A program made the translations under genes and the position numbers. Shown in pieces: positions 1-64,000 of a DNA stretch of 64,000 nt (position 1 is the stretch's first letter; the number at the start of each line of letters is the position of its first letter). The stretch covers positions 1,054,001 through 1,118,000 of the forward strand of contig OZ237738.1 of the NCBI GenBank assembly GCA_965178125.1, in the 5' to 3' direction. The DNA comes from Bilabrum cf. latius (lineage: Eukaryota). A model generated the notes under the pieces. That model saw only the letters and a program-made list of their open reading frames with translations. It ran no database searches and was not told the DNA's origin.

Positions 1-278
1 TGCACTCGATCCATGCGACTGAAGGGCGATCTTATCCCATCAACCGGGTCTAAGGCTTACCCATTATGTTCAGGACTACTCATGTGCGGAGTTTCTCCGC
101 AGACTCTCCTGAATTTCGTCCACGAACAACGATACACGCGCAGGGTTGCTACCATTAAATATCTTCATCTTCTTCGGTGTGCACAACCAAAGGAAACCCT
201 TTGACGCTCACAATTACGCATACACGGCTTCGTTTGTACTAAAAGGGGGAGTCAATCCAGTTTGTGTGTTGAATTAAT

Positions 279-3032
279 ATGCCCTGGGCCCCGATTCGTT
301 CGCTACAGTGGCTTGCCCTGTCCGGCTTGCTCCTTGGCATAACCAGCGACAATCTTGCCCAAGGAATAGAGTGGCCTTCTTCGCTGTCTGACGTTACGCA
401 ACGTAAGATCGACAGCAATAGATTGCTTGGATCAGGTGTGATGCGTTCTTCATGCTGCCAAACGGCCGTGTGTCTCGTATTCTTGAGTATACCCGCAGTG
501 TTTCAACCAACGGACGCGAAAACCTGCCAAGCGCCAGGCTCTGGTCATTGGGATGGGCTGCCCCGAACAAGCATAGCTGCCAATATTGCGCCATAGCTGC
601 AGTGCGCGGCCCAATCTGCATGGTGAGCAGTTGATGGTGTGGACCAACGTGTAGATTCAACATCGCACCGCCGAAGCCCGTCGCGCCCTTTTACAGTCCA
701 TAAAGCCGCAGGGACATGAAGAGCCCGTTCACCGCTGTTGTGTTGCATAGCGTGTGGCCAGAGGCCGGAATCATGCTTACCAGGTCTATTGCAACTGCCG
801 CACTCGCCAAAGCTGGCGATGATCGCGAGCGCAGCTCGTTCGGCCAATCAGCGCCGGACCACATGGCCTTTGCAGCATTTGAGTGAGCCTGTTTAGATAA
901 ATGGTATGCTTGCCTATGATTCGTATTGTCTGTCTGGCCCTGTAGGACTCATTTTCTCCAGCTTCCATTTCGGGGAATGTCCACCCCTGTCTGCAACCAA
1001 AATCGCGCGGATGACCCATTAGTACCCCCAAACGAGCGCACCACATCCAATTCCCGTCCGCAGTGTGCTTCCTGGATCCACTGGAAGGCAGCAATCTCAG
1101 ACGCTGCTCAGGTTAGAGAGCCACCTGGCAACCGCGACCGCAGCGTGCGGCGGGAGCGCGGTGGTGGCGCTGCACGGAGCCGACAACTTGGGGCCGCGGG
1201 CGGCTGGCAGACTGGCTGAAATCGTGCTGATGTACTCGAGTGCATCGCATGATGGTGCATCCAGTGAGAGTCAAAGGGTCAGCAGCTGGCAGCAAGGAGC
1301 TGGAGATGCTTGCCGCGTCGCGGCCGCTGGTGGCAGCACTAGGCTTGGTGATGGTGACGAGGACCCGTACGACGAGCAAGATTTGGAAGATGCTGATGCT
1401 GATGCTGATGCTGCATCGAGCTCTGGGTCGAGGCGCGCAGGAGCCCGACCACAGAACCGGGTCCTGCTGCTTCTCACTGCCGCTGCAGGCGCCGGCCAGA
1501 TTCGGCAGCACTACCATGCGATGCACCGCGCCGTTTTGCTCCAGGCTGAGATCAACAGCACAGTTACAGCGGCACGGGCCTCTTCTTCTTCTTCATCGAC
1601 CTCTGGCCTGGCCCCGGAGGCACAGCAGGCGCTGGCCAAGGCTCGGGATGATGCAGCGGCCCACCTGTCGGCACTGCGGGATTCGCTCCCGCGAGACCTG
1701 CACAGGGCATTCTGGGCCCAGCACCAGGCGATGCGGGAGGGTGGAAGCGCGGGGGCGGTCGCCTGGCGGCAGCTGGCAGGCCGGTCCCTGTCTGTCCCTG
1801 TCCTGACCCATCTGCCCTGGGCCCCCGCTGCTGTGGCGCTGGGACTGCTGCGGCACGTCGCGGACTCGGAGTCAGAATGGAGCCGGGGCATGACGAGTGA
1901 CAAGCGCGAGCTCAGGCGCTGGGACCAGCTGGACCTCGGCCCGCTGCCGATGGCTGCCTCGGCGCTGGGAGGGTACCCGTGGCAGCAGCTGGAGCGGGTC
2001 CGGGAGCATGGGACTAGCGGCGATGCCGGCAATAGCTCGGACAGCGGATATGGCAGTGTCTTCGTCACAGCTCTGCCACCGCCCTCCAGGGGTTTGACCC
2101 TGTGCTTCAGCGGGAAATGCGGTGACGGGCTGCCTTCCCCCTCGGGCACAGGGAGCGGGTCCGGGAGAGACTTTGTGCTGCGCGCCACGGGGGTATCTGC
2201 GGGGTGGATCGGGGCCGTGACTAGGGAGGGCGATGCGGTGGGGGAGGGGAACATAGGCTCGGAAGGTGCGGGGAGCAGCGGGGCTCGGTCCAGGGAACAG
2301 CACCGGAGGGTGCAGTGCAGGACAGGATCCCCGCTGTGCGCGGTGGCTGCTCTGGTGGAGCTGCTGCGGTGCGAGTTTCCTCCCACGCCTCGCAGCGACT
2401 CCTCTCTGTTCGAGGCGGTGCTGGACCGGCGAGTGGCGCGGGTGGCTTGGAGGAGACCAGAGGGCAAGGCGGCGTGGGTGGGTGCGATGGCGAGGGCGGC
2501 TGCAGCTCTGGGGGGTGAAGAGAACGCAGGTGGGTCTGGGTCTGGGTCTGGTGCTGGTGCTGGTGCTGGTGCTGATGAGAGCGTGCTGTCGGTATGGGGG
2601 GGCTTGGCTGGAGGAGGCGTTGGGACGGAGGGTGGAGTAGAGTGGTAGGCCGAGGGCGAGTTGGGGCAGTTCCTGAGCACTGTGATGCCCGCATTGGGGG
2701 CGAGCATGGGCGCAGGTGAGGGTGAGGCTGGGGGTGGGGGTGGGAGTGCTGGAGAAGGGTCAGGCGGTGGCGGCAATTCTGCAACTGCTTCTTCTGCTGT
2801 AGAGCTGAGTGAGCCGGTGGTGCATCTCCGAGCATGCGTGCAGAACGACATCGAGAGGAGGGACGCACCCTAGTCCCCGGTCTTTAAGGAGGACATCTGG
2901 TTCCCCACGCCGTTCGGGACACTCGTCCCAAAGGGGGTGCAAAAGGGCCTGCCAAGCGAGAGCTGTGGCAAGGTGGCGGCAATGAGGCTGCTAGACAGTG
3001 TGAAGGAGTAGTGCAAGAAAGGGGTCGACTGA
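279..3032 (+). CDS. Hypothetical protein with N-terminal signal peptide; weak resemblance to a degenerate torsin/LAP1-LULL1-type AAA+ fold
   Basis: ORF 1065-2648 reads on through TAG 2646-2648, 2871-2873 and 3009-3011 to TGA 3030-3032. ATG 279 gives a hydrophobic leader (LQWLALSGLLLGI). Probable 5' introns (GTAAG ~403, GTGAG ~623, GTATG ~904) are not resolved. ACGGSAVVALHGADNL and RVLLLLTAAAGAGQI recall torsin ACARSIFIFDEMDKM and KAMFIFLSNAGAERI. The start and exon structure are uncertain. Confidence 0.5.
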
Positions 3033-3180
3033 TCAGATGTTAGGAAGACGTGGTTTTTGCTTCGCGTGACTTGCCAAGTTGTTGTGTGTGCACGCAGCCC
3101 AAGTTAAGCATCCGGAGTCGAAACAGAACGGCGGCTAGGCTAGCCGGGCTTCGACCAGAATCCCGGCGAATAAATCAAGC

Positions 3181-4374
3181 ATGCAACCTCAGACTTACAT
3201 GCGAGAGCCAGTTGCCGCGGCGGCGAAGCAGATGAGTAGGTGGACTCATGAGCGGGCGCTCCACAGCCCGATCGCACCGCCACAATCAACGGATTTGAGG
3301 TATTCTGCGCTAGAGCGGCAACTAAAGATAGGTTCGCCTGTAGAAATGAAGCGCGCGATACTGAAGCGGACCGCCATTCGGCAGCGTGGTTCGCGTAGTG
3401 CGAATCTTGACAACTAGATTCGGGTTCACCTTGCAGCCAAGAGCAGAGCACGCGAAGAGCTCTTAGACCAAGCTTTGCCGGGGCTCAGAATTCCCGGCAG
3501 AACACAACAAGCATTTGACGATGCTAACGGCTCTGTAAACAGAGAACTGCGAGAGCTTGCGATGAGGAGGCGTGCGCCGTCTCCCGAGCGGGCCGAGGTT
3601 GAGCTCGCAGGCACTGCGGTGCATATGGCTCGCCGGATAGCTAGGATGCAGCGTCCTGAGCTCGAAGTTGACGAAAAGTACATGATTGAAGGAGGCTACG
3701 ACAGGCTCGGTCTGAATGGTGGGGCTCCGAGCTCGCCCATCGCGCTGCAAGCCGCAGCTGCGGAAACTACTGAATCCGCCAGCCGGCTGGAGCACGAGAA
3801 TCGCCGATTGAAAGAGTCCTACAGCCATACAGACAAGATTGTACGAGCAACTAGAGCACTGGAACAAACAGGAGACCTCCAAACCGCGGAGACCATTCTA
3901 TCCGGGACCCGTGTGCCGCTCGATGGCGGCTCGTGGAGCCCACGCACGACAGGCAGCAGCCGGCCACGAGCCGACAGCCCGTGGAGGTCCGGTAGCCCTT
4001 CCCTGCACTAGGTATCCGCCCAGAGCAGCAAAATTGTGATAGCGGGCGACACTCCGTCCATCACGCAGAAGCAGGCGGTCGCTCGCCAGCGCACGGCGGG
4101 AGTCGCCTCCCAGATCGAGGCCTTCGCGAGCGAGGCGCAGGGCCTGCCCGACACTGCCCTCGATTCAGACTCCGACGAGGAGGCGCGGCTACCTAGCGCC
4201 GAAGAGCTGCGCGCCAAGGAAGAGGCTCGTGCCGCCCAGCGGCAGGTCCCCAAGGTCGCACTCGTTGCTCTCAAGAGGGCAGTGTGGCAGCCGGCCACAC
4301 TGCAGGCAATGCGACAGACAATCCAGGTAGATATTCCCAAAGCAAAGGGAATCGGGCTGCTCTCTCATCTGTGA
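3181..4374 (+). CDS. Hypothetical protein (~397 aa)
   Basis: Three same-frame standard ORFs (3181-3417, 3475-4011, 4036-4374) join through TAG 3415-3417 and 4009-4011; ends in TGA. Confidence 0.65.
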
Positions 4375-4539
4375 CCGACCGCGTTCTATGCCTCGGATCC
4401 GACTCGGCTCCTCATCCAAGTGGTGGGGCAACAGGACGTGTGCTCAGACTGCACCTTTTGCAAATTTCGCATTGAAATTTACGTCTTGCCTCAAAGAGTG
4501 TTGCAAACACAATTCATCATTCTGCCGATGGGCGCCGCA

Positions 4540-7500
4540 TCACTGCTGCTGCTGCCCTTCACCGGCGGCTGCCTTGCTGTCTTCACCTCCATCCCCACTG
4601 GCAGCAAGCCTCTGGCCCTCCCTGTCAGCCTTGCCGTTCGCCTCGAGGTGCGGCGCCTTCGTTAGATATGCCGTGGGCATGCTCGACACGGTGGTCTGCG
4701 AGGCCCGCCACTTGGCCCTGCCTGCCGCCGCCCTGAGTGACCGCCCGATGGCGGACTGCAGCAGCCTCTGCTTGCCCTTGCGCTTGAACAGGGGAGCAGA
4801 CCACCTGCAGTGGTACACTGGAATTGCACCGTACTTCTTCGCCAGGCTCATCTGGCCCACGGGATCACAGGTGAAGGTCTTCACGTCCATCGTCTCCGAG
4901 ATGGCAGCGAAGGCCTGGGTGCAGTAGACGGACCCGGGAGGAGTGATTGGCTCGATCCGCGCCCCCCGGCTGGTGTGTACCCCGCTGTAGTTCCGCTTGC
5001 CCAGCACCGGGTCCACCACCGAGTGCACGGGGGCAGCGTGCAGGCTGATTCGGATGTTCAGGGAGGAGGGGAGCCCCAGCCTCTCCCATGGAGTGCGGGT
5101 CACCATGTCGCTGAGCATGAGCGCGAACTCGCCGGCCTCCTTGGGCCTGGGCCAGATGCAGGTGATCGCGTCGCCCCAGGTGTTCTGCAGCCGCGGCTTC
5201 TTCCGCTTGGGCATCGCGTCGATGAGTCGTTGCACTGCCCCGAGGAAGTGCTTGATGAACACGAGCACCTCAAGCTCTCCCAGCTTGGAGTAGCTCACCA
5301 CGTCTGCGAACATGAACGACGTTATCACCTGCCTGCTCATCACACCCCGGATGCTGCCGTCCAGCTCCAGGTCAAACTCGTTCGTCTCGGGGTTAAAGGC
5401 AGCCGCGGCAGCTGCCCGGTCCTTGGCGTCACTGAGGTACAGACTCTTGGGCAGGGTGTTGGTGCCACCGACGGTCGTCTCCGCCGCTTGCAACCCCTTC
5501 AAGCCCCCAGAATCTGCGCCTGCCACCCCATCGCCACCAGCTCCATCCTTGCCCTTGCTACCGTTCTTCCCGCCCTCGTCGTTGCCCAGCGGCTGCCTCA
5601 GGACGGGCACCAGGTCCAGTACGGACGGCGCGTCGGGGCCCACGGGCTGCAGCAGCGGATCGTCCTGGTCCTCCAGCACGTCCATCGTGATCTGCCGGGT
5701 GCGCAGCTTACGCGCTAGAGAAGCCAGGTCAACCAGCTGCTCCTCGGCAACCATCGCCCAGCTGAGCCGATTGCCCGTTACCCGGCGCTTCAGCTAGGCC
5801 TTCAACCCGCTGGCGGCATTCCCGCCGGTCGCCTCCTCTCCCTGCGCCCCGCCACCGCCACCGCCGCCGCTCCTAGAGCTCCTGGCCGAGCCCAAGTCAG
5901 CGGGGGCTGCTGGCGGGGGCATGAGCGCCTTCGCTCGCTGGGCCACCGACGTGGCCCCTAGGATGGACTTCCTCCGGCCCGCTGTGGTGAGCACCATGGC
6001 CGGCGGGGCCGCAATCACGTACTTGCCCGCGCACAGCGCAGCGGCGTCCGTGTTGGGCGCGAGGACGCTGTCAATGAACATGACCCGGAAGGGAAGCCCC
6101 TGCTGCACCCACTGCTCCGTGGCCGCTGGGGTGCCCGTCAGCACCGCGGCTGCATCTGGGTTGGTGTACTGCTGCGGTTCGCCGCTGGAACGTCTCTTCT
6201 TCCCCTTTGCAGCTGCGGAGCTGCTTGGCGTCTGCCGCGGTGCGGGTGGCTGGGCATGGACCACGGGTTGCTGCAGCACCGGAGGCAGCGAGCCGACCCA
6301 GGTGCGGCCCGGCATCGACTGCCGCCTTGGCCTCTTGCTGCTACCGGATGACGTTGGGTTTGCATCGACGAGGAAGGACCGGCCGGAGACGGCCCGGCCA
6401 GTGGAGGGCAGAGACGAGTCGCCGTGGCTGCTCACCCTCATGTTGTTGCTGCTGGCCACTGTGCGAATGGCAGGCAGCCCAGCCGTGATGGTGCTGCTGT
6501 TGCCAGCGCTCGGGTTAGAAGCAGCTGCCGCACCATTGTCATTACCCTCGCTGCCCTTGCTCTCCTCTGCCTCATCCTCATCGTCCTCCCCTTCCTCCTC
6601 GACCTCTTCCAGAGCGTCGTCCTCCTCGTCCACCTCAGCCACCGGGCTTGGGCCCTCCTCCTGCGCCCCCTCGACAGCAAATGACCGCGCGCTGGCTCCC
6701 CTCGACAGCCCCGCCCGCTGCCCCACCCCGCCACCCTGCTGCAGCATAGAGATGGCCTCCTCATTCTCTCCAAAGGGGTTGTGTGCACGGCCGTCGGCCT
6801 CGTCTGCGGCACTGCTCCCACCCGCAGGGGCTGCAAGCCGAGGCACAAGAAACCCAGCAGAATCGTCACCATCTCTCTTGCCCTGGCTTTGCACCCCACT
6901 GCTTTCTTGCAGGCTCTGCTTGAACTGACGCATGGCCCCTTGCTGCATGGCCGGGTCCATCTGTAGAAGAAAAGGGATGGCCCCGGTACTGCCCCGCCTG
7001 CCCCGAATCGGTGCAGGCGGCATGTGCGCACCGCCGCTACCTGCAACCAATGCGGACCCAGGTGCAGCCGCCCCCGCCCCGATCCCAACTCCCATCCCTG
7101 CCCCTGGACGGGCCCACGGCGCCCTCGCTTCCACGTTGCTGAAGGGCGTCCTAGCGCCCGAGTAGGAGGCTCCACGGGGGCGGCCTGCACCTGCCGCTGC
7201 ACCCGGCCTCTGCTCGTCGGTAGATCGCGCCGATCCCGGCGCAGCGGGCGCACCCACGTGTGCGGCCACCACCGCGGCCGACCGCATGGTCCCGCTGCTT
7301 CCCGCGACGAAAGGGGACGAGTGCCCCACCCACGGCCCCTTCTTCTTCCCAGTCGCGCGGGCAGCCTGTCCCTCCCCAGCGTCAGCCCACCTCCACCCAC
7401 TGGGTCCGGACTTGCTCCTGGCCAGCGCTGGCTCGTCCTTCTGCCCGCGGCTGCGACCGTGCGCCCCCTCTTCCCCGTTCTAAGAGTCGGTGCTGTCGCT

Positions 7501-10500
7501 CTCGAACACATCAGCATCGTATAGCCCGCCAATCCGGCCGCTGGCACGGCTGGCAGACGAGCCGCCACCCACGAGCATGCGACCTGCCGAGTCCCGGCCG
7601 CCCTCAACGAGCTTCCAGCCCTTGTCTGCACTCCCGTTGCTGCCCCCCGATTCTCGGCCGTCGGTCTGTTCTGCGCTGCCAGGAAGGCTGGGCTGCTCTT
7701 GCTGCTGCTATCTCGGTGACGCCTGCCCACTCTCGGACTTCTGCGCTTCATCCTCGTCGTCGCCCCAGTCTTCAGGATTCACCCTCAGCAGCTCTGGCTT
7801 GGCGTAGATGCACTCCACCCGCGTGCCCATGGTTTTCGCCTTCTTTAGAGCAAGGCCGTGCAAGAGCAGGCTGTTGTAGTGGCGGTTGGTCACGCTAGTG
7901 TCCGGGCTGAGGTCGTTCGCCACGTCCACGCGCTCCGCTGCCGATACAAGGTCCCTGAGCCTGCGCATGAGCGAGCTGGACTGGAGGATGCTTTCTCGCT
8001 GCACGCGCCCACCCTTGCCCCTCGAGGCCTCCGCCTGTCTCTGCTGCTCGTCTGCCGAATCCTCATCGTCCTCGTCCCTGTACGTCAGGTCCCTGCCCTC
8101 GTCAGCAACGTCCACGATGTAGGGCTCGGTGCGGTGGAAGCGCACGGCACAGTCCTGCAGGTGGATGGTCAGCGTCACGGGCACAACTAGGTAGATCTCG
8201 CCGCCCCGAGCCCTGACTTGCTCGAGAAACACAATGTCCGCTAGGGTCACACCGGCGGCAAAGCCGAACTTGCAGTCCACCTTGTCTAGGATGGATCGGA
8301 TCCTTCGCCTGAGGAGCCGCTCCGCCCCCGGTGCCGGCATGATGGCGCTGTGAGCCTCCGCAGAGATGAAGCTGACCACCGAAGGCAGATTAAACATCGA
8401 TCCGAACAAGCCGTGCGGCCCCGTGAGATCCCCCATCCCACCGCTTGATGCACGGCCAGTGGGCATCCCGCTGGACCTTCGCCTGCTGACCTTCTCGATC
8501 CCCTTGCTCGTGAGATCAAACCGACCCGCCCCGCTGGCAGGAGACGGAGTGATTTCTCGTGATCGGCCTAGCGGGATGCCATTCGAGCTCTCCATCCCTA
8601 ACCCGTTCGATTTCGCCCTCTCTGAGTCGAGCGCGATCCCGTGCCCGCGGGAACTCGTGGAGGCGATCCCACCGACGTTCATCACGTCGACCGTGGCCCT
8701 GCGGGAGTGCGCCCTGCCGCTGCGAGAGAAAGAGCTGTCGCGGTCGTACTCCGACTCATGGTACGTGCTCGAGTAGCCTTCAGAGGCCTGGAACTAGGAC
8801 GAGTCCTGCGCAGATGCCAAGCCCTTGCCACGGGCTGACATTTTCTTCTTGCGCTTCCTCTTGCCCCTCCTGTGGCTGATGATTGCCTTACTGTCTGCTG
8901 CACCTGGTGCGTCGTGCGGGGAACTGATAGTCGACGCCGCGTCGCGATCGCGACTCGATCCGTGCGTGCCTCTGCTCATGTTCCTCTTGTGCCTACTCTT
9001 CAGCTCCTTCATCCTGAGCCTCGAGAGGTCGGAGTCGACCGACCTCCGGCGCTTCTTCCCGTCCAGCTGCTCCTCGAGCGTGTCTGCCCCCCGCATTGAC
9101 TGCAGGCCGGGCACCGTGATCTCGGCCTCATCGTCCTCCTCGTCGTACTCTTCGCCCCCACCGGATCCCGCCGCGGTGGTTGCTCCACCAGACCCACCCG
9201 CCCCCGACACGAGCGAGGCCTGCATCACGGGGATGCCGTCCGTGCCCAACCGGATGGAGGCGGCGGGGGAGTTCGCCTTGGAGGGCATCACCATGGGCGA
9301 TGCAGTCACGTGGCCGCTCACGGAGGAAGCGCCTGCCCACGACACAACCGATCCGGCAGTCGTGTAGTCTAGCAGCAGCCGAAGCTGCTTCTATGTCGAG
9401 GCGATCTTGACCAGCTCGCCGTCGGCGCACTGTCTGGCTCGGTCGTAGAATGACGCGGCTATCTCTAAGCGCCCCAGGATTACGTTAGCCTCGCCCAGCG
9501 TGGCCAGCAGCCAGTAGGCCCCCGGGTTCTAGGAGTCGTCCGGCAGCCACCCCTTGGTCTCCCCCTCGCATATGACCACCACCTCCTCGGCGATGCCTCT
9601 CGCCTGCTCCCCCCGCCCTACCAGCAGGGCCATGGCGGCTGCGTTGATGCCAGTGTAGTAGGAGCTCCTTCCGCTCTTCTCGAATGCATCGAGGTACAGC
9701 TGCCTCGCCTCGTCCAGGCTCTTCTTCCTCATGTCCTCATCCCTCTGCATACCTGCCTTGTCCTTATAGCAGCGTGCCAGCAGACCGCCCAGCTCGTCGT
9801 CAAATACACCGTCCTCCTTCAGCTGCTTGAGGATCTTGATGGCCTTGTCTGTGCTGCCGCAGCGCGCCAGGGCCACGGCATGCAGCTGCCTCAGTCGCGA
9901 GGAGGCCCGGTCGTTGTACTGCTGCGTGCCCGTGTACAGGATCTCCTCGGCCATGAGGGGCTCTCCCCTCTGGATCAGCACGCTCCCGCAAGAGAGGTAA
10001 AACTCCAGGCTCCTGTACTCCTTCAGCGTAGCCTTGAAGAGCTTGTAGGCGTCGCTGGCCGTGCAGTCGGCGCTCTTCAAGTGCCGCAGGATCAGCCCGT
10101 TCGACACGTCAGAAGCCCCGTACCCCCGCGCCACGAGTTCTTCCACGTCGAGTTCCACCACCGCGGCCTCCGCGGAATCCACGCTGGACACGCCGTCGTC
10201 GTCATCATCCGCCGAGCCGCCGCCCTCGCCGATGTCAGCGACCGGGGGCAGGCCACCGCCGGTGCCCGTGCCGGCGCGGGGACGCATCCCTCCCCTCGCA
10301 TCACCCGCCAGCGCGCCCAGCCGAGAGCTGCTACTGCCCTTGCTTCCAAGCCTCGGTCGAGTTTGCTCCGCTTCTCGGGCCTCGGTGCTCGCCTAGAGGG
10401 CCGCGTGAGCCTCCATGGCGATCCCAAGAGCTTTGTCGCGAGGAATCGCGACGCTGTGCCGCATCGGGGGCCTCGCTGGCCTTCGAGGTGCTTTCGGTTT

Positions 10501-11282
10501 CACTCTAGGCCGCGTAGCTCCAAAATCTACTGGCCTAGAGTTGCTGCGACCGTCGGCTCGTGCCCCGTGCAGCAGCGGCTCAGACAAGCGACGGGTTCTA
10601 CTCGCTTTTGAGGGGGCTCGAGGGCGCGATTGAGTCCCAATCTGCTCAATTTCTCCATTTTCTGCCATGACGTACCTCCTTTCAAGTGACTGCGGAATGG
10701 GACGAAGGTGAAGGCGGCAAGCGGCCGAGCTGGGTTGTAACGGAAACGTTGGTCCCATCATGCATAGCTTCTGGTAAGCAGAGCAAAGATCATCCGCCAC
10801 CAGAAACTTACTTTAAATGATTGTTGCACATCACGGGCCATAGCTTGCAGGCCCTAGTGCTTTGACGGGAGAACGACAGGACCCTCCTGCCTGAATAGTT
10901 CTTGCCGAGTCGATTGCCAGGCATCAAAGCGCCATTTTCTCCTTTCCTGAGGAGTCATCAGCCGAAAATTAGCTGGAACATCCGTACGGGTAGACTAAAG
11001 CCCCGCAGGACCTTGTGAAAGTTGCCGAACGTCAAGTTTAGAGCGAGAACCAGCGCCAGACCCGCTCCCACCCGCAACCGCGGCCGGCCCTTTCGCGGCA
11101 TTTCGAGTCGGGCTCTGCTCTTTCGACTCCAAAGCACTCAAATCTTTGTGGATACTCCCATTGGTGGTCGTACGCGCTTTTCCGTCCGAGCTGGAGTGCA
11201 CCTCGGGCCCAGATTCTAATCCACTGCCCCCAACTTGATCATGGAAAGGCTTTACAGCGGCCGTGCTCTGCCCGCAACCCAT
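4540..11282 (-). CDS. Large class III nucleotide (adenylate/guanylate-type) cyclase with N-terminal MGC acylation motif, TPR-sensor (DUF4071-like) region and SLOG-like domain
   Basis: Starts MGCGQS at 11282; intron 10690-10811 (GTAAGT..CAG, phase 0); 9 in-frame TAG; TGA 4540-4542. TPR-S-like motifs: ELGGLLARCYKD, YYTGINAAAMALL, YWLLATLGEANVILG. SLOG-like segment: KFGFAAGVTLADIVFLEQVRARGGEIYLVVP. Cyclase motifs: FMFADVVSYSKL, NTWGDA, IRISLHAAPV, RGARIEPITPPGSVY. Confidence 0.85.
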
Positions 11283-11687
11283 ACTGATACTGTAATATAC
11301 AATTTGATCTTATCGGACCCTGCAGACAACGAGACTGGTCTGTGGAAGGCACACCCGGGCCAAGACGGTTGATCGCCGCTGGCAGCAGGCTGCTGAAACT
11401 GACCTCCTGTGGTCGCACGAAGGCCAGGCAAGGTTGCTTGATGCGCAACCCAAGAAAGGACACAGAAACGTATACCACGATATGCTCAGCTTCTGATCAG
11501 TGCGGAAGCGGCTTCGCGAGCTGTGCAACAATGGGGAGCCTTCCTTGCACCGCGAGGACCTTGCAGCTGGTGGTTGGCGCCGCGCTCAATCAAGTATTGC
11601 GGAACCAACTACCGCCCGCCTTCGCACATATCACGGATTCTGTGCAACATTAGATCTGCGGAGAGTTTTTTTGCCGATTGATCAACC

Positions 11688-12904
11688 ATGTCAAGTTCTC
11701 CTACCCCTGCGGAGCTCCGCAAGGCGATTTTCGAGGCATTGAAGGGAAAGGATCTCACGAAGACATCCCATCGCGTAATCCGGCACGCCGCTGAGGCAGC
11801 GTTTGGTGGGATTCATCTCCGCGATAGGAAGGAAGAAATTTACAAGTATATCGTAGAATTCGTAGAGAGCGTGAGTCCCCATGCGTTTCAAGAGAGCATG
11901 TTGTGGTTGGCCTCCTTTTTGAATCAGCTAGCTCGGCTTCTGCTGGTTTCCGTCTCTACCTCGCCTTTAACGCGCACGCTGCAGTCTACTACTGATGTAT
12001 TTGTCAACATTATTTTGCGCAGGGCGATGACGACGCAGGTGGCTCTGCATAGGTCTGGAAAGACCGCAAGCTGCCTGGCTTGAAAATCCCAATGGAACTC
12101 ACTCCGGAAATGTCGGCGTTTTGCGGGGAGGAGTACTTGAATCGATCTGACATCGTAAAGAAGATTTGGGCTCATATCCACGAGCAGAACCTCCAGGACA
12201 GCGAGAACAAGAAGAACATCAACCTCGACGCGAAATTGAAGTCCCTTCTTGGCAACGCCGGCGAGGATTCCATCGATATGGTTGAGATTCAAAAGCGCCT
12301 AGGCAAGCATTTGAAAGGCAGGGCCCCAGATGCTGTCGTTGAAGCTGCCACGAAGCGCTGGAACGATGAGCAGCGCGCAAAGCCCCCCAAGGCTAGGGCG
12401 AGCAAGAAGTCCTCGGCGAGCAAGAGCCCCAAGTCGACCGGTTCGGCCGCCAGCAGCAAGGCCGAGAAGAAGCCAAAGAAGAAGGCCCCCAAGGGATCAC
12501 AGCCCCCGACACTCAAGGGCGTGCACAAGCCCATGGAGCTGAGCGGCAAGCTGGAGGCTGTGGTGCACGCGAAGCACCTGTCCAGGCCACAGGTTGTCAA
12601 GGGCCTCTGGAACTACATCAGGGAACACAGCCTGCAGGACCCGGAGAACAAGCGTACGATCAAATGCGACGACAAGCTTAAGGCGGTCTTCGAGCAGGAC
12701 ACGGTGCAGATGTTCGAGATGAGCAAGCTGGTGGCCAAGCACCTGCTCAAGCCCTCGCCCCCGGACGAAGCCCAGCGCATCCTCGAGGAGGCCACCAAGG
12801 CCTGGAGGGAGGAATTCCCGCAGTACGCTGCTGAGCACGACGCGAAGAATGGGGGGGCGGCCACTGGGGGCGCAGCTGACGCCGAGGCTGGAGACGACGA
12901 ATGA
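11688..12904 (+). CDS. DEK-C plus two SWIB/MDM2 domain protein (UAF30/Spp27-like)
   Basis: Exon 1 11688-11870 is DEK-C-like; intron 11871-12022 (GTGAGT..CAG); in-frame TAG 12050-12052. Two SWIB repeats: RSDIVKKIWAHIHEQNLQDSENKKNI and RPQVVKGLWNYIREHSLQDPENKRTIKCDDKL. Ends in TGA. Confidence 0.88.
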
Positions 12905-13312
12905 GCTATCGAGCAAGTGAGCGTGCAGCACGGCAGCAACCCACCGAGCAACGCGGCACGCTGCCATCGAATTGAGGGCGCGCTCTGGAGTAAGCAGGTC
13001 AAGCTCGAGAATTTTTTGTGGACAACCAGCCTTGATGGAAGCTTTCGTAAAAAATAAAAGCAACGCAACGTATCCAAGGATGCAATCATCTCCTTGCCGA
13101 ACACCCACATGAACGGGCATGCAAAGTCGTCACACAGCCGTGGCTGCGTGACGGTGCAGGCCGCCTCCACATGGAACAGCCGGCGTTGGATGGAACATAA
13201 TCCCCCGCGCATCCGTGCGCCAGAATCGCACTAAACGCTACAATGCCGCGGTTCCTTCATCAAAGCCTGGAGCCCCGCACTGGCAGTCACTCCTGCCCTC
13301 CCGCGCTGTCGC

Positions 13313-16084
13313 TCAAAGAGGGCCTTGCGTCGAGGCGGGGTGGTCCTGGTCCTCATCCTGGCTCCCAGTGACCCCGCCTGGGGACAGGAGACCCCTGGCT
13401 TCCTCGGGGTCATCCTTGGGCACAGGCGGGGCAGAGACCAGCCCGTTCCCGTGCCTCTACAGCGAGGCCACCCTCTCCCTCCGCAGGGCCTCCTGCACGT
13501 CCGCGCTGTGCAGCTCCGCGTGCTCCTGGGTGACTGCCAGCCCGCTCTGGGCCACGCCCCCCACGAACTCCCACAGGTTCTGGGTGAAATGGGTGGAGCT
13601 CTCCCTGCGGCTGCTGGACAGCAGACGGCCCTCGCCCCCGCTGCTGCTGCCCCGCTGGTGGTGTCCAAACCTGCTGCCAGACTAGGCGGTGGGTGCGCCT
13701 GCACCGCCACGCGATGCACTCGAATCGTGGCCCGACTGCGCCTCCTGGCGCAGTGCGTGCACCAGGCTGGTATGCCCGCCTACAGCAGTGCCCTGCACCC
13801 CGTACCCATCGATGTCACCGGATGTGCTCCTGCTGGTGTGAGCGGTGGCCCGATTGATTGCCTCCCCGAGCGAAGGCTGCCTCTGCCTGTGGTGGTGCAA
13901 GGCATAGCCAAGCCCCGGGCTGCGCTCGCTCGAGTGCGTGGACCGCCTGCCCCCCCTCGAGACGCGCCTGTTCCCCGGGGAGGGGTGGGCGGGAGGCCTG
14001 CCGATCACCACCGCATCCCCCCTGACGTCACCCCCTCTTAGCCTCTCGTCGGCATGGCCGCCTAGCTCGAACTCGTCACCGCGGTCCACCCTCTTCCCGT
14101 CCGCCCGCCCCTGCATGCCATCGTCGGTGTCCCTGTCCTCGTCATCCGTGTCGGTGAGCAGCATGAAATCGCCACCGCCTGCATCGCCCAGCTCGCCCGG
14201 CAGGACTAGCTCCATACCCTCCCCAGCCTCGCCGCCCTACTCTCCTTGCGATTTGCTGGCTCGCTCGTCTGCGATCTCCAGGCAATGCGACCAGATGCCG
14301 ATGGCGCACCCAGCCAGCGCGAGAGCGATGAAGAGCATCTCCACGCACGCATACCCTCCATCGCAGGCCGGGGGCTGCAGCTGCCCCACGATGGCGGGCA
14401 CGATGGCGAGGCCCGTGTTCTGGAATGCACCTACCACGCCGTATGCGATCCCAAAGGTCGAGGCAGGCACTACGAAAGCAATGGCAGGCCAGAACGCAGC
14501 GGCAAGGAACGCAAAGCCCAGCCCGAGGGACATGACGGGCACCCACACGGTTATGTCCGTGAAGGCCAGCACTGCGTGGCAGGCCGCCACGAACCCCGCC
14601 GAGGCCCCGATGAAGATGGCCCTCATGCCCGTCAGGTCCACCACCCAGCCCGCCCCCAGCGCAAGCACCGCCGAGGTGGCGTACAGCGTGCCCATCACGA
14701 GGTTCGCCTGCTTGATGGATGCGGATTTGCCCATTTGCTCCCACTTGAAGGTGATGAGCTGCGAGCTGACGTTGTTGAAGCTCGAGATGGGGGGGAAGCA
14801 AGTCATGGAGAGGGCGCAGAAGAGCCAGAATCGGAGGGAAAACTTCCCGATGTCCGAGAGCTGTCCCGGCGGCTGCTCGCTTCTTTTTAATTCGAAGGCT
14901 TCCCACTTCCTCGGGTCCGTCTGCGCCTTGACCTGGTCCTCATGCGCCTAGTCCATCCACACAGCAAGCACGGCGCACAGCACAGACACCACGCACAGAC
15001 CTACCCCCACCCAGTACGCATTCACACAGTAGTCGAACTGCGCCGACACGTTGTCATTGATGGTGGATCCCAGCCTGCCAAAGGCCAGCACCACCCCCAT
15101 GGAGAATGCCAGCTCGCCGCCGATGAACCACTCCGCCACAAGGATCCGCTGGGCCACAACTAAGCTCTCCGTGCCGATTCCAAACACGGACCGAGCCGCC
15201 CACATGAGCGTCCACGACTTGATGTAGGCCCCAGACGCGAACATTACCTGTCCCACGGTCGCTACGATGGCGCAGATCACCGTCATGCGACGAAAGCCGA
15301 TCCGATCCACGAGGAGGCCACCGACGAGCGGCAGCACCGTGTTTGGGAAGCTGTACAGCGAGTACAGCAGCTGCGAGTGCGACGTATAAATTGATCCTCA
15401 TGCAAAGCTAAGAACGCACGGCGATGGTATGGATTCACAGCTTGGATCACCGCATTCGAACCTGTGGGCGTGAGCTCACGTTGAATCGTGTGTTGAACCC
15501 AGCGACAGTGGCGTTTTGCGCCGATGTAGAGTTCATGTTTGTGCGAAGAGGCACTCCAAAATTCTCCTTGAGCTGCGGTGGCGGGACAAAGTGTGCTGGA
15601 CAGGACAGGAGGTGCACGAGCGGCTATGCTCCATATCATCCGTGGCAGTGTCGCTGTCGCTCACAGTCTCAGCAGTGCCAGCTGGATTATCGAACGAGTA
15701 GTATGGTCCAAAGATAGCCAAGGTAGCGAGCACCAATATTATCCACCGTTTCCAGCTCTGTGGCTTTGCTATGGACTGAGCCACTAGCGCGGCATCATCA
15801 ACCTGGGATCCTGTCAGCGCTTTGCCGCTTTCATGATTCGTGTCAAGTAATCCAATATCATCGTAAAACTTAAGCTTGTCTGGGCTCAATCCACTGCCTT
15901 TGGAGCCGGCGTTCAGGCTTCCAGTGGAATCGTCACCGGAGCGCGCACGAAAGCCTCCGGCCTCATTGCTGCTATCTCCAGCGCAGGCGGTACTTCCTAC
16001 TGCCAACGAATCAAACTCCATGCTAAGAAGCCGGTCAGTTGGGTTTAGCCGAGATGCCGGCCCCCTATCATCGGGACTCGACAT
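13313..16084 (-). CDS. MFSD1: MFS transporter, MFSD1-like (lysosomal peptide exporter family)
   Basis: FGPYYSFDNPAG, LLYSLYSFPNTVLPLVGGLLVDRIG, AEWFIGGELAFSMG, FGIAYGVVGAFQNTGLAI. Introns 15573-15664 and 15371-15479. TAG at 14948, 14237, 13682 and ~13457; TGA 13313-13315. Confidence 0.82.
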
Positions 16085-16559
16085 GTAGTCAACGAGAGTA
16101 CCTTGCTGATGGGATGCTCGCTGTCTGCCTCAAGAATGCCAAAGCAGTGTCCGATTCGATGGAGGACCGGGATGAGTAGTGATGGTTGGGCAAGGATTGC
16201 AATTAGCAAATTGGCTAACTTGCAACGCCCCCTGCTGCTACACTTCTTCTGTGACGCTACCGAACCGCTGCGCATGGGAGCGGTTGCAACCGTCTGAATG
16301 CATCAGGTTCCTGGGGGTTTACCAGTCGGCTGCAGTGTGCCTTCCACACGGAGCACGAAGATGGGGCAATCCGCTCGAGTTCATGTGAACCCTTTGAATA
16401 CTGCAAGGGATACAATTCCAACGTTCGCGGGCTCTATCAGTCACTTGAACGCAGGTCAGGTTGGGCACGGCCTAGCCGCACTCGTCAGGGCGGTCCGCCA
16501 CGTCGCCGAGTTGGAGGTGGTCGTCACCGACCAGCGGCAGCAAAAACGGGTCCCCTACG

Positions 16560-17417
16560 ATGGCAGCAGCCAGCGACGTGGCGAGCGCCAAGTCTGAAAC
16601 TGCTGGTGGTGAAGAAGATCACTACGTGCACGTTGCTGCGAGCTATGAGAAGGCATATTTCTACGACTAGTCCAACAAGACGTATCAAAACTTCCTTGCT
16701 GACAGCCTGCAAAAGAGCTTGCAATGCAAGCCAGGCCAAGATGTTGTGGATCTAGGGGGCGGAACCGGTCATTTCACGGAATGGTTTGCGTCTAGGGCCG
16801 GAATTGACATCGAAAAGGCTTGTTGCGTTGATCCCTCGGCAGCCATGATCGAAGTAGCTTCCAAGCGAAAAGGACTTGGAACATCGTGCGAGTCAGCCCA
16901 AGACTTCATCGGACACACAGATTTGTAGTACGACCGTTTGTTCTTGAAAGAGGTCGTCCACCACATCCCTTCAGACGAGCTGCAGGAGGTGTTCAACGGC
17001 GTGCAGCGGCAGCTGCGTGACGACGGCCGCATGAGCATTATCACAAGAATGCCGACGTCTGAGCACTATCCGTTCTTCGAGGCAGCTCATAAAGTATGGG
17101 TTGACAACCAGGAGCACTATGACACCTACGCTGACATGCTGCGCAAGTCAGGCTTGGAGGTCGACGTAGCAATCCGAGATTTTGAGGTGCGTATGCCCAA
17201 AGAGGCGTGGATTGGAATGGTGCGATCCCGATTCTGGAGCACCTTTAGCCACTTCAGCGACAAGGAGTTGGAGGCTGGAATCAAAGAGCTCGAGGCTAGG
17301 TTCAAGGGCGAGGAGGAGGTCGTCTTTCCTGACCGACTAGTCTTCATCACTGGAATCAAGGGGCCTGCCAGTGGTACGCTGGACGAGGGGGAAGCAAAGA
17401 AAGTAGGTGGAAAGTAA
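16560..17417 (+). CDS. Class I SAM-dependent methyltransferase (285 aa)
   Basis: Motif I VVDLGGGTGHF, CVDPSAAM, YDRLFLKEVVHH. Two in-frame TAG (FYD*SNK, TDL*YDR) join ORFs 16719-16928 and 16938-17417. Ends in TAA. Confidence 0.88.
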
Positions 17418-17599
17418 AAGAGTAGGTTCTTGATTCTGTGGTTGACTGTGTGCATCTACTTGAAAATGGCCAACATTGTGAGCTTGACAAAGCTCTCGAT
17501 AGTGAACCGTTGGCCGGATTATTTTCGTATGAAGAGGGTCTTATTGTTCCGCACCCTCTCTCCCATGTTTTCGCGATCGCACAGACTCATCCAGCCTGC

Positions 17600-20036
17600 T
17601 CACAGCGCGCCACCCTTACCCCGACGCACCCCTGCCACCACCGCCTTGCTGCGCTGTCCCGCGGCACTCGCGACACTGCTGGAGAAAGTGCCCACTAGTA
17701 GGCCCCTGGCCCACTGCAGAGAAGCCGAAACACCCTCGCTAGTAGTCTTCCACACTTCCTGCACCACCTTGCGCCCTTCTGGCGTCGCTGCCACTGCGAC
17801 AGCCGCTGCAGCTGCCACGCCAACGCCCACCCCTACGCCCCACACCAAAGCCCTGGATCCGCTCTGCCGCTAGCCGCCGCCCGAGCCAACTGCCTGCTCC
17901 TCCTCCTTCGTGTGCTCAATGTCCACCTTGGGCGGGGGCGGGTCGCCCTCCGAGACCCTCTGCAGCGCCTGTTCCCCAGCCGTGAGGGAGGGCTCGCCTC
18001 CAGTGGCCCAGGCCCACGCCGTCTTGGCCATGTCCAGCGGACCCGGCTTTGGCCTCCTGGCCTGCTCCTGCACCGCTCGCACGGCCAGCCGCCTCACGAT
18101 CGGAGTCAGGCGTAGACACACGGAGGCCACGGGGGCCACTGCGTCGGCGCGCCACGGCTGCCCCGGCGGTGCCTCCCTCTCAGGGCAAGACAGCCCGAGG
18201 CGCCTTGCCACGCGCTGTGCAACTGGTACCCAGTCGTCCACAGCCAGAGCCACGGGCAGAGGCCCGGTGCCTCCAATGGCCGACGATGCCGCAGACGAAG
18301 ATGAAGACGAAGACGGCCTGCCTCCCCGGCCCGACTCTCGCTCCGTGGGAGGGGGCGGTCCCCCGCGCGCTGCAGGCAAAGCAAGCAGCCCCGTCGCAAC
18401 GAAGGCGTCAGGCCTGCGGGTGCTGGTCTTCGCGCGGGGGTAGCCGGAACTGGAAGCAGGGCCATTACCGGAAGTAGACCCATCGCGCGGGGTCGCTGCA
18501 TCCCACGCCCACGCGTCCTCACTGGCTCGAGCCCCGCGCGGGTCATCATCCCCGCCGATGCTCGCCTCAATGTCGTCCCAAGCAACGCTGCGAGGAGTGT
18601 CGTGAAGGGAGCGTGGAGAGAAAGGTGGTAAATGCAGCGCATTGCAGCGCAGCAAGGCATGCTGTGCTTGAATGGTACGCAGCTGCACGGGCAAAAAAAG
18701 CCGGTCAAACCGACCAATTCTACGCGACAACCCAGCCGGGAATGTAGCAGCAAACTCACCCACATCCGAAGAATGCGAACAGCAGAAACCTCACGTCCTC
18801 CGCTGCCATCTTCGCACAGGCCCTTCGGAGCAACGCACTCCCTCCCCTGCTGGCTCCGCCCTCTGCTGCAGTCGCAGACCCGCGCACCGGTGTTCCGGAC
18901 CCCTGATCCTGCCCCCGCCCCTGGCCCTTGGGCAGCTGCCCTCCTGCTGTTTCCGCCGCCACCCCGTCATCGCCACTGGTGGCCAGCACAAGCCTGGCAA
19001 AGGCCCCCGGGGAGCCAGACAGCTGGGCAGTGCTCGCTACGAGCCGAAAGAATGCCCCCGGGGAAGGCGCGTCCACGAGTGGTTGCAACCGCGCCCCTGA
19101 CCGCCACCTGCCTCGCCCCTCGACCGCGGACCGCCCAGTGGCCGCCTCATGCACCCTGACGAGTGCATCGGCCATGGGGAGCAGAGTGGGTAACCCCGCG
19201 ATAGCCAGTCTGTGCCGGTGGGCGAATGCCGCCTCGTGCTGCAGCACCGCAGTGCGCTGCATCGACCGGGCGTGCTTCCGCAGGGCAGGTGTGACCTCGG
19301 GCAGCATGCGAGACGCATAAGCGAGCATGTTCGGCCACGTGGCGCGGAACACATGGCGGGGACGAGTGGATGGCGGGTCAAACAGCACCAAGTCAAGCTC
19401 GCTGCCGGCCCGCAGCGGAGGCAGCTGCCTCGGGTGGTCGTCCACGCCGTCGGGCGCTCGCTAAGCAGAGGAGCCAAACACGTCTTGCGCGGAATCGGGC
19501 CCCAATGCAACAGACATGAGCCAGGCTGGGGTCACCCCTACCGCCGCAGCCAGCTCAGCGAGCGCCACGCGGGCCTGCACGCCCGGCAGCTGAGCCCGGC
19601 GCAATGCGTCGGATAACCTGGCGAGATCCCGACGCGACAAAACAGCTCGCGGGGCATTAGCCCCCGCATATGCCGAAACTGCCAATGCAGATGTGTTGGA
19701 TGATCTAGCTGCCCCGCTGGAGCCCATGGGTACCGTTCCAAGACTGCCATCTACGAAAGGCTTAATCAGCAGGATTGGTGGCACGACAGCACTGACTCGG
19801 CTGCTGTGCGGGGCATACCACGGCATCCACTCTCCAAATGAATTTGCACCATCAGATTCCTTCGCCTTTCTCAGCGAACCGCCCTAGGACGGAGCGCGAG
19901 CCCGCAACACAAGCCGCCCAAAGGTGCCCTTTGAAGAGCCGACCGGTTCCGGGATCTACTCGCACCTGCACAGCTTCTCAGCTACATGCGTGAGCTCATA
20001 TGAAGCAGGGATGCTGCCGCGAGTCGGTAATTCCAT
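17600..20036 (-). CDS. Hypothetical protein with C-terminal hydrophobic segment
   Basis: ATG 20036; frame open through TAGs including 19461 and 17870. Intron 18588-18759 (GTGAGT..CAG) explains the frame change. TGA 17600-17602. Confidence 0.6.
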
Positions 20037-20367
20037 GTCGTCGTGCAGCGGTGCAACCGGGCGAACCGAACTCGTCGTGATACCGGAACCAAAATGACAA
20101 CACCACAAAGTGCGGGTTGATCTGTCTTGCTTGAACTAAAACCCTAGATGACCTACCGGTATTATCTCTCTTAAGTCGTTTCAGCACCTAGGGCTGCGCC
20201 AGGCCCTCACAATCCTGGCAAACCCTTTTGACCATCTGTGCAACCCCAGCCTCACCATCACGTGCCCTACCACCAGCACACCCTCTTGGATCCACTGGCT
20301 CAGCGAGCGAAGCCGAGCCAACCCGCACGAGCCGCCAGCACGAGCGGAGCACCTTTCCACGGGCCCC

Positions 20368-23300
20368 TCACGACCCCGGCTAACCCCCAGGACCGCCCAT
20401 CATCACGGGGACCATGAGTCCCCCCGGGGGCACCACATGCACCCCCGGCTGCAGGAAGTTCGCCACCTGCTCATCGTTGCCCTGGGGAACAAAGGACGGC
20501 TGGCCCATGGGCAGCGCCACGCCGTTATGCAGCACCGCGGGCGCGTCGGGAGGAGGTCCCTCAGGCCCGTACGTCGCTCTCCACTCGTCCACCTGCATCT
20601 GTACGAGCGCGTGCATGAGCCACATGTCCGAGATGCGGCGGGACTGGCAGCGCTGGTGCCAGCGGTTCATGGGAGCGTCCTCCTCGCCCACGGCCACGGC
20701 GGAACGAGCGAGTGCCTGGGCAAGGGCTCGGATCCGCTTGGTGCCCGCGCTGGCGGCCGCCACCGAGACGACTTGATCCGATCTATCCGAGGATGGCAGG
20801 CTGCTGGCGCTCTGCACGGTGGACTGGCGGCCCGCCCCGTCATCTCGCATGAACCCGAGCGCCGTGCGGGTGGAATTCGCAGCGGCAAGGAACCGCTCCA
20901 GCGACCTAGCGACCTGCTTCCGCTCGTCTCTGTCCGTGCGCAGTGTTGTTCCCTGGTCGGTCCCTGAGCCCGCACCGGGGCCCTGGCCCAGCCGCATGCC
21001 GGGGACCTACCCGCCGCCGGGCAGGGTCACCAGCTCCATCTGCGGCGATGCCTCGGGAAGGTTCCCCCGGAGCACCGACCCCGAGTTGACCCTGACCATG
21101 GCAGAGGCCAGCGCCTGTTCCCCGTACCGGACCGCCCCCTCGAAGTCCCCCTCAGTGCCCTTGGCCGCGAGCACAGCCTCCACAAATGCCGAGTAGAGGG
21201 TCCTCCCCTGCGCCGTCCACTGCTCGGCCCGGTCCAGGGTCAGGTCAAGCATGGCCGACTCGAGCGGGCTCAGCTTGCCCTGCGAATACGCCCGGAAGCG
21301 GGCCACCTCGTGCGCCTGCTTGGCCCGGTGGTAGTCCTCCCTGCGCTCGAACGAGTCCACTTGCCGCCACCGGCGAAGGGCCGTGGTCATGCTTGGGAGA
21401 GCCGCCTTGGCTGCCATCCGCAGCTGGTGTGACCGGCAGGCAGCCGCGGACATGGTCTTGTCGTGCTGGAAGCGGGGTCCTTCCCTTTCCCCGCCGTGTG
21501 CTGTACCCCTGTGCCCGCCCCCACTGCCCCCCTCGCCGCCCCTCGACTACGGCCCCGACGCGCTCTGCTCTGAGGTCCTGCGGCCCCGCCTGCCCCGGGC
21601 GGCACCGGCCCGTCCCCTCCGCCTGCGGCCCCGGCCGCCTCCTTGCCCATTCCCCTGCTTCGGCTGCGCCTTGCTGCCTCCGCTCTTGACGCCGCACAGT
21701 GGCTTGAGCCGGTGCTGAGCCAGCTGCAAGCGGGTCTGTCCGAGTTCGGAGAGCAGCAGCGCGTGCATTGGGTGCTGCTTGCCCAGCGCCTTCTTGGATG
21801 CCTGCGCAGCCGCCTCGAGCAGCTCCTCGGCGTCTTGCAGCTGGCCCAGCTGTGTGAGGCAGTGGCCTCTCACCGCATCGATCCTCATGCGGAGGAGGCT
21901 GCGGCGGGCCACCCCCGCCCCCAGCCCCGCAGTGAGCACCTGCCTCGCCCTGTCCATGTGGTCAAGCGCCTCCTCGCAGTCGCCATCCAGGGCGCGCACA
22001 GCGCCGGCGGCCACCATCGTGTGAGCCACGGCGGGGTGGGAGGGCCCTAGGGCCCGCACGTCCTCGTCAAGCACGTCATCCAGGAGGGAGCCCGCGACAT
22101 CCGCGCGGCCCAGCTCCAGCTCCCTGCCCGCCCGCTCGAAGTCGGCCGAGGCCTCGTCCTCCTCGTGGCCCCCCGTGACCCTGAGGTAGTGCCACCGGGC
22201 CGGCCTGTCTCCCAGCACGGCCCTCCCGTGCACCATATCCGAGGCACCCGCCTCCGCCTCGTCCACCTCGTCCAGCACCACGGCTCTCTCCGACCTCGTG
22301 AGGTTGCCCCTGGCGCAGTCCAGCAGGGAGCGAAGCAGCGGGGTGGCCACGGAGGGCATCCCCAGCCTGTGCAGGGACACGCCCAGGCGGAATACCGCGG
22401 GAACTGGGTCCAGAAACGGCGTACCTCCGTCAGTGCGCTGTTCCCCATCTGTATCGAGCCGCACCCACCTCGCCTGTGGACCTTGATCGCCCTAGCCCAC
22501 CTGTGTGTCGCTGGCCTTGGGGTGCATCGGCACCAGCTGCCAGGTGCTGTTGGTGCTCCCCGCGCTGCCCAGGCACCACGACCTGCGCCAGCGCCGGATT
22601 GCCTCAAAGACGTTCTCCTGTTCATGTTCCTTCTGGTGCACTTCTTCCTCCTCCTCGAGAGGAGAAGATGCATCACCATTATCATCTCCAGAAGCCACAT
22701 TCACTGCTGCGCTGCTTTCACCGAAATCAACCCTCCCGCCTCGGGCAACTCCCACTACCTCGTTGTTGCGATCGTACGCCAATGGTGCATCGCCTCGCAG
22801 AAATCGCGCCGGGAAACTCCATGCAGCGTGCCGCGCAAGGGGCGCACCTTCCCCTGCACCTCCACGCACGCCATCGCTGCGGGACTGTCCACCCGAGTTG
22901 GAGGCTGGCAAGGTCTCCTCGCTACCTATTGATGGATCCGTGTGCTACTGATTGGTTGCAATTCCTCTTGTACCGTCGGCCATCCCAGATTCAGCAACTG
23001 CGCAGAGATCAGAAAGCAAGGGACTGCCAACGCTCGTGCTGGATAGCACGCTGGGCGACACAGTTCCGTTCAATGAGTGATCGCTGGAAACCCTGCTTGC
23101 ATCGTCCAGCGGCTCGCCCGCTCCCACCCCACCATCCCCGGGCCCCCTCCGGCGCTGCCGCGGCACCGCGCTCATGAGCCCGCACAGCGCCCTTGCGGGG
23201 GACGGCGATAGCGAGGCCAGCGCAACTGCTCGCTGTAGTTCCAGAGACGGGTAGTAATCAGATATGGCCCACTGGGCTTCAATGCGCAGCAGCTGCAGAG

Positions 23301-24057
23301 ACATTACGTGCTCTGCGGCAATGGCGCTGCGGCGCGCTGCCTCCTGCCACGCACCCTCGTCCTCGCCATTCGACATGCTCGTCTTATGCGTTGCCGTGGT
23401 GCTGCCTCCCCATCCCGGAAAAATCAGACTTGGTGCTACATGATCGAGCCACTGCAATGCTTTTACAACCGTCGCCAGAGCTTCGATGGGCTGGCCAACA
23501 TCAAGTTGCAGCGCGGCTGTCAGAGACGTTGCACGAGCACCCACTGCGACCGTCTGCATGCTCGGAAACTAAAGTCCTAACGCATGAAATGATGCGGTTT
23601 CGTTGCTTTGAGGTGGCCAAGCAATGCTCGCGTTCACTCCTTGGTGGGCCAATGGGGCGGCAAGCACAAGTCCGTTCCGCAAGGACGACCGAATGGAAGC
23701 ATAGGCCCCTGTGGAGGCATTCAGGGCACGGCTTTGCCTACCCATTGCCCGTAATGTGATAGCAACGTCTACCATCGCATTGGCGTACTCAGTGGTGTTT
23801 CGCCCGTGCTCGGCAAGGGCCCGCTTCGCGGCTTGCTGGGCACTTGCAAACGCGCTGTTGTACCTCCCCTCTGCAAATCGCTCGGCAGTCCGCTCTCCCC
23901 AAATCGGAAAATGAACTGGCTGAATCGAAACATGATGCTCGCTGGGCTGGAACCACATCAATGAATCGTCGCTGTGCGAGCCGAAAGAACTGCCGGCTAA
24001 ACACAGCAGGGAAACGACTGCCAACGACAGCAGTCGCCCATCAGACGAAATCGACAT
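20368..24057 (-). CDS. TPR-repeat (kinesin-light-chain-like TPR) protein with signal peptide, ~1229 aa
   Basis: Six standard-code ORFs in one frame, each ending in TAG (23569, 22945, 22492, 21547, 21007, 20380); true stop TGA 20368-20370. TPR motifs RALGPSHPAVAHTM and KKALGKQHPMHALLLSELG; leader LLSLAVVSLLCLAG. Confidence 0.75.
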
Positions 24058-24421
24058 ACGACGATAGACAATCTGCGATCAGGTGGGTACAAAATAAGGC
24101 TTGCTATGCAGATTCTGAATGAATGTGATATCTAGTATTAAAGGAGACGATGCGTGCGTTGGCGCTACGTGTCGTCGGGAGGGTACTATTTCCTACAACT
24201 GGCCAACAGTTCAGCGAGCAGTAGCAATTCCGGTTGCAAGAGATCTATATACACTTGATCTCATGAAATCGCTCGGATTCTTCGCCAGACATCTCACATA
24301 AAGCCTCACCTCGCTTGAAAATGCGGAGGCATTTCGGTTCCAGCCTATTTGAACGTTACAAACCCAAACAGCAGAACGCTGACCAAGCAGCATCTAAAAT
24401 ACATATTTAGTCACTTGTCGC

Positions 24422-25828
24422 ATGCAGGTGCAACCTAATATTTCCATTGGTCCCCTACGGCTTGGTCAAAGTATTGCGGCAGCTATGGCGCACGTGCATG
24501 GCACGCAAATGGTGCAAGTGCAACCACAGTTGCTGCTGAGGGGAATGCTGGCGTCCTACGGAGATTCTAGGGTCGACCTGTGTTTCAGATCTAGCGCTCT
24601 ATCTGCGGCTCGATTGTTGTTTCCATCCTCTGTCGGGGTTGTGATTGGCGACCTTGCCGTTGATTGCGGAGCAGTACCAACCGAGAGCGACATATCCGAG
24701 CTTCTTGGCAGCCCCCAGGCAATTAAAACCTCAAGTACGACCCGTGTTGCATATTATCCGGATGGAGTTTGTTTTCACTATCGGTTGAACACGAGTGGGT
24801 CTGACAGTCCACGACTGGAGTCGGTGTCAGTGTCGACAAGCGAGAGCAGTGCTGCCGTTGGTAGCAGCGGCAAACTGAAAGAAACAGAAAGATGTGCTCA
24901 ATTGTCGGAAGCAGAAATTTTGCTGCCACCAAGGAGCGCCACTGCCGGGTCGCTAAGCAACGCCTCGGTTCGATTTCCCGTGCTCGGCAGATCCCTGTCG
25001 CTTGGCGAGACCAAGCTCTCGGACTGCGTGGCATAGCTGGGCCCCCCGGACAGCTCCACGGTAACCGGAGAAGCTGCGCTCGCTGTTCGGTGGTAGCACC
25101 TGCGTTCCGACGCAGTCACGTCTGCAGGGGTCCACCTGAAGAAGGGGCCCGCTACCCACGACCCCAAGGGGGGCCCGGCCCATCCCTCACTACCCAAGGC
25201 TGGACCCATGGTGTCCCTATCATACCCGCACCTGGGCGCGGAGCTCACATTCCGCAGGTTGGGGCCATCTCTGCCATCCACTGCCACGGCATCGAGCAGC
25301 GGCGGTGCGCGCGCGCCGGGCCCAGCACTCGTCACACCAAGCGGCGACGGCGTCCTCGTGCAGGTATCCCTCAGCCAGGCCGCCCCCACCTCGGCACTTG
25401 CAAGGACACAGGCAGCGGGCGTGCTCCGCATAGCCCGGGCCGGTGCGTCGGCTACGGGCGAAGGGGCCAAGTCGACCGACCCGACGTGGCCAGGTGTAAC
25501 GATTGAGCCAGGCAGCGGGACAGTTGTAGAACTGCCGAGCGCCAGCGGGGCGGGCACCGGCGGCGCCAAGAGCAAGCCCACCGACAAACCAGGCCTAGAG
25601 CCAGAACTAGACCTTACCCTTGCAACTCTCAGTGCTGCCTTCTCGGGAGGTGCCGCTGAGGCAGAAATGGCAACGCTTCGCAAGTCTGCCCTACAAGTGG
25701 TGCGGCCTGGCGACCCACTGACCAGTCTTCGCGTGCTCGCTTGGCCCAATATTGCTCTGGAGGTTGAGTGTGACGGCGAGCATGCACCAGCGGGGCTGCT
25801 GCGACGCGTCCTGATCATGTCTGACTGA
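24422..25828 (+). CDS. UPF0183/PHAF1-like protein
   Basis: QVQPNISIGPLRLGQSIAAAM and SLSLGETKLSDCVA(Q)LGPPD resemble recalled UPF0183 motifs. Two TAG (25034-25036, ~25092); ends in TGA. Confidence 0.55.
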
Positions 25829-25850
25829 ATGACAGCCCATTTCCCTGATC

Positions 25851-26273
25851 TCAGTCATCGTCATCGTCCATCGCCCGCCCACCCCTGCGCCTGGAAGACT
25901 TACGCTTTCTCCCCTTTCCATTCCAATCCTCTTCATCGTCGTCGTCGTCACCCCCGTCTGCATCACCGCCGTCTCTCTCAAGGCCGAGCATCTCAGCTGC
26001 ACCAGCTGCACCTGCAGCCCTCTCGATTACCTCGTCCGAGCAGCTTGAACCAGAGAATATTTTTTCTTTCGATGGAGCCCCCGAGCGCCTCGAGCTCCTG
26101 GATTCTGTGGCTGCCAACTAAAATTCAGTGGCAACGTTCCCGCCAACTGAATGCTCCAGATAGTAGTCTTCCTGCTCCGCAATACGGGTTTCGAGCATCT
26201 CTAGATGTCTCTCAAGATCCTGTTCGAAAGATGTCAGCTATTTCATCTCATTGGATTGCGAAGTTGATGCCAT
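25851..26273 (-). CDS. EAF6: NuA4 histone acetyltransferase subunit Eaf6/MEAF6 (140 aa)
   Basis: With TAG=Q (26240-26238, 26120-26118): MASTSQSNEMKQLTSFEQDLERHLEMLETRIAEQEDYYLEHSVGGNVATEFQ...KEKIFSGSS. This matches the Eaf6 pattern LExxIYxxExSYLExT..GNII...ERLFSxSS. Confidence 0.8.
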
Positions 26274-26381
26274 ACTGACGGATTAGTGATTTCGTCCGCT
26301 GCGCGAGTTGAGTATGCTTCATCGTTCACATTTTGCTCCTCACAATTTTCTGCAAATAGACAGATTATTATTTGCCTTGCC

Positions 26382-27557
26382 ATGGCAGCCACATCCGCAG
26401 CAACAACTTCAAGTTCTAGTAGTTCCATACCATATCTTCGAGCTATGGGCCACGCGAACTTCACGCCAAAGGTGATTGTTTCTACCAAAGAGTTTTACGA
26501 TATCGACCCCCCTTCGGCAAGCTCAGCTAGTGAAGAAGCCACCATCACGTCTTCCACTGATACTAAGCCATCATGTGATTCACTCGCATTCAATGCGGAT
26601 GGCTCAATGCTTGCTGTTGGGCTCCAAGCGGGCGCATTGGCTGCGATTGATGCCTCTACGGGGAAAGTGAAAACAGTTGTTCGAAACGATGAAGTCGGGG
26701 TTTCTAGCGTGTCATTTGCGCACCACGCATCGCAAGTCCTGTACGGGGGTCGCAGTGACAACGCCTCGCCGAGCAAGCGCGGCTTGGTGTTGCTTCATAG
26801 CTTGTATGACAACATGGTAATCCGTATTTTCCACGGCCACAAGGCCAGCGTTGGCAGCATAGCAGTTCACACGACAATGGATAGGATATTCACGGCATCT
26901 GATGATGGCAGTTTCCGCGTGTGGGACCCCAGGAGCGCAGCCTGCGCAGCGGAGTGCGCTGTTGGCAGCCCGTGCCGACTGGACGTGGACCGAGATTCAG
27001 GGATGGTGCTCGCCGTCGCCTCCGACCAGGGCATGCTGGCGCTGTACGATTCAAGGTAGTTCTCCAAGCCGTTTAAGAACTGCCCAATACCCTGGAGCGG
27101 GGCCCCGCACGCGTCGGGTGAGCCCGTAGGCCTTCACACGTGCGTGTTCAGCGGGGACGGGAAGCGCATCGCGGTGAGCAGCGCTAGGCGGGGGGTCGTG
27201 CAGCTAGATTCGGTGCATCTCAAGGCAGAGGGGGGCTTTCCCGTTGTCCCCATCGTGGGGTCTCCCTTCAGCGCCGTGGATTTTAGCTCCGATTCCAGCG
27301 CCCTGCTCATTGCGACCGACAGGGGCGAAGTGCTCGCTCAATCCGCGTGGCAGCCTCCCCATCCTGGGGAACACAGCTCTGCGCTGGTAGGCAGTGGTGC
27401 CCCCACCCCGGCGGGGTACAAGCCGCCTGTGCCGCCCAACACCGCCTACAGACACTCCGCCCCAGTGCTGGCGGTGCGCGCACACCCGACTGCAGACGCC
27501 TTCGCCACCGCGGCAGAGGACGGCGTGGCGCTGTGGTCGCCCCCCTCGCCTGAGTGA
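26382..27557 (+). CDS. WDR82: WD40 protein WDR82/Swd2 (COMPASS/CPF subunit)
   Basis: LHSLYDNMVIRIFHGHKASVGSI, FTASDDGSFRVWDPR, LALYDSR(Q)FSKPF, FSGDGKRIAVSS. TAG 27057-27059; TGA 27555-27557. Confidence 0.8.
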
Positions 27558-27623
27558 CCGGCCGCATGCGATACCAAATCACTGTTGTCGTGTGCTGATG
27601 GTGACAGGGTAGAAGGGTACCTG

Positions 27624-27807
27624 TTTTGTGGATGAAAGGTGGAAGGCTATTTGATCGTTTTTTGTGGATGAAAGGTGGAAGGCTATTTGATCGTTTTTTG
27701 TGGATGAAAGGTGGAAGGCTATTTGATCGTTTTTTGTGGATGAAAGGTGGAAGGCTATTTGATCGTTTTTTGTGGATGAAAGGTGGAAGGCTATTTGATT
27801 GTTTTTT
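27624..27807. repeat. Tandem minisatellite, 5 x 36 bp (GTGGATGAAAGGTGGAAGGCTATTTGATCGTTTTTT)
   Basis: Units start at 27628, 27664, 27700, 27736 and 27772; the last copy has one C>T; no spacers. Lies between two convergent 3' ends. Confidence 0.97.
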
Positions 27808-27846
27808 ACCACAGGAACGACAGTAAATATGGCGAGCACATACAAG

Positions 27847-29188
27847 TCATTTCTTCTTCTTCCCTTTGCCCTTCTTTTTCTTCTTCTCCCCCGCTGCCTT
27901 GATCTCCGCGATTCTCTTGAGCTCCGCTGCCTCCCTCCTCGCCCTCGCGGCCTCCTCTTCTCTGACCCTCTCCTCCTTGCTCTCCTTCCTCTGCCTCTCC
28001 CTCTCTTCCCTCTAAGCCGCCAGCCACCGCGCCTTGGCCTTCTCCTCCTCTAGTTCCTTCGCCGCCTTGGCTGCCTCCTCTGCACGTCTCCTCTCCAGAC
28101 CCCTCACCTGCCTTGCCTCTGCCTGGGCCTCGCGCACTGCCTGCATGTTGCGCTTCAGCGCCAGCCGGATGGACCGCGCGTGCACCAGCAGCACGCCGTC
28201 CGATCCATCCAGCTCCACCTGCAGCAACGACGCATTGGTGTCCAGCGCGGCAGCGAGGGCCGCCCCCCCATCCGCCCCCACCTTGCAGCGCGCCAGGCTC
28301 AGCACCGCCAGCGAGCTGTTCACTCTGAGGGCATCCTCCAGCTCCTCGATCCCCCGGAAATCCGTGCCTCCTGCCGTCAGGGGGTTCCCAGCCAGGGTCA
28401 GGCTGCGGATGGAATTGTTCTCTCGTAGGCCCCTTGCGATGCTTACGAGAGAGGCCGGGCCAAGGCGGTTGTCCGTCAGATCCAGGGCAAGCACGCCGTC
28501 GTTGTGGGCAAGCATCGCTCCAATTCGCTTGCCAACATCGTCTCCCAGTCCGCATCGGCAGAGATCCAATGATTTCACGCTTCGGTTGGTTGCTAGGTAC
28601 TTGCAATAGACTCGAACGCTGGTCGGAGACGCCAGGCGCAGCTGCACATCCCTCGGAGTCCGCTCGGCTCGGGTGAGCGCGAGCCAGAACTGCAGGTCTG
28701 GGTCATCTCGCACTGCTTCTCTATCTTCCGTTCGTCGCCGCTCCGCAAGAAGCTGCTATCTTCGCTTTTCCTCGGCCCGTTTCTACGCAGCTCTGGCTAG
28801 CTTCGCCTGCCTCTCCCGGTCAGCGCTTCCTTGCTTCCACTCCTTATCAAATATGGCTTGCAGGGTCTTGATGTCATCCGGCACGATGCCAGAGGACGAT
28901 ACTCCACGGATGCTCAGCTGTGGTGTTGGAGAGAGGCCGATATCTTGACTAGTACCAAACAGCAATGGTGCTCAAAGAGTTCAATGCAATCATTGGCAAC
29001 TATTTAGATACATTCTAGACACATTGCAAGCCTGCATTTGGCCCGTGCGAGCTGAAGCGGTGGTCCAAACGGCTACGGCAGGACGGCTAAATGTGCAAAA
29101 TGCCGCATTGAGCACACGAGCACACTAATCTCACCTCCCTCCGAATGGAATCTTTGTCTAATGACTGCGCCTACTTTGGTCCGTCCAT
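27847..29188 (-). CDS. RNI-like leucine-rich repeat protein with SAP-like N-terminus and charged coiled-coil tail
   Basis: Exon 1 29188-29135; intron 28918-29134 joins IRRE|LSIRGVSSSG. LRRs: SVKSLDLCRCGLGDD, LALDLTDNRLG, IRSLTLAGNPL. TAG at ~29173, 28783, ~28756 and 28012; TGA 27847-27849 after KKKKKKGKGKKKK. Confidence 0.78.
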
Positions 29189-29319
29189 GATGCAGCCTAG
29201 GTCTGGACAGCAACGGCTTCAGCTGCCGACAAGTCGACGCGCGTGATCCGGGTCCATCCAACGGAACCATGGAGCGACGAATCCGGCAGTTTGCCCGCAG
29301 CACCCCAGGTTAAGGGGCA

Positions 29320-31732
29320 ATGGCATCCCTCGATGGCTTTTTGAATGATATAGATGAGCTTGCAGAGGGCGGTGACATGTACGAAGATGGTCCTGGGGGT
29401 CAGTACGAAGAGCGCAAAGTGCAGGACATGACGCCAAAGATGCAGCTGGAGCAGGAGCTTAAGCTGCTCCACTGGCACAAACTAGCGAATGAGGCGAGCC
29501 TTAAGGCTGCCATCATCAGGTCCAAGCGTGTGCGCGGGAAAGATAGGGACCGCGGCGAACTTATGACGCAAAGGCAGCGGGAGAAGGCCGTGTGGCTACG
29601 GCAGATTATCCAGGATGAGTATAGCAAGCCGCTAGAAGTAGACGAAACGTTCATGAAAGAGTATAAAGAAAAGGTGAGGCTCGGGTTCGCTCGAGTCATT
29701 TTCCACCCCACGCTAGCGCTACCTGGTAGGCCCGCCATTCGCGCGAGACGCTGCGACTCGTGTTTGCTGCAATGCATTGACTGGTGTGCCTACTTGTGTC
29801 GAATCGCAGGAAGAAAAAGAGGAATAGAAGCTGGAAGAGGAGGTTGCGCGGCACATTTCGACCCTCCGTGGCCTCAAGAAAAAGCTGCTGGACCAGGACG
29901 AGCGCGTCCAGCGGGATAGGGAATTCCAGATGCGGAAAATGGCTCTCGGCGACGAGCCACAGTCTCTACAGGACTTTGAAAGGCGGGGTACTGCAGCGAC
30001 GATTGGCTCGCCCCCGGGCACCGCCGGCATGGGGCTTGGAATGTCCGGACTGATGTCGACTGGCGGCCGCTCGGGCATGGGCTCCTCTGGCTCGCTGGGG
30101 AACACTGGATCGGGCGTATTCCTCACGTCCATGGGGCCTGGAGGCGGACAGGCGGGGGCCCTGGGCCTCCCGCACCCCGCTGCCCCGGGCACCCCGGGTT
30201 CGGTGGAGAGCTCTAGCATGGGCGGCACCAGGGCCAGGGGCAGCATGATGGGGGGCGGTCTGGGAGCGTCCTCCACAGCGGTGAATGCCCCGGGAACGGC
30301 TGGGCAGTAGCAGCAGGCCTCCACCGGCAGCATGCTGCAGAGCCTCAGCCAGCTGGTCGACTTGGAGCAGCGCATCGCAGCTCTAGAGTCGGGCGGTGGC
30401 GGTGGGGGGCAGGGTGGCACCAGTGGGGGGCGAGGCTCTGTTGCTGGGGCCACGCCTCGCAGCGTGGGCGGCAGCCGCAAAGGCCGGCGCACTGCGATGC
30501 AGTTTGAGCGCAAGACAACGGCCCCGACGGTCGGCAAGCCGTCCCGCAAGGTGTTCAACGTGAAGGTGGTGGATCGCAGCCGAAGCACCAGCCGGGGAAG
30601 GGGCCGGGGCTCCTCGCTGAGCAAGACGGAGTCGAGACAGTAGGCGGCGGCGGCCAGACGGAAAGAGAAGCTCGAGACCCTTCGCAAGAAGCACGCCGCG
30701 CTGCAGTCGCAGAAGGATAGGGCCCGCAGGCAGGACGCAGTCATCGGGGGCTGGCTCAAGGACAGGAGGACCAAGCAGAACCAGAGGAGGGAGAAGGTCA
30801 GGGGCAGGGCGACGCGGCTGGCAGGGAAAGGGTCGGCCGCCCAGAGGGCCGCCGGAGCCTCGTCCTCGAGACGGCCCGTGCAGGGCACCTCGGCTCGAGG
30901 GGGAAGAACCAGCAGCAGGGGCAGCCGGGCCTCGAGGTCCTCAGCGGCCTCCCTCCGCAGGAGACGGACTGAGGCGGCCAGGCTGGGCAGCACGGGTGGG
31001 TCCACCAGGAGAGCTGGCGCGTCGCTGCCGCGAGCCGGTGCCCGCGGCTCAAGGCTCTCAAGGAACAGAGGCGCGGCGGGTGGCAGGAGGACCGTCTCGC
31101 AGACGAGGAGGGCGGCACCCACCGGCGCGGGGGCTCGGAAGGCAGCAGCGGCGCAGCACGGCGCGGCCTTCCACCAGCTGCGGAAGCAGTTCGAAGCCAG
31201 CAAGCAGCCGGCTCGCGGGAGGCGACCAGCTGGCGCCTCCGCAGGCAGCAGGTCTGGCTCGCTGCGGCGGCCGCAGCAGAGGGCAGGGGTGTCTGCCTCC
31301 CGGTCCACGGGCAGGCGCTCGGTGCAGAGGGGGGGACGACCACGTGCCTCGCCTGCGGCCGCCAGGTCCGTACGGAGCGGTGTGTCGATGGGTCGGTCCG
31401 TGGGCCGCTCGACGATGCGGTCGACTGGGCGCAGCTCGGTTGGACGGGCCTCCTCCGTGGGCTCCTACCGGTCGGCTGGCTCGGGGCCTGCTGCTCGCAG
31501 GACCACGGGCAGGGCGGCCGGAGGTGGGGCGAGAGCTGTCCGAGCGGTGCGAGCGGGTCGCTCCTCGAAGCGTGCCCCTGTGGGCCGCGGCAGGGCGGGA
31601 GGCAACGGCACCCGAAGAGCCCCCGATGGGACATGGCGGCGCACTCGGCCTGGGGCTCGGTACGACGGGGCTGACTTGGGTCTGGGGGTGCAGGGCATGG
31701 GCGCACAGGGACGCGGGGTAGGGTACAGATAA
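29320..31732 (+). CDS. Hypothetical coiled-coil / Arg-Ser-Gly-rich protein
   Basis: Exon 1 29320-29673; intron 29674-29809; TAG ~29825, 30308 and 30641; TAA 31730-31732. Confidence 0.68.
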
Positions 31733-31841
31733 TCGATATGGATCGGATCCTAGATCCATAGGATGTTTGGTTCTAGCCTCTAGATTCTAGAAGCTACTTG
31801 TCTACACTAAATCAACTCGAAGACTTTCCGATTCATGGACC

Positions 31842-34800
31842 TCAGTGTTTTCGGCTCAGCTCCTCGAGCACAGCCACAAGCTCGGCACTGGTGGCCGGAC
31901 CGACCGTGACACCGTCAGCATGCAGAGACGTCTGGGGCTGCTCGGAGGCCTCGTTCATGGCCCTAATGACCTTGTCGATCTCGTCCTGGCCAAGCTCCAG
32001 CAGCAGCTCGAGCATGTCGCCGTCCACAAAGCCACGGCTGCCCAGGTCCTGCTGCAAGGGTGCATAGGTCGACTCCTCGTTGTACCACCCTCGCCAGTGG
32101 GCGTGCCCGAACTCGCCCACAAACGAGAGAACTTTCTCTGCCGCTTCTTCCACTCGCTTCAGGTAACGATAGAGCGACGGCGGGATCGTCATGGTCACTC
32201 CCAGCCCGCCGTGCGTGGTGCCAAACAGGAACCGCGGCTGGGCCTGCGCCGCCACCACCCTGGGCTCGAGGGCACCACCGCCCAAGGAGCTGGGTCCCGC
32301 CGAGGCCACTGCCGCAGCCGATGACGCGGAGGATGTGGCTGAAGACGAAGACTTGGACGCCGCCCCTGCACCGGATGCAGGCGCGGCCAGTACCGCGGCA
32401 CTGCCTGGAGCACTGCTGCCGTCGGCCCCGTCGTCCATGCCTCTCACCAGACTGCCGGGGACCATGGTCGTGACCAGGTCGCCCACGTGGAAGTGCCCCG
32501 CGATGTCGAGGCGAGCCTTATCCTCGTGGGAGAGGGCGCCAATGTTCCGCTGCAGCCCGAAGAGGTTGAAACCGCTCTCCGCGCACACGTATGCATCCTT
32601 GGTGATCGCCTTGACTTCTGTGATCCAGCTGCTCGCGGGATCTCTGGCCTCCTCCACCAGCGAGTCCGTGGCGGCGTCGAGGCTCAGCACGTTAACGCTC
32701 TTCATCATGTCACCCACCACCAGCAAGTCGCCGACGGTGTCAAGGAACAGGACCAAAGTGTTCCCCGCGAACACGTACGAGCAGCGCAGGGGAACCGTCC
32801 CTGTCGGCAGACCAATCTTAGCAGATTCAGAAGCAGCTGCTGCAGCCGCACCCGTGCCAACCCGCCTCGTCTTAGCGGCGGGTTCCTCGCTGTCTGACGC
32901 GCCTGCCTTTGACGAAGAGCCCTTGCTGCCCTCGTCCTCCCCGTCCTCCATGGCGGCACTGCCGTCGCTGCCCCTGGCCCCCGGCTCCACGCCGGGGTAA
33001 CCTTCGGGCACGTCAAACAGCTGCACGTAGCAGTTAACACCGGCAGCGATGCGTCCCTAGAACACTGCTAGCGCAAATATGCCGCCCTCTGTGGATTCCT
33101 CAGACAGCACCGAGAGCTCCCTGGGTCCCCTCACCTTGTCCTGCCCAGAGCCCTCGCCCGCTCCCATGGCCACCTGCTCCTCTCCTTCCGCTCCAGCGGC
33201 CTTGGACTCGAATAGAAGCAGCCTGCCCTGGGGCGGCATCACCTCGTTGTTGGCCGTGTAGGACGTGCCCACCACGAGCACCTCCTTCCAGGCGCTCCCC
33301 GAGGCTGCCGATCCAGCGGCCCCGCTGCTGCTGCTGGAGGCAGAAGACGAGCCAGACGACCCCGAACCTCCTGCAGAGCCGCTGGCACCCGTGGTCTGCT
33401 GCTCGGTCAGGGCAGGCAGCACCTTCCCGTCCTGCAGCCGTGCAGCCATGAGCGCAGTGACGGTCTCTCCAGGGTCCAGATCCACCACGTGAAGCGGCTC
33501 CATGGTCTGGTCGTCAAAGGCTCTGATGCGGTGGTACAGCAGCACGTCCGCGGCGGAGTCGTCGCCTGACTTGCCCCCGCTCGCAGATGACGCCATAGAC
33601 CGGGGACGCCTCGTTCCAACGGACGGCCCCGCGGAGCTCGCAACCGCCAGCTCTTCCACCTCCTGCTCGTCGATGCCTACCGCCACGATGCCCGATGCCG
33701 GCATGTGCGTGATGTTATTGGCGATGCCCGGCAGCGGCACGGGAGTGATATGCAGCCTCTGGATGGACTCCACCGTCCCAATGTGCAGGTCCGTCTCGGA
33801 GGCCAGCGCCACACAGTGGGGGAAGCTCTTGGAGTCGAAGGGACACATCTGCGTGAGCGAACCGGAGTTGACCGAGGCGAACTGAAGGCCACCGTGCTGA
33901 GAGTACACCACCGTGGGACGGTCGCACGCAGCAAACACGTGCTCCGAACCGCCGGACTGAAAACGGGCCAGCGCCACGGGCTGGTGGGCCAGCCCCACGC
34001 GCTTGCCGCCTGACAGAGCGCCGGTGCTGCCGTCAAGCTCGAACGAGTGCAGCTTCCCGTCGCCCATGCCCACGAACACCCTGTCCTGGCCGTCGCCCAG
34101 CGTGACCGTCAGCGCAGATCGCGGCTGCACGTCTCCTCCCAGCTCTACCACGCTGGCCTAGCTCAGGTCTGGCACCTTGAGCACTCGGGCCGTCACGTCG
34201 CCCCACAGCCCGATCACGCACAGGCTCGCCCGCAGCTGCACCACGAGCGCACCATCGCCAGCCGCATCCTCGCCCTCCCCATCTTCCATACTGGCGGCGG
34301 CCTGGCCGCCCGCAGCGGCGGACTGAGTTCCCGTGCCGCCGAGCGGATTGATGGACACGCACGCAATCTCGTGCGGCAGGGTGGCTTCGGAGGCCTTGGA
34401 CAGTTTCCCGTCGCTGCCGAGCTGCAGCAGCACCAGCTTGTTCCCTCGGGTCGCCAGGAGCAGCTGCGTTGAGTTGCCTGCCGCCAGCGTGACCTCGCCG
34501 CCCGCGGGAGCCTTCCACTCTGACGCTACCTTCAGCGTGCTGGCGCTGAGCAGGCGCGCCCCGCCTGGCGTGACCTGCGCGAGAAACCCGCTCCTGTCCT
34601 CATCGGCACCACCCTCCTCGTCATCGTCCTCGGCGGGTGCAGGTACCACCAGCCTCTCAGTGCTCACGAGGTCCGCAGGCGCCATCTCTCCAAAGTAGAG
34701 CGTCCTCTGCTTCTGGTCTAGGTCGCCCAGGGGCTTCTCGTCCATCGAGTCGCCCACGAAATCGAAGGTGCGGGTGTGGTCCGAGAAGGATAGCACGAGG

Positions 34801-36405
34801 TACCGGTCATGCCGCGCGCGGAATCCAGGGCGGGCCCGGAACAGCGCCCTGATGCCTGCCAGGGGCACCTCTGCCTGCTGGTCGACCCCGATGCCGTGCC
34901 GAACCACCCGCAGCGAGGAGTCTCCGAACGCGCCCGAGCACGTGACCAGCTGCCCCTCCTGCTCCCCTGGCTGCTTCACGAGGCACATGTCCTGGATGGG
35001 CCCCAAGTTCGGGTAGTTGTCCTCGATCGCGAGCCGGTCCCCCGTCTCCTCGTCCGCCTCCTCCAGCTCCCTGACCATGAGGCTGTCCCCGAAGGTCGAG
35101 CCCAGATAGTAGTACCCGTCGCCAAGGGGTGAGATGCTCGTGGCCACGCAGGCGGTACCGAGGGGATCCAAAGTGAGACCAATCACACTGGCGGCTCCAC
35201 CACCGGCACCCGCGCCCGAGGCAGCCGCCGACGAACCGGTGCCGCCGTCCTCCTCCATGGCTGCAGACCCAGCACCCACAGCCTCCTCCTCGTCCTCGTC
35301 CTCGTCGCCCTCCCTCACAAGCCCAACGGATAGCAGCTTCCCGCGGTCGGTGCTCACCAAGACCCTCCCGGTCGGCTCCACGGCCCACCCAGCCACGACC
35401 AGGTCCTCCTCCAGATCCAGCTTCACGGGGGGGCCCCTCGAGGCAGAGGAGGGGACGTACTGCGCGGCATGCCCGCCAAGGACCACGGTGCCACCCCCTG
35501 TGGCGGCAGGGAGAGGAATCAGGCAGCTCGCTGCCGGGGCCGTGGCGATCAGCTGCCCGCCAGGGGCGGGCACGAACGCAGCGTTGCCCAGGTCGATCTG
35601 GTATGAGACCACCCTTGGGACAGCCTGTGACGGCGGGTGGTGCAGCACGGTGAAGGTCGGTCGGGTGGCTCCGTGAACGGGTGCAATGTCAAGGACCTCG
35701 GTTTCTCTCAGGAGCATGTTGAACTTTCTCGCGGGCTGTCCGCCGCGAGGGGGAATCACCACCTTGGCTAGCCTTGCGTACGCGTGCACCAGCATGTACG
35801 TGAATGGTTCGGGCACAACAACGATCGGGCCGTGCTCGACGGGGCACCCATGGTCATCCTGCGCAAAACTCAATCTAGGCGCATCAGACAGGGCAGGATT
35901 TGGGCCTTTCTAGCTTCATCGGCACACGAGTACAGCGCAAGGGGCATTTGCTCACTCGAAGATTTCCCTGCATCACTGTTTCCAGACGTCCCATCTCTTC
36001 GTTGAACTGGACCACAGCAAACTGCATCCTCTATGTCATAATCAGCATGGAATCCTTCTCTTGCTCCTGCAAACGAGAAATTCGTCAAGAATTGGGGTGG
36101 ATCGTTCGATTCAAAGAAGCAGATCGTTCGGGAAGCAGAATAAGGTGCCCATACTTGCAGAACCGGACCGAGAAACTCACAGGCATTCGAACTATCTTCA
36201 AATAAATAATCCTGCCATTCACTGGCACATCAAAGCACGGAACGAGGCCATCATCAGTAATCGTGTGAGCCTCCAAACGAGAAGACTTGGCCATGACCAA
36301 ATATGCATCTCCATCGTCGCCTGCGAGCCTTCCAACTACTGAACTGGTGACAGAAGTAGGCTTCTATGCAGAGACCACGTACTGCGGGGGCATTGACCCG
36401 CTCAT
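31842..36405 (-). CDS. DDB1: DNA damage-binding protein 1 (CUL4 adaptor)
   Basis: N-terminus QYVVSA(Q)KPTSV versus DDB1 NYVVTAQKPTAV; YLGSTFGDS, NLGPIQDMC, GQLVTCSGAFGDSSLRVVRHGIG, VGDMMKSV, GFVDGDMLE, LEELSRKH. Introns 36067-36180 and 35859-35955; 4 TAG; ends in TGA. Confidence 0.95.
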
Positions 36406-36560
36406 CTTGGCGAAGGTTTGACCTCCACGTCTCGGCTGACGAAAAGACGGCGCCGCGCAGCAGCTAGCGGAACCTGCAAGTCGAGACCGAGCCACTTGGG
36501 GGGGGCAAGCACATGCACCACCCTTCGAAAATGCTACGGCAACGGTATCTGCTCTCTTCA

Positions 36561-38063
36561 TTACATGTACTGCTGCTAGTCCACAAAGCTGGTCTCCCCA
36601 AACATGTCCCCGGCACCGAAACGCCCTGCCGCACTTGAAGCTGCAGACGAAACCGCCCCGCTCCCGCCCCATGCCGCACCCCCCACCCCACCCATGCCAC
36701 CAGAGCCCTTACCCATTGGATTATCATCCCCAGAACGGCCAGCAAGCGCGCCCGCACTACCACCGCCTCGCCCCCAAGGCGTCGCAGCCGCAGCGGCCCC
36801 ACCAACTGCACCCAAGCTGCTGCTGCTGCTGCCAGGCCCCAGCCCTCCCCCTACATCGCCAGGCGCTCCATCGTCTGCCTCGATCCCGTCCTCTCCTGCA
36901 CCGGCCACTTCCACCTCAGACACGCACTGCCACTCGCCCGCCAGCGACTGCCTCCAGAGTCGAGCCACGCCGTCGTCCGCTGACGACACAAGGACCGAAC
37001 CAGTCACTCCCCATCGCACTCGCCACACCTCGGACGCGTGATCTCCGAGCACTGCAGTTGACTGCACCGTCTGCAGCGACTTGACCGTGCTACCAGCCCC
37101 TGCTGAGCTGCCAGTCCCATCGCCAGCTGCTTTGGATTCCCTTGCGTCTCCAGCGCCGGTTGCAACCGCATGCGAGGTTGCAACCGGCACCAGGCCCAGC
37201 TCCCCGTCGAGGCCGTCCCCCTCGAGCAGGTCGGGTCCCTCCTGGTCCGAGGCGGCGAACTGCCACAGCCTGACCGTGCCGTCCCTTGAGCCGCCCGCCA
37301 CCCAGTGCTTGCTGCGGCCCATCTGCGGGGCCCAGCTGACGTCGTTGACGAGGTCCGTGTGGCCCAGGAGGACGAAGGTCTTGTTCCACGTGCTCGTTTC
37401 GTCGTGCCGCACCCATACTGATATCTCTCTGTCGTCTCCCCCGGCCACCAGCATCGGCGGGTCCAGGCGGCTGTCGGACCACGACATGGCCAGCGCCCCC
37501 TGCGGCCCGGTGGCTACCTGGAACTTGGCCTCCAGCACGTAGTCTCCCACGTTCATCAAATCCGCGATGGTGTATATTCTGACGTAACCGTCTTCGCATG
37601 CAATGGCTATTGTGATCACATCCAAGTGCTTAGGGCCGAACTTGACGTCCCGCACGGCATCCTTGCAGTCTCCGATTGCCTAGGAGGGCTGCCATTTTGA
37701 GACTACTTCTTTCCCACCCTCTGTCACATACTCTGTTTCCTACCACAAAATCACTTTCTTGTCCTGCCCACACGAGGCGAAAACCTGCCCAAAAGAAGGG
37801 TCCGCCCAATCCAATCGCCACACGGCCCCTCGGTGCGCATCCTGGAGCTCGCCTTGGCTTGCTTTCCACTCGCCAGTTAGTGGATCCTAGTTAAACACTC
37901 GAATGCTTCCAACAACGTCACACACAGCCAACCGCTTCCCATAATAATCGAACGAGATGTCTGTAATTGCACTGGTCATCTCTGCCTGAAGCCGGGCCAC
38001 ATCCACTGGCCCACCGCTGTGCTCAGGCGGAATAACAGCGGGAACAATTGCGTGTCCATCCAT
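36561..38063 (-). CDS. SEH1: Nucleoporin Seh1 (Sec13/Seh1 WD40 family)
   Basis: DISFDYYGKRLAVC, AHRGAVWRLDWADPSFGQVFASC, VRDVKFGPKHL, VNDVSWAPQMGRS, HASEVWRVRWGVTGSVLVSSADDG. No intron needed with TAG=Q (37889, 37742, 37682, 36578). Ends VDQQQYM-TAA. Confidence 0.88.
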
Positions 38064-38216
38064 GTCCTTGTTGAGGTTATGTGCAAGGGGCAAGCGGGCG
38101 CCCTACCCTGGATTCACTGCTCAAACTGCACGCAACCAGCCTCCACGACAACCAGCATTTTGGAGGCAGCTGCATTGAGCAGGAGATCGAGCTTTGTCGT
38201 TTGTATTTTTTCTTAA

Positions 38217-39224
38217 ATGAGCCGGACTGTGTAGGTCTCCGGCCTGACACGAAACGTGCGAGATGGGCACTTAGAAGAGATTTTCAGGTGCTTCGGCACA
38301 GTGGTAAAGGCCGCTGTTGATGTTGACAAGACAGTTTGTTTATCAACAGGAACCGCGTCGGTCTAGTTTGGGTCCATTGAGGAGGCGGAAAGGGCAGTGG
38401 CCCACATGGATGGCGGCTGGATAGATGGCAAAAAGGTGTCTGTGGATGTTGAGTTGTTGGAGCGAAGGAGAAAGACCTTGAGGTCGAGATCTGCATCCCG
38501 CAGCAGGTCAGGGAGCGAATCAAGTGCAAGCAGCCGACATGATAGGTCTGATGTTGATCTGCGCCACGCCAGACGTGCCCCGGCCTCCTCTCATGTCGCG
38601 GACATGGGTACGGACGAGTTTGGGCGACGCGTCGGATAGAGGGCTGGGAGTGGTGCAGGGGCACTGGGCGGCAGAACTAGTGAACGGCGGGAGCAGGATA
38701 GCAGTGGAAGAGGCGCGAGGCACGATCACCGAGAGGTGCGCTCGAGCGCCCGGGACTGGGAGCGTGGAGCAGGTGCTCGGGCTCGCTCTCCCTCGCCGGG
38801 CGCTGCGACTGGTAGTCGCTCGGGGCGAGCAGGTAGAGAGGAAGGAAGGGACTATCGGCGATCTCGCTCACCCATGGACTGGCGCAGAGAGCCCCGTGCG
38901 GGGCGAAGACACACAGGCCGCGATTGGAGGGAGCCTGGAGAGGGGGCGGCTGCCAGTGCAAGGGCGAGGGCGAGGGCGAGGGGGGCTGGCGATAGCACTG
39001 GGGGGCACCTTGATAGGCGCAGCGGCCCGGGGCGGGACTGGGAGTCTGGGCGGGCTGGGTATAGGCAGCACAATTCTCCGGCCGCCCGGATAGGCGAAAC
39101 GTCGCATTCGTCACATGCTCCTGCTTCCAGCAGCAGCTCTAGTTCCAGCTCAGCGACTCGGAGGGCAGCGGATGAGACGCATGGATACGGCAGCAAACCA
39201 GACACATGGAGTCGAGGTACTTGA
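38217..39224 (+). CDS. RNPS1: RNA-binding protein RNPS1/SR45-like (RRM plus RS/RG-rich tail)
   Basis: MSRTV(Q)VSGLTRNVRDGHLEEIF...ASV(Q)FGSIEEAERAVAHMDGGWIDG matches the RNPS1 RRM (LTRNV..HIxEIF..HMDGGQIDG). TAG at 38232, 38364 and 38637; ends in TGA. Confidence 0.85.
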
Positions 39225-39322
39225 CGCTCATACTAAGCGCTTAGATGTTAGTGCAGTCCATGGCAGGCACTTGAGATCCGAAGGATGAATGCCGGCTGAC
39301 CGCAGCAGCAGCCACACACGGT

Positions 39323-42300
39323 TTAGACCAAGCGAACAGCCACCGCGTCAACCTCCCTCGCGCTCGCCGGTTTGCCCAGCACCTCATCCAAGCCAGCAGC
39401 TTTGAACGCCTCCAAGTCCTCTCCAAGCGCATCCCCCGTCAATCCAACAATCACGAAACGCGAATCGAATTCGGACCGGATCGCCTGCGTAGCCTCCACG
39501 CCGTCCATCACCGGCATCGATTTGTCCATCGTGATCAGGCCCAGGCACTTCACCCCCGGCCCCGCCTGCTGTGCCCGGACCCGACACGCCTCGACTGCCT
39601 TCTGCCCGTCCTTGGCCTGGTACACGCTGTATCCTAACCTTCGCATGCCTCTCGCGAGCAGCTTCCTGTTGGTGGGCACGTCATCCACGATGAGACACCA
39701 TTGTTTTAGCTGGTCCGAGCGATCCACTGCCGCAACCGCTACGTGAGGCCTACTTGCATCACCGATGTTCGCGACGCCACCTCTCGCTGCAGCCCCTTTA
39801 GTCGTTTCTTCACGTAAATGTCCTGCTCTCGGTGCAGCGCAAGCGTCGGATCGATGCGCAGCAGTCGCCTACACAGGTACGTGCACTGCGCTGCGATCGT
39901 CGGGAAAAAGATCAGCCCCTGCAGTGCGCACGTGCGCCTTGCTCAAGTCACCACATTCGGCGACGTGCTATCCCTGTTCTGGCGGGTTTGTTGCACCCTC
40001 GTTGAGCATTTCTTCCCGCTCTGCCCGCTATTGCTAGTGGTGCTGCTGCAGCTGTACAAGGCCAGCAGCTCCAACGGCGGTGGTAGAGGACACGGAGGGC
40101 TCCCCATCTTGGCACCGAGCCTCGAATTCAAAGGTGAACACGCTGCCCATGCCCTCCCCTTCGCTGGATGCCACTAGATCGCCCCGCATTTGGCGAGCAA
40201 GCCCTCGCGAGATGTACAGGCCCAGGCCAGACGACGATCCAGAGTACTACTACCCATGGCGGGTTTGTTCATAGGGTCGAAACAGCCTTGCGAGAGACTT
40301 TGCCGACATCCCGCACCCGGTGTCGGAGACAGACAGGCGCAGTCGCACTTTCTTCTCGCGATGCGCCACTGGCACGACAGTGGCAAGCCGCTAGCCACCG
40401 ACAGGCTTGGCAGGCTCAGCGACATGCACCGCTGCAGCACTGGCCTAATTGCCCTTGTACAATACTTCAGCACTCTACGTCTACGGTGCGTCCAAAGCAC
40501 CTCGAATCACATTTTCCAGGTGCACCTGGATGGCCCCGCCGGATGGAGTGAACTTGAGCGCGTTCGATACCAGGTTCGCGATGACCTGCTTGATCCGCAC
40601 GGGGTCTCCATGTATGTGGTCCGGCACCTCTCTGCCAACATCGGCGACAAGGCGTACCCCCTTGCTCTGCGCAGTTCGCCTAAAAGTGGCTGCGATGTCA
40701 TCGAGCACCTGTGCCGTGTCGACCACCTCATTTCTCAGCTTGAGCCTGCCCTACTCGATGCGCTGCGCCTCGAGCACATCGTCAAAAATGAGCTGCAGTC
40801 CTTTGCATCCTTCCTGCTGTGACCGAAGCACGTCAGTGGCGTCCTCCATTGCCAGCTGAAGCCTTCGCCTGAGTTCGTGCACGTGCCCACGGTTGTCCGC
40901 AGCAGCTGGCCCGTGTGAATCTGTACTTGCACTCGGACACACCCTCTCATTTTTGCTTGCACTCTCTATTAGCTGGCGATGCGCAACAGAGAGCTCTTGC
41001 AAACTTGCATGCAGCTCTTGGACAGACAGAGTCACCGCCTGCAGAGGCACTCGGGCCTCGTGGAAGATGTACCTGGTGAACTGCTGGATGGTGCTCAGGC
41101 GGGCATCGGCGGCTTCCCTCCTCCATTTCTGCGACTCTGCGGCCTGGTTTGCCACTACCATGACATCATCGTGCAGAACCGCTAAAGCCAGCGCGCACCG
41201 CAGGGCCACAAACACGCAGGCGCAAACTGCCTGGATTGTGCCTGCCTACTCTTGCGAGTACCCGAGCCAGCGCACGCCAACAAACGTGTGCTGAAACCCC
41301 AGGCCCGTCACCATCATCAGGGCGATCAAGATGTTGGGTAGTCGGATGACGCCATCGTTAGTGGGCTGCTCCTGCTCTTGGTCATGGTGTCGCTGCTGCG
41401 TTACGGTGCTGAAAACAGCACTGGGTCGCCTTTCGTTGCTAAAGCTGCTGCCAGAGCCTGCCGCTGTCTGCTCCCAAGCCGCGATACCGATCCCAGGACG
41501 CCGATCTCCCCGGTCTGACCGGCCATTGCTCACTCTATTGGATTCAACGTTATCATGGCGTTCCAGTTTGTCGCGACAGCAACACCATTCGACGTCACCC
41601 CCAACTGCGATCGCCGGCGGCACACCGTCTGGATCGGCGCCCGCTGCAGGCGCTATATTTGTGCAGCAATTCGCGAGTCTCACTGAGATGTATGGGTCCA
41701 CCACTCGGTCAAGTGGCCCTCGGAATATTTCAAGCCCAACATAGAATGTGGCCAAAGGGTATGCAATAACAGATGCCGCTAGGATCCCCTCAGTGGACCA
41801 GGAGAGCGGGAACGCAACAAGAACCGTAACTAGCCACATGCAAATTATGCTGGCCAACAGCCCCAAAATTCTCCTACTCCTAGAGAACACGGCAATGGGG
41901 AGGTCATTTCCAGCGCCAAGGACAGAAACTCCGCTAAACAGCCAGGTTTGCGCAAGCTCCGGAGACCCCAGCACGGCTCGCGAGGACGACACTCCGGATG
42001 CAAACTGTGCCATAGCGACGCACGCCTGCGCATACAATAGCCGAGGCTTGGAACGCGTACGTAACAGCATGCAATTTCATGGCCAGAAATAAGCATTGAA
42101 ATATTTCTCACCGCCAGATTTGTGAATACCGATGAAATCAGAAACAGCTGTACTCTATTGTGGCTCCATATAACTGCCCCGTACGCGACAAATGCACACT
42201 GTAGCACTAACACACCAGACACTGCAAACAGAAGCGGAGCGAGCTGTACGTTCGGCTTGTCAGCTTCGAAATCAGCTGCTATGCTGATGCGTGGATCACA

Positions 42301-42390
42301 AACGATCAAAACGAGCGATACTAGCGCCGCCGCTGCGATCAGACCGTGAAACAGTACATCCTCAACAGTTAGGGCATCTGATCGTGGCAT
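39323..42390 (-). CDS. Membrane-anchored hybrid sensor histidine kinase (multi-TM, HisKA, HATPase_c, receiver)
   Basis: H box YIFHEARVPL; N box GDPVRIKQVIANLVSNALKFT; G1 VSDTGCGM; G2 SSGLGLYISR; receiver LIVDD..MDKSMPVMDG..GLTG..GKP. Intron 42026-42111; about 12 in-frame TAG; TAA 39323-39325. Confidence 0.9.
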
Positions 42391-42518
42391 GCTGTGCCGC
42401 GTACACTGGGTACGAGTATGTGTGCAGATGAGTGTTTTTTCCGCAGTAGGGTGTCATTGGCTCGTCACATCACGCCTCAATCCAGTGGATCAGGCATGTT
42501 CGCTCATTGACCGGGCAA

Positions 42519-44186
42519 TCATTCTACCCCTTCTTCATCCCACGCAGGTCCGACCTCCTGGAACCGCCCCTTGCCCAGCACGTCCTCGAAGCCAGACCGA
42601 CGCAACGGCACCCCCTCCAGCTCAGCCCCGACCAACCGCCCCACCGCCACCCTCCCCTGCGCCGTGCTGTCCCTGCACCGCACCGTCACGGTCCCGTCCT
42701 CCAGCGACTGGTGGTCCACAGTCACGCACAGCGGGGTGCCCACCTCGTCCTGCCTGCGATACCTCCTCCCGATCGACCCGCTCTCGTCCAGGTCTGTCCT
42801 GCACCTGTCCGTCAGACCGGCGTGGATCTGCCGCGCGAGCGCCTGCATCCCCGGGTCTTTCTTGAGTAAGGGAAGGACGGCAACCTGAACAGGGGCCACC
42901 AGCGGGTGCAGCCTGAGAACTTTCCGGGATTGTTCCCCGCCCTTTCCGTCGGGAACAAGGTCCTCCTGGTCAGCGTCGCACATGACTGCGAGCAGCAGTC
43001 GGTTGAGTCCCAGCGCAGGCTCCACAACGTGCGGCCTGACCACTCTCTTCTGGTCCATCGGGTCTCTGAACCCCATGCTCTGGCCCGAGGCCTCCTCGTG
43101 CTTTTTGAGATCGTAGTCGCCCCTGTCGGCGATGCCCCACAGCTCGTCCCACCCGTGGGGATACCTGTACTCTATATCCGTGGTCGCGCTGGCGTAGTGT
43201 GCCAGTTCTTCCCCCGCGTACTCCTTGAGTCTGACGTTATCATCCGAGAGGCCCACCCTCCGACGCAGCCATGCAGTGCACCTGCCCACCCAAGACTGCA
43301 GGTGCTTCGACGATTCGCCAGGCTCCACGAAATACTGCAGCTCCAGCTGCTCAAACTCTCTCGTCCGGAATATAAATCGGTTCGAGTCTATCTCGTTGCG
43401 GAAGCTCCTGCCCATCTGCGCGATGCCCAGGGGCAGGCCCCTCCTTGCGATCCCGGCCACCTGAGGGAACGCCACGTAGGCCCCTTGAGCGGTTTCCGGT
43501 CGCAGAAAAGCCTCCGAGCTAGCATCCTCCAATGGGCCCAGGTGCGTCCGGAATAACAAATGGAAGGGCCGTGGCGTGCCCAGCCCCTTGTCTCCGGGAG
43601 GCGCCCCGCACGCCGGGCACTTGACCTCGAGCGAGCGGAGAAGGGCGCCCTGCTCATCGTAGCCCACGGAATCCAAAGGAGGCAGATCAACGGACCGTTC
43701 CGCCGCGGCGGATTCGATGAGCTTGTCTGCCCTGGCTCGATGGCCGCACGTCGAGCACTGCGACAGAGGGTCCGTGAACTCGTCCACGTGACCGCTCGCG
43801 CGCCAAACCTTCGGGGAAGTGATCACGGGCGTATCGATTCCCATACACTCCGGTCTTCCCTCTACAAAATCCTTCCACCACATGTCGGCTAGATTCTTCT
43901 TCAGCTGTGCTCCAAGGGGGCCATAGTCGTAGCCCGCCGCGCCTCCTCCATACGCCTCAGATCCCTGAAAAATAAAACCCCGTCGCTTGCATAGGTTCAC
44001 AATATCACCGAGAGGGTCAGCTGCCTTGGATCTCTTCTTCTTCTTGCCCTCATTACCAGCTAGTCGGCTCGAAGAGCTCCCAAATCTTCTCCGAGACTGC
44101 TATGATCCGAGCTGGAACGTACCTTGCCTTGTTTCTCGTAATAGCCCCTACATACAGCCTATAACCTACTTTGGTAATCGCCTCAT
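42519..44186 (-). CDS. GARS: Glycyl-tRNA synthetase, homodimeric (alpha2) type, with putative mitochondrial presequence
   Basis: LCKRRGFIF, YDYGPLGAQLKKN, FLRPETAQG, SFRNEI..FIFRTREFEQ, GSIGRRYRRQDEVGTP. ATG 44186 gives an Arg-rich leader containing 3 TAG; ends in TGA. Confidence 0.93.
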
Positions 44187-44304
44187 GGCGACTAGATACT
44201 GTGTTTACTCCTGAAATGCATTTATTATTCATGTTTCCGTGCTGCTCCGGAGCCATATATTTTAGTGCCTTGCGGAGTGCCGAACACAAACAGTAGGTGG
44301 TACC

Positions 44305-45351
44305 ATGTTACTGAATCCACTATTATTTATTTGTTTCGTTGTAACGGTGGTGTCCAAGGATGCTCCGTTCGATGCGGACCCGCCAGGCGTGCTTGCAACT
44401 TTGGAACCGATCGCTGAGGGTGGCATTCAAAGGTCCGTTCCATGCGCAGAGGGTGAATATGACAGCGTTGACGACAAAAAAGGAAATTTAGGTTCGTGCA
44501 GTCCCAGCAGATGCGGTCGAAAAATCGTAGATGGCTTTGTGGGGGACGAGGAGATCCAGCTCTTGCGGGATATTGCGGCTGCCGGTATGCAAAGCAGCGA
44601 TGACGTGGAAGCTGGACCAGTCATTATGGACCCCAACAGTAAAGTAGTCATGGATTCGAAGCACGGGCTCCGGAGAGTCAAGGCGCGGTTCGACGCATCT
44701 CAGATTGCCGTGTACCGCGGGCTCATGCGTCGCATCGAAGACGCCATCAAAGCGGAGTTTGGGGCGGAGCGCGCCCACCACACGGTGCCCACCTTTCTGA
44801 CCAGAATCCGCGGGAATCCGTCCTGGGAGCCGAAGAACATGCACGACGAGTACTACCACCCGCACGTGGACAAGGCGAACACTCCCCACTACGTGTACTC
44901 GGGGCTTCTGTATCTCTCCGATTTCTCCAGGGACTTCGAGGGGGGACAGTTCCGGTTTCTGGACCAGGATGGGAACAGGACGGTGCTTCCCAAGCGGGGG
45001 CGGCTGTCCCTGTTCACGAGCGGGCGTGAGAACGAGCACATGCTGGAGCGAGTGACGGGCGGCGAGCGGCTCACGCTCTCCTTCTGGTTCACCTGCGACC
45101 CGGAGCTCGCCACGGACACGTACCTCGGTCAGCGTGCAGCCAAGAAGCAGCAGTTCAAGGAGGTTGATTTCTCGGCCGAGGGCCAGGGCCAGGTCCAGGG
45201 CGGTGGGGAGGATGGCACTGGCACTGCCGGTGTGCCGGGCAGGAAACGGAGGAGACGGAGGCGAGGATCGGTGCCGCAGGGGGAGCCAGACGCCGACTCA
45301 CAGGCGTCGTAGGGTGTGCCAGGGTCGCGTAAGAGGCCAGAGGAACTCTGA
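44305..45351 (+). CDS. OGFOD3: 2-oxoglutarate/Fe(II) dioxygenase, OGFOD3-like, secretory pathway
   Basis: Signal peptide; CSPSRCGR; HDEYYHPHVDK; YSGLLYLS..DFEGG; FTSGRENEH..RLTLSFWFTCDP. Reading TAG 45310-45312 as Gln extends the protein to ..RKRPEEL-TGA. Confidence 0.85.
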
Positions 45352-45425
45352 AAATTAAAAACCGGAAGTATCATCAACTTCCGTGCTCTCTCAATCTTTG
45401 AGCTACTCCGCTATCCAAACTGGCA

Positions 45426-47753
45426 ATGCCGAGCACCAAAATCGCCCTGCTGCTTGCATAGTTCCAGTGCAAATTCGAGGAGTCTGCAGCGGAGCCCAAT
45501 GTGCCTGCACTGTGCTTGGGTGCAGCGGCGTCGATGGCTGGATTGCACTTCGGCATTTTCGGGGAACCGTACGCAATGCAGTCGATTGGCATAGCCCTAA
45601 CAGCTGCAGTTGCATGTAACGTACTGGGGAATGCGATCGATTCCGTTGTTGCAAGCATTCAAGGCACTGTGCCTGTGGATGAAGCTCGCGTGGAGGCATT
45701 CCTGGATGCCGCTCAGGGCGATCTCCGGTCCGACAACGAGCAGACACGAGCTGCTGCACTCGAGGCGCTCGCGCAGGTGCATGTATCTAGTAGTGTGACC
45801 AGCTCGATTTCTGGGAAGCCTTCGATTCGGCGGGGAATAGCTCAAGGATTGCTAGCGCAGGCGACGTCAGAGCAGCGGGCAGCTGCTCGGGCCGCGAGGC
45901 ACTTGCTTGGACCCGAGGCTTCCTACCAGACAGTCGGTCATTTTGCAGAGGATGCTGACGTGATCGCTGCTCTCGCAGCTGCGATTGGCTCGGACGACGC
46001 CGACCTGGCCGAGGACGCCGGGGAGGCCCTGCGCCGGATCGCCTCAAACACTGGTTCAGCGCGAGCCTTTGAGCGCGCCAGCGTGGCTGGTAGCGGTACC
46101 GTCTCACCGAAATTTTCTGTCATTGTTGCCTTGTAGAGATAGCTCGTGGCGACCCGAGGGCGGGAGGCAGTGGCGGATGCGGCAGCCGGGGCGCTCGCTG
46201 CCGCGCTGGAGAACCAGTCCATGGCACGAAAGTTTGTCGAGGAATGGGATGGGGAGAAGCTGGACGCAGGGGCATCTTCTGGTTCGGGAGCGCCGTCCTC
46301 CGAGGGCCCCTCCCGAATGGCTTGCGACCTGCTAGGCCAGATCGTACGCGCTCTGGACACCGCCGGTCGCATGCAGGAGTGGGGGGCCCGGCAGTCGCTG
46401 TGCCTCGCCGTTACGCGGCTGGCGAGGATGGCATCGTCGGATGGTGCCGCTGAGGGAATGCTCAGAGAACAAGGGGCCACGGTGCGGGTCCTCGTGGACG
46501 CCTGCGGCGCCTGGTCCACGACGGAGCGGGGAACCCTCGACGAAGGTTCGTTCGAGAGCGACGCCGCGGCCCTGTGCAGCAGCAAGGCAGCCGATGCGGT
46601 GTGGCAGCTGTGCTTCCACGGTAGGAACTACGCCAGGGAACACTTCGCGGAGGCGGGCGCGGTGGCCGCGCTGGTGTCTGCGCTGCCTTGCGCGGGTGCG
46701 GGCTCCAGCGCGGCCAGCTGCCTTGGCGCCCTTCTCTAGCTTCCCACGGACGCGAAGGTGCGTCATCTCGGTGTGACGAGTGCGATCGAGGACCGGAACC
46801 ACGTGCAGGCGCTGGCGTCTCTCATGGACAAGAGGGCCCGCTTGGCGCCCCAACGGGCCGCCTTGGACTGGCGCGCGCTTGCGCAGCTACGAGACAGGCA
46901 GCGGGCGGGTGACCACAGGGGCGCCGGCGTGACGTCGGTGGTGACGGGGGCGCTGAGCGTAGCTCGTGTTGTGGCGCAGGCATCGAATGCCGTGGAGCAG
47001 GCGAGCGACGAGCACTTCGCGGCCATCTGCGGCGGGCTGCTGGCCATGCTGCGGCACGAGGTGCAGTGGATTCGGAGCGAGAATGAGGATCGGATCGAAG
47101 CAAGTGCTCGAGACCGAGCAGGCGACGCGGAGCAGCCCACAGCCACTGTGGGGGAGGGGCTGGCCAGCGCGCAGGCGATGTACATGCTTGCCGGCCCCAG
47201 ACTGGCGGAGCACTTGCTCTCCGATTCCGGGTCCATCGTGGTGAGTGATCTGCACGCTTTGCTGCTCCATGGCGTTCGGTCGAATGCGGCGCCCTCCGAG
47301 CCCGCGCACGCCCTCCGGTGCATCCTGTGTGACGATAGCTGCAGGGCACACGTGGCAGGGATGGGCGATGGCGCGGCGAGTCTGCTGTGCGGAGAGGATG
47401 GGCTCATCCATTTGATGGCGCGAAAGGGTGAGCGGGGCCTGCCTGGGTCTCTTAGGCGCCCCATCGCACGGGGGGTGGCGGGCGCGTGCCAGGACGGGCG
47501 GCTAGCCAGCGCGGTGGGGAAGGATCCGGAAGCCGTGCGAGCGCTTGTTGCGTGCTGCACTGACACGGCGGAGGACAGGGAGGAGGATGTGGTGGAGGCT
47601 GCATCGCATGCCCTGGTTCTGGTGTCCACTGCGCCCGGCGGCGATGTGGTGAGGCAGGAGCACCCAGCGGTGGTGCGAGCGGCTGCGGCGCGCTGCGAGG
47701 AGCGGAACCTGGGGATGTTTGTCGATGCGATGTCTCGACTGATGGGGCAATGA
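45426..47753 (+). CDS. ARM/HEAT-repeat helical protein
   Basis: Same-frame ORFs joined by TAG (~45459, 46134, 46140, 46737). ARM-like segments AADAVWQLC..FAEAGAVAALVSAL and AVRALVACC..VVEAASHAL. Ends in TGA. Confidence 0.72.
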
Positions 47754-47953
47754 CTTGGGGAAACGTTCTCCGCTAGTCTAGCCTACACAGAGCCTAGATC
47801 TGCCTTGCTTTGAGCCGGAGAACCTTCTCTTTCGTCAATCACTGATGAAACCCGCGATGCACACGCCCCCACAGAATTAATCACGAACAGCTCGCACGAA
47901 CAGTTTGCATTTATCGGAAACGCTCACTGGTTGTGCCTGAGACCTTGCGCGCG

Positions 47954-50900
47954 ATGCCAACCGTGCAGGTACGCGGGGTGGATGTGGAGTTCCCATTCAG
48001 CCCGTACACCGTGCAGAATGATTATATGGAGCATTTGGTGGGAGCCATGCAGCTGAAGTCGCATGCACTACTAGAATCGCCGACGGGAACAGGAAAAGTG
48101 AGCAACGCAGCCGCACGAACAGCTGCGGCCGGTCCCACATTTGAAACCGTGCCTGCTGTGACGTCGAGTAGATTTTCTCCTGCACGCAGACGCTTTGCCT
48201 GTTATGTGCCGGTTTGAGCTGGTAGCGCGAATATTGTGCTGCACTTGAGCAAGTTTTGGTGATGAGGCAGCAGCACGGGGTGGGCGGAGAGTCTCGGTTC
48301 GACAGCGCAAACCTGCGTCGCTTGTTGCGGTCTGCTGGCCAAGTAGAATGGATTCAGCCCCCGGACACATCCGGAGAGGCTGGTCTGTCGTTTGCAGGTC
48401 GCAATTATTCGTACGCAGAGCCCGCCAGCGCATCCAAGGACGGACTCTTGCAGACCAACTCTGGAGCAACTGCTCGTGCTGCTCTGCGCGCCACGCTCCG
48501 CGCCGGCCAAGGTCGACCGAAACCGCTGGTAATGCCCTCTAGTGCCCCCGCGTACCAATCGGCCTTATCGCTTCCCGAATCAAGGGGAGAGCCGACGCTG
48601 GGATCGGGCGGGGGCCTTCCGCCGCCTACAGTTGTCACACCTTCGGGCACGCCTTCTCCTGATAGCCTGCGCTACAGCCGCCCGAAGATATTCTACGCCG
48701 CGCGCACGCATACTCAAGTCTCTTAGGTCGTGCACGAACTGCAGATGGCCTCGGGCTACCGCCCCAGGATCGCAGTGCTCGCTTCGAGGGACCGCCTGTG
48801 CGTGCACGAGAAATCCAAGGAGCTCGGGGGCAAGGCGCTCCAGCGGGCATGCACCAAGATGCAGAACGAGGGCAAAGACACGGCCTCGGGGGCCTTTGCA
48901 GCGGACCAGTCGGCGCACCGCAGGCTCAAATTCAGCCGATGCCCCGCGGCCCGGCAGCTGGCGAGCTACCTGGAAATGTACGGGGGTACCCCCAAGGTGT
49001 TCCAGGTGGCGAGGGCCGTGTCGATCGGCGTGGGGGGCAGGCGCAGGCTGCTCCTGCCGGAGGATGTGGGAGCGGAGACAGCGGAGGGAGTCACCGGTCC
49101 AGGGAACAAGTGGGTGAGGGGGCAGGCCGGTGGGGAGGCGGCAGGGTGGGGTGCGGCAGGGGCGCTGGCAGCCGCAGCCATGCGAGGAGGAGGGCCATCC
49201 TCTGCGTCATCCTCGTCTGCATTCGTTGGTATGGACGAGTTTGGGGGCGGTGCCGGCGATGATTTGAACGGTGGACAGGCCGGTGGGTCGGGGCGATCCA
49301 AGGGCAGCTTTTTGGCGAGTCGCCAGCAGAAACCAAGACGAGCGACCGTTGGAAGTGCGCGGCTGGGAACGCGGCCTGCCAAATCCCGAGGTGGGGATAG
49401 CACCGAGGGCAGGGCGAAGGGTGATGGCAAGTCCGGCACCTCGCGAGCCAGGGCTCGCAGGCAGCTTGCAGCCGAGGCGATCGAAGACGGTGTTATGGAT
49501 ATAGAGGACATGCGGGAAGCCGGCAAGAAATCCGGCTTCTGTCCCTTCTACTTCAGCAGGCAGCCCACGACCCTCGAGCAAGCAGACCTGGTGCTGATGC
49601 CGTATTCCTACCTGCTGGACCCCAGCGTGCGGTCCTCGATCCCTGGCCTGCAGGAGCACCTGCGCGGCGGGGTGGTGATCATCGATGAGGCGCACAACAT
49701 CGACAAGACGTGCGCCGAGTCGGCGTCCTTCGACCTAGGGGGCACCCTCATGATTGACTGCGTGGAGGAGCTGCGAGTGGCCACGGAGCGGGCGCTGGGG
49801 CTGGCGGGAAAGTCCCTGCAGCCGGCGCAGGGGCAGGCTGGGACCTCTCAGCTAGACATGGCTGCGCTCACGCAGAAGGCAGCAGACGCTCGCGTGACCG
49901 TGCAGCTGCCCAACCAGCAGGCCGTGGAAATCACGCCGAACCAGCTGTTTGCGCTGCAGCAATCGCTGATGAATTTCAGCCGGTGGGTACAGGGGCACGA
50001 TTTCGGCGGCAAGCCTCAGAACCATAAATTTAAGGTGTACAAGGGCAGCACGATCGTGACTGAGCTAGCCAAGGTGGGCCTCACCCTAGAGGGCTACCAC
50101 TTCAACGACCGCAGCGAGAGGCAGGGCACCCAGGCCAACGCGCTTGAGGCGGCCATCGTGCTGTGTGGGGATGCCAAGGCGGCCTCACTGTTCGCTGCTG
50201 GGTCAGACATGTCATCGCGCACGGCCGACGTTACAGACACGCCGCTGGAGCAGCTGCGTGACATGCTGGACAAGGTGTTTGTGCTGGGAGGGCTCATGGC
50301 CACGTTCATGGAGGAGTACCGCGTTGTGATCCGACCTGAGGTGAAGCCACGGTCCAAGGCGATGATCGCCTCCGCCTCCGGTCTCAACCAGGTGTCGTTC
50401 TGGTGCTTTCGGTCTCACGTGGCCATGCGCCAGCTGCAGGAGCTTGGCGTGCGCTCGGTGATTCTGACGAGCGGGACACTGTCGCCGATGAAGGCCCTGC
50501 AGCACGACCTGGGCATTCCCTTCAGCGTCAGGCTGATCAACCCGCACGTGGTCAGAAAGGACGCGATGCGAGTGGCCGTGCTGGGCAGCGGGCCGAAGGG
50601 AATCGGGCTCAGTAGTAAGTTCAGCAGGCGATCCGACCCGGGGTATCTGCAGGACCTCGGGGCCAGCGTGGTGCAGCTGGCAGCGACCGTTGGTGCTGGG
50701 GGCGTGCTCGTGTTCTTCTCGTCGTACAGTCAGCTGGATTCTTGCGTCACTGCGTGGCAGCAGCAGAACGGGGGCGCGGTTTGGCGCCAGCTCAACATGG
50801 CGAGGCACGTGGTGGTGGAGCCGCACAGCACGGGCGAGATGGACGAGGTCATGAAGAGTTACGAGGATGCCCTCAGCAGCGGCAGGGGTGCGCTTATCAT

Positions 50901-53900
50901 GGCCGTGTGCAGGGGCAAAATCGCAGAGGGAATCAATTTTGGGGACAACAGGGGCAGGTTGGCGATCATAACGGGCATTCCGTATCCGAATTTCACGGAT
51001 ACGTGGGTGCAGGTGAAGCGGAGGTTCCTAGACGAGCAGCTGGCCATGGCGCGCAGGCAATTCGCCATTGCAGCCAAGGGGGCAGGCAGCTCCGACATGC
51101 AGGTTAGAGATCTCCCGCCGTCCGGCTCGGACTGGTACGCCCAGCAGGGCATGCGGGCGGTGAACCAGGCCATCGGCCGCGTGGTGAGGCACAAGGACGA
51201 CTGGGCTTCCGTGGTGCTGGCGGACGAGCGCTTCGCCGAGAATGGCATCGCAAAGGATCTGTCTGAATGGCTGCAGCCCTTCATATACCGTGGTGCAGCC
51301 GGGGGCAGCGCTTCGACGATGGGGCTTGGGTCGGCCGCGCAGCCGTCTGCTGGACTCAAGAAAGAGTACGCAGAGGTAGTCAAAGTGACGCGAGAGTTCG
51401 TGCAGTCGAACCAAAGGCTGGAGAGATCAGCAGCAGCGGGATCCAGCGGCATCGGGGATCAAGTTGCACTGTTCGGCAGGAAAGATGATGATTCGGGTGC
51501 CGCTGCGGGCCAGCAGCACGGGAGAGGTGATCGGGACGGAGCTGGCGATCGAGCGGCGATGAGAGCCCAGCGGGAGCTCGAGGAGCTAGAGCAAGCCAAG
51601 GCCAAGGAACAGACGAGGAAGGCGATTGCCGAGCATCGGGCCAAGCTGCAGGCATCGGCTCCTGCTGGGCTTGCCGGCCTGCTCGGTGGTGCAGCTGGTG
51701 CTGTCGATGACGGCGGGGCCGGTAAAGGGTCATCCAGCTCGTCACAGTCTGCTGCTGCAAGTCGTCAGCAGGGCATGGACTCCAGCAGCGCAAGCGATGG
51801 TATGCTGGGTACCGGAGAATCTGGAGGGTAGATTGATGCCTTTGGTATCGTGCTGCGGGGGCCGAGCGACGCATCTCGCAAGACTAGAGCTTCACAGGTG
51901 GATCCACCTTCCGGGTCACAAGACACTGGGTGCGGAGCATCAGAGAGCCTGCTTGGTGGGGTCCAGCCGGCGAGTGATGCGAGCGACTCTGAGGGCGTAG
52001 CATGTGGCTCTGACGTCGACAGCGACTCGGGGGACGAGGAAGCGAGCAGGGCGGGCAGTGGGAAGTCTCCAGATGCAAAAAGCAGCGCCAGCCAGCGACG
52101 GGCTCCTGCAGCCACGTTGCAGAAGTTACCGGAGGGTGTGGATCACCCTCAAGGCGAAGAGAAACGCCCAGATGGGAGTACGGGCTCACTGAAGTCCCCT
52201 GCAAACGCAGGGCCGGCGGATGTGGACCCCCTCACGAAAGTGAAGCTGGTGCAAGACATGCTGGCGGGGTTCAGGGAGCTGCTCGCAGTCAAGCAGGGGG
52301 ATGCTGAGGAGGTTGCCTAGGCACTTCAACAGAGATATGCTCACTTTAAGGAGGTGCTAAAGTCCTTGTCCAAGGCAGACCTGTCGGTCAGCAGCCAAGA
52401 GGACCCCAAACAGGCCGGAAAGCGCATGCAAGATCTGTTGCTCGTGGTAGGAGTCATATGCGGCCTGCTCCCCCCCGTGGCACTCCCAGTAGGGGATTCG
52501 TTCTCCGAGCTGAGCGATGCCCTGGCAGCTGAGCCTGCCGAGGTGCTCTCCTCGAGGCTGGGCACGCTGAGGGTCCGAGGGCAGTGCCTCAAGCTCTTTG
52601 CCAAATATGCGGCGCTGGGCAGGGCCCAGGGCGTGGGGGATCAAATGAAACACGTGGGCCGGCTGGCGGCAGTCTACTGGCAGTCGAGGCAGGAGCAGCA
52701 GGCTCAGGACAAGGAGCGTGATGCCCAAACTAAGGGAACAGCAGGGGCGGCCCAATCGCGGCCGACTGGCTCGCAGCAACAGCAATAGAGGCACCATCAC
52801 GGATCGATGGCAAGCAACGCAGCTAACGCTGCATATTCATCAAGTACCGTAGCTCTGGCGCGACCGGCCAGCGGAAAGCCACCCTCGATTGTAGGGAAGC
52901 GGCCGAGGGCCGCCATGGATGCTGGCAGCAGCAGCAGCGGGATGCCCGTCACGCAGATTACCGGTGGTTATGCCAGTAATCGTAGCAGAACTACCGGGGT
53001 CGGTAGGAGTCGTGTGGCCAGCGGTAGCGGCAGTAGCAGCATAGGGGCAAGCCAGCGGTTCGGGTCAATGACAGCACCAGGACATGCCCTGGGTCAATCT
53101 GTCATTGACGGAGGCCTCGTCGATTTCGACGCGAGAGAAGAGGCTCGTTTGGCCAAGCGGCTGCGGACCAACGCACGGAAGCAGCAGGAAATCCTGAGGA
53201 TGTCACAGGTAGGCTCATCGTAGGCGGGGCCAATGCGTCCACAGCTGCCGGGCGAGTTGAAGACAGCAAGACAGGGATAGCTTGGATTTGGAGGGGGTGC
53301 AGCGGCCCGGCCTGCCGTAGGCAGCAGGACCGGAAGGCGCGATGGTGCATAGCCCGGGCAGTAGCTAGGCCCGCAGCCGAGTGGTACGAAGAAGGGCAGC
53401 AAAACGAAGCGAAAGGTAACTCCTTCTTCTCGGCGGTCTGCGGCTCTCCTTTCGGCTGCTTCTGGAGCGGGCGCTGCCATGGCGCGCGCGGGATCGAACC
53501 CGAGATAGGGACGGATTGCTGCGGGCATCGCTGCTGGTCTCGCGGGGACCTCTTCAAAGTCTCATGGCCACTCGTCACAGTCCCAAGGCCTCACGAGAGA
53601 CCTAATAACCGGTCGCGTGATTCGGCCCAAGGTACCGCTGGTGCATGGTGCTGTGGGTCGAGTAGAGCGTGCTGCAGACGCTTCAGCTTCAGCAGGCCAG
53701 CACCGGGACAAGGGAAGTTAGAAGGTCAGAAAGATAGATCCGATTGGACGTAGCATTGGTGCGGGTGCAAGTGCTGTCGCCGGTGCTGCGGCAGGTGGGC
53801 TGTTTCAGTACTCGCAGGCAAGCTCGCTGGCAGGTGGCAGTCTGTAGCGGACTGCTCCTGTGGGTGCACCAAAGATGTAGCCCGCTGTGGCAGGGAGTAG

Positions 53901-54105
53901 CCAACTGGAGGGCGATGATGACTCGTGTCCTATTTGCATGACGGGATACCGGTCGCTCGCCGAGCGCGGGGTGAAGAAGATGAAGGCGCGCAGGTGCGGG
54001 CACGTCTGCTGCTCGTCTTGCTGGAAGGGGTGGATCCGGCTCAAGATCGAATGCCCGCTGTGCAAGCAAATTGTGCGGCCCTAGCAACTAGAAGACGCGT
54101 CTTGA
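47954..54105 (+). CDS. RTEL1: RTEL1/FANCJ-family Fe-S DEAH helicase with C-terminal RING finger
   Basis: VEFPFSPY, LLESPTGTGK|TLCLLC..W(Q), RTHTQVS(Q)VVHEL, CPFY, IIDEAHNI, ILTSGTLSP, AVCRGKIAEGINF, RAVNQAIGRVVRHKDDW; RING CPIC..CGHVCC..C..CPLC. Intron 48098-48189; 14 TAG; TGA 54103-54105. Confidence 0.9.
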
Positions 54106-54264
54106 TGCTGATTTACAATGCCTGCAGCATGGTGGCTCAGCATGGTATTGTGTGATGAGTGTACCACACTTGGATCTTTGATGACCTTAAATCCAGACTT
54201 TCTCCCTATATCTGCGGTCTTTGCGACAGATAGACCCACGAGAGACATAAAAGTCAATACAAAT

Positions 54265-55065
54265 ATGTCATCATCGGCTGCTGTGGGAGCAAAACGGGCG
54301 CGAACGGACGGAGCTGGATCGGATGGGCCGGTTGTTCTGCACAGCTACTGGCGGAGCTCGTGCTCGTGGCGAGTGCGGATCTGTTTAGCACTGAAGGGAA
54401 TCCAGTACGATTACAAACCAGTGCATCTGCTGAACGATGGTGGCGAGCAGCTCAAGCCTGCATACGCAGAGAAGAATCCTATGAAGGAACTTCCTACCCT
54501 GGAGATCGATGGCCTTGAGCTTTGTTAGAGCATGGCGATCATCCAGTACCTCGAAGAAACTAGACCCGGGGATTCTGCACTCCTTCCAGAGTCCCCGGCA
54601 GACCGGTACCGCGTCCGTCAGATCTGCGATTCAATCGTGCAAGATACGCAGCCTGTGCAGAATCTTCGTGTGCTCAAGCGCGTGATGGGGTTCTTTGAAG
54701 GCGACGAGAAAACCAAACAGAAGCTAGCTTGGGGTAAATGGGCCATTGAGCTTGGCTTTGATGGAGTCGAGAAGATGCTCGAGAAGTCTGCAGGCAAGTT
54801 CTGCTTCGGAGATGCAGTGACGCTCGCAGACATTGTGCTTGTCCCTCAGGTCTACAACGGCAAGCGGTTCGGAGTGGACTTCAGCAAGTATCCTACGATA
54901 ATGCGAGTTCATGCAGCTCTCGAGCAGCTTGAGCCTTTCAAGCAGGCACACCCGGATCAGATGCCCGACGCGGTCAAGGCAGCGGCGCCAGCGCCAGCGC
55001 CAGCGCTAGCAGCGTCGTCGTCGTCATCGTCGAGCTCCTCCGCAGCCACGGGCGGAGGCCAATGA
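54265..55065 (+). CDS. GSTZ1: Maleylacetoacetate isomerase / glutathione S-transferase zeta
   Basis: LHSYWRSSCSWRVRICLALKG, NPMKELPTLEIDGLELC(Q)SMAIIQYLEE, QPVQNLRVL, HPDQMPD. The single TAG 54526-54528 is at the conserved QS Gln; ends in TGA. Confidence 0.95.
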
Positions 55066-55428
55066 GAGATAATCGTTGAATTTGAGCGGTTAATGATCCG
55101 CGCCTGTAGGCTGTCGCAGGATGTGATTGCGGGGGGGGGGGGGTGACGGCGAGCATGGCACCGCCGGCGTGCAGGTCAGCGGATGTGCGCAGCTGGGCTG
55201 GACAGGTTCAAAGCGATGATAACAATGCTATGAGACCCGAAGATGCAAACCCAGTTGAAGAGTTTGGTCTGAAAGGTTGTGTCAAGAGCGCACAGTGCGG
55301 TTGTAACCGCCTCGGCACCCCTGAGGCAGCCTGAGGCAGCAGTCGTGCTCGCATCTTGATTGCGATTGATTTCAGAGTAATCGCCCGCTCCAATTTCTGA
55401 AACCACGCAAGTCTGTATCTTGAGCTCA

Positions 55429-58395
55429 ATGGATGCTTTTCTTGCGTTTGAGCATAGACATGAGAGAAGCGCCAGCCACGATTCCGATGAGCTTGACGGC
55501 TCTGCTAGACGCCTTGTAGATGTTGCCCCTCCGGTTGGGTACATAGTAGAAGATTTCTTACTGAGTCGATCCGTGGCATTGCAAGCAGCCCTTGCGCGAC
55601 AAAGAAGAAGAGGAGCTCTGAGTCGAAATTTGTATCGGTTGTACGAGGACAGCTCAACGCACCAGCTATACAGGCAGCTCGTTCTTGCTAGCTACATGCA
55701 GATACTTCAGACACTCGTTATGTCATCTGTACCGTTGTCTGATAGGAATGAATGGGCCAGTAAGCTGAGTGACATTGTACTGAGCTTGCCGGAGGCCACT
55801 CAAGCACAGGCTGCACTGCTGCGCCGTCTTGCGGCCAGGGTTTGCCCACGAGACCCAAGGCTTCGGTCTGAAGTTTCGCCCTATCTTGCAGTCGGTTGTT
55901 CTTTCTCTGTGTGGTCCTACCTGGTCCTCATGTCGCCGAAAGGCCTTGCTGGTGTAGTGAAGTCCAGGACAAGCTCACCAGTAGGTGAGAGCAAGCAGCT
56001 GGACTTGAGCCAGCATGAGACCGACAGCGAGCCAATTGCAACTGCAGTGCTGCAATCTATCCATAGCTTGTTTTGTGGAACTCTGCCGATTGACCCGGTC
56101 CCTACACAGGCCCCCATTGGGGTGTGGCGAAAGCAAGCCATGCTGGCAGTTGGAGAGGCTCTCAACAGCAACAGCAAAGCCATCAACAGCAGCCGGTTCC
56201 CGGTCCTGTACTTGGACGAACATGACCATGTATTGTTCCGAAACGACGTAATTGACTCCATTGCTGCGACACTACGAGGTTCGAGTCGGAGGACTGATGC
56301 GACAGAAGACGCGAAGCGAGCCGTTTCCTAGGATATGGCGTCCGTGACACGCAGAGCATTCGATTCGGAGGCAACAATGGCATCTGTAGAAAAGAATGTT
56401 GGTCGTACATCCAGGACTGGCATATTCAAGCCGATCCCGCGGCCCACCATGCGAGACGCCCTCATGCATCTGCAGTCCGTCCGGGCCGCCAAGCTCAAGC
56501 AGACGGAAGTGCATTCAGCCGACGAAACTCACTCTCTGGGGCTGCTAGGTGAAGACACCAAACTGATGATGGATTGCATGCAGCCAGCCCAGGAAGCGCT
56601 GCAGCAAGAGCTGGCCCAGCTCGATCGCGAGGTTTCAGTACGCCCCAGCCCTGAGGAGATGAGGATCGCGCGGCTGGAGCGGGGGTGCGACCGCGCCGAG
56701 GAGGTCCTAAAGTACCGCGATGCAGCCCGCTCTGAAACAGCAAGACAAGGAGGGGGGGCGTCCATTCGCAAGGTGTCTACTCGATTGGTTGGATCTCCGC
56801 TGGCAGTCGCCTCCATGCGAGCCTGGAGTCTCTAGGGGTCAGGATTGAAGGGTGCGCCATGCAGACCATCGCCTGCAGAAACCAGTGCGACAAGGACGCA
56901 AGCAGATAGTGCAGAGCAATAGCGGCGATCCTCCACTCGTCCAAGCTTCCGGGCGACTAATCCAGCGCGGGGGGCGCTCAAGCGGGAGGTGCTCCGCATC
57001 CGGTAGTCGTCAAAGGCGAGCCAGACTGCAGATTGCGCGGACCGTCTTTTTGGCAGTATGTCGCTGCACTCGATGGATTATCGATCAAGCCCAATTCCAG
57101 ATGCATTGCAGAAGCAGAGTGCACCGCACAGCACCTTTCTAACTGAGGCTGACGCGGCCGGAACTCGGAACGGACCTGTGAGCGGTGATGCAGAATCGCC
57201 TGCCAAGGGAACGGACTCGTTCGTGGACGAGGCCATCGCCTTTGGGGACGATACTTCGTTGAACGTGGCCACTCATCGCAGCAGCTCAGACCTGCTACGG
57301 CAACCACCAGTGCCTGGTGGCACGGAGCAGCCGGCTCGATACCACCGATCTGGGCCCACTCGACCTCACATTGATGCAAGCAGTATCGTTGCAGCCTGCG
57401 GTGCAGCCGTTGTATCGTCAGGGGCAGGAGGACATGGCAGCATTGATGCGTCAAGCCGTAGCAGCCGCTCATTTGTCGCAGGTAGACAGACGGTGCCGGT
57501 TCAGTACCGTTCGGCTTAGCTGTCGGTACGACTGACATGTACCGGCTAGCTAAGTGTAGGTGGTGCCCCCACCCGCACCCGCATATCAAAAGCCCAGGCA
57601 AGAGCTGCCAGCATCCGCAGACGGCTCGCACTGACCCAGAAGGTATTCGCCCTGATGAAGGAGGGCAAGTCAATGGGAGACGCATGCAGTATTGTCGCCA
57701 AGCAAGCCAAAAAGGCGAGACAGTCGATGAAGCGCAGGCAGCAGTCGAAGCCTGGTGGCGGTGCAGCTGGTAGCAAACAAGGCAGCTACCAGCTACAAGA
57801 CACGATAGCATCTGATGGCTCGAGTGCAGGTTGGGGAACAGTCATGGCCGCGTATGGTGTGGGCTCAGATGCTGGCTCGAGATCCGCGCACCATGGCAAG
57901 GAGACTGCAGTCCTGTCGGCCAGTAGCTTATCCTTATTGCGCGATGAGGTAATCGAATCATGCGCTGGCCTCAGCGTGCTCGACACGGCTGTCTTTGAAC
58001 AAGACCAGCGTTCTCTTAGGCAGCTTCTGGCCGACTGCGAGCGTGAGGAGAAAGCCGAAACCAGGCGCCAAAATGGACACATTCCCGACACCAAAGTTGA
58101 CACTGTTCTAAACTGCGGCGGCACCGAGGCCGCAGGCCTTAGCAAGAGAGTACTGAGCTCACTGCGTGGCTCCTAGGAGGTCTACAGGCAAGCTCGACAG
58201 GTAGTCAGGTCCATCCGAGCAGACTCGCTGCAGCACCAGAAACGGATCGCAGGTGCCAAGCGGAAGGTGATGAGCAGTCCACAGCGGTTGGTGGAAGTGG
58301 CAGCATTGCGAAACGCGGAGGCCAGATACGAGCAGGAACGCAAAGAGGAGGCCATCCGGGTCGCTGTGCGCAGGATGAGGATGGAGGCACTGTGA
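55429..58395 (+). CDS. Hypothetical protein (~988 aa)
   Basis: One frame open from ATG 55429 through 7 TAG to TGA 58393-58395; no recognised domain. Confidence 0.65.
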
Positions 58396-58733
58396 CGCCT
58401 GCTACGAAGATCGGATGCAGCGAGGGCACACGTGCTCTCCACACGAGAGTCATGGTCGCAGCACACCCAGCTTAGGATTAACGTCCGCTCTAGAAGTCTG
58501 CAGCAAGGCTAGAGCCAAGGACAAGACTGGAGAGGCGCTGCACCAAGTACTACCCGCGACTTAGACGGATGGGCATCGCAGACTGGCCTTGTGGCATCAT
58601 CCTAGATGGTGCAGTCGAAACTTGAATTCACCTCGATACGCGTGCAGCAATACGCAAGCAACAATCACCGTGATCCCTTGCGAGGCCTCGGCATCAAAAG
58701 AAGCGCAGGGGTTTTCTCGCACCATCCTGGTCG

Positions 58734-61574
58734 TCAGCTGATGGTGCAGCAAAACGAGGCCTTGTCGTCGAATAACTTGTCCATCCCGCCCCCGAACTGT
58801 TCTTGATTCATGAGAAACTCCACAAACTCTGCCTGCTGCGCCTGCAGGTTGGTGGCCTCCCACTCCTCAAAGCGACGGTTCTCCTCGTCGTCAAGAGAAA
58901 CGCTCTCGTTCTCGCCCTCCCGGCCCACGATCGCGTCCTGGCTCGCGGCATTGATGTTCTGGTCAGGCACGAAGGGCGCGTCCAGCTGGCCGGATTCCAT
59001 GAGCCCCCAGTCGATCGGGTCAAACCATGGATGGTCCTTGATTTCCCATATGCCATTCGCACCCAGCCGCTTCCCAGGGTCTCTCTCTAGGAGCCCCTGC
59101 AGCAGCGATGTGCATTCCTTGGAGAAGATCCTCGAGTCGTAGCTCACCTTCATGTGGAGCGTCGCGAGATCGATGGCCCGGTGCCTATCTCGGTGCAGTG
59201 CGCGCGCCTGCTCCGTTCGAAATGGATTCTTGCCGTATATGAACTCGTACAGCACGCACCCATACGACCAGAAATCCGCAGTGTACGTGTAGTACTGCCT
59301 CTTGCCGTTGACTCGGACGAGCATGTCGCCCGGCATGTACCCCCGAGTGCCACACCTGCCCATGAGATAGCCGTGCTTGGGCACGTGCGTGGCCAGGCCC
59401 ATGTCAGAGATCCTGCAGTGGCCTTGCTCGTCTAGCAGCAGGTTCTCTGGCTTGAGGTCTCGATACATGACCCGCATCGAGTGCAGGTGTTCGATCCCCA
59501 GCAGCACCTGGGCCGCATAGAACCGGGCTCGATCCTCCGAGAACCGCCCGGCCCGCTGCAGATGATACGACAGGTCTCCCCCAGTCATACAGTCCAGGAT
59601 TAAATACACGTAGTGGTTGTCCTGGAAGGCATACTTGAGCGATACAACGAACGGGCTGTCCACGCGTCCCAGGACCAGCCGCTCGTTCCAGCATAGATCG
59701 ATGGCCCCTTTCTGCCTGATCCTGTGCTTGCTCATCTTCTTCATGGCGTACAGCTTGCCCGTGTCCTTGCGCTTGCACGCGTGCACAGTGCCAAACCCGC
59801 CGCGGCCCAACACCCGAAGCAGCTCAAAGTCACTGGCTTCGATCCTCTCGCTCAGCTTCGCGCTTAGCCTCATGAACCGGTCGAAGTGGATCGAGGCGCG
59901 GAAACTGGGCCAGAAACGCTCTCTCAGGGCAAAAAGGACCGTGTCACGCAGGGTGTCGAAACAGTGCGACGGCACTCCGTCCAGCAGAGGCGCCTCACCC
60001 TCACCGCCGCTGCTGCTCCCCAAGCTGCCCGCGGGCCGCAGCACGGCTGCATCGTACTCTGCAGTGCCTCCCGCCGATGCCACGGCTACTCTCAGCTGGT
60101 GATCGATCATTCGCACGAGTGCCACGATCACAGGACCGCTCACCAGGATTGGCGATGCGTCGTCCCTGCACCTGCGGAATATATCGGCGGCCGATGCATC
60201 GCCGTCAGTGCTGTCTGCACCCCTGGCAGCACGCCCGGTCGAGGCCCCTCCGCGCGCAGTCTGCCTGGCATCCCTCCCGCTGGTGCTAGCCATACCGAAC
60301 TCAGTCGACGCCGCACCCGCCCCGCCGGGCTTCGCACCACCCACTGCCCGCCCACCTGGGGACAAGGCCGTGGCAGATGACCTCGCGGCAAGCATCGCGC
60401 TGTGGTCCGCGACGGCGGGGCTTCCCATCGCTGAGGAGCCTTCCATCGCCGGGGTCGTGGTGACTGCGGGGCCACGGACCTTCTGACCCGCCGGGCCGAT
60501 CGTCGTGGACTGCGGGTCGCCGCTGGGTCCGACGGCCGTTGAGGTGCATCCGGGCCTTTCGTCCGAGGAGCCAAGGAACCCCCCCGCTTCGGGTTCCCAG
60601 TCCTTCGTGCTAGCTGGCCGCGCTCCGGCCTCCTACTCTACCCAAGTGTCCCCATCCCTCCTACCCTCGTCTGCCTCGCCTATTGATGTGGCGCGCTCCT
60701 GCGCCTCGAGCAGCTTGTCAGCAGGCGGATACTCCCCGGCGTCCGCCTCCCGTTCCGGCTGCGGCTGGCTTCCAGCTCGCAATCCAGCAGCAGTCTAATT
60801 TTCTCTCCTTGCCATTCGCTGGATGTCAATGGATTCGTGGCGAGCACCATCTGCAACGGAAGCGAGTTGGGCCTCTGTCCGCGGACCCTCGCTGAGCTAG
60901 GTGGCAGCCACGGACCCATCCGCTCTTTGCTTGCTATCAGTTTCCAGCTGTGCTGTTGGTAGAGTATCATCATACCCCGACACTGCGCGGCCTTCCTGCA
61001 TGGCAGATATATGCTGGCGGTCCGAGTCCGATAGGGATGGACCCAGATACCTGCTCTTGATGTGGGCCGCTTGTCGTAATCGTAACCCTGGGGTCTCGAT
61101 TACACTAAACGCTTGAACTTCTTCCAGAAATTCAAGCGCAGAAGCATCGGCTTCCCTTCTTAAGTACTCCTTAAACTGCGGAAGAAACGGAAGGAACCGC
61201 TAATGCTGCTCTGTTGGGGCTTGGGAGCATGGTGGTTTCTCGTGTTACTGTCTGAATGGCAACTTTCTAAGTTCTGTTTTTACATCAGGACATTTAAGCT
61301 CTCAATAAGCGGCAGAATATCAGTCGAAGCAGACGTGTCGCACAGATATGTCAGCGCGAATTCCAGCGCCTCTCACCAAATAGTAGCCCAACGGTTCCCC
61401 GATTATTCTTTCAAACTCAAGAGGATGGCCCTGCATTGTCTCGATATTCTGTACGTACCGCTAGGCCTCCTCGCTTGAGGGCAACACCATGGGGGCAGAC
61501 GGTCGAGGGGCATGCGAAATGACTTCGGTGAGGTATCTAGCATCCTGGATAGCATCCTGCAACATGTCCACCAT
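58734..61574 (-). CDS. G-protein-coupled receptor kinase-like protein (alphaN helix, split RGS-homology domain, AGC kinase, C-terminal CaaX)
   Basis: Exon 1 MVDMLQDAIQDARYL..VLPSSEEA(Q)RY..FERIIGEPLGYYL|FKEYL parallels GRK2 MADLEAVLADVSYL..LLPEPS..MQKY..FEKIFSQKLGYLLFRDF. Intron 61176-61376. Kinase GRGGFG, YAMK, YRDLKPEN, ISDMGLA. Ends CCTIS-TGA. Confidence 0.88.
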
Positions 61575-62135
61575 AACAGCTCAGAGAGATCACACAGGCT
61601 GTAACGATAAGGGCAGGCCAATGGGTGTGCTTGGCCAATGGGTGCGCTTGGCCAATGACCGCTAATGTGCAAAACGATCGCAAGTGGAGGTGCCGCGCGG
61701 CGCCCGTGATGAGCGGCGTGGTCAGGCAAGCCGTCACGGTGTGTTTGGCCGACGAGCTAGTATTGCAGGACATGGACCTTCATCATAAGCCCGTCCATGA
61801 GGTGTTCTAGGCTTGGGCCGGGCCATGGCAGCGTTCATGCAGTCTTGGCTGGGGGGTATCTGCGCCCAACCGGGGGTTGCGATCATCGCAAGTCTACTGC
61901 CGCAAATGGTCAAGTAGAGCTATCTACACCAACTGAAATAATCCTTTGTTTGAGGCTTACGTTACTGGCAGCACGCAGACCGACCTTCACATCGGTAGAC
62001 CTGCGTGTATGCCCTTCCATGGCCACTCGCTGCTTGTTGGGTCCATTCAGCAATCCAGAATCCAGAATCCACACGGACAGCGGCGGGTCGCATGAGGCCT
62101 CTCCGCAGGCTAGCTGCATGGGCCATTCCGCAGGC

Positions 62136-64000
62136 TCACGAGCTCGGCAGCGGCCCCCATTTCTAGTTGAACTGAGCCAGGCGGCTCTCCACCTGCTGCC
62201 TGTAGCCTGGGCCGTTTGGCGAGAACACGATCATTCTAGCCACTCCGCTGCCTTGGGCCGGGAAGCTGACCTAGTCCAGCTGCAGCAAGTCTGCCCCGTG
62301 CACCCCCTTGCCCGGAAGCAAGGCCCACTCACTCTGATCCAGGGGGCGCACGGTCGCATTCACGAGCTCGAAAGCGTCCCAGGCATCTCCACCCCGAGCA
62401 CTTGCTCCGCCCTGTGCGAGCATGGCCGGGGGAACAGACACGTTGACGGCCGGCAGTAGGTGCGCCTGCATGTCCCAATGGTAGTCCTGCTGCAGAGCGC
62501 ACAAAAGGTCCGAGTAGTTCCCGTTCTGCTTCAGATTGATCAGGGTCACCAGCAGCGCCTCGTCGTTCCACAGTGCGCTCGCGATCGAATCGGGGTCCCC
62601 CCCGGTTGACACCTGGGCAAGGGGCCACGCCGCTCCCTGCGTTCCCAGGCGGGCCGAATGCAGCGTGCCAGAGGTGCGCACCAGCTCTCGTACGGAGGCG
62701 AGCTGTCGGTTGAAGCGGCCCATGGCCAGCCAGGACGCGGGCCAGAACTGCATCTCGGAGATTTGTGACTGAAAGAGCATCATCCCCTTCCCTCCCGCCG
62801 CGATCACGCTCATGAGCTGAACGGATAGTTCCGCTGGGTCTGGCTGCCGGTGGAATCGGATCGGTCCTATCTTCCCATCCCAACCGTCGTCGAACGCCTG
62901 GGAGTAGAGCCAGGCGGGCCAGGGTGCCTGGTTCGCGGTAGTGGTACGAAGGTAATCGAAGCTGCCACGGAGCCAGAAGGGGCTCGCCCATTCGGTCACG
63001 TGGGGAGCACACGCGGCCACGTAAAAGTCCATCCCTTTGTAGTCCACCGTGTGGCCCCACAACCCCTGGTGCCGGTTGCGAGAGCCCCCCACGTAGGTGC
63101 CAAACCCAGGGTACGCCTTCCAGCTGGTCTGCGAGTGGGCGGCGTCTGGCCGTACATTGTGCGAGTGGTCGTCGGACTCGTCGCCCTGGAAGATGCCAGC
63201 GATCCTGCTGGTGTTCTTCAGCGCTGAAATATCGATCGATCCATCTGCCAGGGCCCAGAAATCGTACTGCGGCGCAAGGGTGCCGGCGATGATCGACCCG
63301 TTCGGGCCCCCGCACTTTGACGCGGATCCCTACGACACGAGGAAGGTATCGATGCCGTATTTCCGGTGAAGTTTGTAGTTCGTGTCGTTGACGGTGGGAA
63401 AGGGGCACTCGCTGGACTTCTGCCAAGCCTCGATGGGAAAAAACTCGAGCAGTGCTCGCCCGCCCGCCACAGCCTCGCCGGATGTCGTGTTCGCGAGCAC
63501 CGTCCACAGGTCCCCACGCTAAAGTGGGCTTGATAGTTTTATAATCCAGAGAGTTTGCTGCCCTGGCGCAAGCGTTCGGCTTGCAGCCGGGACCTGCGAC
63601 AGCACGTCCACCCCGTTCACGTGCAAGCTCTGCAGCTGCGAGTAGCTGGTGACCGTCGAATTCGGCGCCGTGCCGAGGCTGGCGTAGATCAATATCTCCC
63701 CACCCTCATTTCGGGTTGTCACATAGTCGATCGAAACAGCTGCATGGGGATCTTGCGGGGCAAGAATCCTGATTTGCGAGCTTGCCAATGTTGTGCCAGA
63801 TGTTGTTTGCAGCTCAATGGATGTCAATGAGCCAAGTTTTGCCACGGTATCCCACACACTTCTACTAGAGTGTAGCGTGACAAGCACTTGATCTCCAGCC
63901 TGCAGCGCCCCCAGCGGCAAAATGTGGAAAAAATCCACCTCCCAAAGCGATGGATCGCTGCTCGAATTAGTCGTGTTAACTGCTGTTCCATTGATAAGAA
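62136..64000 (-). CDS. Partial (5' end beyond window) protein with glycoside-hydrolase-like TIM-barrel features
   Basis: Frame open from the window end through TAG 63519, ~63330, 62271 and ~62163 to TGA 62136-62138. GIFQGDESD, QPDPAELSVQLMSVIAAGGKGMMLF; many NxT/S sequons. Confidence 0.6.

What the first reader, a model, noticed from the sequence alone, without database searches (positions are those of the whole stretch)
279..64000. Non-standard nuclear genetic code: UAG encodes glutamine
All 25 genes, including normally essential ones, carry in-frame TAG (about 100 by hand count), and the frame and homology continue past them. Where the residue is conserved it is Gln: DDB1 VVSA*KPT (36364-36366; family VVTAQKPT), GST-zeta ELC*SMAI (54526-54528; family QSLAI), RTEL1 LSW*RE (48223-48225) and RTHTQVS*VV (48724-48726; family RTHSQLxQV), GRK EA*RY (61461-61463; GRK2 MQKY). 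The TAG positions are read from the sequence; the family residues are recalled knowledge; the Gln assignment is the inference. The standard code breaks or truncates essentially every gene, so a code-1 annotation of this genome would be badly wrong.
Basis: partly seen in the sequence, partly recalled or inferred. Interest (0 to 1): 0.97.

Follow-up and report, generated by a model that had tools for sequence, protein, structure and literature searches.

The report
Nuclear code: TAG read as glutamine
This stretch of a GC-rich microbial eukaryote's genome uses TAG as a glutamine codon and keeps TGA and TAA as stops, a rare but known code variant that makes any standard-code annotation of it wrong.

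Summary
In 24 long reading frames (17,898 codons) there are 106 in-frame TAG, none of TAA or TGA, and the frames end in TGA (20) or TAA (4). Sixteen frames match Pfam families, and at least 15 TAG lie inside family-aligned stretches.

Where the homologue column is conserved it is glutamine:
- GST-zeta: 5 of 5.
- RTEL1: 128 of 141.
- DDB1 N-terminus: 30 of 41.

A 15-site likelihood puts Gln 12.6 log units above the next residue. A 96%-identical relative has Gln at both DDB1 TAG sites it spans.

Spliced contigs from two other studies carry 27 of the TAG unchanged, so the TAG are neither edited nor spliced out. TAA is not a sense codon: about 25 would be expected and none is seen.

The kind is known: UAG-only Gln occurs in Iotanema and a few ciliates. 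This organism is GC-rich, does not look like a ciliate, and uses TGA as its main stop, so it is probably a new lineage. The tRNA and release-factor basis could not be tested. An excess of TAG just before the stops is unexplained.

The parts
279..64000 (.). Gene-dense, intron-poor, 61% GC eukaryotic nuclear DNA. 24 long frames hold 106 in-frame TAG and end in TGA (20) or TAA (4).
31842..36410 (-). DDB1 gene in three exons, with introns 35859-35955 and 36067-36180 (GTGAG..CAG). In-frame TAG at 36364-36366, 36031-36033, 34158-34160 and 33057-33059. Stop is TGA at 31842-31844.
   Evidence: Pfam. Spliced contig of run X5 with 0 differences. Open spliced frame. Homologue columns. Relative P0001 has Gln at 34158 and 33057. 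Intron ends.
54112..55065 (+). GST-zeta / maleylacetoacetate isomerase gene. TAG at 54526-54528 lies opposite an invariant Gln.
   Evidence: Pfam. Gln in 5 of 5 printed alignments to solved structures.
48145..54105 (+). RTEL1-like helicase with a C-terminal RING, main exon; an upstream exon with the Walker A motif lies before 48145. 15 TAG in the frame. TAG 48724-48726 lies opposite a conserved Gln. TAG 54082-54084 lies 7 codons before the TGA stop.
   Evidence: Pfam. Gln in 128 of 141 homologues. Upstream exon seen in translation. Relative P0055.
36561..38120 (-). SEH1-like WD40 nucleoporin. TAG at 37887, 37740 and 37680 lie inside the propeller. One TAG lies 5 codons before the stop. Tandem stop TAA-TGA at 36558-36563.
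   Evidence: Alignments to solved SEH1 structures. Downstream translation. TAG present in X5 and X6 contigs.
39323..42076 (-). Hybrid histidine kinase with a receiver domain. 12 in-frame TAG. The stop is TAA at 39323-39325, directly after the receiver domain. 5' intron at 42026-42111.
   Evidence: Pfam. Solved-structure alignment. 11 of the 12 TAG lie in the X5 contig. Joint.
38217..39224 (+). RNPS1-like RRM protein. TAG at codons 6 and 50 lie inside the RRM.
   Evidence: Pfam. Alignment to RNPS1 structure 4a8x, where the two sites face His and Glu.
42519..44204 (-). Bacterial-type (glyQS-like) glycyl-tRNA synthetase. The only ATGs upstream of the conserved core are followed by two or three TAG.
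   Evidence: Pfam. Homologues. Codon positions.
16449..17417 (+). Methyltransferase gene with two TAG inside the domain. The stop is TAA at 17415-17417, followed by AT-rich, non-coding-looking sequence.
   Evidence: Pfam. Downstream translation..
58734..61565 (-). GRK-like kinase (RGS plus protein kinase). The upstream exon holds TAG 61461-61463.
   Evidence: Pfam. Translation. No solved-structure match for the exon.

Best explanation
The organism reads UAG as glutamine throughout its nuclear genes and terminates at UGA (mostly) and UAA. This is the code NCBI lists as table 15.

Shown here:
- TAG sits in frame inside expressed, selectively constrained, homology-supported genes.
- TAG stands where homologues and a close relative have Gln.
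- TAA and TGA never occur inside these frames and do close them.

Inferred from established knowledge of other stop-to-sense codes, as set out in the Background section of PMC5304391:
- A tRNA-Gln with anticodon CUA decodes UAG but not UAA.
- The release factor eRF1 has lost recognition of UAG while keeping UAA and UGA.

About 12% of Gln codons are TAG (106 of 864), so the reassignment is complete, not occasional read-through.
For: 1. Frequency. 106 in-frame TAG against 0 TAA or TGA in 24 frames and 17,898 codons. At least 15 TAG lie inside family-aligned stretches.

2. Identity.
- Gln in 5 of 5 GST-zeta alignments, 128 of 141 RTEL1 homologues and 30 of 41 DDB1 homologues.
- 15-site log-likelihood: Gln +8.95, Glu -3.65, Thr -3.67. 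Summed BLOSUM62 score: Gln 17.6, Glu 12.4.
- Calibration: the window's own CAG/CAA codons face a majority-Gln column at 19 of 79 sites, TAG at 2 of 5, all other residues at 43 of 1784. Fisher p = 0.006.

3. Close relative.
- P0001 (1297 of 1355 residues identical) has Gln at both TAG sites in its span.
- P0055 starts M-Q-Q where the window has M-TAG-P, and stops exactly before the window's TAG at 54082.
- P0202 starts at the first Met after TAG 48724.
- These database proteins therefore seem to have been called with TAG as a stop, so their Gln would come from CAG or CAA.

4. Not an artefact.
- Contigs of runs X5 and X6 (two other studies) match with 0 differences and carry 26 and 11 of the in-frame TAG, 27 distinct.
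- The same contigs skip three GTGAG..CAG introns, so they derive from spliced RNA.

5. Selection. 29 of the 38 listed differences to roughly 93%-identical relatives in the DDB1 3' part fall on third codon positions, p = 7e-8.

6. TAA is a stop.
- It closes 4 frames at natural ends.
- About 25 in-frame TAA would be expected if TAA:CAA equalled TAG:CAG, and none is seen.

7. The base after TAG is distributed like the base after CAG, chi-square p = 0.61.
Against: - No protein-level evidence.
- No tRNA gene in the window, no whole genome held, and no eRF1 sequence, so the mechanism is inferred.
- Most TAG sites face variable, non-Gln columns: Ala, Leu and Asn in DDB1; Glu, Lys and Thr in SEH1; Ala, Ser and Thr in the kinase. 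That is normal for Gln codons but leaves few decisive sites.
- The run types of X5 and X6 are guesses, and the tool labels X5 'RNA? (probably DNA)'. Their RNA origin rests on the splice-like joints and on gene-sized contigs.
- The translation table used for P0001 is not documented. I infer it from P0055, P0202 and the missing full-length self-hit.
- The X-to-Q match in P0055 sits next to a one-residue indel.
- TAG is over-represented in the last 10 codons: 5 against 1.3 expected, p = 0.011. This could mean that some TAG still terminate.
- Only four TAA terminators were seen.
Confidence: 0.9

Rival explanations
1. TAG has two meanings. It is Gln inside genes but still a terminator at some gene ends, as in the context-dependent codes of Condylostoma or Blastocrithidia.
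For: - 5 of 22 frames have a TAG within the last 10 codons before the TGA or TAA, against 1.3 expected, Poisson p = 0.011.
- The relative's ORF P0055 ends exactly at the RTEL1 C-terminal TAG.
Against: - The same pattern is expected if former TAG terminators are now read through to the next stop, giving short tails.
- DDB1 and the kinase end directly at TGA or TAA at their conserved C-termini.
- P0055 would end at that TAG anyway if its gene caller treats TAG as a stop.
- The phyllopharyngean UAG-only codes showed no dual meaning (PMC11687900, Discussion passage seen).
Confidence: 0.1
2. Both TAG and TAA encode Gln (table 6 type, as reported for Amoeboaphelidium, ulvophytes and Hexamita). TAA would simply be rare in GC-rich genes.
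For: TAA is the rarest stop triplet in the window, 187 + 181 occurrences on the two strands, and only 4 frames end in it.
Against: - No in-frame TAA in 17,898 codons, where about 25 are expected from the TAG:CAG ratio.
- Reading TAA through adds only flanking sequence.
- After the kinase's TAA the frame would run antisense into the neighbouring gene.
- After SEH1's TAA comes TGA at once, and after the methyltransferase's TAA comes AT-rich sequence that looks non-coding.
Confidence: 0.03
3. TAG is a sense codon for a residue other than Gln, for example Glu, Lys, Leu, Ser or Tyr as in other lineages.
For: Several TAG sites face Glu, Lys, Ala, Leu or Asn in homologues.
Against: - Three conserved columns are Gln.
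- The likelihood gap is 12.6 log units.
- The relative has Gln at 2 of 2 clear sites.
Confidence: 0.03
4. The TAG are not translated: the genes are pseudogenes, the TAG are assembly errors, or they are removed by RNA editing or splicing.
For: None found. It is the default reading under the standard code.
Against: - Identical TAG in contigs of two other studies, including spliced ones.
- Third-position bias of substitutions, 29 of 38.
- 96% protein identity to a relative over 1355 residues.
- TAG occurs in every frame, while TAA and TGA occur in none.
Confidence: 0.01

Closest known systems
Iotanema spirale (Fornicata) nuclear code: UAG = Gln, with UAA and UGA as stops (PMC5304391; abstract and Background section read)
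   Same: The same codon table. UAG alone is reassigned to Gln and UAA is kept as a terminator, in a non-ciliate.
   Different: In Iotanema UAA is the primary terminator; here TGA closes 20 of 24 frames. Iotanema is an anaerobic flagellate. This window encodes an oxygen-dependent 2OG-Fe(II) oxygenase and a bacterial-type GlyRS with an N-terminal extension, which do not fit an anaerobe well. That last point is inference, not a test.
Ciliates with UAG-only Gln: Hartmannula sinica, Trochilia petrani, Protocruzia tuzeti (PMC11687900; passages of Results and Discussion seen)
   Same: UAG = Gln with UAA kept as a stop. Most genes carry an internal UAG (78-91% of genes there; 24 of 24 frames here).
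   Different: Those ciliates use UAA for 87-98% of stops; here TGA dominates. This window is 64 kb of contiguous 61% GC DNA with 86-114 nt GT..AG introns. That this is untypical of ciliate macronuclear DNA is from my own recall.
UAR = Gln codes (NCBI table 6): many ciliates, some Ulvophyceae, Hexamita, Streblomastix, Amoeboaphelidium protococcarum (PMC5304391 Background; PMC6299283 passage)
   Same: A stop codon reassigned to Gln, presumably by a mutated tRNA-Gln.
   Different: TAA is not a sense codon here. Amoeboaphelidium genomes are about 40% GC (table in PMC10608142) against 61% here. No named close protein hit appeared.
UAG-only reassignments to other residues: rhizarian exLh (Leu), Scotinosphaera (Ser), TARA phyllopharyngean MAGs (Leu) (PMC5304391; PMC11687900 passages)
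   Same: The meanings of UAG and UAA are uncoupled.
   Different: The residue here is Gln, not Leu or Ser.
Context-dependent stop/sense codes: Condylostoma, Parduczia, Blastocrithidia (PMC5304391 Background)
   Same: Possibly the excess of TAG near gene ends.
   Different: Dedicated TGA and TAA terminators exist here, and no gene was seen that must end at TAG.

Membership tests
UAG = Gln, UAA/UGA = stop nuclear code (NCBI table 15 type) | In-frame UAG inside conserved, functional genes | tested here: met
   106 TAG in 24 frames. At least 15 lie inside family-aligned stretches. Third-position substitution bias, 29 of 38.
UAG = Gln, UAA/UGA = stop nuclear code (NCBI table 15 type) | UAG positions correspond to Gln in homologues | tested here: met
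   Gln in 5 of 5, 128 of 141 and 30 of 41. Likelihood gap of 12.6. Fisher p = 0.006. Relative has Gln at 2 of 2 sites.
UAG = Gln, UAA/UGA = stop nuclear code (NCBI table 15 type) | UAA still terminates and is not a sense codon | tested here: met
   4 frames end in TAA at natural ends. 0 internal TAA against about 25 expected. The sample of terminators is small.
UAG = Gln, UAA/UGA = stop nuclear code (NCBI table 15 type) | UGA still terminates | tested here: met
   20 of 24 frames end in TGA. DDB1 ends at TGA right after its conserved C-terminus.
UAG = Gln, UAA/UGA = stop nuclear code (NCBI table 15 type) | UAG is present in the mature mRNA (no editing, no splicing around it) | tested here: met
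   27 in-frame TAG lie in zero-difference contigs of runs X5 and X6, which skip three GT..AG introns. That these runs are RNA is inferred from the joints.
UAG = Gln, UAA/UGA = stop nuclear code (NCBI table 15 type) | Cognate suppressor tRNA-Gln(CUA) | not testable with these tools
   No tRNA gene in the window, no Rfam match, no whole genome held.
UAG = Gln, UAA/UGA = stop nuclear code (NCBI table 15 type) | eRF1 altered so that it no longer recognises UAG | not testable with these tools
   eRF1 is not encoded in the window, and no genome is held.
UAG = Gln, UAA/UGA = stop nuclear code (NCBI table 15 type) | Gln found at UAG positions in the protein | not testable with these tools
   Needs mass spectrometry.
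UAR = Gln code (NCBI table 6 type) | UAA also used as a Gln codon | tested here: not met
   No in-frame TAA in 17,898 codons. TAA read-through adds only flanks.
Context-dependent (dual) stop/sense code | The reassigned codon also terminates genuine gene ends | tested here: inconclusive
   TAG is enriched in the last 10 codons, 5 against 1.3 expected, p = 0.011. Relic read-through explains this equally well.

The most novel reading that the evidence does not exclude
This is an independent, so far unreported origin of the UAG = Gln / UAA = stop code in a GC-rich, aerobic, non-ciliate microbial eukaryote that uses UGA as its main terminator. A roughly 93%-identical sister lineage shares the code. 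A class of former TAG terminators is either read through into short C-terminal tails or keeps a context-dependent stop function.
Probability: 0.5. Interest if true: 0.8.

Novelty: new member of a known kind. Interest (0 to 1): 0.7.

Why it matters
Nuclear codes in which UAG and UAA mean different things are rare. The papers read here name Iotanema, three ciliates (all Gln), a rhizarian and ciliate MAGs (Leu), and Scotinosphaera (Ser).

A further case in a GC-rich organism with TGA as the main stop would add an independent data point on how the two codons can be uncoupled. It would also bear on whether GC pressure (rare TAA, frequent CAG-to-TAG transitions) favours capture of UAG alone.

Practically, every one of the 24 frames is broken by the standard code. 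Any table-1 or prokaryote-style annotation of this genome and its relatives yields fragments, as the database proteins P0055 and P0202 show. Completeness and gene-content estimates would be badly wrong.

Tried and rejected
- Whole-genome look-up: none is held, so no search for tRNA-Gln(CUA), eRF1 or rRNA was possible.
- tRNA scan and Rfam scan of the window: nothing found.
- JGI metagenome scan with the relative's DDB1 (P0001): 590 pattern matches, none confirmed.
- GlyRS search, meant to place the organism. The best named hits are Symbiodinium sp. (55%) and oomycetes (about 50%), at the same level as bacteria. No close relative was listed, and no placement is claimed.
- Solved-structure searches with no match: the RTEL1 N-terminal 400 residues, the methyltransferase and the GRK-like upstream exon.
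- Codon-usage scoring to delimit genes used an arbitrary threshold and kept only 9 frames. It was not used.
- Sequencing-run look-up: no RNA holder is listed as such.
- The table of differences to the relatives' contigs was cut: 1301 rows were not shown. TAG versus CAG could therefore not be read codon by codon in the relatives' DNA.
- Amoeboaphelidium considered and rejected as the source: about 40% GC (PMC10608142 table) and no named close hits.
- Selenocysteine- or pyrrolysine-type site-specific recoding rejected: TAG occurs in all 24 frames at about 0.6% of codons.
- Earlier-findings look-ups gave nothing for this genome or its look-alikes. One unrelated giant-virus note came up.
- Literature searches found no report of a GC-rich non-ciliate with UAG-only Gln other than Iotanema. 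Supplements were not seen, and subscription journals are not covered.

Full report
**What the window is.** The 64 kb are 61% GC. They are densely packed with long reading frames on both strands and carry no tRNA or Rfam-recognised RNA. No whole genome is held for the window. I submitted 28 translated frames to Pfam, some of them alternative frames of the same region. Sixteen matched a family above its curated cut-off:
- DDB1
- an SEH1-like WD40 protein
- an RNPS1-like RRM
- a hybrid histidine kinase
- a bacterial-type GlyRS
- a 2OG-Fe(II) oxygenase
- an RTEL1-like helicase with a RING
- GST-zeta
- an RGS-plus-kinase (GRK-like) protein
- MFS, a methyltransferase, SWIB, TPR, TPR-S and LRR proteins, and another WD40 protein

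This is eukaryotic nuclear gene content.

**The observation.** Under the standard stops the longest frame is 1034 codons. With TAG open the longest are 2090, 1986, 1357 and 1236 codons, and opening TAA instead changes nothing at the top.
- In 22 frames I count 101 in-frame TAG. With two more frames the count is 106 in 17,898 codons.
- 88 of the 101 lie downstream of the first ATG of their frame.
- The frames end in TGA (20) or TAA (4).
- At least 15 TAG lie inside stretches aligned to known families:
  - MFS 1, WD40 1, DDB1 1 (plus three more in the alignment), GST-zeta 1, methyltransferase 2 and RRM 2.
  - SEH1 3.
  - Kinase 3.
  - RTEL1 1.
- In GlyRS the only ATGs upstream of the conserved core are followed by two or three TAG. 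No standard-code product could include the enzyme.

**Which amino acid.** I translated with X at TAG, so that the searches could not be biased.
- GST-zeta: the X faces Gln in 5 of 5 printed alignments to solved structures.
- RTEL1 (48724): of 150 representatives found, 141 aligned at the site. 128 have Gln, 6 Lys, 4 His, 2 Asn and 1 a gap.
- DDB1: I used the exon structure seen in a spliced contig (below). This gives one open frame with four TAG.
  - The N-terminal TAG (36364) faces Gln in 30 of 41 aligned homologues.
  - The other three face mostly Ala, Leu or Asn.
- SEH1: the three sites face Gln/Lys, Glu and Ala/Thr.
- RNPS1-like RRM: the two sites face His and Glu in the RNPS1 structure.
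- Kinase: the three sites face Ala, Ser and Thr.
- RTEL1 48223: only 6 sequences aligned, 3 Arg and 3 Gln.
- Over these 15 sites a column-frequency log-likelihood gives Gln +8.95, Glu -3.65 and Thr -3.67. The summed BLOSUM62 score also ranks Gln first, 17.6 against 12.4 for Glu.

As a calibration I used the same DDB1 and RTEL1 alignments. The window's own CAG/CAA codons face a majority-Gln column at 19 of 79 sites. TAG does so at 2 of 5 sites with at least 20 homologues. All other residues do so at 43 of 1784 sites. Fisher p = 0.006. TAG sites therefore look like ordinary Gln sites. The base following TAG is also distributed like the base following CAG (chi-square p = 0.61).

**A close relative.** The DDB1 search returned P0001 from a Logan assembly, with 1297 of 1355 residues identical. 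It has Gln at both TAG sites within its span.
- P0055 (61 of 64 aligned residues identical) begins M-Q-Q where the window reads M-TAG-P, next to a one-residue indel. It ends exactly before the window's TAG at 54082.
- P0202 (90% identical) begins at the first Met after TAG 48724.
- No full-length identical DDB1 appeared.

Together these indicate that the database proteins were called with TAG as a stop. On that reading the Gln in the relative come from CAG or CAA, the relative shares some TAG positions, and it uses the same code. The translation table of those records is not documented, so this step is an inference.

**Not an artefact, not edited, not pseudogenes.** Fifteen public runs from ten studies hold the stretch or a part of it. 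I laid four of them on 31800-51799.
- Contigs of X5 and X6, from two studies other than the best holders, match with 0 differences and 0 gaps.
- They are gene-sized and skip 97, 114 and 86 bases whose ends are GTGAG..CAG on the minus strand. This is the signature of spliced transcripts of DDB1 and the kinase.
- Their run type is only a guess in the record, and X5 is flagged 'probably DNA', so their RNA origin is my inference.
- 26 in-frame TAG lie in the X5 pieces and 11 in the X6 pieces, 27 distinct.
- X10 and X9 hold relatives about 7% different, for example 290 differences over a piece spanning about 4.2 kb.
- Of the 40 difference rows shown (1301 were not shown), 38 lie in the DDB1 3' part, and 29 of those 38 are third codon positions (p = 7e-8).

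The genes are thus expressed and under purifying selection in the TAG-containing frame.

**TAA and TGA.**
- Reading TAA through adds only flanking sequence to any of the 24 frames.
- After the kinase's TAA the receiver domain is complete and the frame would run into the neighbouring gene.
- SEH1 has TAA followed at once by TGA.
- The methyltransferase's TAA is followed by AT-rich sequence.
- If TAA were used relative to CAA as TAG is relative to CAG, about 25 in-frame TAA would be expected. None is present.

The code is therefore TAG = Gln with TAA and TGA as stops. TAG makes up 106 of 864 Gln codons.

**Mechanism.** It is shown that TAG is a frequent, selected, transcribed sense codon equivalent to Gln, and that TAA and TGA terminate. 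The rest is inferred from the Background section of PMC5304391. A tRNA-Gln with anticodon CUA reads UAG without reading UAA, and eRF1 must have lost UAG recognition. Neither could be examined here.

**An unexplained detail.** Five of 22 frames have a TAG 4-9 codons before the terminator, against 1.3 expected (Poisson p = 0.011). These may be former TAG terminators now read through to the next stop, or TAG may keep a terminator role at some gene ends.

**Comparison with what is known.**
- UAG-only Gln is reported for Iotanema spirale (PMC5304391, abstract and Background read).
- It is also reported for the ciliates Hartmannula sinica, Trochilia petrani and Protocruzia tuzeti (PMC11687900, passages seen).
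- UAG-only Leu or Ser occurs in a rhizarian, TARA ciliate MAGs and Scotinosphaera.
- UAR = Gln occurs in many ciliates, ulvophytes, Hexamita, Streblomastix and Amoeboaphelidium (same papers; PMC6299283 passage).
- Those UAG-only lineages terminate mainly at UAA. This window terminates mainly at TGA.
- Amoeboaphelidium is excluded by GC content, about 40% (table in PMC10608142).
- The nearest named proteins are only 29-55% identical, so the organism is not among annotated genomes. I could not place it taxonomically.
- Seven literature searches found no matching report. Supplements and subscription journals were not covered.

**Verdict.** The finding is real, and the reading 'UAG encodes glutamine' is well supported (0.9). 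The kind of code is known. The lineage is probably new to it.

Noticed in passing
last 10 codons of frames 720-3032, 20368-24078, 36561-38120, 48145-54105 and 62136-63998: TAG is over-represented just before the TGA or TAA terminator: 5 against 1.3 expected, p = 0.011. These may be relic TAG stops now read through, or a residual stop function.
   Followed up: partly
window 39224-42515: A contig of the roughly 93%-identical relative in run X10 joins 39224 to 42515 with 117 other letters between. That relative seems to lack the whole hybrid histidine kinase gene.
   Followed up: no
window 27624-27807: A 36-nt tandem repeat, 5.1 copies at 99% identity, lies between two convergent genes.
   Followed up: no
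window 35859-35955, 36067-36180, 42026-42111 (minus strand): Three short introns of 97, 114 and 86 nt with GTGAG..CAG ends, all near the 5' ends of their genes. RTEL1 and the GRK-like gene also have upstream exons.
   Followed up: partly
window 42519-44204 (minus strand): The GlyRS is of the bacterial glyQS type with an N-terminal extension, probably organellar. The nearest named relatives are Symbiodinium sp. (55%) and oomycetes (about 50%), no closer than bacteria.
   Followed up: no
window 36558-36563 (minus strand): The SEH1-like gene ends in a tandem stop, TAA then TGA.
   Followed up: no
window 39137-41137: Contig depth spikes in all four laid runs over parts of the kinase gene, which suggests paralogues or a repeated domain elsewhere in these genomes.
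   Followed up: no

What the first reader, a model, noticed from the sequence alone, without database searches (positions are those of the whole stretch)
3030..62138. UAA and UAG are decoupled: UAA is still a stop
Under the TAG=Gln reading the genes end in TGA 21 times and TAA 4 times (17415-17417, 31730-31732, 36561-36563, 39323-39325). I found no TAA inside any rebuilt coding exon despite about 100 TAG. Most eukaryotic reassignments change UAA and UAG together (ciliate-type table 6); UAG-only reassignment is rare (reported for Iotanema spirale, a rhizarian and some ciliates). This implies a tRNA-Gln(CUA) without a UUA counterpart and an eRF1 that rejects UAG but reads UAA and UGA. It may be an independent origin; I cannot confirm the lineage or its novelty from this window.
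Basis: partly seen in the sequence, partly recalled or inferred. Interest (0 to 1): 0.88.

Follow-up and report, generated by a model that had tools for sequence, protein, structure and literature searches.

The report
Eukaryote reads TAG as glutamine
This stretch of a GC-rich eukaryotic genome uses the stop codon TAG as an ordinary glutamine codon while TAA and TGA still end genes, a rare split of the two codons known from only a few protists.

Summary
Reading TAG as sense turns broken frames into 24 long ORFs (17,816 codons). Sixteen of 27 scanned translations have Pfam domains. These ORFs hold 104 in-frame TAG and no in-frame TAA; 20 end in TGA and 4 in TAA, at the coordinates given.

TAG means glutamine. 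In maleylacetoacetate isomerase it falls on a column that is Q in 117 of 146 homologues. It also matches Q in FANCJ. In a 91-96% identical relative whose genes were called with TAG as stop, it matches Q, Q, Q and E. Spliced contigs of three runs carry 27 of 34 TAG codons unchanged.

TAA behaves as a stop. About 25 in-frame TAA would be expected if TAA were also glutamine. Coding signal falls after all four TAA ends. The methyltransferase and histidine-kinase ends agree with homologues.

Not testable here: tRNA-Gln(CUA), eRF1, the lineage, and whether TAG still terminates some genes. The code type is known (NCBI table 15; Iotanema, a few ciliates). The genome does not look like theirs, so an independent origin is likely. 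The scan has met this code before only in giant viruses.

The parts
3030..62138 (.). Span of the finding: gene-dense eukaryotic DNA (61% G+C) whose genes are open only if TAG is read as sense
   Evidence: Pfam domains in 16 of 27 scanned ORF translations.
54526..54528 (+). In-frame TAG in maleylacetoacetate isomerase (GST zeta), at the conserved Gln-Ser motif
   Evidence: Q in 5 of 5 printed PDB alignments. Q 117, E 23, D 4, G 1, gap 1 in 146 aligned representatives. Coordinates verified.
48724..48726 (+). In-frame TAG in the RTEL1/FANCJ-like helicase, ahead of the helicase core and the C-terminal RING finger
   Evidence: Aligned to Q of FANCJ and to K of XPD. Helicase_C_2 and RING domains lie in frame downstream.
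34158..34160 (-). In-frame TAG (codon 586) in DDB1
   Evidence: The 96%-identical relative P0001 has Q. Human DDB1 has L. A spliced-run contig carries the codon with 0 differences.
33057..33059 (-). In-frame TAG (codon 953) in DDB1; the C-terminal CPSF_A region follows in frame
   Evidence: Relative P0001 has Q. Human DDB1 has N. The alignment to human DDB1 runs to the last residue of both proteins, in front of TGA 31842-31844.
53878..53880 (+). In-frame TAG (helicase codon 1912)
   Evidence: Relative fragment P0125 has Q here.
52318..52320 (+). In-frame TAG (helicase codon 1392), shared with the relative
   Evidence: Relative fragment P0124 ends exactly one residue before it, so the relative has a standard-code stop there and its genes were called with TAG as stop.
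54082..54084 (+). In-frame TAG (helicase codon 1980), 7 codons before the closing TGA; either a fossil of a former TAG stop or a still-used terminator
   Evidence: Relative fragment P0125 ends exactly before it. Distance to the stop.
16926..16928 (+). In-frame TAG (methyltransferase codon 160)
   Evidence: The 91%-identical relative P0004 has E. The column is variable in 120 homologues.
39869..41247 (-). Twelve in-frame TAG inside the hybrid histidine kinase, upstream of its receiver domain
   Evidence: HATPase_c and Response_reg domains in frame. All 12 lie in contig pieces of the spliced runs with 0 differences.
17415..17417 (+). TAA that ends the methyltransferase gene
   Evidence: 109 of 120 homologues have fewer than 10 residues beyond this C-terminus, and relative P0004 ends at the same residue. 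The coding score falls from 30 codons downstream onward.
39323..39325 (-). TAA that ends the hybrid histidine kinase
   Evidence: The Pfam receiver match ends 8 residues before it. PDB receiver alignments end 3-11 residues before it. Coding score is -0.50 just downstream, and the next in-frame TAA is after 24 codons.
36558..36563 (-). TAA that ends the Seh1 gene, followed at once by an in-frame TGA (tandem stop TAATGA)
31730..31732 (+). TAA that ends a low-complexity Arg/Gly-rich gene whose spliced transcript is on the + strand
   Evidence: Joint 29671 to 29808 with GT..AG ends. TAG, TAG and TAA follow in frame within 25 codons.
35858..35954 (-). Spliceosomal intron of DDB1. Others: 36066-36179 (-), 42025-42110 (-) and 29672-29807 (+). 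Boundaries may shift by 1-2 bases.
   Evidence: Joints in contigs of runs X6, X7 and X8. Intron ends read.

Best explanation
The organism uses a nuclear genetic code in which UAG has been reassigned from stop to glutamine, while UAA and UGA (the main one) still terminate translation. This is the NCBI table-15 type. Shown here: UAG stands inside conserved, transcribed, spliced genes, it corresponds to Gln, and UAA is absent from reading frames and sits at homology-consistent gene ends. Inferred from established knowledge of other reassigned lineages, not shown: a tRNA-Gln with anticodon CUA, which pairs with UAG only, decodes the codon. No tRNA with a UUA anticodon exists. The release factor eRF1 has lost or weakened UAG recognition while keeping UAA and UGA.
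For: (1) TAG must be read through. With TAG as sense, ORFs of 500 aa or more rise from 7 to 24. Domains lie in frame downstream of TAG codons: the receiver domain after 12 TAG, the RING finger after 14, the CPSF_A region of DDB1 after 2, and the C-terminal GST domain after 1.
(2) TAG is not removed or edited. Contigs of three runs that carry GT..AG joints hold 27 of the 34 in-frame TAG codons between 29 and 49 kb, with 0 differences.
(3) Distant homologues point to Gln. The GST-zeta column is Q in 117, E in 23 and D in 4 of 146, and Q in 5 of 5 printed PDB alignments. FANCJ has Q at helicase codon 194. One Seh1 structure has Q at codon 78.
(4) A close relative points to Gln. Its protein fragments stop exactly at two of our TAG codons, so its genes were called with TAG as stop. 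Where it has a standard codon at our TAG positions, the residues are Q, Q, Q and E.
(5) Among all residue types, TAG has the second-highest share of Gln neighbours (6.0%; Gln itself 6.6%; background 4.2%). The base after TAG is distributed like the base after CAA/CAG.
(6) TAA is a stop. There are 0 in-frame TAA against about 25 expected. A codon-usage score trained only on TGA-ended genes drops after all four TAA ends. The methyltransferase end matches 109 of 120 homologues and the close relative. The kinase ends 3-11 residues after its receiver domain. Seh1 has a TAATGA tandem stop.
(7) TGA ends are real. DDB1 aligns to the last residue of human DDB1 in front of TGA.
Against: The sample is one 64-kb window with 24 ORFs and only four TAA ends. 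Two of those ends (Seh1 and the Arg/Gly-rich gene) have no homology-defined C-terminus. At several TAG sites the nearest homologue has E, not Q: Seh1 codon 127 in 3 of 3 printed alignments, RNPS1 at RRM codon 50, and the relative at methyltransferase codon 160. Other sites align to A, H, K, L or N, or to variable columns. TAG is half as common among Gln-type codons inside domain matches (13 of 175, 7.4%) as outside (60 of 427, 14.1%; p = 0.027). It is mildly enriched in the last 12 codons (5 of 104 against 14 of 755; p = 0.07). So TAG may not be fully equivalent to CAG, some counted TAG may lie in untranslated parts of my stop-to-stop ORFs, or TAG may still terminate some genes. No tRNA, eRF1, peptide or ribosome data were available.
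Confidence: 0.82

Rival explanations
1. The code is the common ciliate or ulvophyte type (table 6). Both UAA and UAG mean Gln, and UAA is simply too rare in a 61% G+C genome to appear in 64 kb.
For: TAA is the rarest stop triplet in the window: 368 on both strands, against 873 TAG and 1547 TGA. Only four genes end in TAA.
Against: A-ending codons are not avoided: CAA is 19.5% of CAA+CAG, and A-ending codons are 13-41% of every NNR pair. About 25 in-frame TAA would be expected and 0 were seen, while the other two frames of the same ORFs hold 50 and 58. Making TAA sense lengthens no long ORF. Reading through the methyltransferase TAA would add 395 residues that no homologue has. Upstream of the six ORFs whose 5' bound is TAA, five have further stops within 40 codons. 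The sixth (RRM) has a non-coding score of -0.07 upstream.
Confidence: 0.03
2. UAG is a sense codon but encodes glutamate or another residue, not glutamine.
For: E stands opposite TAG in Seh1 homologues at codon 127, in RNPS1 at RRM codon 50 and in the close relative at methyltransferase codon 160. E is the second commonest residue in the GST-zeta column (23 of 146). Y or F stands opposite RRM codon 6 in several printed alignments.
Against: The one near-invariant column tested is Q in 117 of 146, with no Y, L, S, K or W. The 91-96% identical relative has Q at 3 of 4 comparable sites. At that identity, three E-to-Q changes in four sites are very unlikely, while one Q-to-E change is ordinary. FANCJ has Q. 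TAG sits next to or inside short Gln runs.
Confidence: 0.04
3. UAG has two meanings: Gln inside genes and stop near the 3' end of some mRNAs. This context-dependent termination is known in Condylostoma, karyorelict ciliates and Blastocrithidia. Some of the ORFs that I end at TGA or TAA would then really end a few codons earlier, at TAG.
For: Five of 24 ORFs have a TAG 4-9 codons before the closing stop, and a sixth has one at 13 codons. That is 5 of 104 TAG against 14 of 755 CAA/CAG within 12 codons (odds ratio 2.7, p = 0.07). The TAG 7 codons before the helicase stop is shared with the relative.
Against: The enrichment is weak. It is equally what former TAG stops would leave behind after a complete reassignment, with each gene extended to the next stop. 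No gene with a homology-defined end (DDB1, GST zeta, methyltransferase, histidine kinase) ends at a TAG. The base after TAG does not differ from that after CAA/CAG.
Confidence: 0.1
4. The TAG codons are not translated at all. They would be assembly errors, pseudogene lesions, tiny introns, or sites edited in the RNA.
For: None beyond the a priori rarity of code changes.
Against: 104 TAG against 0 TGA and 0 TAA in the same frames cannot come from decay. Contigs of three further runs carry 27 of 34 TAG with 0 differences and splice out only four GT..AG introns. Two TAG are shared with the relative.
Confidence: 0.01

Closest known systems
Iotanema spirale (Fornicata): nuclear UAG = Gln, UAA and UGA = stop (PMC5304391, passages read; PMC11687900, passages read)
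   Same: The same codon table: only UAG is reassigned, to Gln, and UAA is kept as a terminator.
   Different: Iotanema is a fornicate, a group that PMC9161772's abstract calls anaerobic. This window encodes a 2OG-Fe(II) oxygenase, which by general knowledge needs O2, and maleylacetoacetate isomerase of the tyrosine breakdown pathway. It is 61% G+C. Relationship was not tested, because no Iotanema sequence was at hand.
Ciliates with UAG = Gln only: Hartmannula sinica, Trochilia petrani, Protocruzia tuzeti (PMC11687900, passages read)
   Same: The same table-15 code. In those ciliates too, UAG shows no sign of a second meaning.
   Different: In those species 93.5-100% of aligned protein ends were at UAA (PMC11687900, passage), whereas here 20 of 24 ends are TGA. 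This is a 64-kb, 61% G+C stretch with about 25 genes and introns of 86-136 bases. By my recollection, not by any search, that is unlike AT-rich ciliate macronuclear DNA.
Other UAG-only changes: Scotinosphaera (UAG = Ser, TAA and TGA stops; PMC8271138, passages read) and the rhizarian exLh (UAG = Leu; PMC5304391 listing and PMC11687900 passage)
   Same: UAG and UAA are decoupled, and UAA is kept as a stop.
   Different: A different amino acid. The GST-zeta column has no S or L among 146 homologues.
Amoeboaphelidium protococcarum (aphelid): TAG and TAA reported as Gln (PMC5304391 and PMC6299283, passages read)
   Same: A eukaryote outside the ciliates with a stop-to-Gln change. I considered it because an 'algae metagenome' run holds a small share of the window's words.
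   Different: Its genome is 40.5% G+C (PMC10608142, table 1) against 61% here, and its reported code includes TAA. Rejected as the source.
Giant viruses reading TAG as Gln with TAA and TGA as stops
   Same: The same codon table.
   Different: Those are viral genomes with unknown hosts. This window is cellular: it has spliceosomal introns, a nucleoporin, DDB1 and RTEL1. No link between them was tested.

Membership tests
Nuclear code of NCBI table-15 type (UAG = Gln; UAA, UGA = stop) | In-frame UAG in conserved protein-coding genes | tested here: met
   104 in-frame TAG in 24 ORFs, 13 of them inside Pfam- or PDB-matched domain stretches. Domains lie in frame downstream of TAG.
Nuclear code of NCBI table-15 type (UAG = Gln; UAA, UGA = stop) | UAG corresponds to glutamine in homologues | tested here: met
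   Q in 117 of 146 at the GST-zeta site. Q in FANCJ. Q, Q, Q and E in the close relative. Other sites are variable or show E, H, K, A, L or N.
Nuclear code of NCBI table-15 type (UAG = Gln; UAA, UGA = stop) | UAA is not a sense codon and terminates genes | tested here: met
   0 in-frame TAA against about 25 expected. Four TAA ends, two of them consistent with homologues' ends. Based on one window only.
Nuclear code of NCBI table-15 type (UAG = Gln; UAA, UGA = stop) | UGA terminates genes | tested here: met
   20 of 24 ORFs end in TGA. DDB1 aligns to the last residue of human DDB1 in front of TGA.
Nuclear code of NCBI table-15 type (UAG = Gln; UAA, UGA = stop) | UAG no longer terminates genes | tested here: inconclusive
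   No homology-defined end falls on TAG. However, 5 of 104 TAG lie within 12 codons of the closing stop (p = 0.07).
Nuclear code of NCBI table-15 type (UAG = Gln; UAA, UGA = stop) | A tRNA-Gln with anticodon CUA and no tRNA with anticodon UUA | not testable with these tools
   ARAGORN finds no tRNA in the window. No whole genome is held.
Nuclear code of NCBI table-15 type (UAG = Gln; UAA, UGA = stop) | eRF1 N-domain changed so that UAG is not recognised | not testable with these tools
   No eRF1 among the window's ORFs. No genome is held.
Table-6 type code (UAA and UAG = Gln) | In-frame UAA at Gln positions | tested here: not met
   0 in-frame TAA in 17,816 codons. Making TAA sense lengthens no long ORF.
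Context-dependent stop/sense codes (Condylostoma, karyorelicts, Blastocrithidia) | The same codon is sense inside genes and a terminator near the 3' end | tested here: inconclusive
   Weak excess of TAG close to ORF ends. No data on transcript ends or ribosomes.

The most novel reading that the evidence does not exclude
This would be an independent origin of the UAG-to-Gln, UAA-retained code, in a poorly sampled, aerobic, GC-rich, intron-poor eukaryote unrelated to ciliates and fornicates. The change would be caught while still settling. TAG is held at half its usual share in conserved domains. Former TAG stops survive as TAG codons a few codons ahead of the new stop. UAG may still terminate at some gene ends. 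Such a lineage would also be the kind of host that the TAG = Gln giant viruses seen elsewhere in this scan require.
Probability: 0.3. Interest if true: 0.8.

Novelty: new member of a known kind. Interest (0 to 1): 0.62.

Why it matters
UAA and UAG nearly always change meaning together. PMC5304391's abstract cites at least 13 coordinated changes. Wobble at a UUA anticodon and the way eRF1 reads stops tie the two codons together, so each lineage that separates them is a natural experiment on how eRF1 tells UAG from UAA. The printed cases of UAG = Gln alone are Iotanema and three ciliate genera (PMC11687900). A further case would help for three reasons. It has a compact, GC-rich, TGA-terminating genome. 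Public DNA runs and runs with spliced contigs exist for it. A 91-96% identical relative allows codon-by-codon comparison. With these, one could test whether the same eRF1 and tRNA solutions recur. It would also give a cellular candidate to compare with giant viruses that use the same code. In practice, standard gene callers cut this genome's genes at every TAG, as the relative's fragments in the protein collection show.

Tried and rejected
Data that were not available or gave nothing:
- Whole genome: not held.
- tRNA scan of the window: none found.
- Rfam scan of the window: no match.
- This scan's notes on this genome, its relatives and its sequence: nothing.
- JGI metagenome scan with DDB1: 589 pattern matches, none a relative. 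I did not use the second scan.

Runs: no RNA holder is listed for the window. Runs X6-X8 are labelled RNA only as a guess, and I use only what their contigs bridge and carry. Parts of the stretch without contig cover, such as the Seh1 and kinase 3' ends, say nothing.

Lineage:
- The top GST-zeta hits are about 50% identical and come from an oomycete, a diplonemid, birds and Apiculatamorpha.
- An Atlas look-up of the unexplained ORF 62274-63329 (-) returned bacterial hypothetical-protein clusters, one with a 14% Glyco_hydro_42 share.
- None of these places the organism.
- Amoeboaphelidium was considered and rejected on G+C (PMC10608142).

TAG columns that gave no information: both methyltransferase sites, kinase codons 442, 609 and 610, and DDB1 against human.

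Literature: the searches found no paper on a GC-rich eukaryote with UAG = Gln only. Supplements were closed and subscription journals are not covered, so this is not proof that none exists.

TAA read-through: upstream of the six ORFs bounded 5' by TAA, no coding-like continuation was seen.

Full report
WHAT THE WINDOW IS. The 64-kb window is 57-66% G+C. Under the standard stops it shows only seven ORFs of 500 aa or more. If TAG alone is read as sense there are 24, the longest being 2090, 1986, 1357, 1236 and 1004 aa. If TAA alone is read as sense the number stays at seven. I scanned 27 ORF translations (TAG = Q) against Pfam, and 16 carry domains. They are:
- DDB1
- a Seh1/Sec13-type WD40 protein
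- an RTEL1/FANCJ-type helicase with a C-terminal RING finger
- glycyl-tRNA synthetase
- a hybrid histidine kinase with a receiver domain
- an RGS-plus-AGC kinase
- an MFS transporter
- a class I methyltransferase
- maleylacetoacetate isomerase (GST zeta)
- a 2OG-Fe(II) oxygenase
- a double SWIB protein
- an RNPS1-like RRM protein
- an LRR protein
- two TPR proteins
- a second WD40 protein

These are eukaryotic nuclear genes. Contigs of three further public runs join across four short GT..AG introns. No whole genome is held. The window has no tRNA gene and no Rfam match.

THE OBSERVATION. I took 24 stop-to-stop ORFs (17,816 codons). They hold 104 in-frame TAG, no TAA and no TGA. Because the ORFs are bounded by TAA or TGA, the zero for TAA needs independent support.
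- TAA is present in the other two frames of the same ORFs (50 and 58 times).
- CAA is 147 against 608 CAG, and in every NNR pair the A-ending codon is 13-41% of the pair. So 104 TAG would be accompanied by about 25 TAA if the two were synonymous.
- Of all 368 TAA triplets on both strands, 43 have no TGA or TAA within 60 codons on either side. Only two of those 43 have both flanks above the out-of-frame 95th percentile of a codon-usage score. One is the methyltransferase end, treated below. The other lies antisense to a Pfam-supported gene and scores weakly, at 0.04 and 0.10 against an in-frame mean of 0.25.
- Six ORFs are bounded 5' by TAA. Five have further stops within the 40 upstream codons. 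The sixth (RRM) has an upstream score of -0.07.

TAG IS IN THE MATURE MESSAGE. Runs X6, X7 and X8 are coded, and their RNA label is only a guess. They contain contigs that skip 29672-29807 (+), 35858-35954 (-), 36066-36179 (-) and 42025-42110 (-), with GT..AG or its complement at the ends. The DNA run X1 does not skip these. The listed pieces of these contigs have no differences from the window. They cover 27 of the 34 in-frame TAG codons of the eight ORFs between 29 and 49 kb, including all 12 in the histidine kinase and both in DDB1. The other seven are simply not under a listed piece. So TAG is neither spliced out nor changed in these assemblies. Contigs cannot exclude rare variants.

WHICH AMINO ACID. 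The best single site is the TAG at 54526-54528 in GST zeta.
- All five printed PDB alignments have Q there, followed by an invariant S.
- A search of 1.84 billion representatives gave 150 best hits. I aligned 146 of them, leaving out four longer than 420 aa. The column is Q 117, E 23, D 4, G 1 and gap 1.

Other sites against distant homologues:
- In the helicase, the TAG at codon 194 aligns to Q of FANCJ and to K of XPD. The TAG at codon 27 aligns to Q of FANCJ, but in a stretch that is not significant on its own.
- In Seh1, codon 78 faces Q in one structure and K in two. Codon 127 faces E in all three printed alignments.
- DDB1 codons 586 and 953 face L and N in human DDB1.
- Kinase codon 442 faces A in three printed alignments.
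- The two RRM sites face H and E in RNPS1.
- Both methyltransferase sites fall in variable columns.

A second, independent line comes from a close relative in the protein collection. Its fragment P0124 ends one residue before our TAG at helicase codon 1392. P0125 ends exactly before the TAG at codon 1980. So that collection's gene caller treated TAG as a stop, and any residue it shows opposite our TAG codons comes from a standard codon. Those residues are:
- Q and Q in DDB1 (P0001, 96% identical, 1355 aa uninterrupted)
- Q at helicase codon 1912 (P0125)
- E at methyltransferase codon 160 (P0004, 91% identical)

Three Q in four sites at more than 90% identity fit Gln and not Glu. Finally, TAG has more Gln neighbours than any residue except Gln itself. 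The base that follows TAG is distributed like the base after CAA/CAG.

TAA AS A TERMINATOR. I trained a codon-usage score only on TGA-ended genes.
- After the Seh1 TAA it falls from 0.39 to -0.25. After the kinase TAA it falls from 0.31 to -0.50. After the TAA of the Arg/Gly-rich gene it falls from 0.15 to -0.17.
- After the methyltransferase TAA the first 30 codons still score 0.25. The next bins score -0.14, -0.23 and -0.32, although that frame stays open for 395 codons.
- Homologues settle the methyltransferase case. Of 120 homologues aligned (the best 120 of 235 found), 119 have their last residue opposite query positions 260-285 of 285. Of the 120, 109 have fewer than 10 residues beyond our C-terminus. 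The close relative ends on the same residue.
- The kinase's receiver domain ends 8 residues before the TAA by Pfam and 3-11 residues before it in PDB alignments.
- Seh1 ends with TAATGA.

For Seh1 and the Arg/Gly-rich gene there is no homology-defined end.

WHAT REMAINS OPEN. (a) Mechanism. A tRNA-Gln(CUA) and a changed eRF1 are the expected solution from other lineages, but neither could be looked for. (b) Whether TAG still terminates anywhere. Five of 104 TAG lie within 12 codons of the closing stop, against 14 of 755 CAA/CAG (odds ratio 2.7, p = 0.07). This could mark former TAG stops now read through to the next stop, or residual termination. (c) Whether TAG is fully equivalent to CAG. Its share of Gln-type codons is 7.4% inside domain matches and 14.1% outside (p = 0.027). 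Part of this may come from untranslated sequence inside my stop-to-stop ORFs. (d) Lineage. The best GST-zeta relatives are only about 50% identical and are scattered over oomycetes, diplonemids, birds and Apiculatamorpha. Apart from the close relative, DDB1's hits are 31-34% identical.

COMPARISON WITH WHAT IS KNOWN. UAG = Gln with UAA kept as a stop is NCBI table 15. PMC11687900 (passages read) reports it for Hartmannula sinica and Trochilia petrani, and cites Protocruzia tuzeti and Iotanema spirale. PMC5304391 (abstract and passages) introduced Iotanema and the rhizarian exLh (UAG = Leu). Scotinosphaera uses UAG = Ser (PMC8271138, passages). The present genome differs from those ciliates in its terminator: TGA in 20 of 24 ORFs, against UAA at 93.5-100% of aligned ends. 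From recalled knowledge it also differs in G+C and in multi-gene contiguity. It differs from an anaerobic fornicate in encoding a 2OG-Fe(II) oxygenase, which uses O2. It differs from Amoeboaphelidium in G+C (61% against 40.5%; PMC10608142, table 1) and in keeping TAA. I therefore file it as a new member of a known kind of code, probably an independent origin. Seven literature searches found no description of such an organism. Supplements and most subscription journals were out of reach.

The scan's earlier notes report the same code in giant viruses with unknown hosts. That is a lead only, and I did not test it.

Noticed in passing
window 31842-35915 (-), 16449-17417 (+), 48145-54105 (+); proteins P0001, P0004, P0124, P0125: The protein collection holds a second set of these genes at 81-96% amino-acid identity. 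In the DNA run X1, 51 contigs lay on the stretch: 14 at 99% likeness or more, 19 at 95-99% and 18 at 90-95%. This could be a sister strain, a diverged second haplotype or a homeologous copy. Of six TAG sites that could be compared, two are shared and four are not.
   Followed up: partly
window 54082-54084 (+), 36576-36578 (-), ORF 20368-24078 (-), ORF 720-3032 (+), ORF 62136-63998 (-): Five ORFs have a TAG 4-9 codons before their closing TGA or TAA. These may be relics of former TAG stop codons, or sites where TAG still terminates.
   Followed up: partly
16 domain-bearing ORFs across the window: TAG makes up 7.4% of Gln-type codons inside Pfam- or PDB-matched stretches and 14.1% outside (p = 0.027). 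In the helicase, 1 of the 13 TAG from codon 194 onward lies in the 1228-codon conserved part and 12 lie in the 760-codon disordered tail.
   Followed up: partly
window 31845: The 4355-base spliced contig of run X6 that covers DDB1 ends at 31845, the last base of the last sense codon. The TGA at 31842-31844 is not in it. The convergent neighbour gene ends 110 bases away, at 31732. This may be chance or a branch in the assembly graph.
   Followed up: no
window 39476-39650 and 41042-41116: Short stretches inside the histidine-kinase gene attract extra, diverged contigs in all four runs (summed word depth 45-107 in these bins), with base differences and a one-base shift. This suggests a repeated sequence or a multi-copy gene family.
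   Followed up: no
window 27624-27807: A perfect-looking tandem repeat, 36 bases x 5.1 copies with 99% matches, lies between the WD40 gene and the LRR gene.
   Followed up: no
window 62136-63998 (-): An ORF of 620 aa, cut by the window end, has no Pfam match. The language-model look-up places its nearest clusters among bacterial hypothetical proteins (score 0.96), one of them with a 14% Glyco_hydro_42 share. It is a possible gene of bacterial origin.
   Followed up: partly
window 58734-61244 (-): A kinase combines a weak RGS match (below Pfam's cut-off) with an AGC-type kinase domain. It ends in a Cys-aliphatic-aliphatic-X type tetrapeptide right before the TGA. This is a GRK-like architecture with a possible prenylation signal; the motif reading is recalled, not tested.
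   Followed up: no
window 4540-10812 (-): A 2090-aa protein has a TPR-S sensor domain near the N-terminus and long low-complexity stretches. By eye, its C-terminal region resembles a class III nucleotide cyclase, but it gave no Pfam hit at E <= 0.001.
   Followed up: no
window 30244 / 45179: All four runs hold a contig that joins 30244 to 45179 through 22 other letters made of a short repeated unit, with only 20 bases matching on the shorter side. This is most likely a microsatellite-mediated assembly chimera.
   Followed up: no
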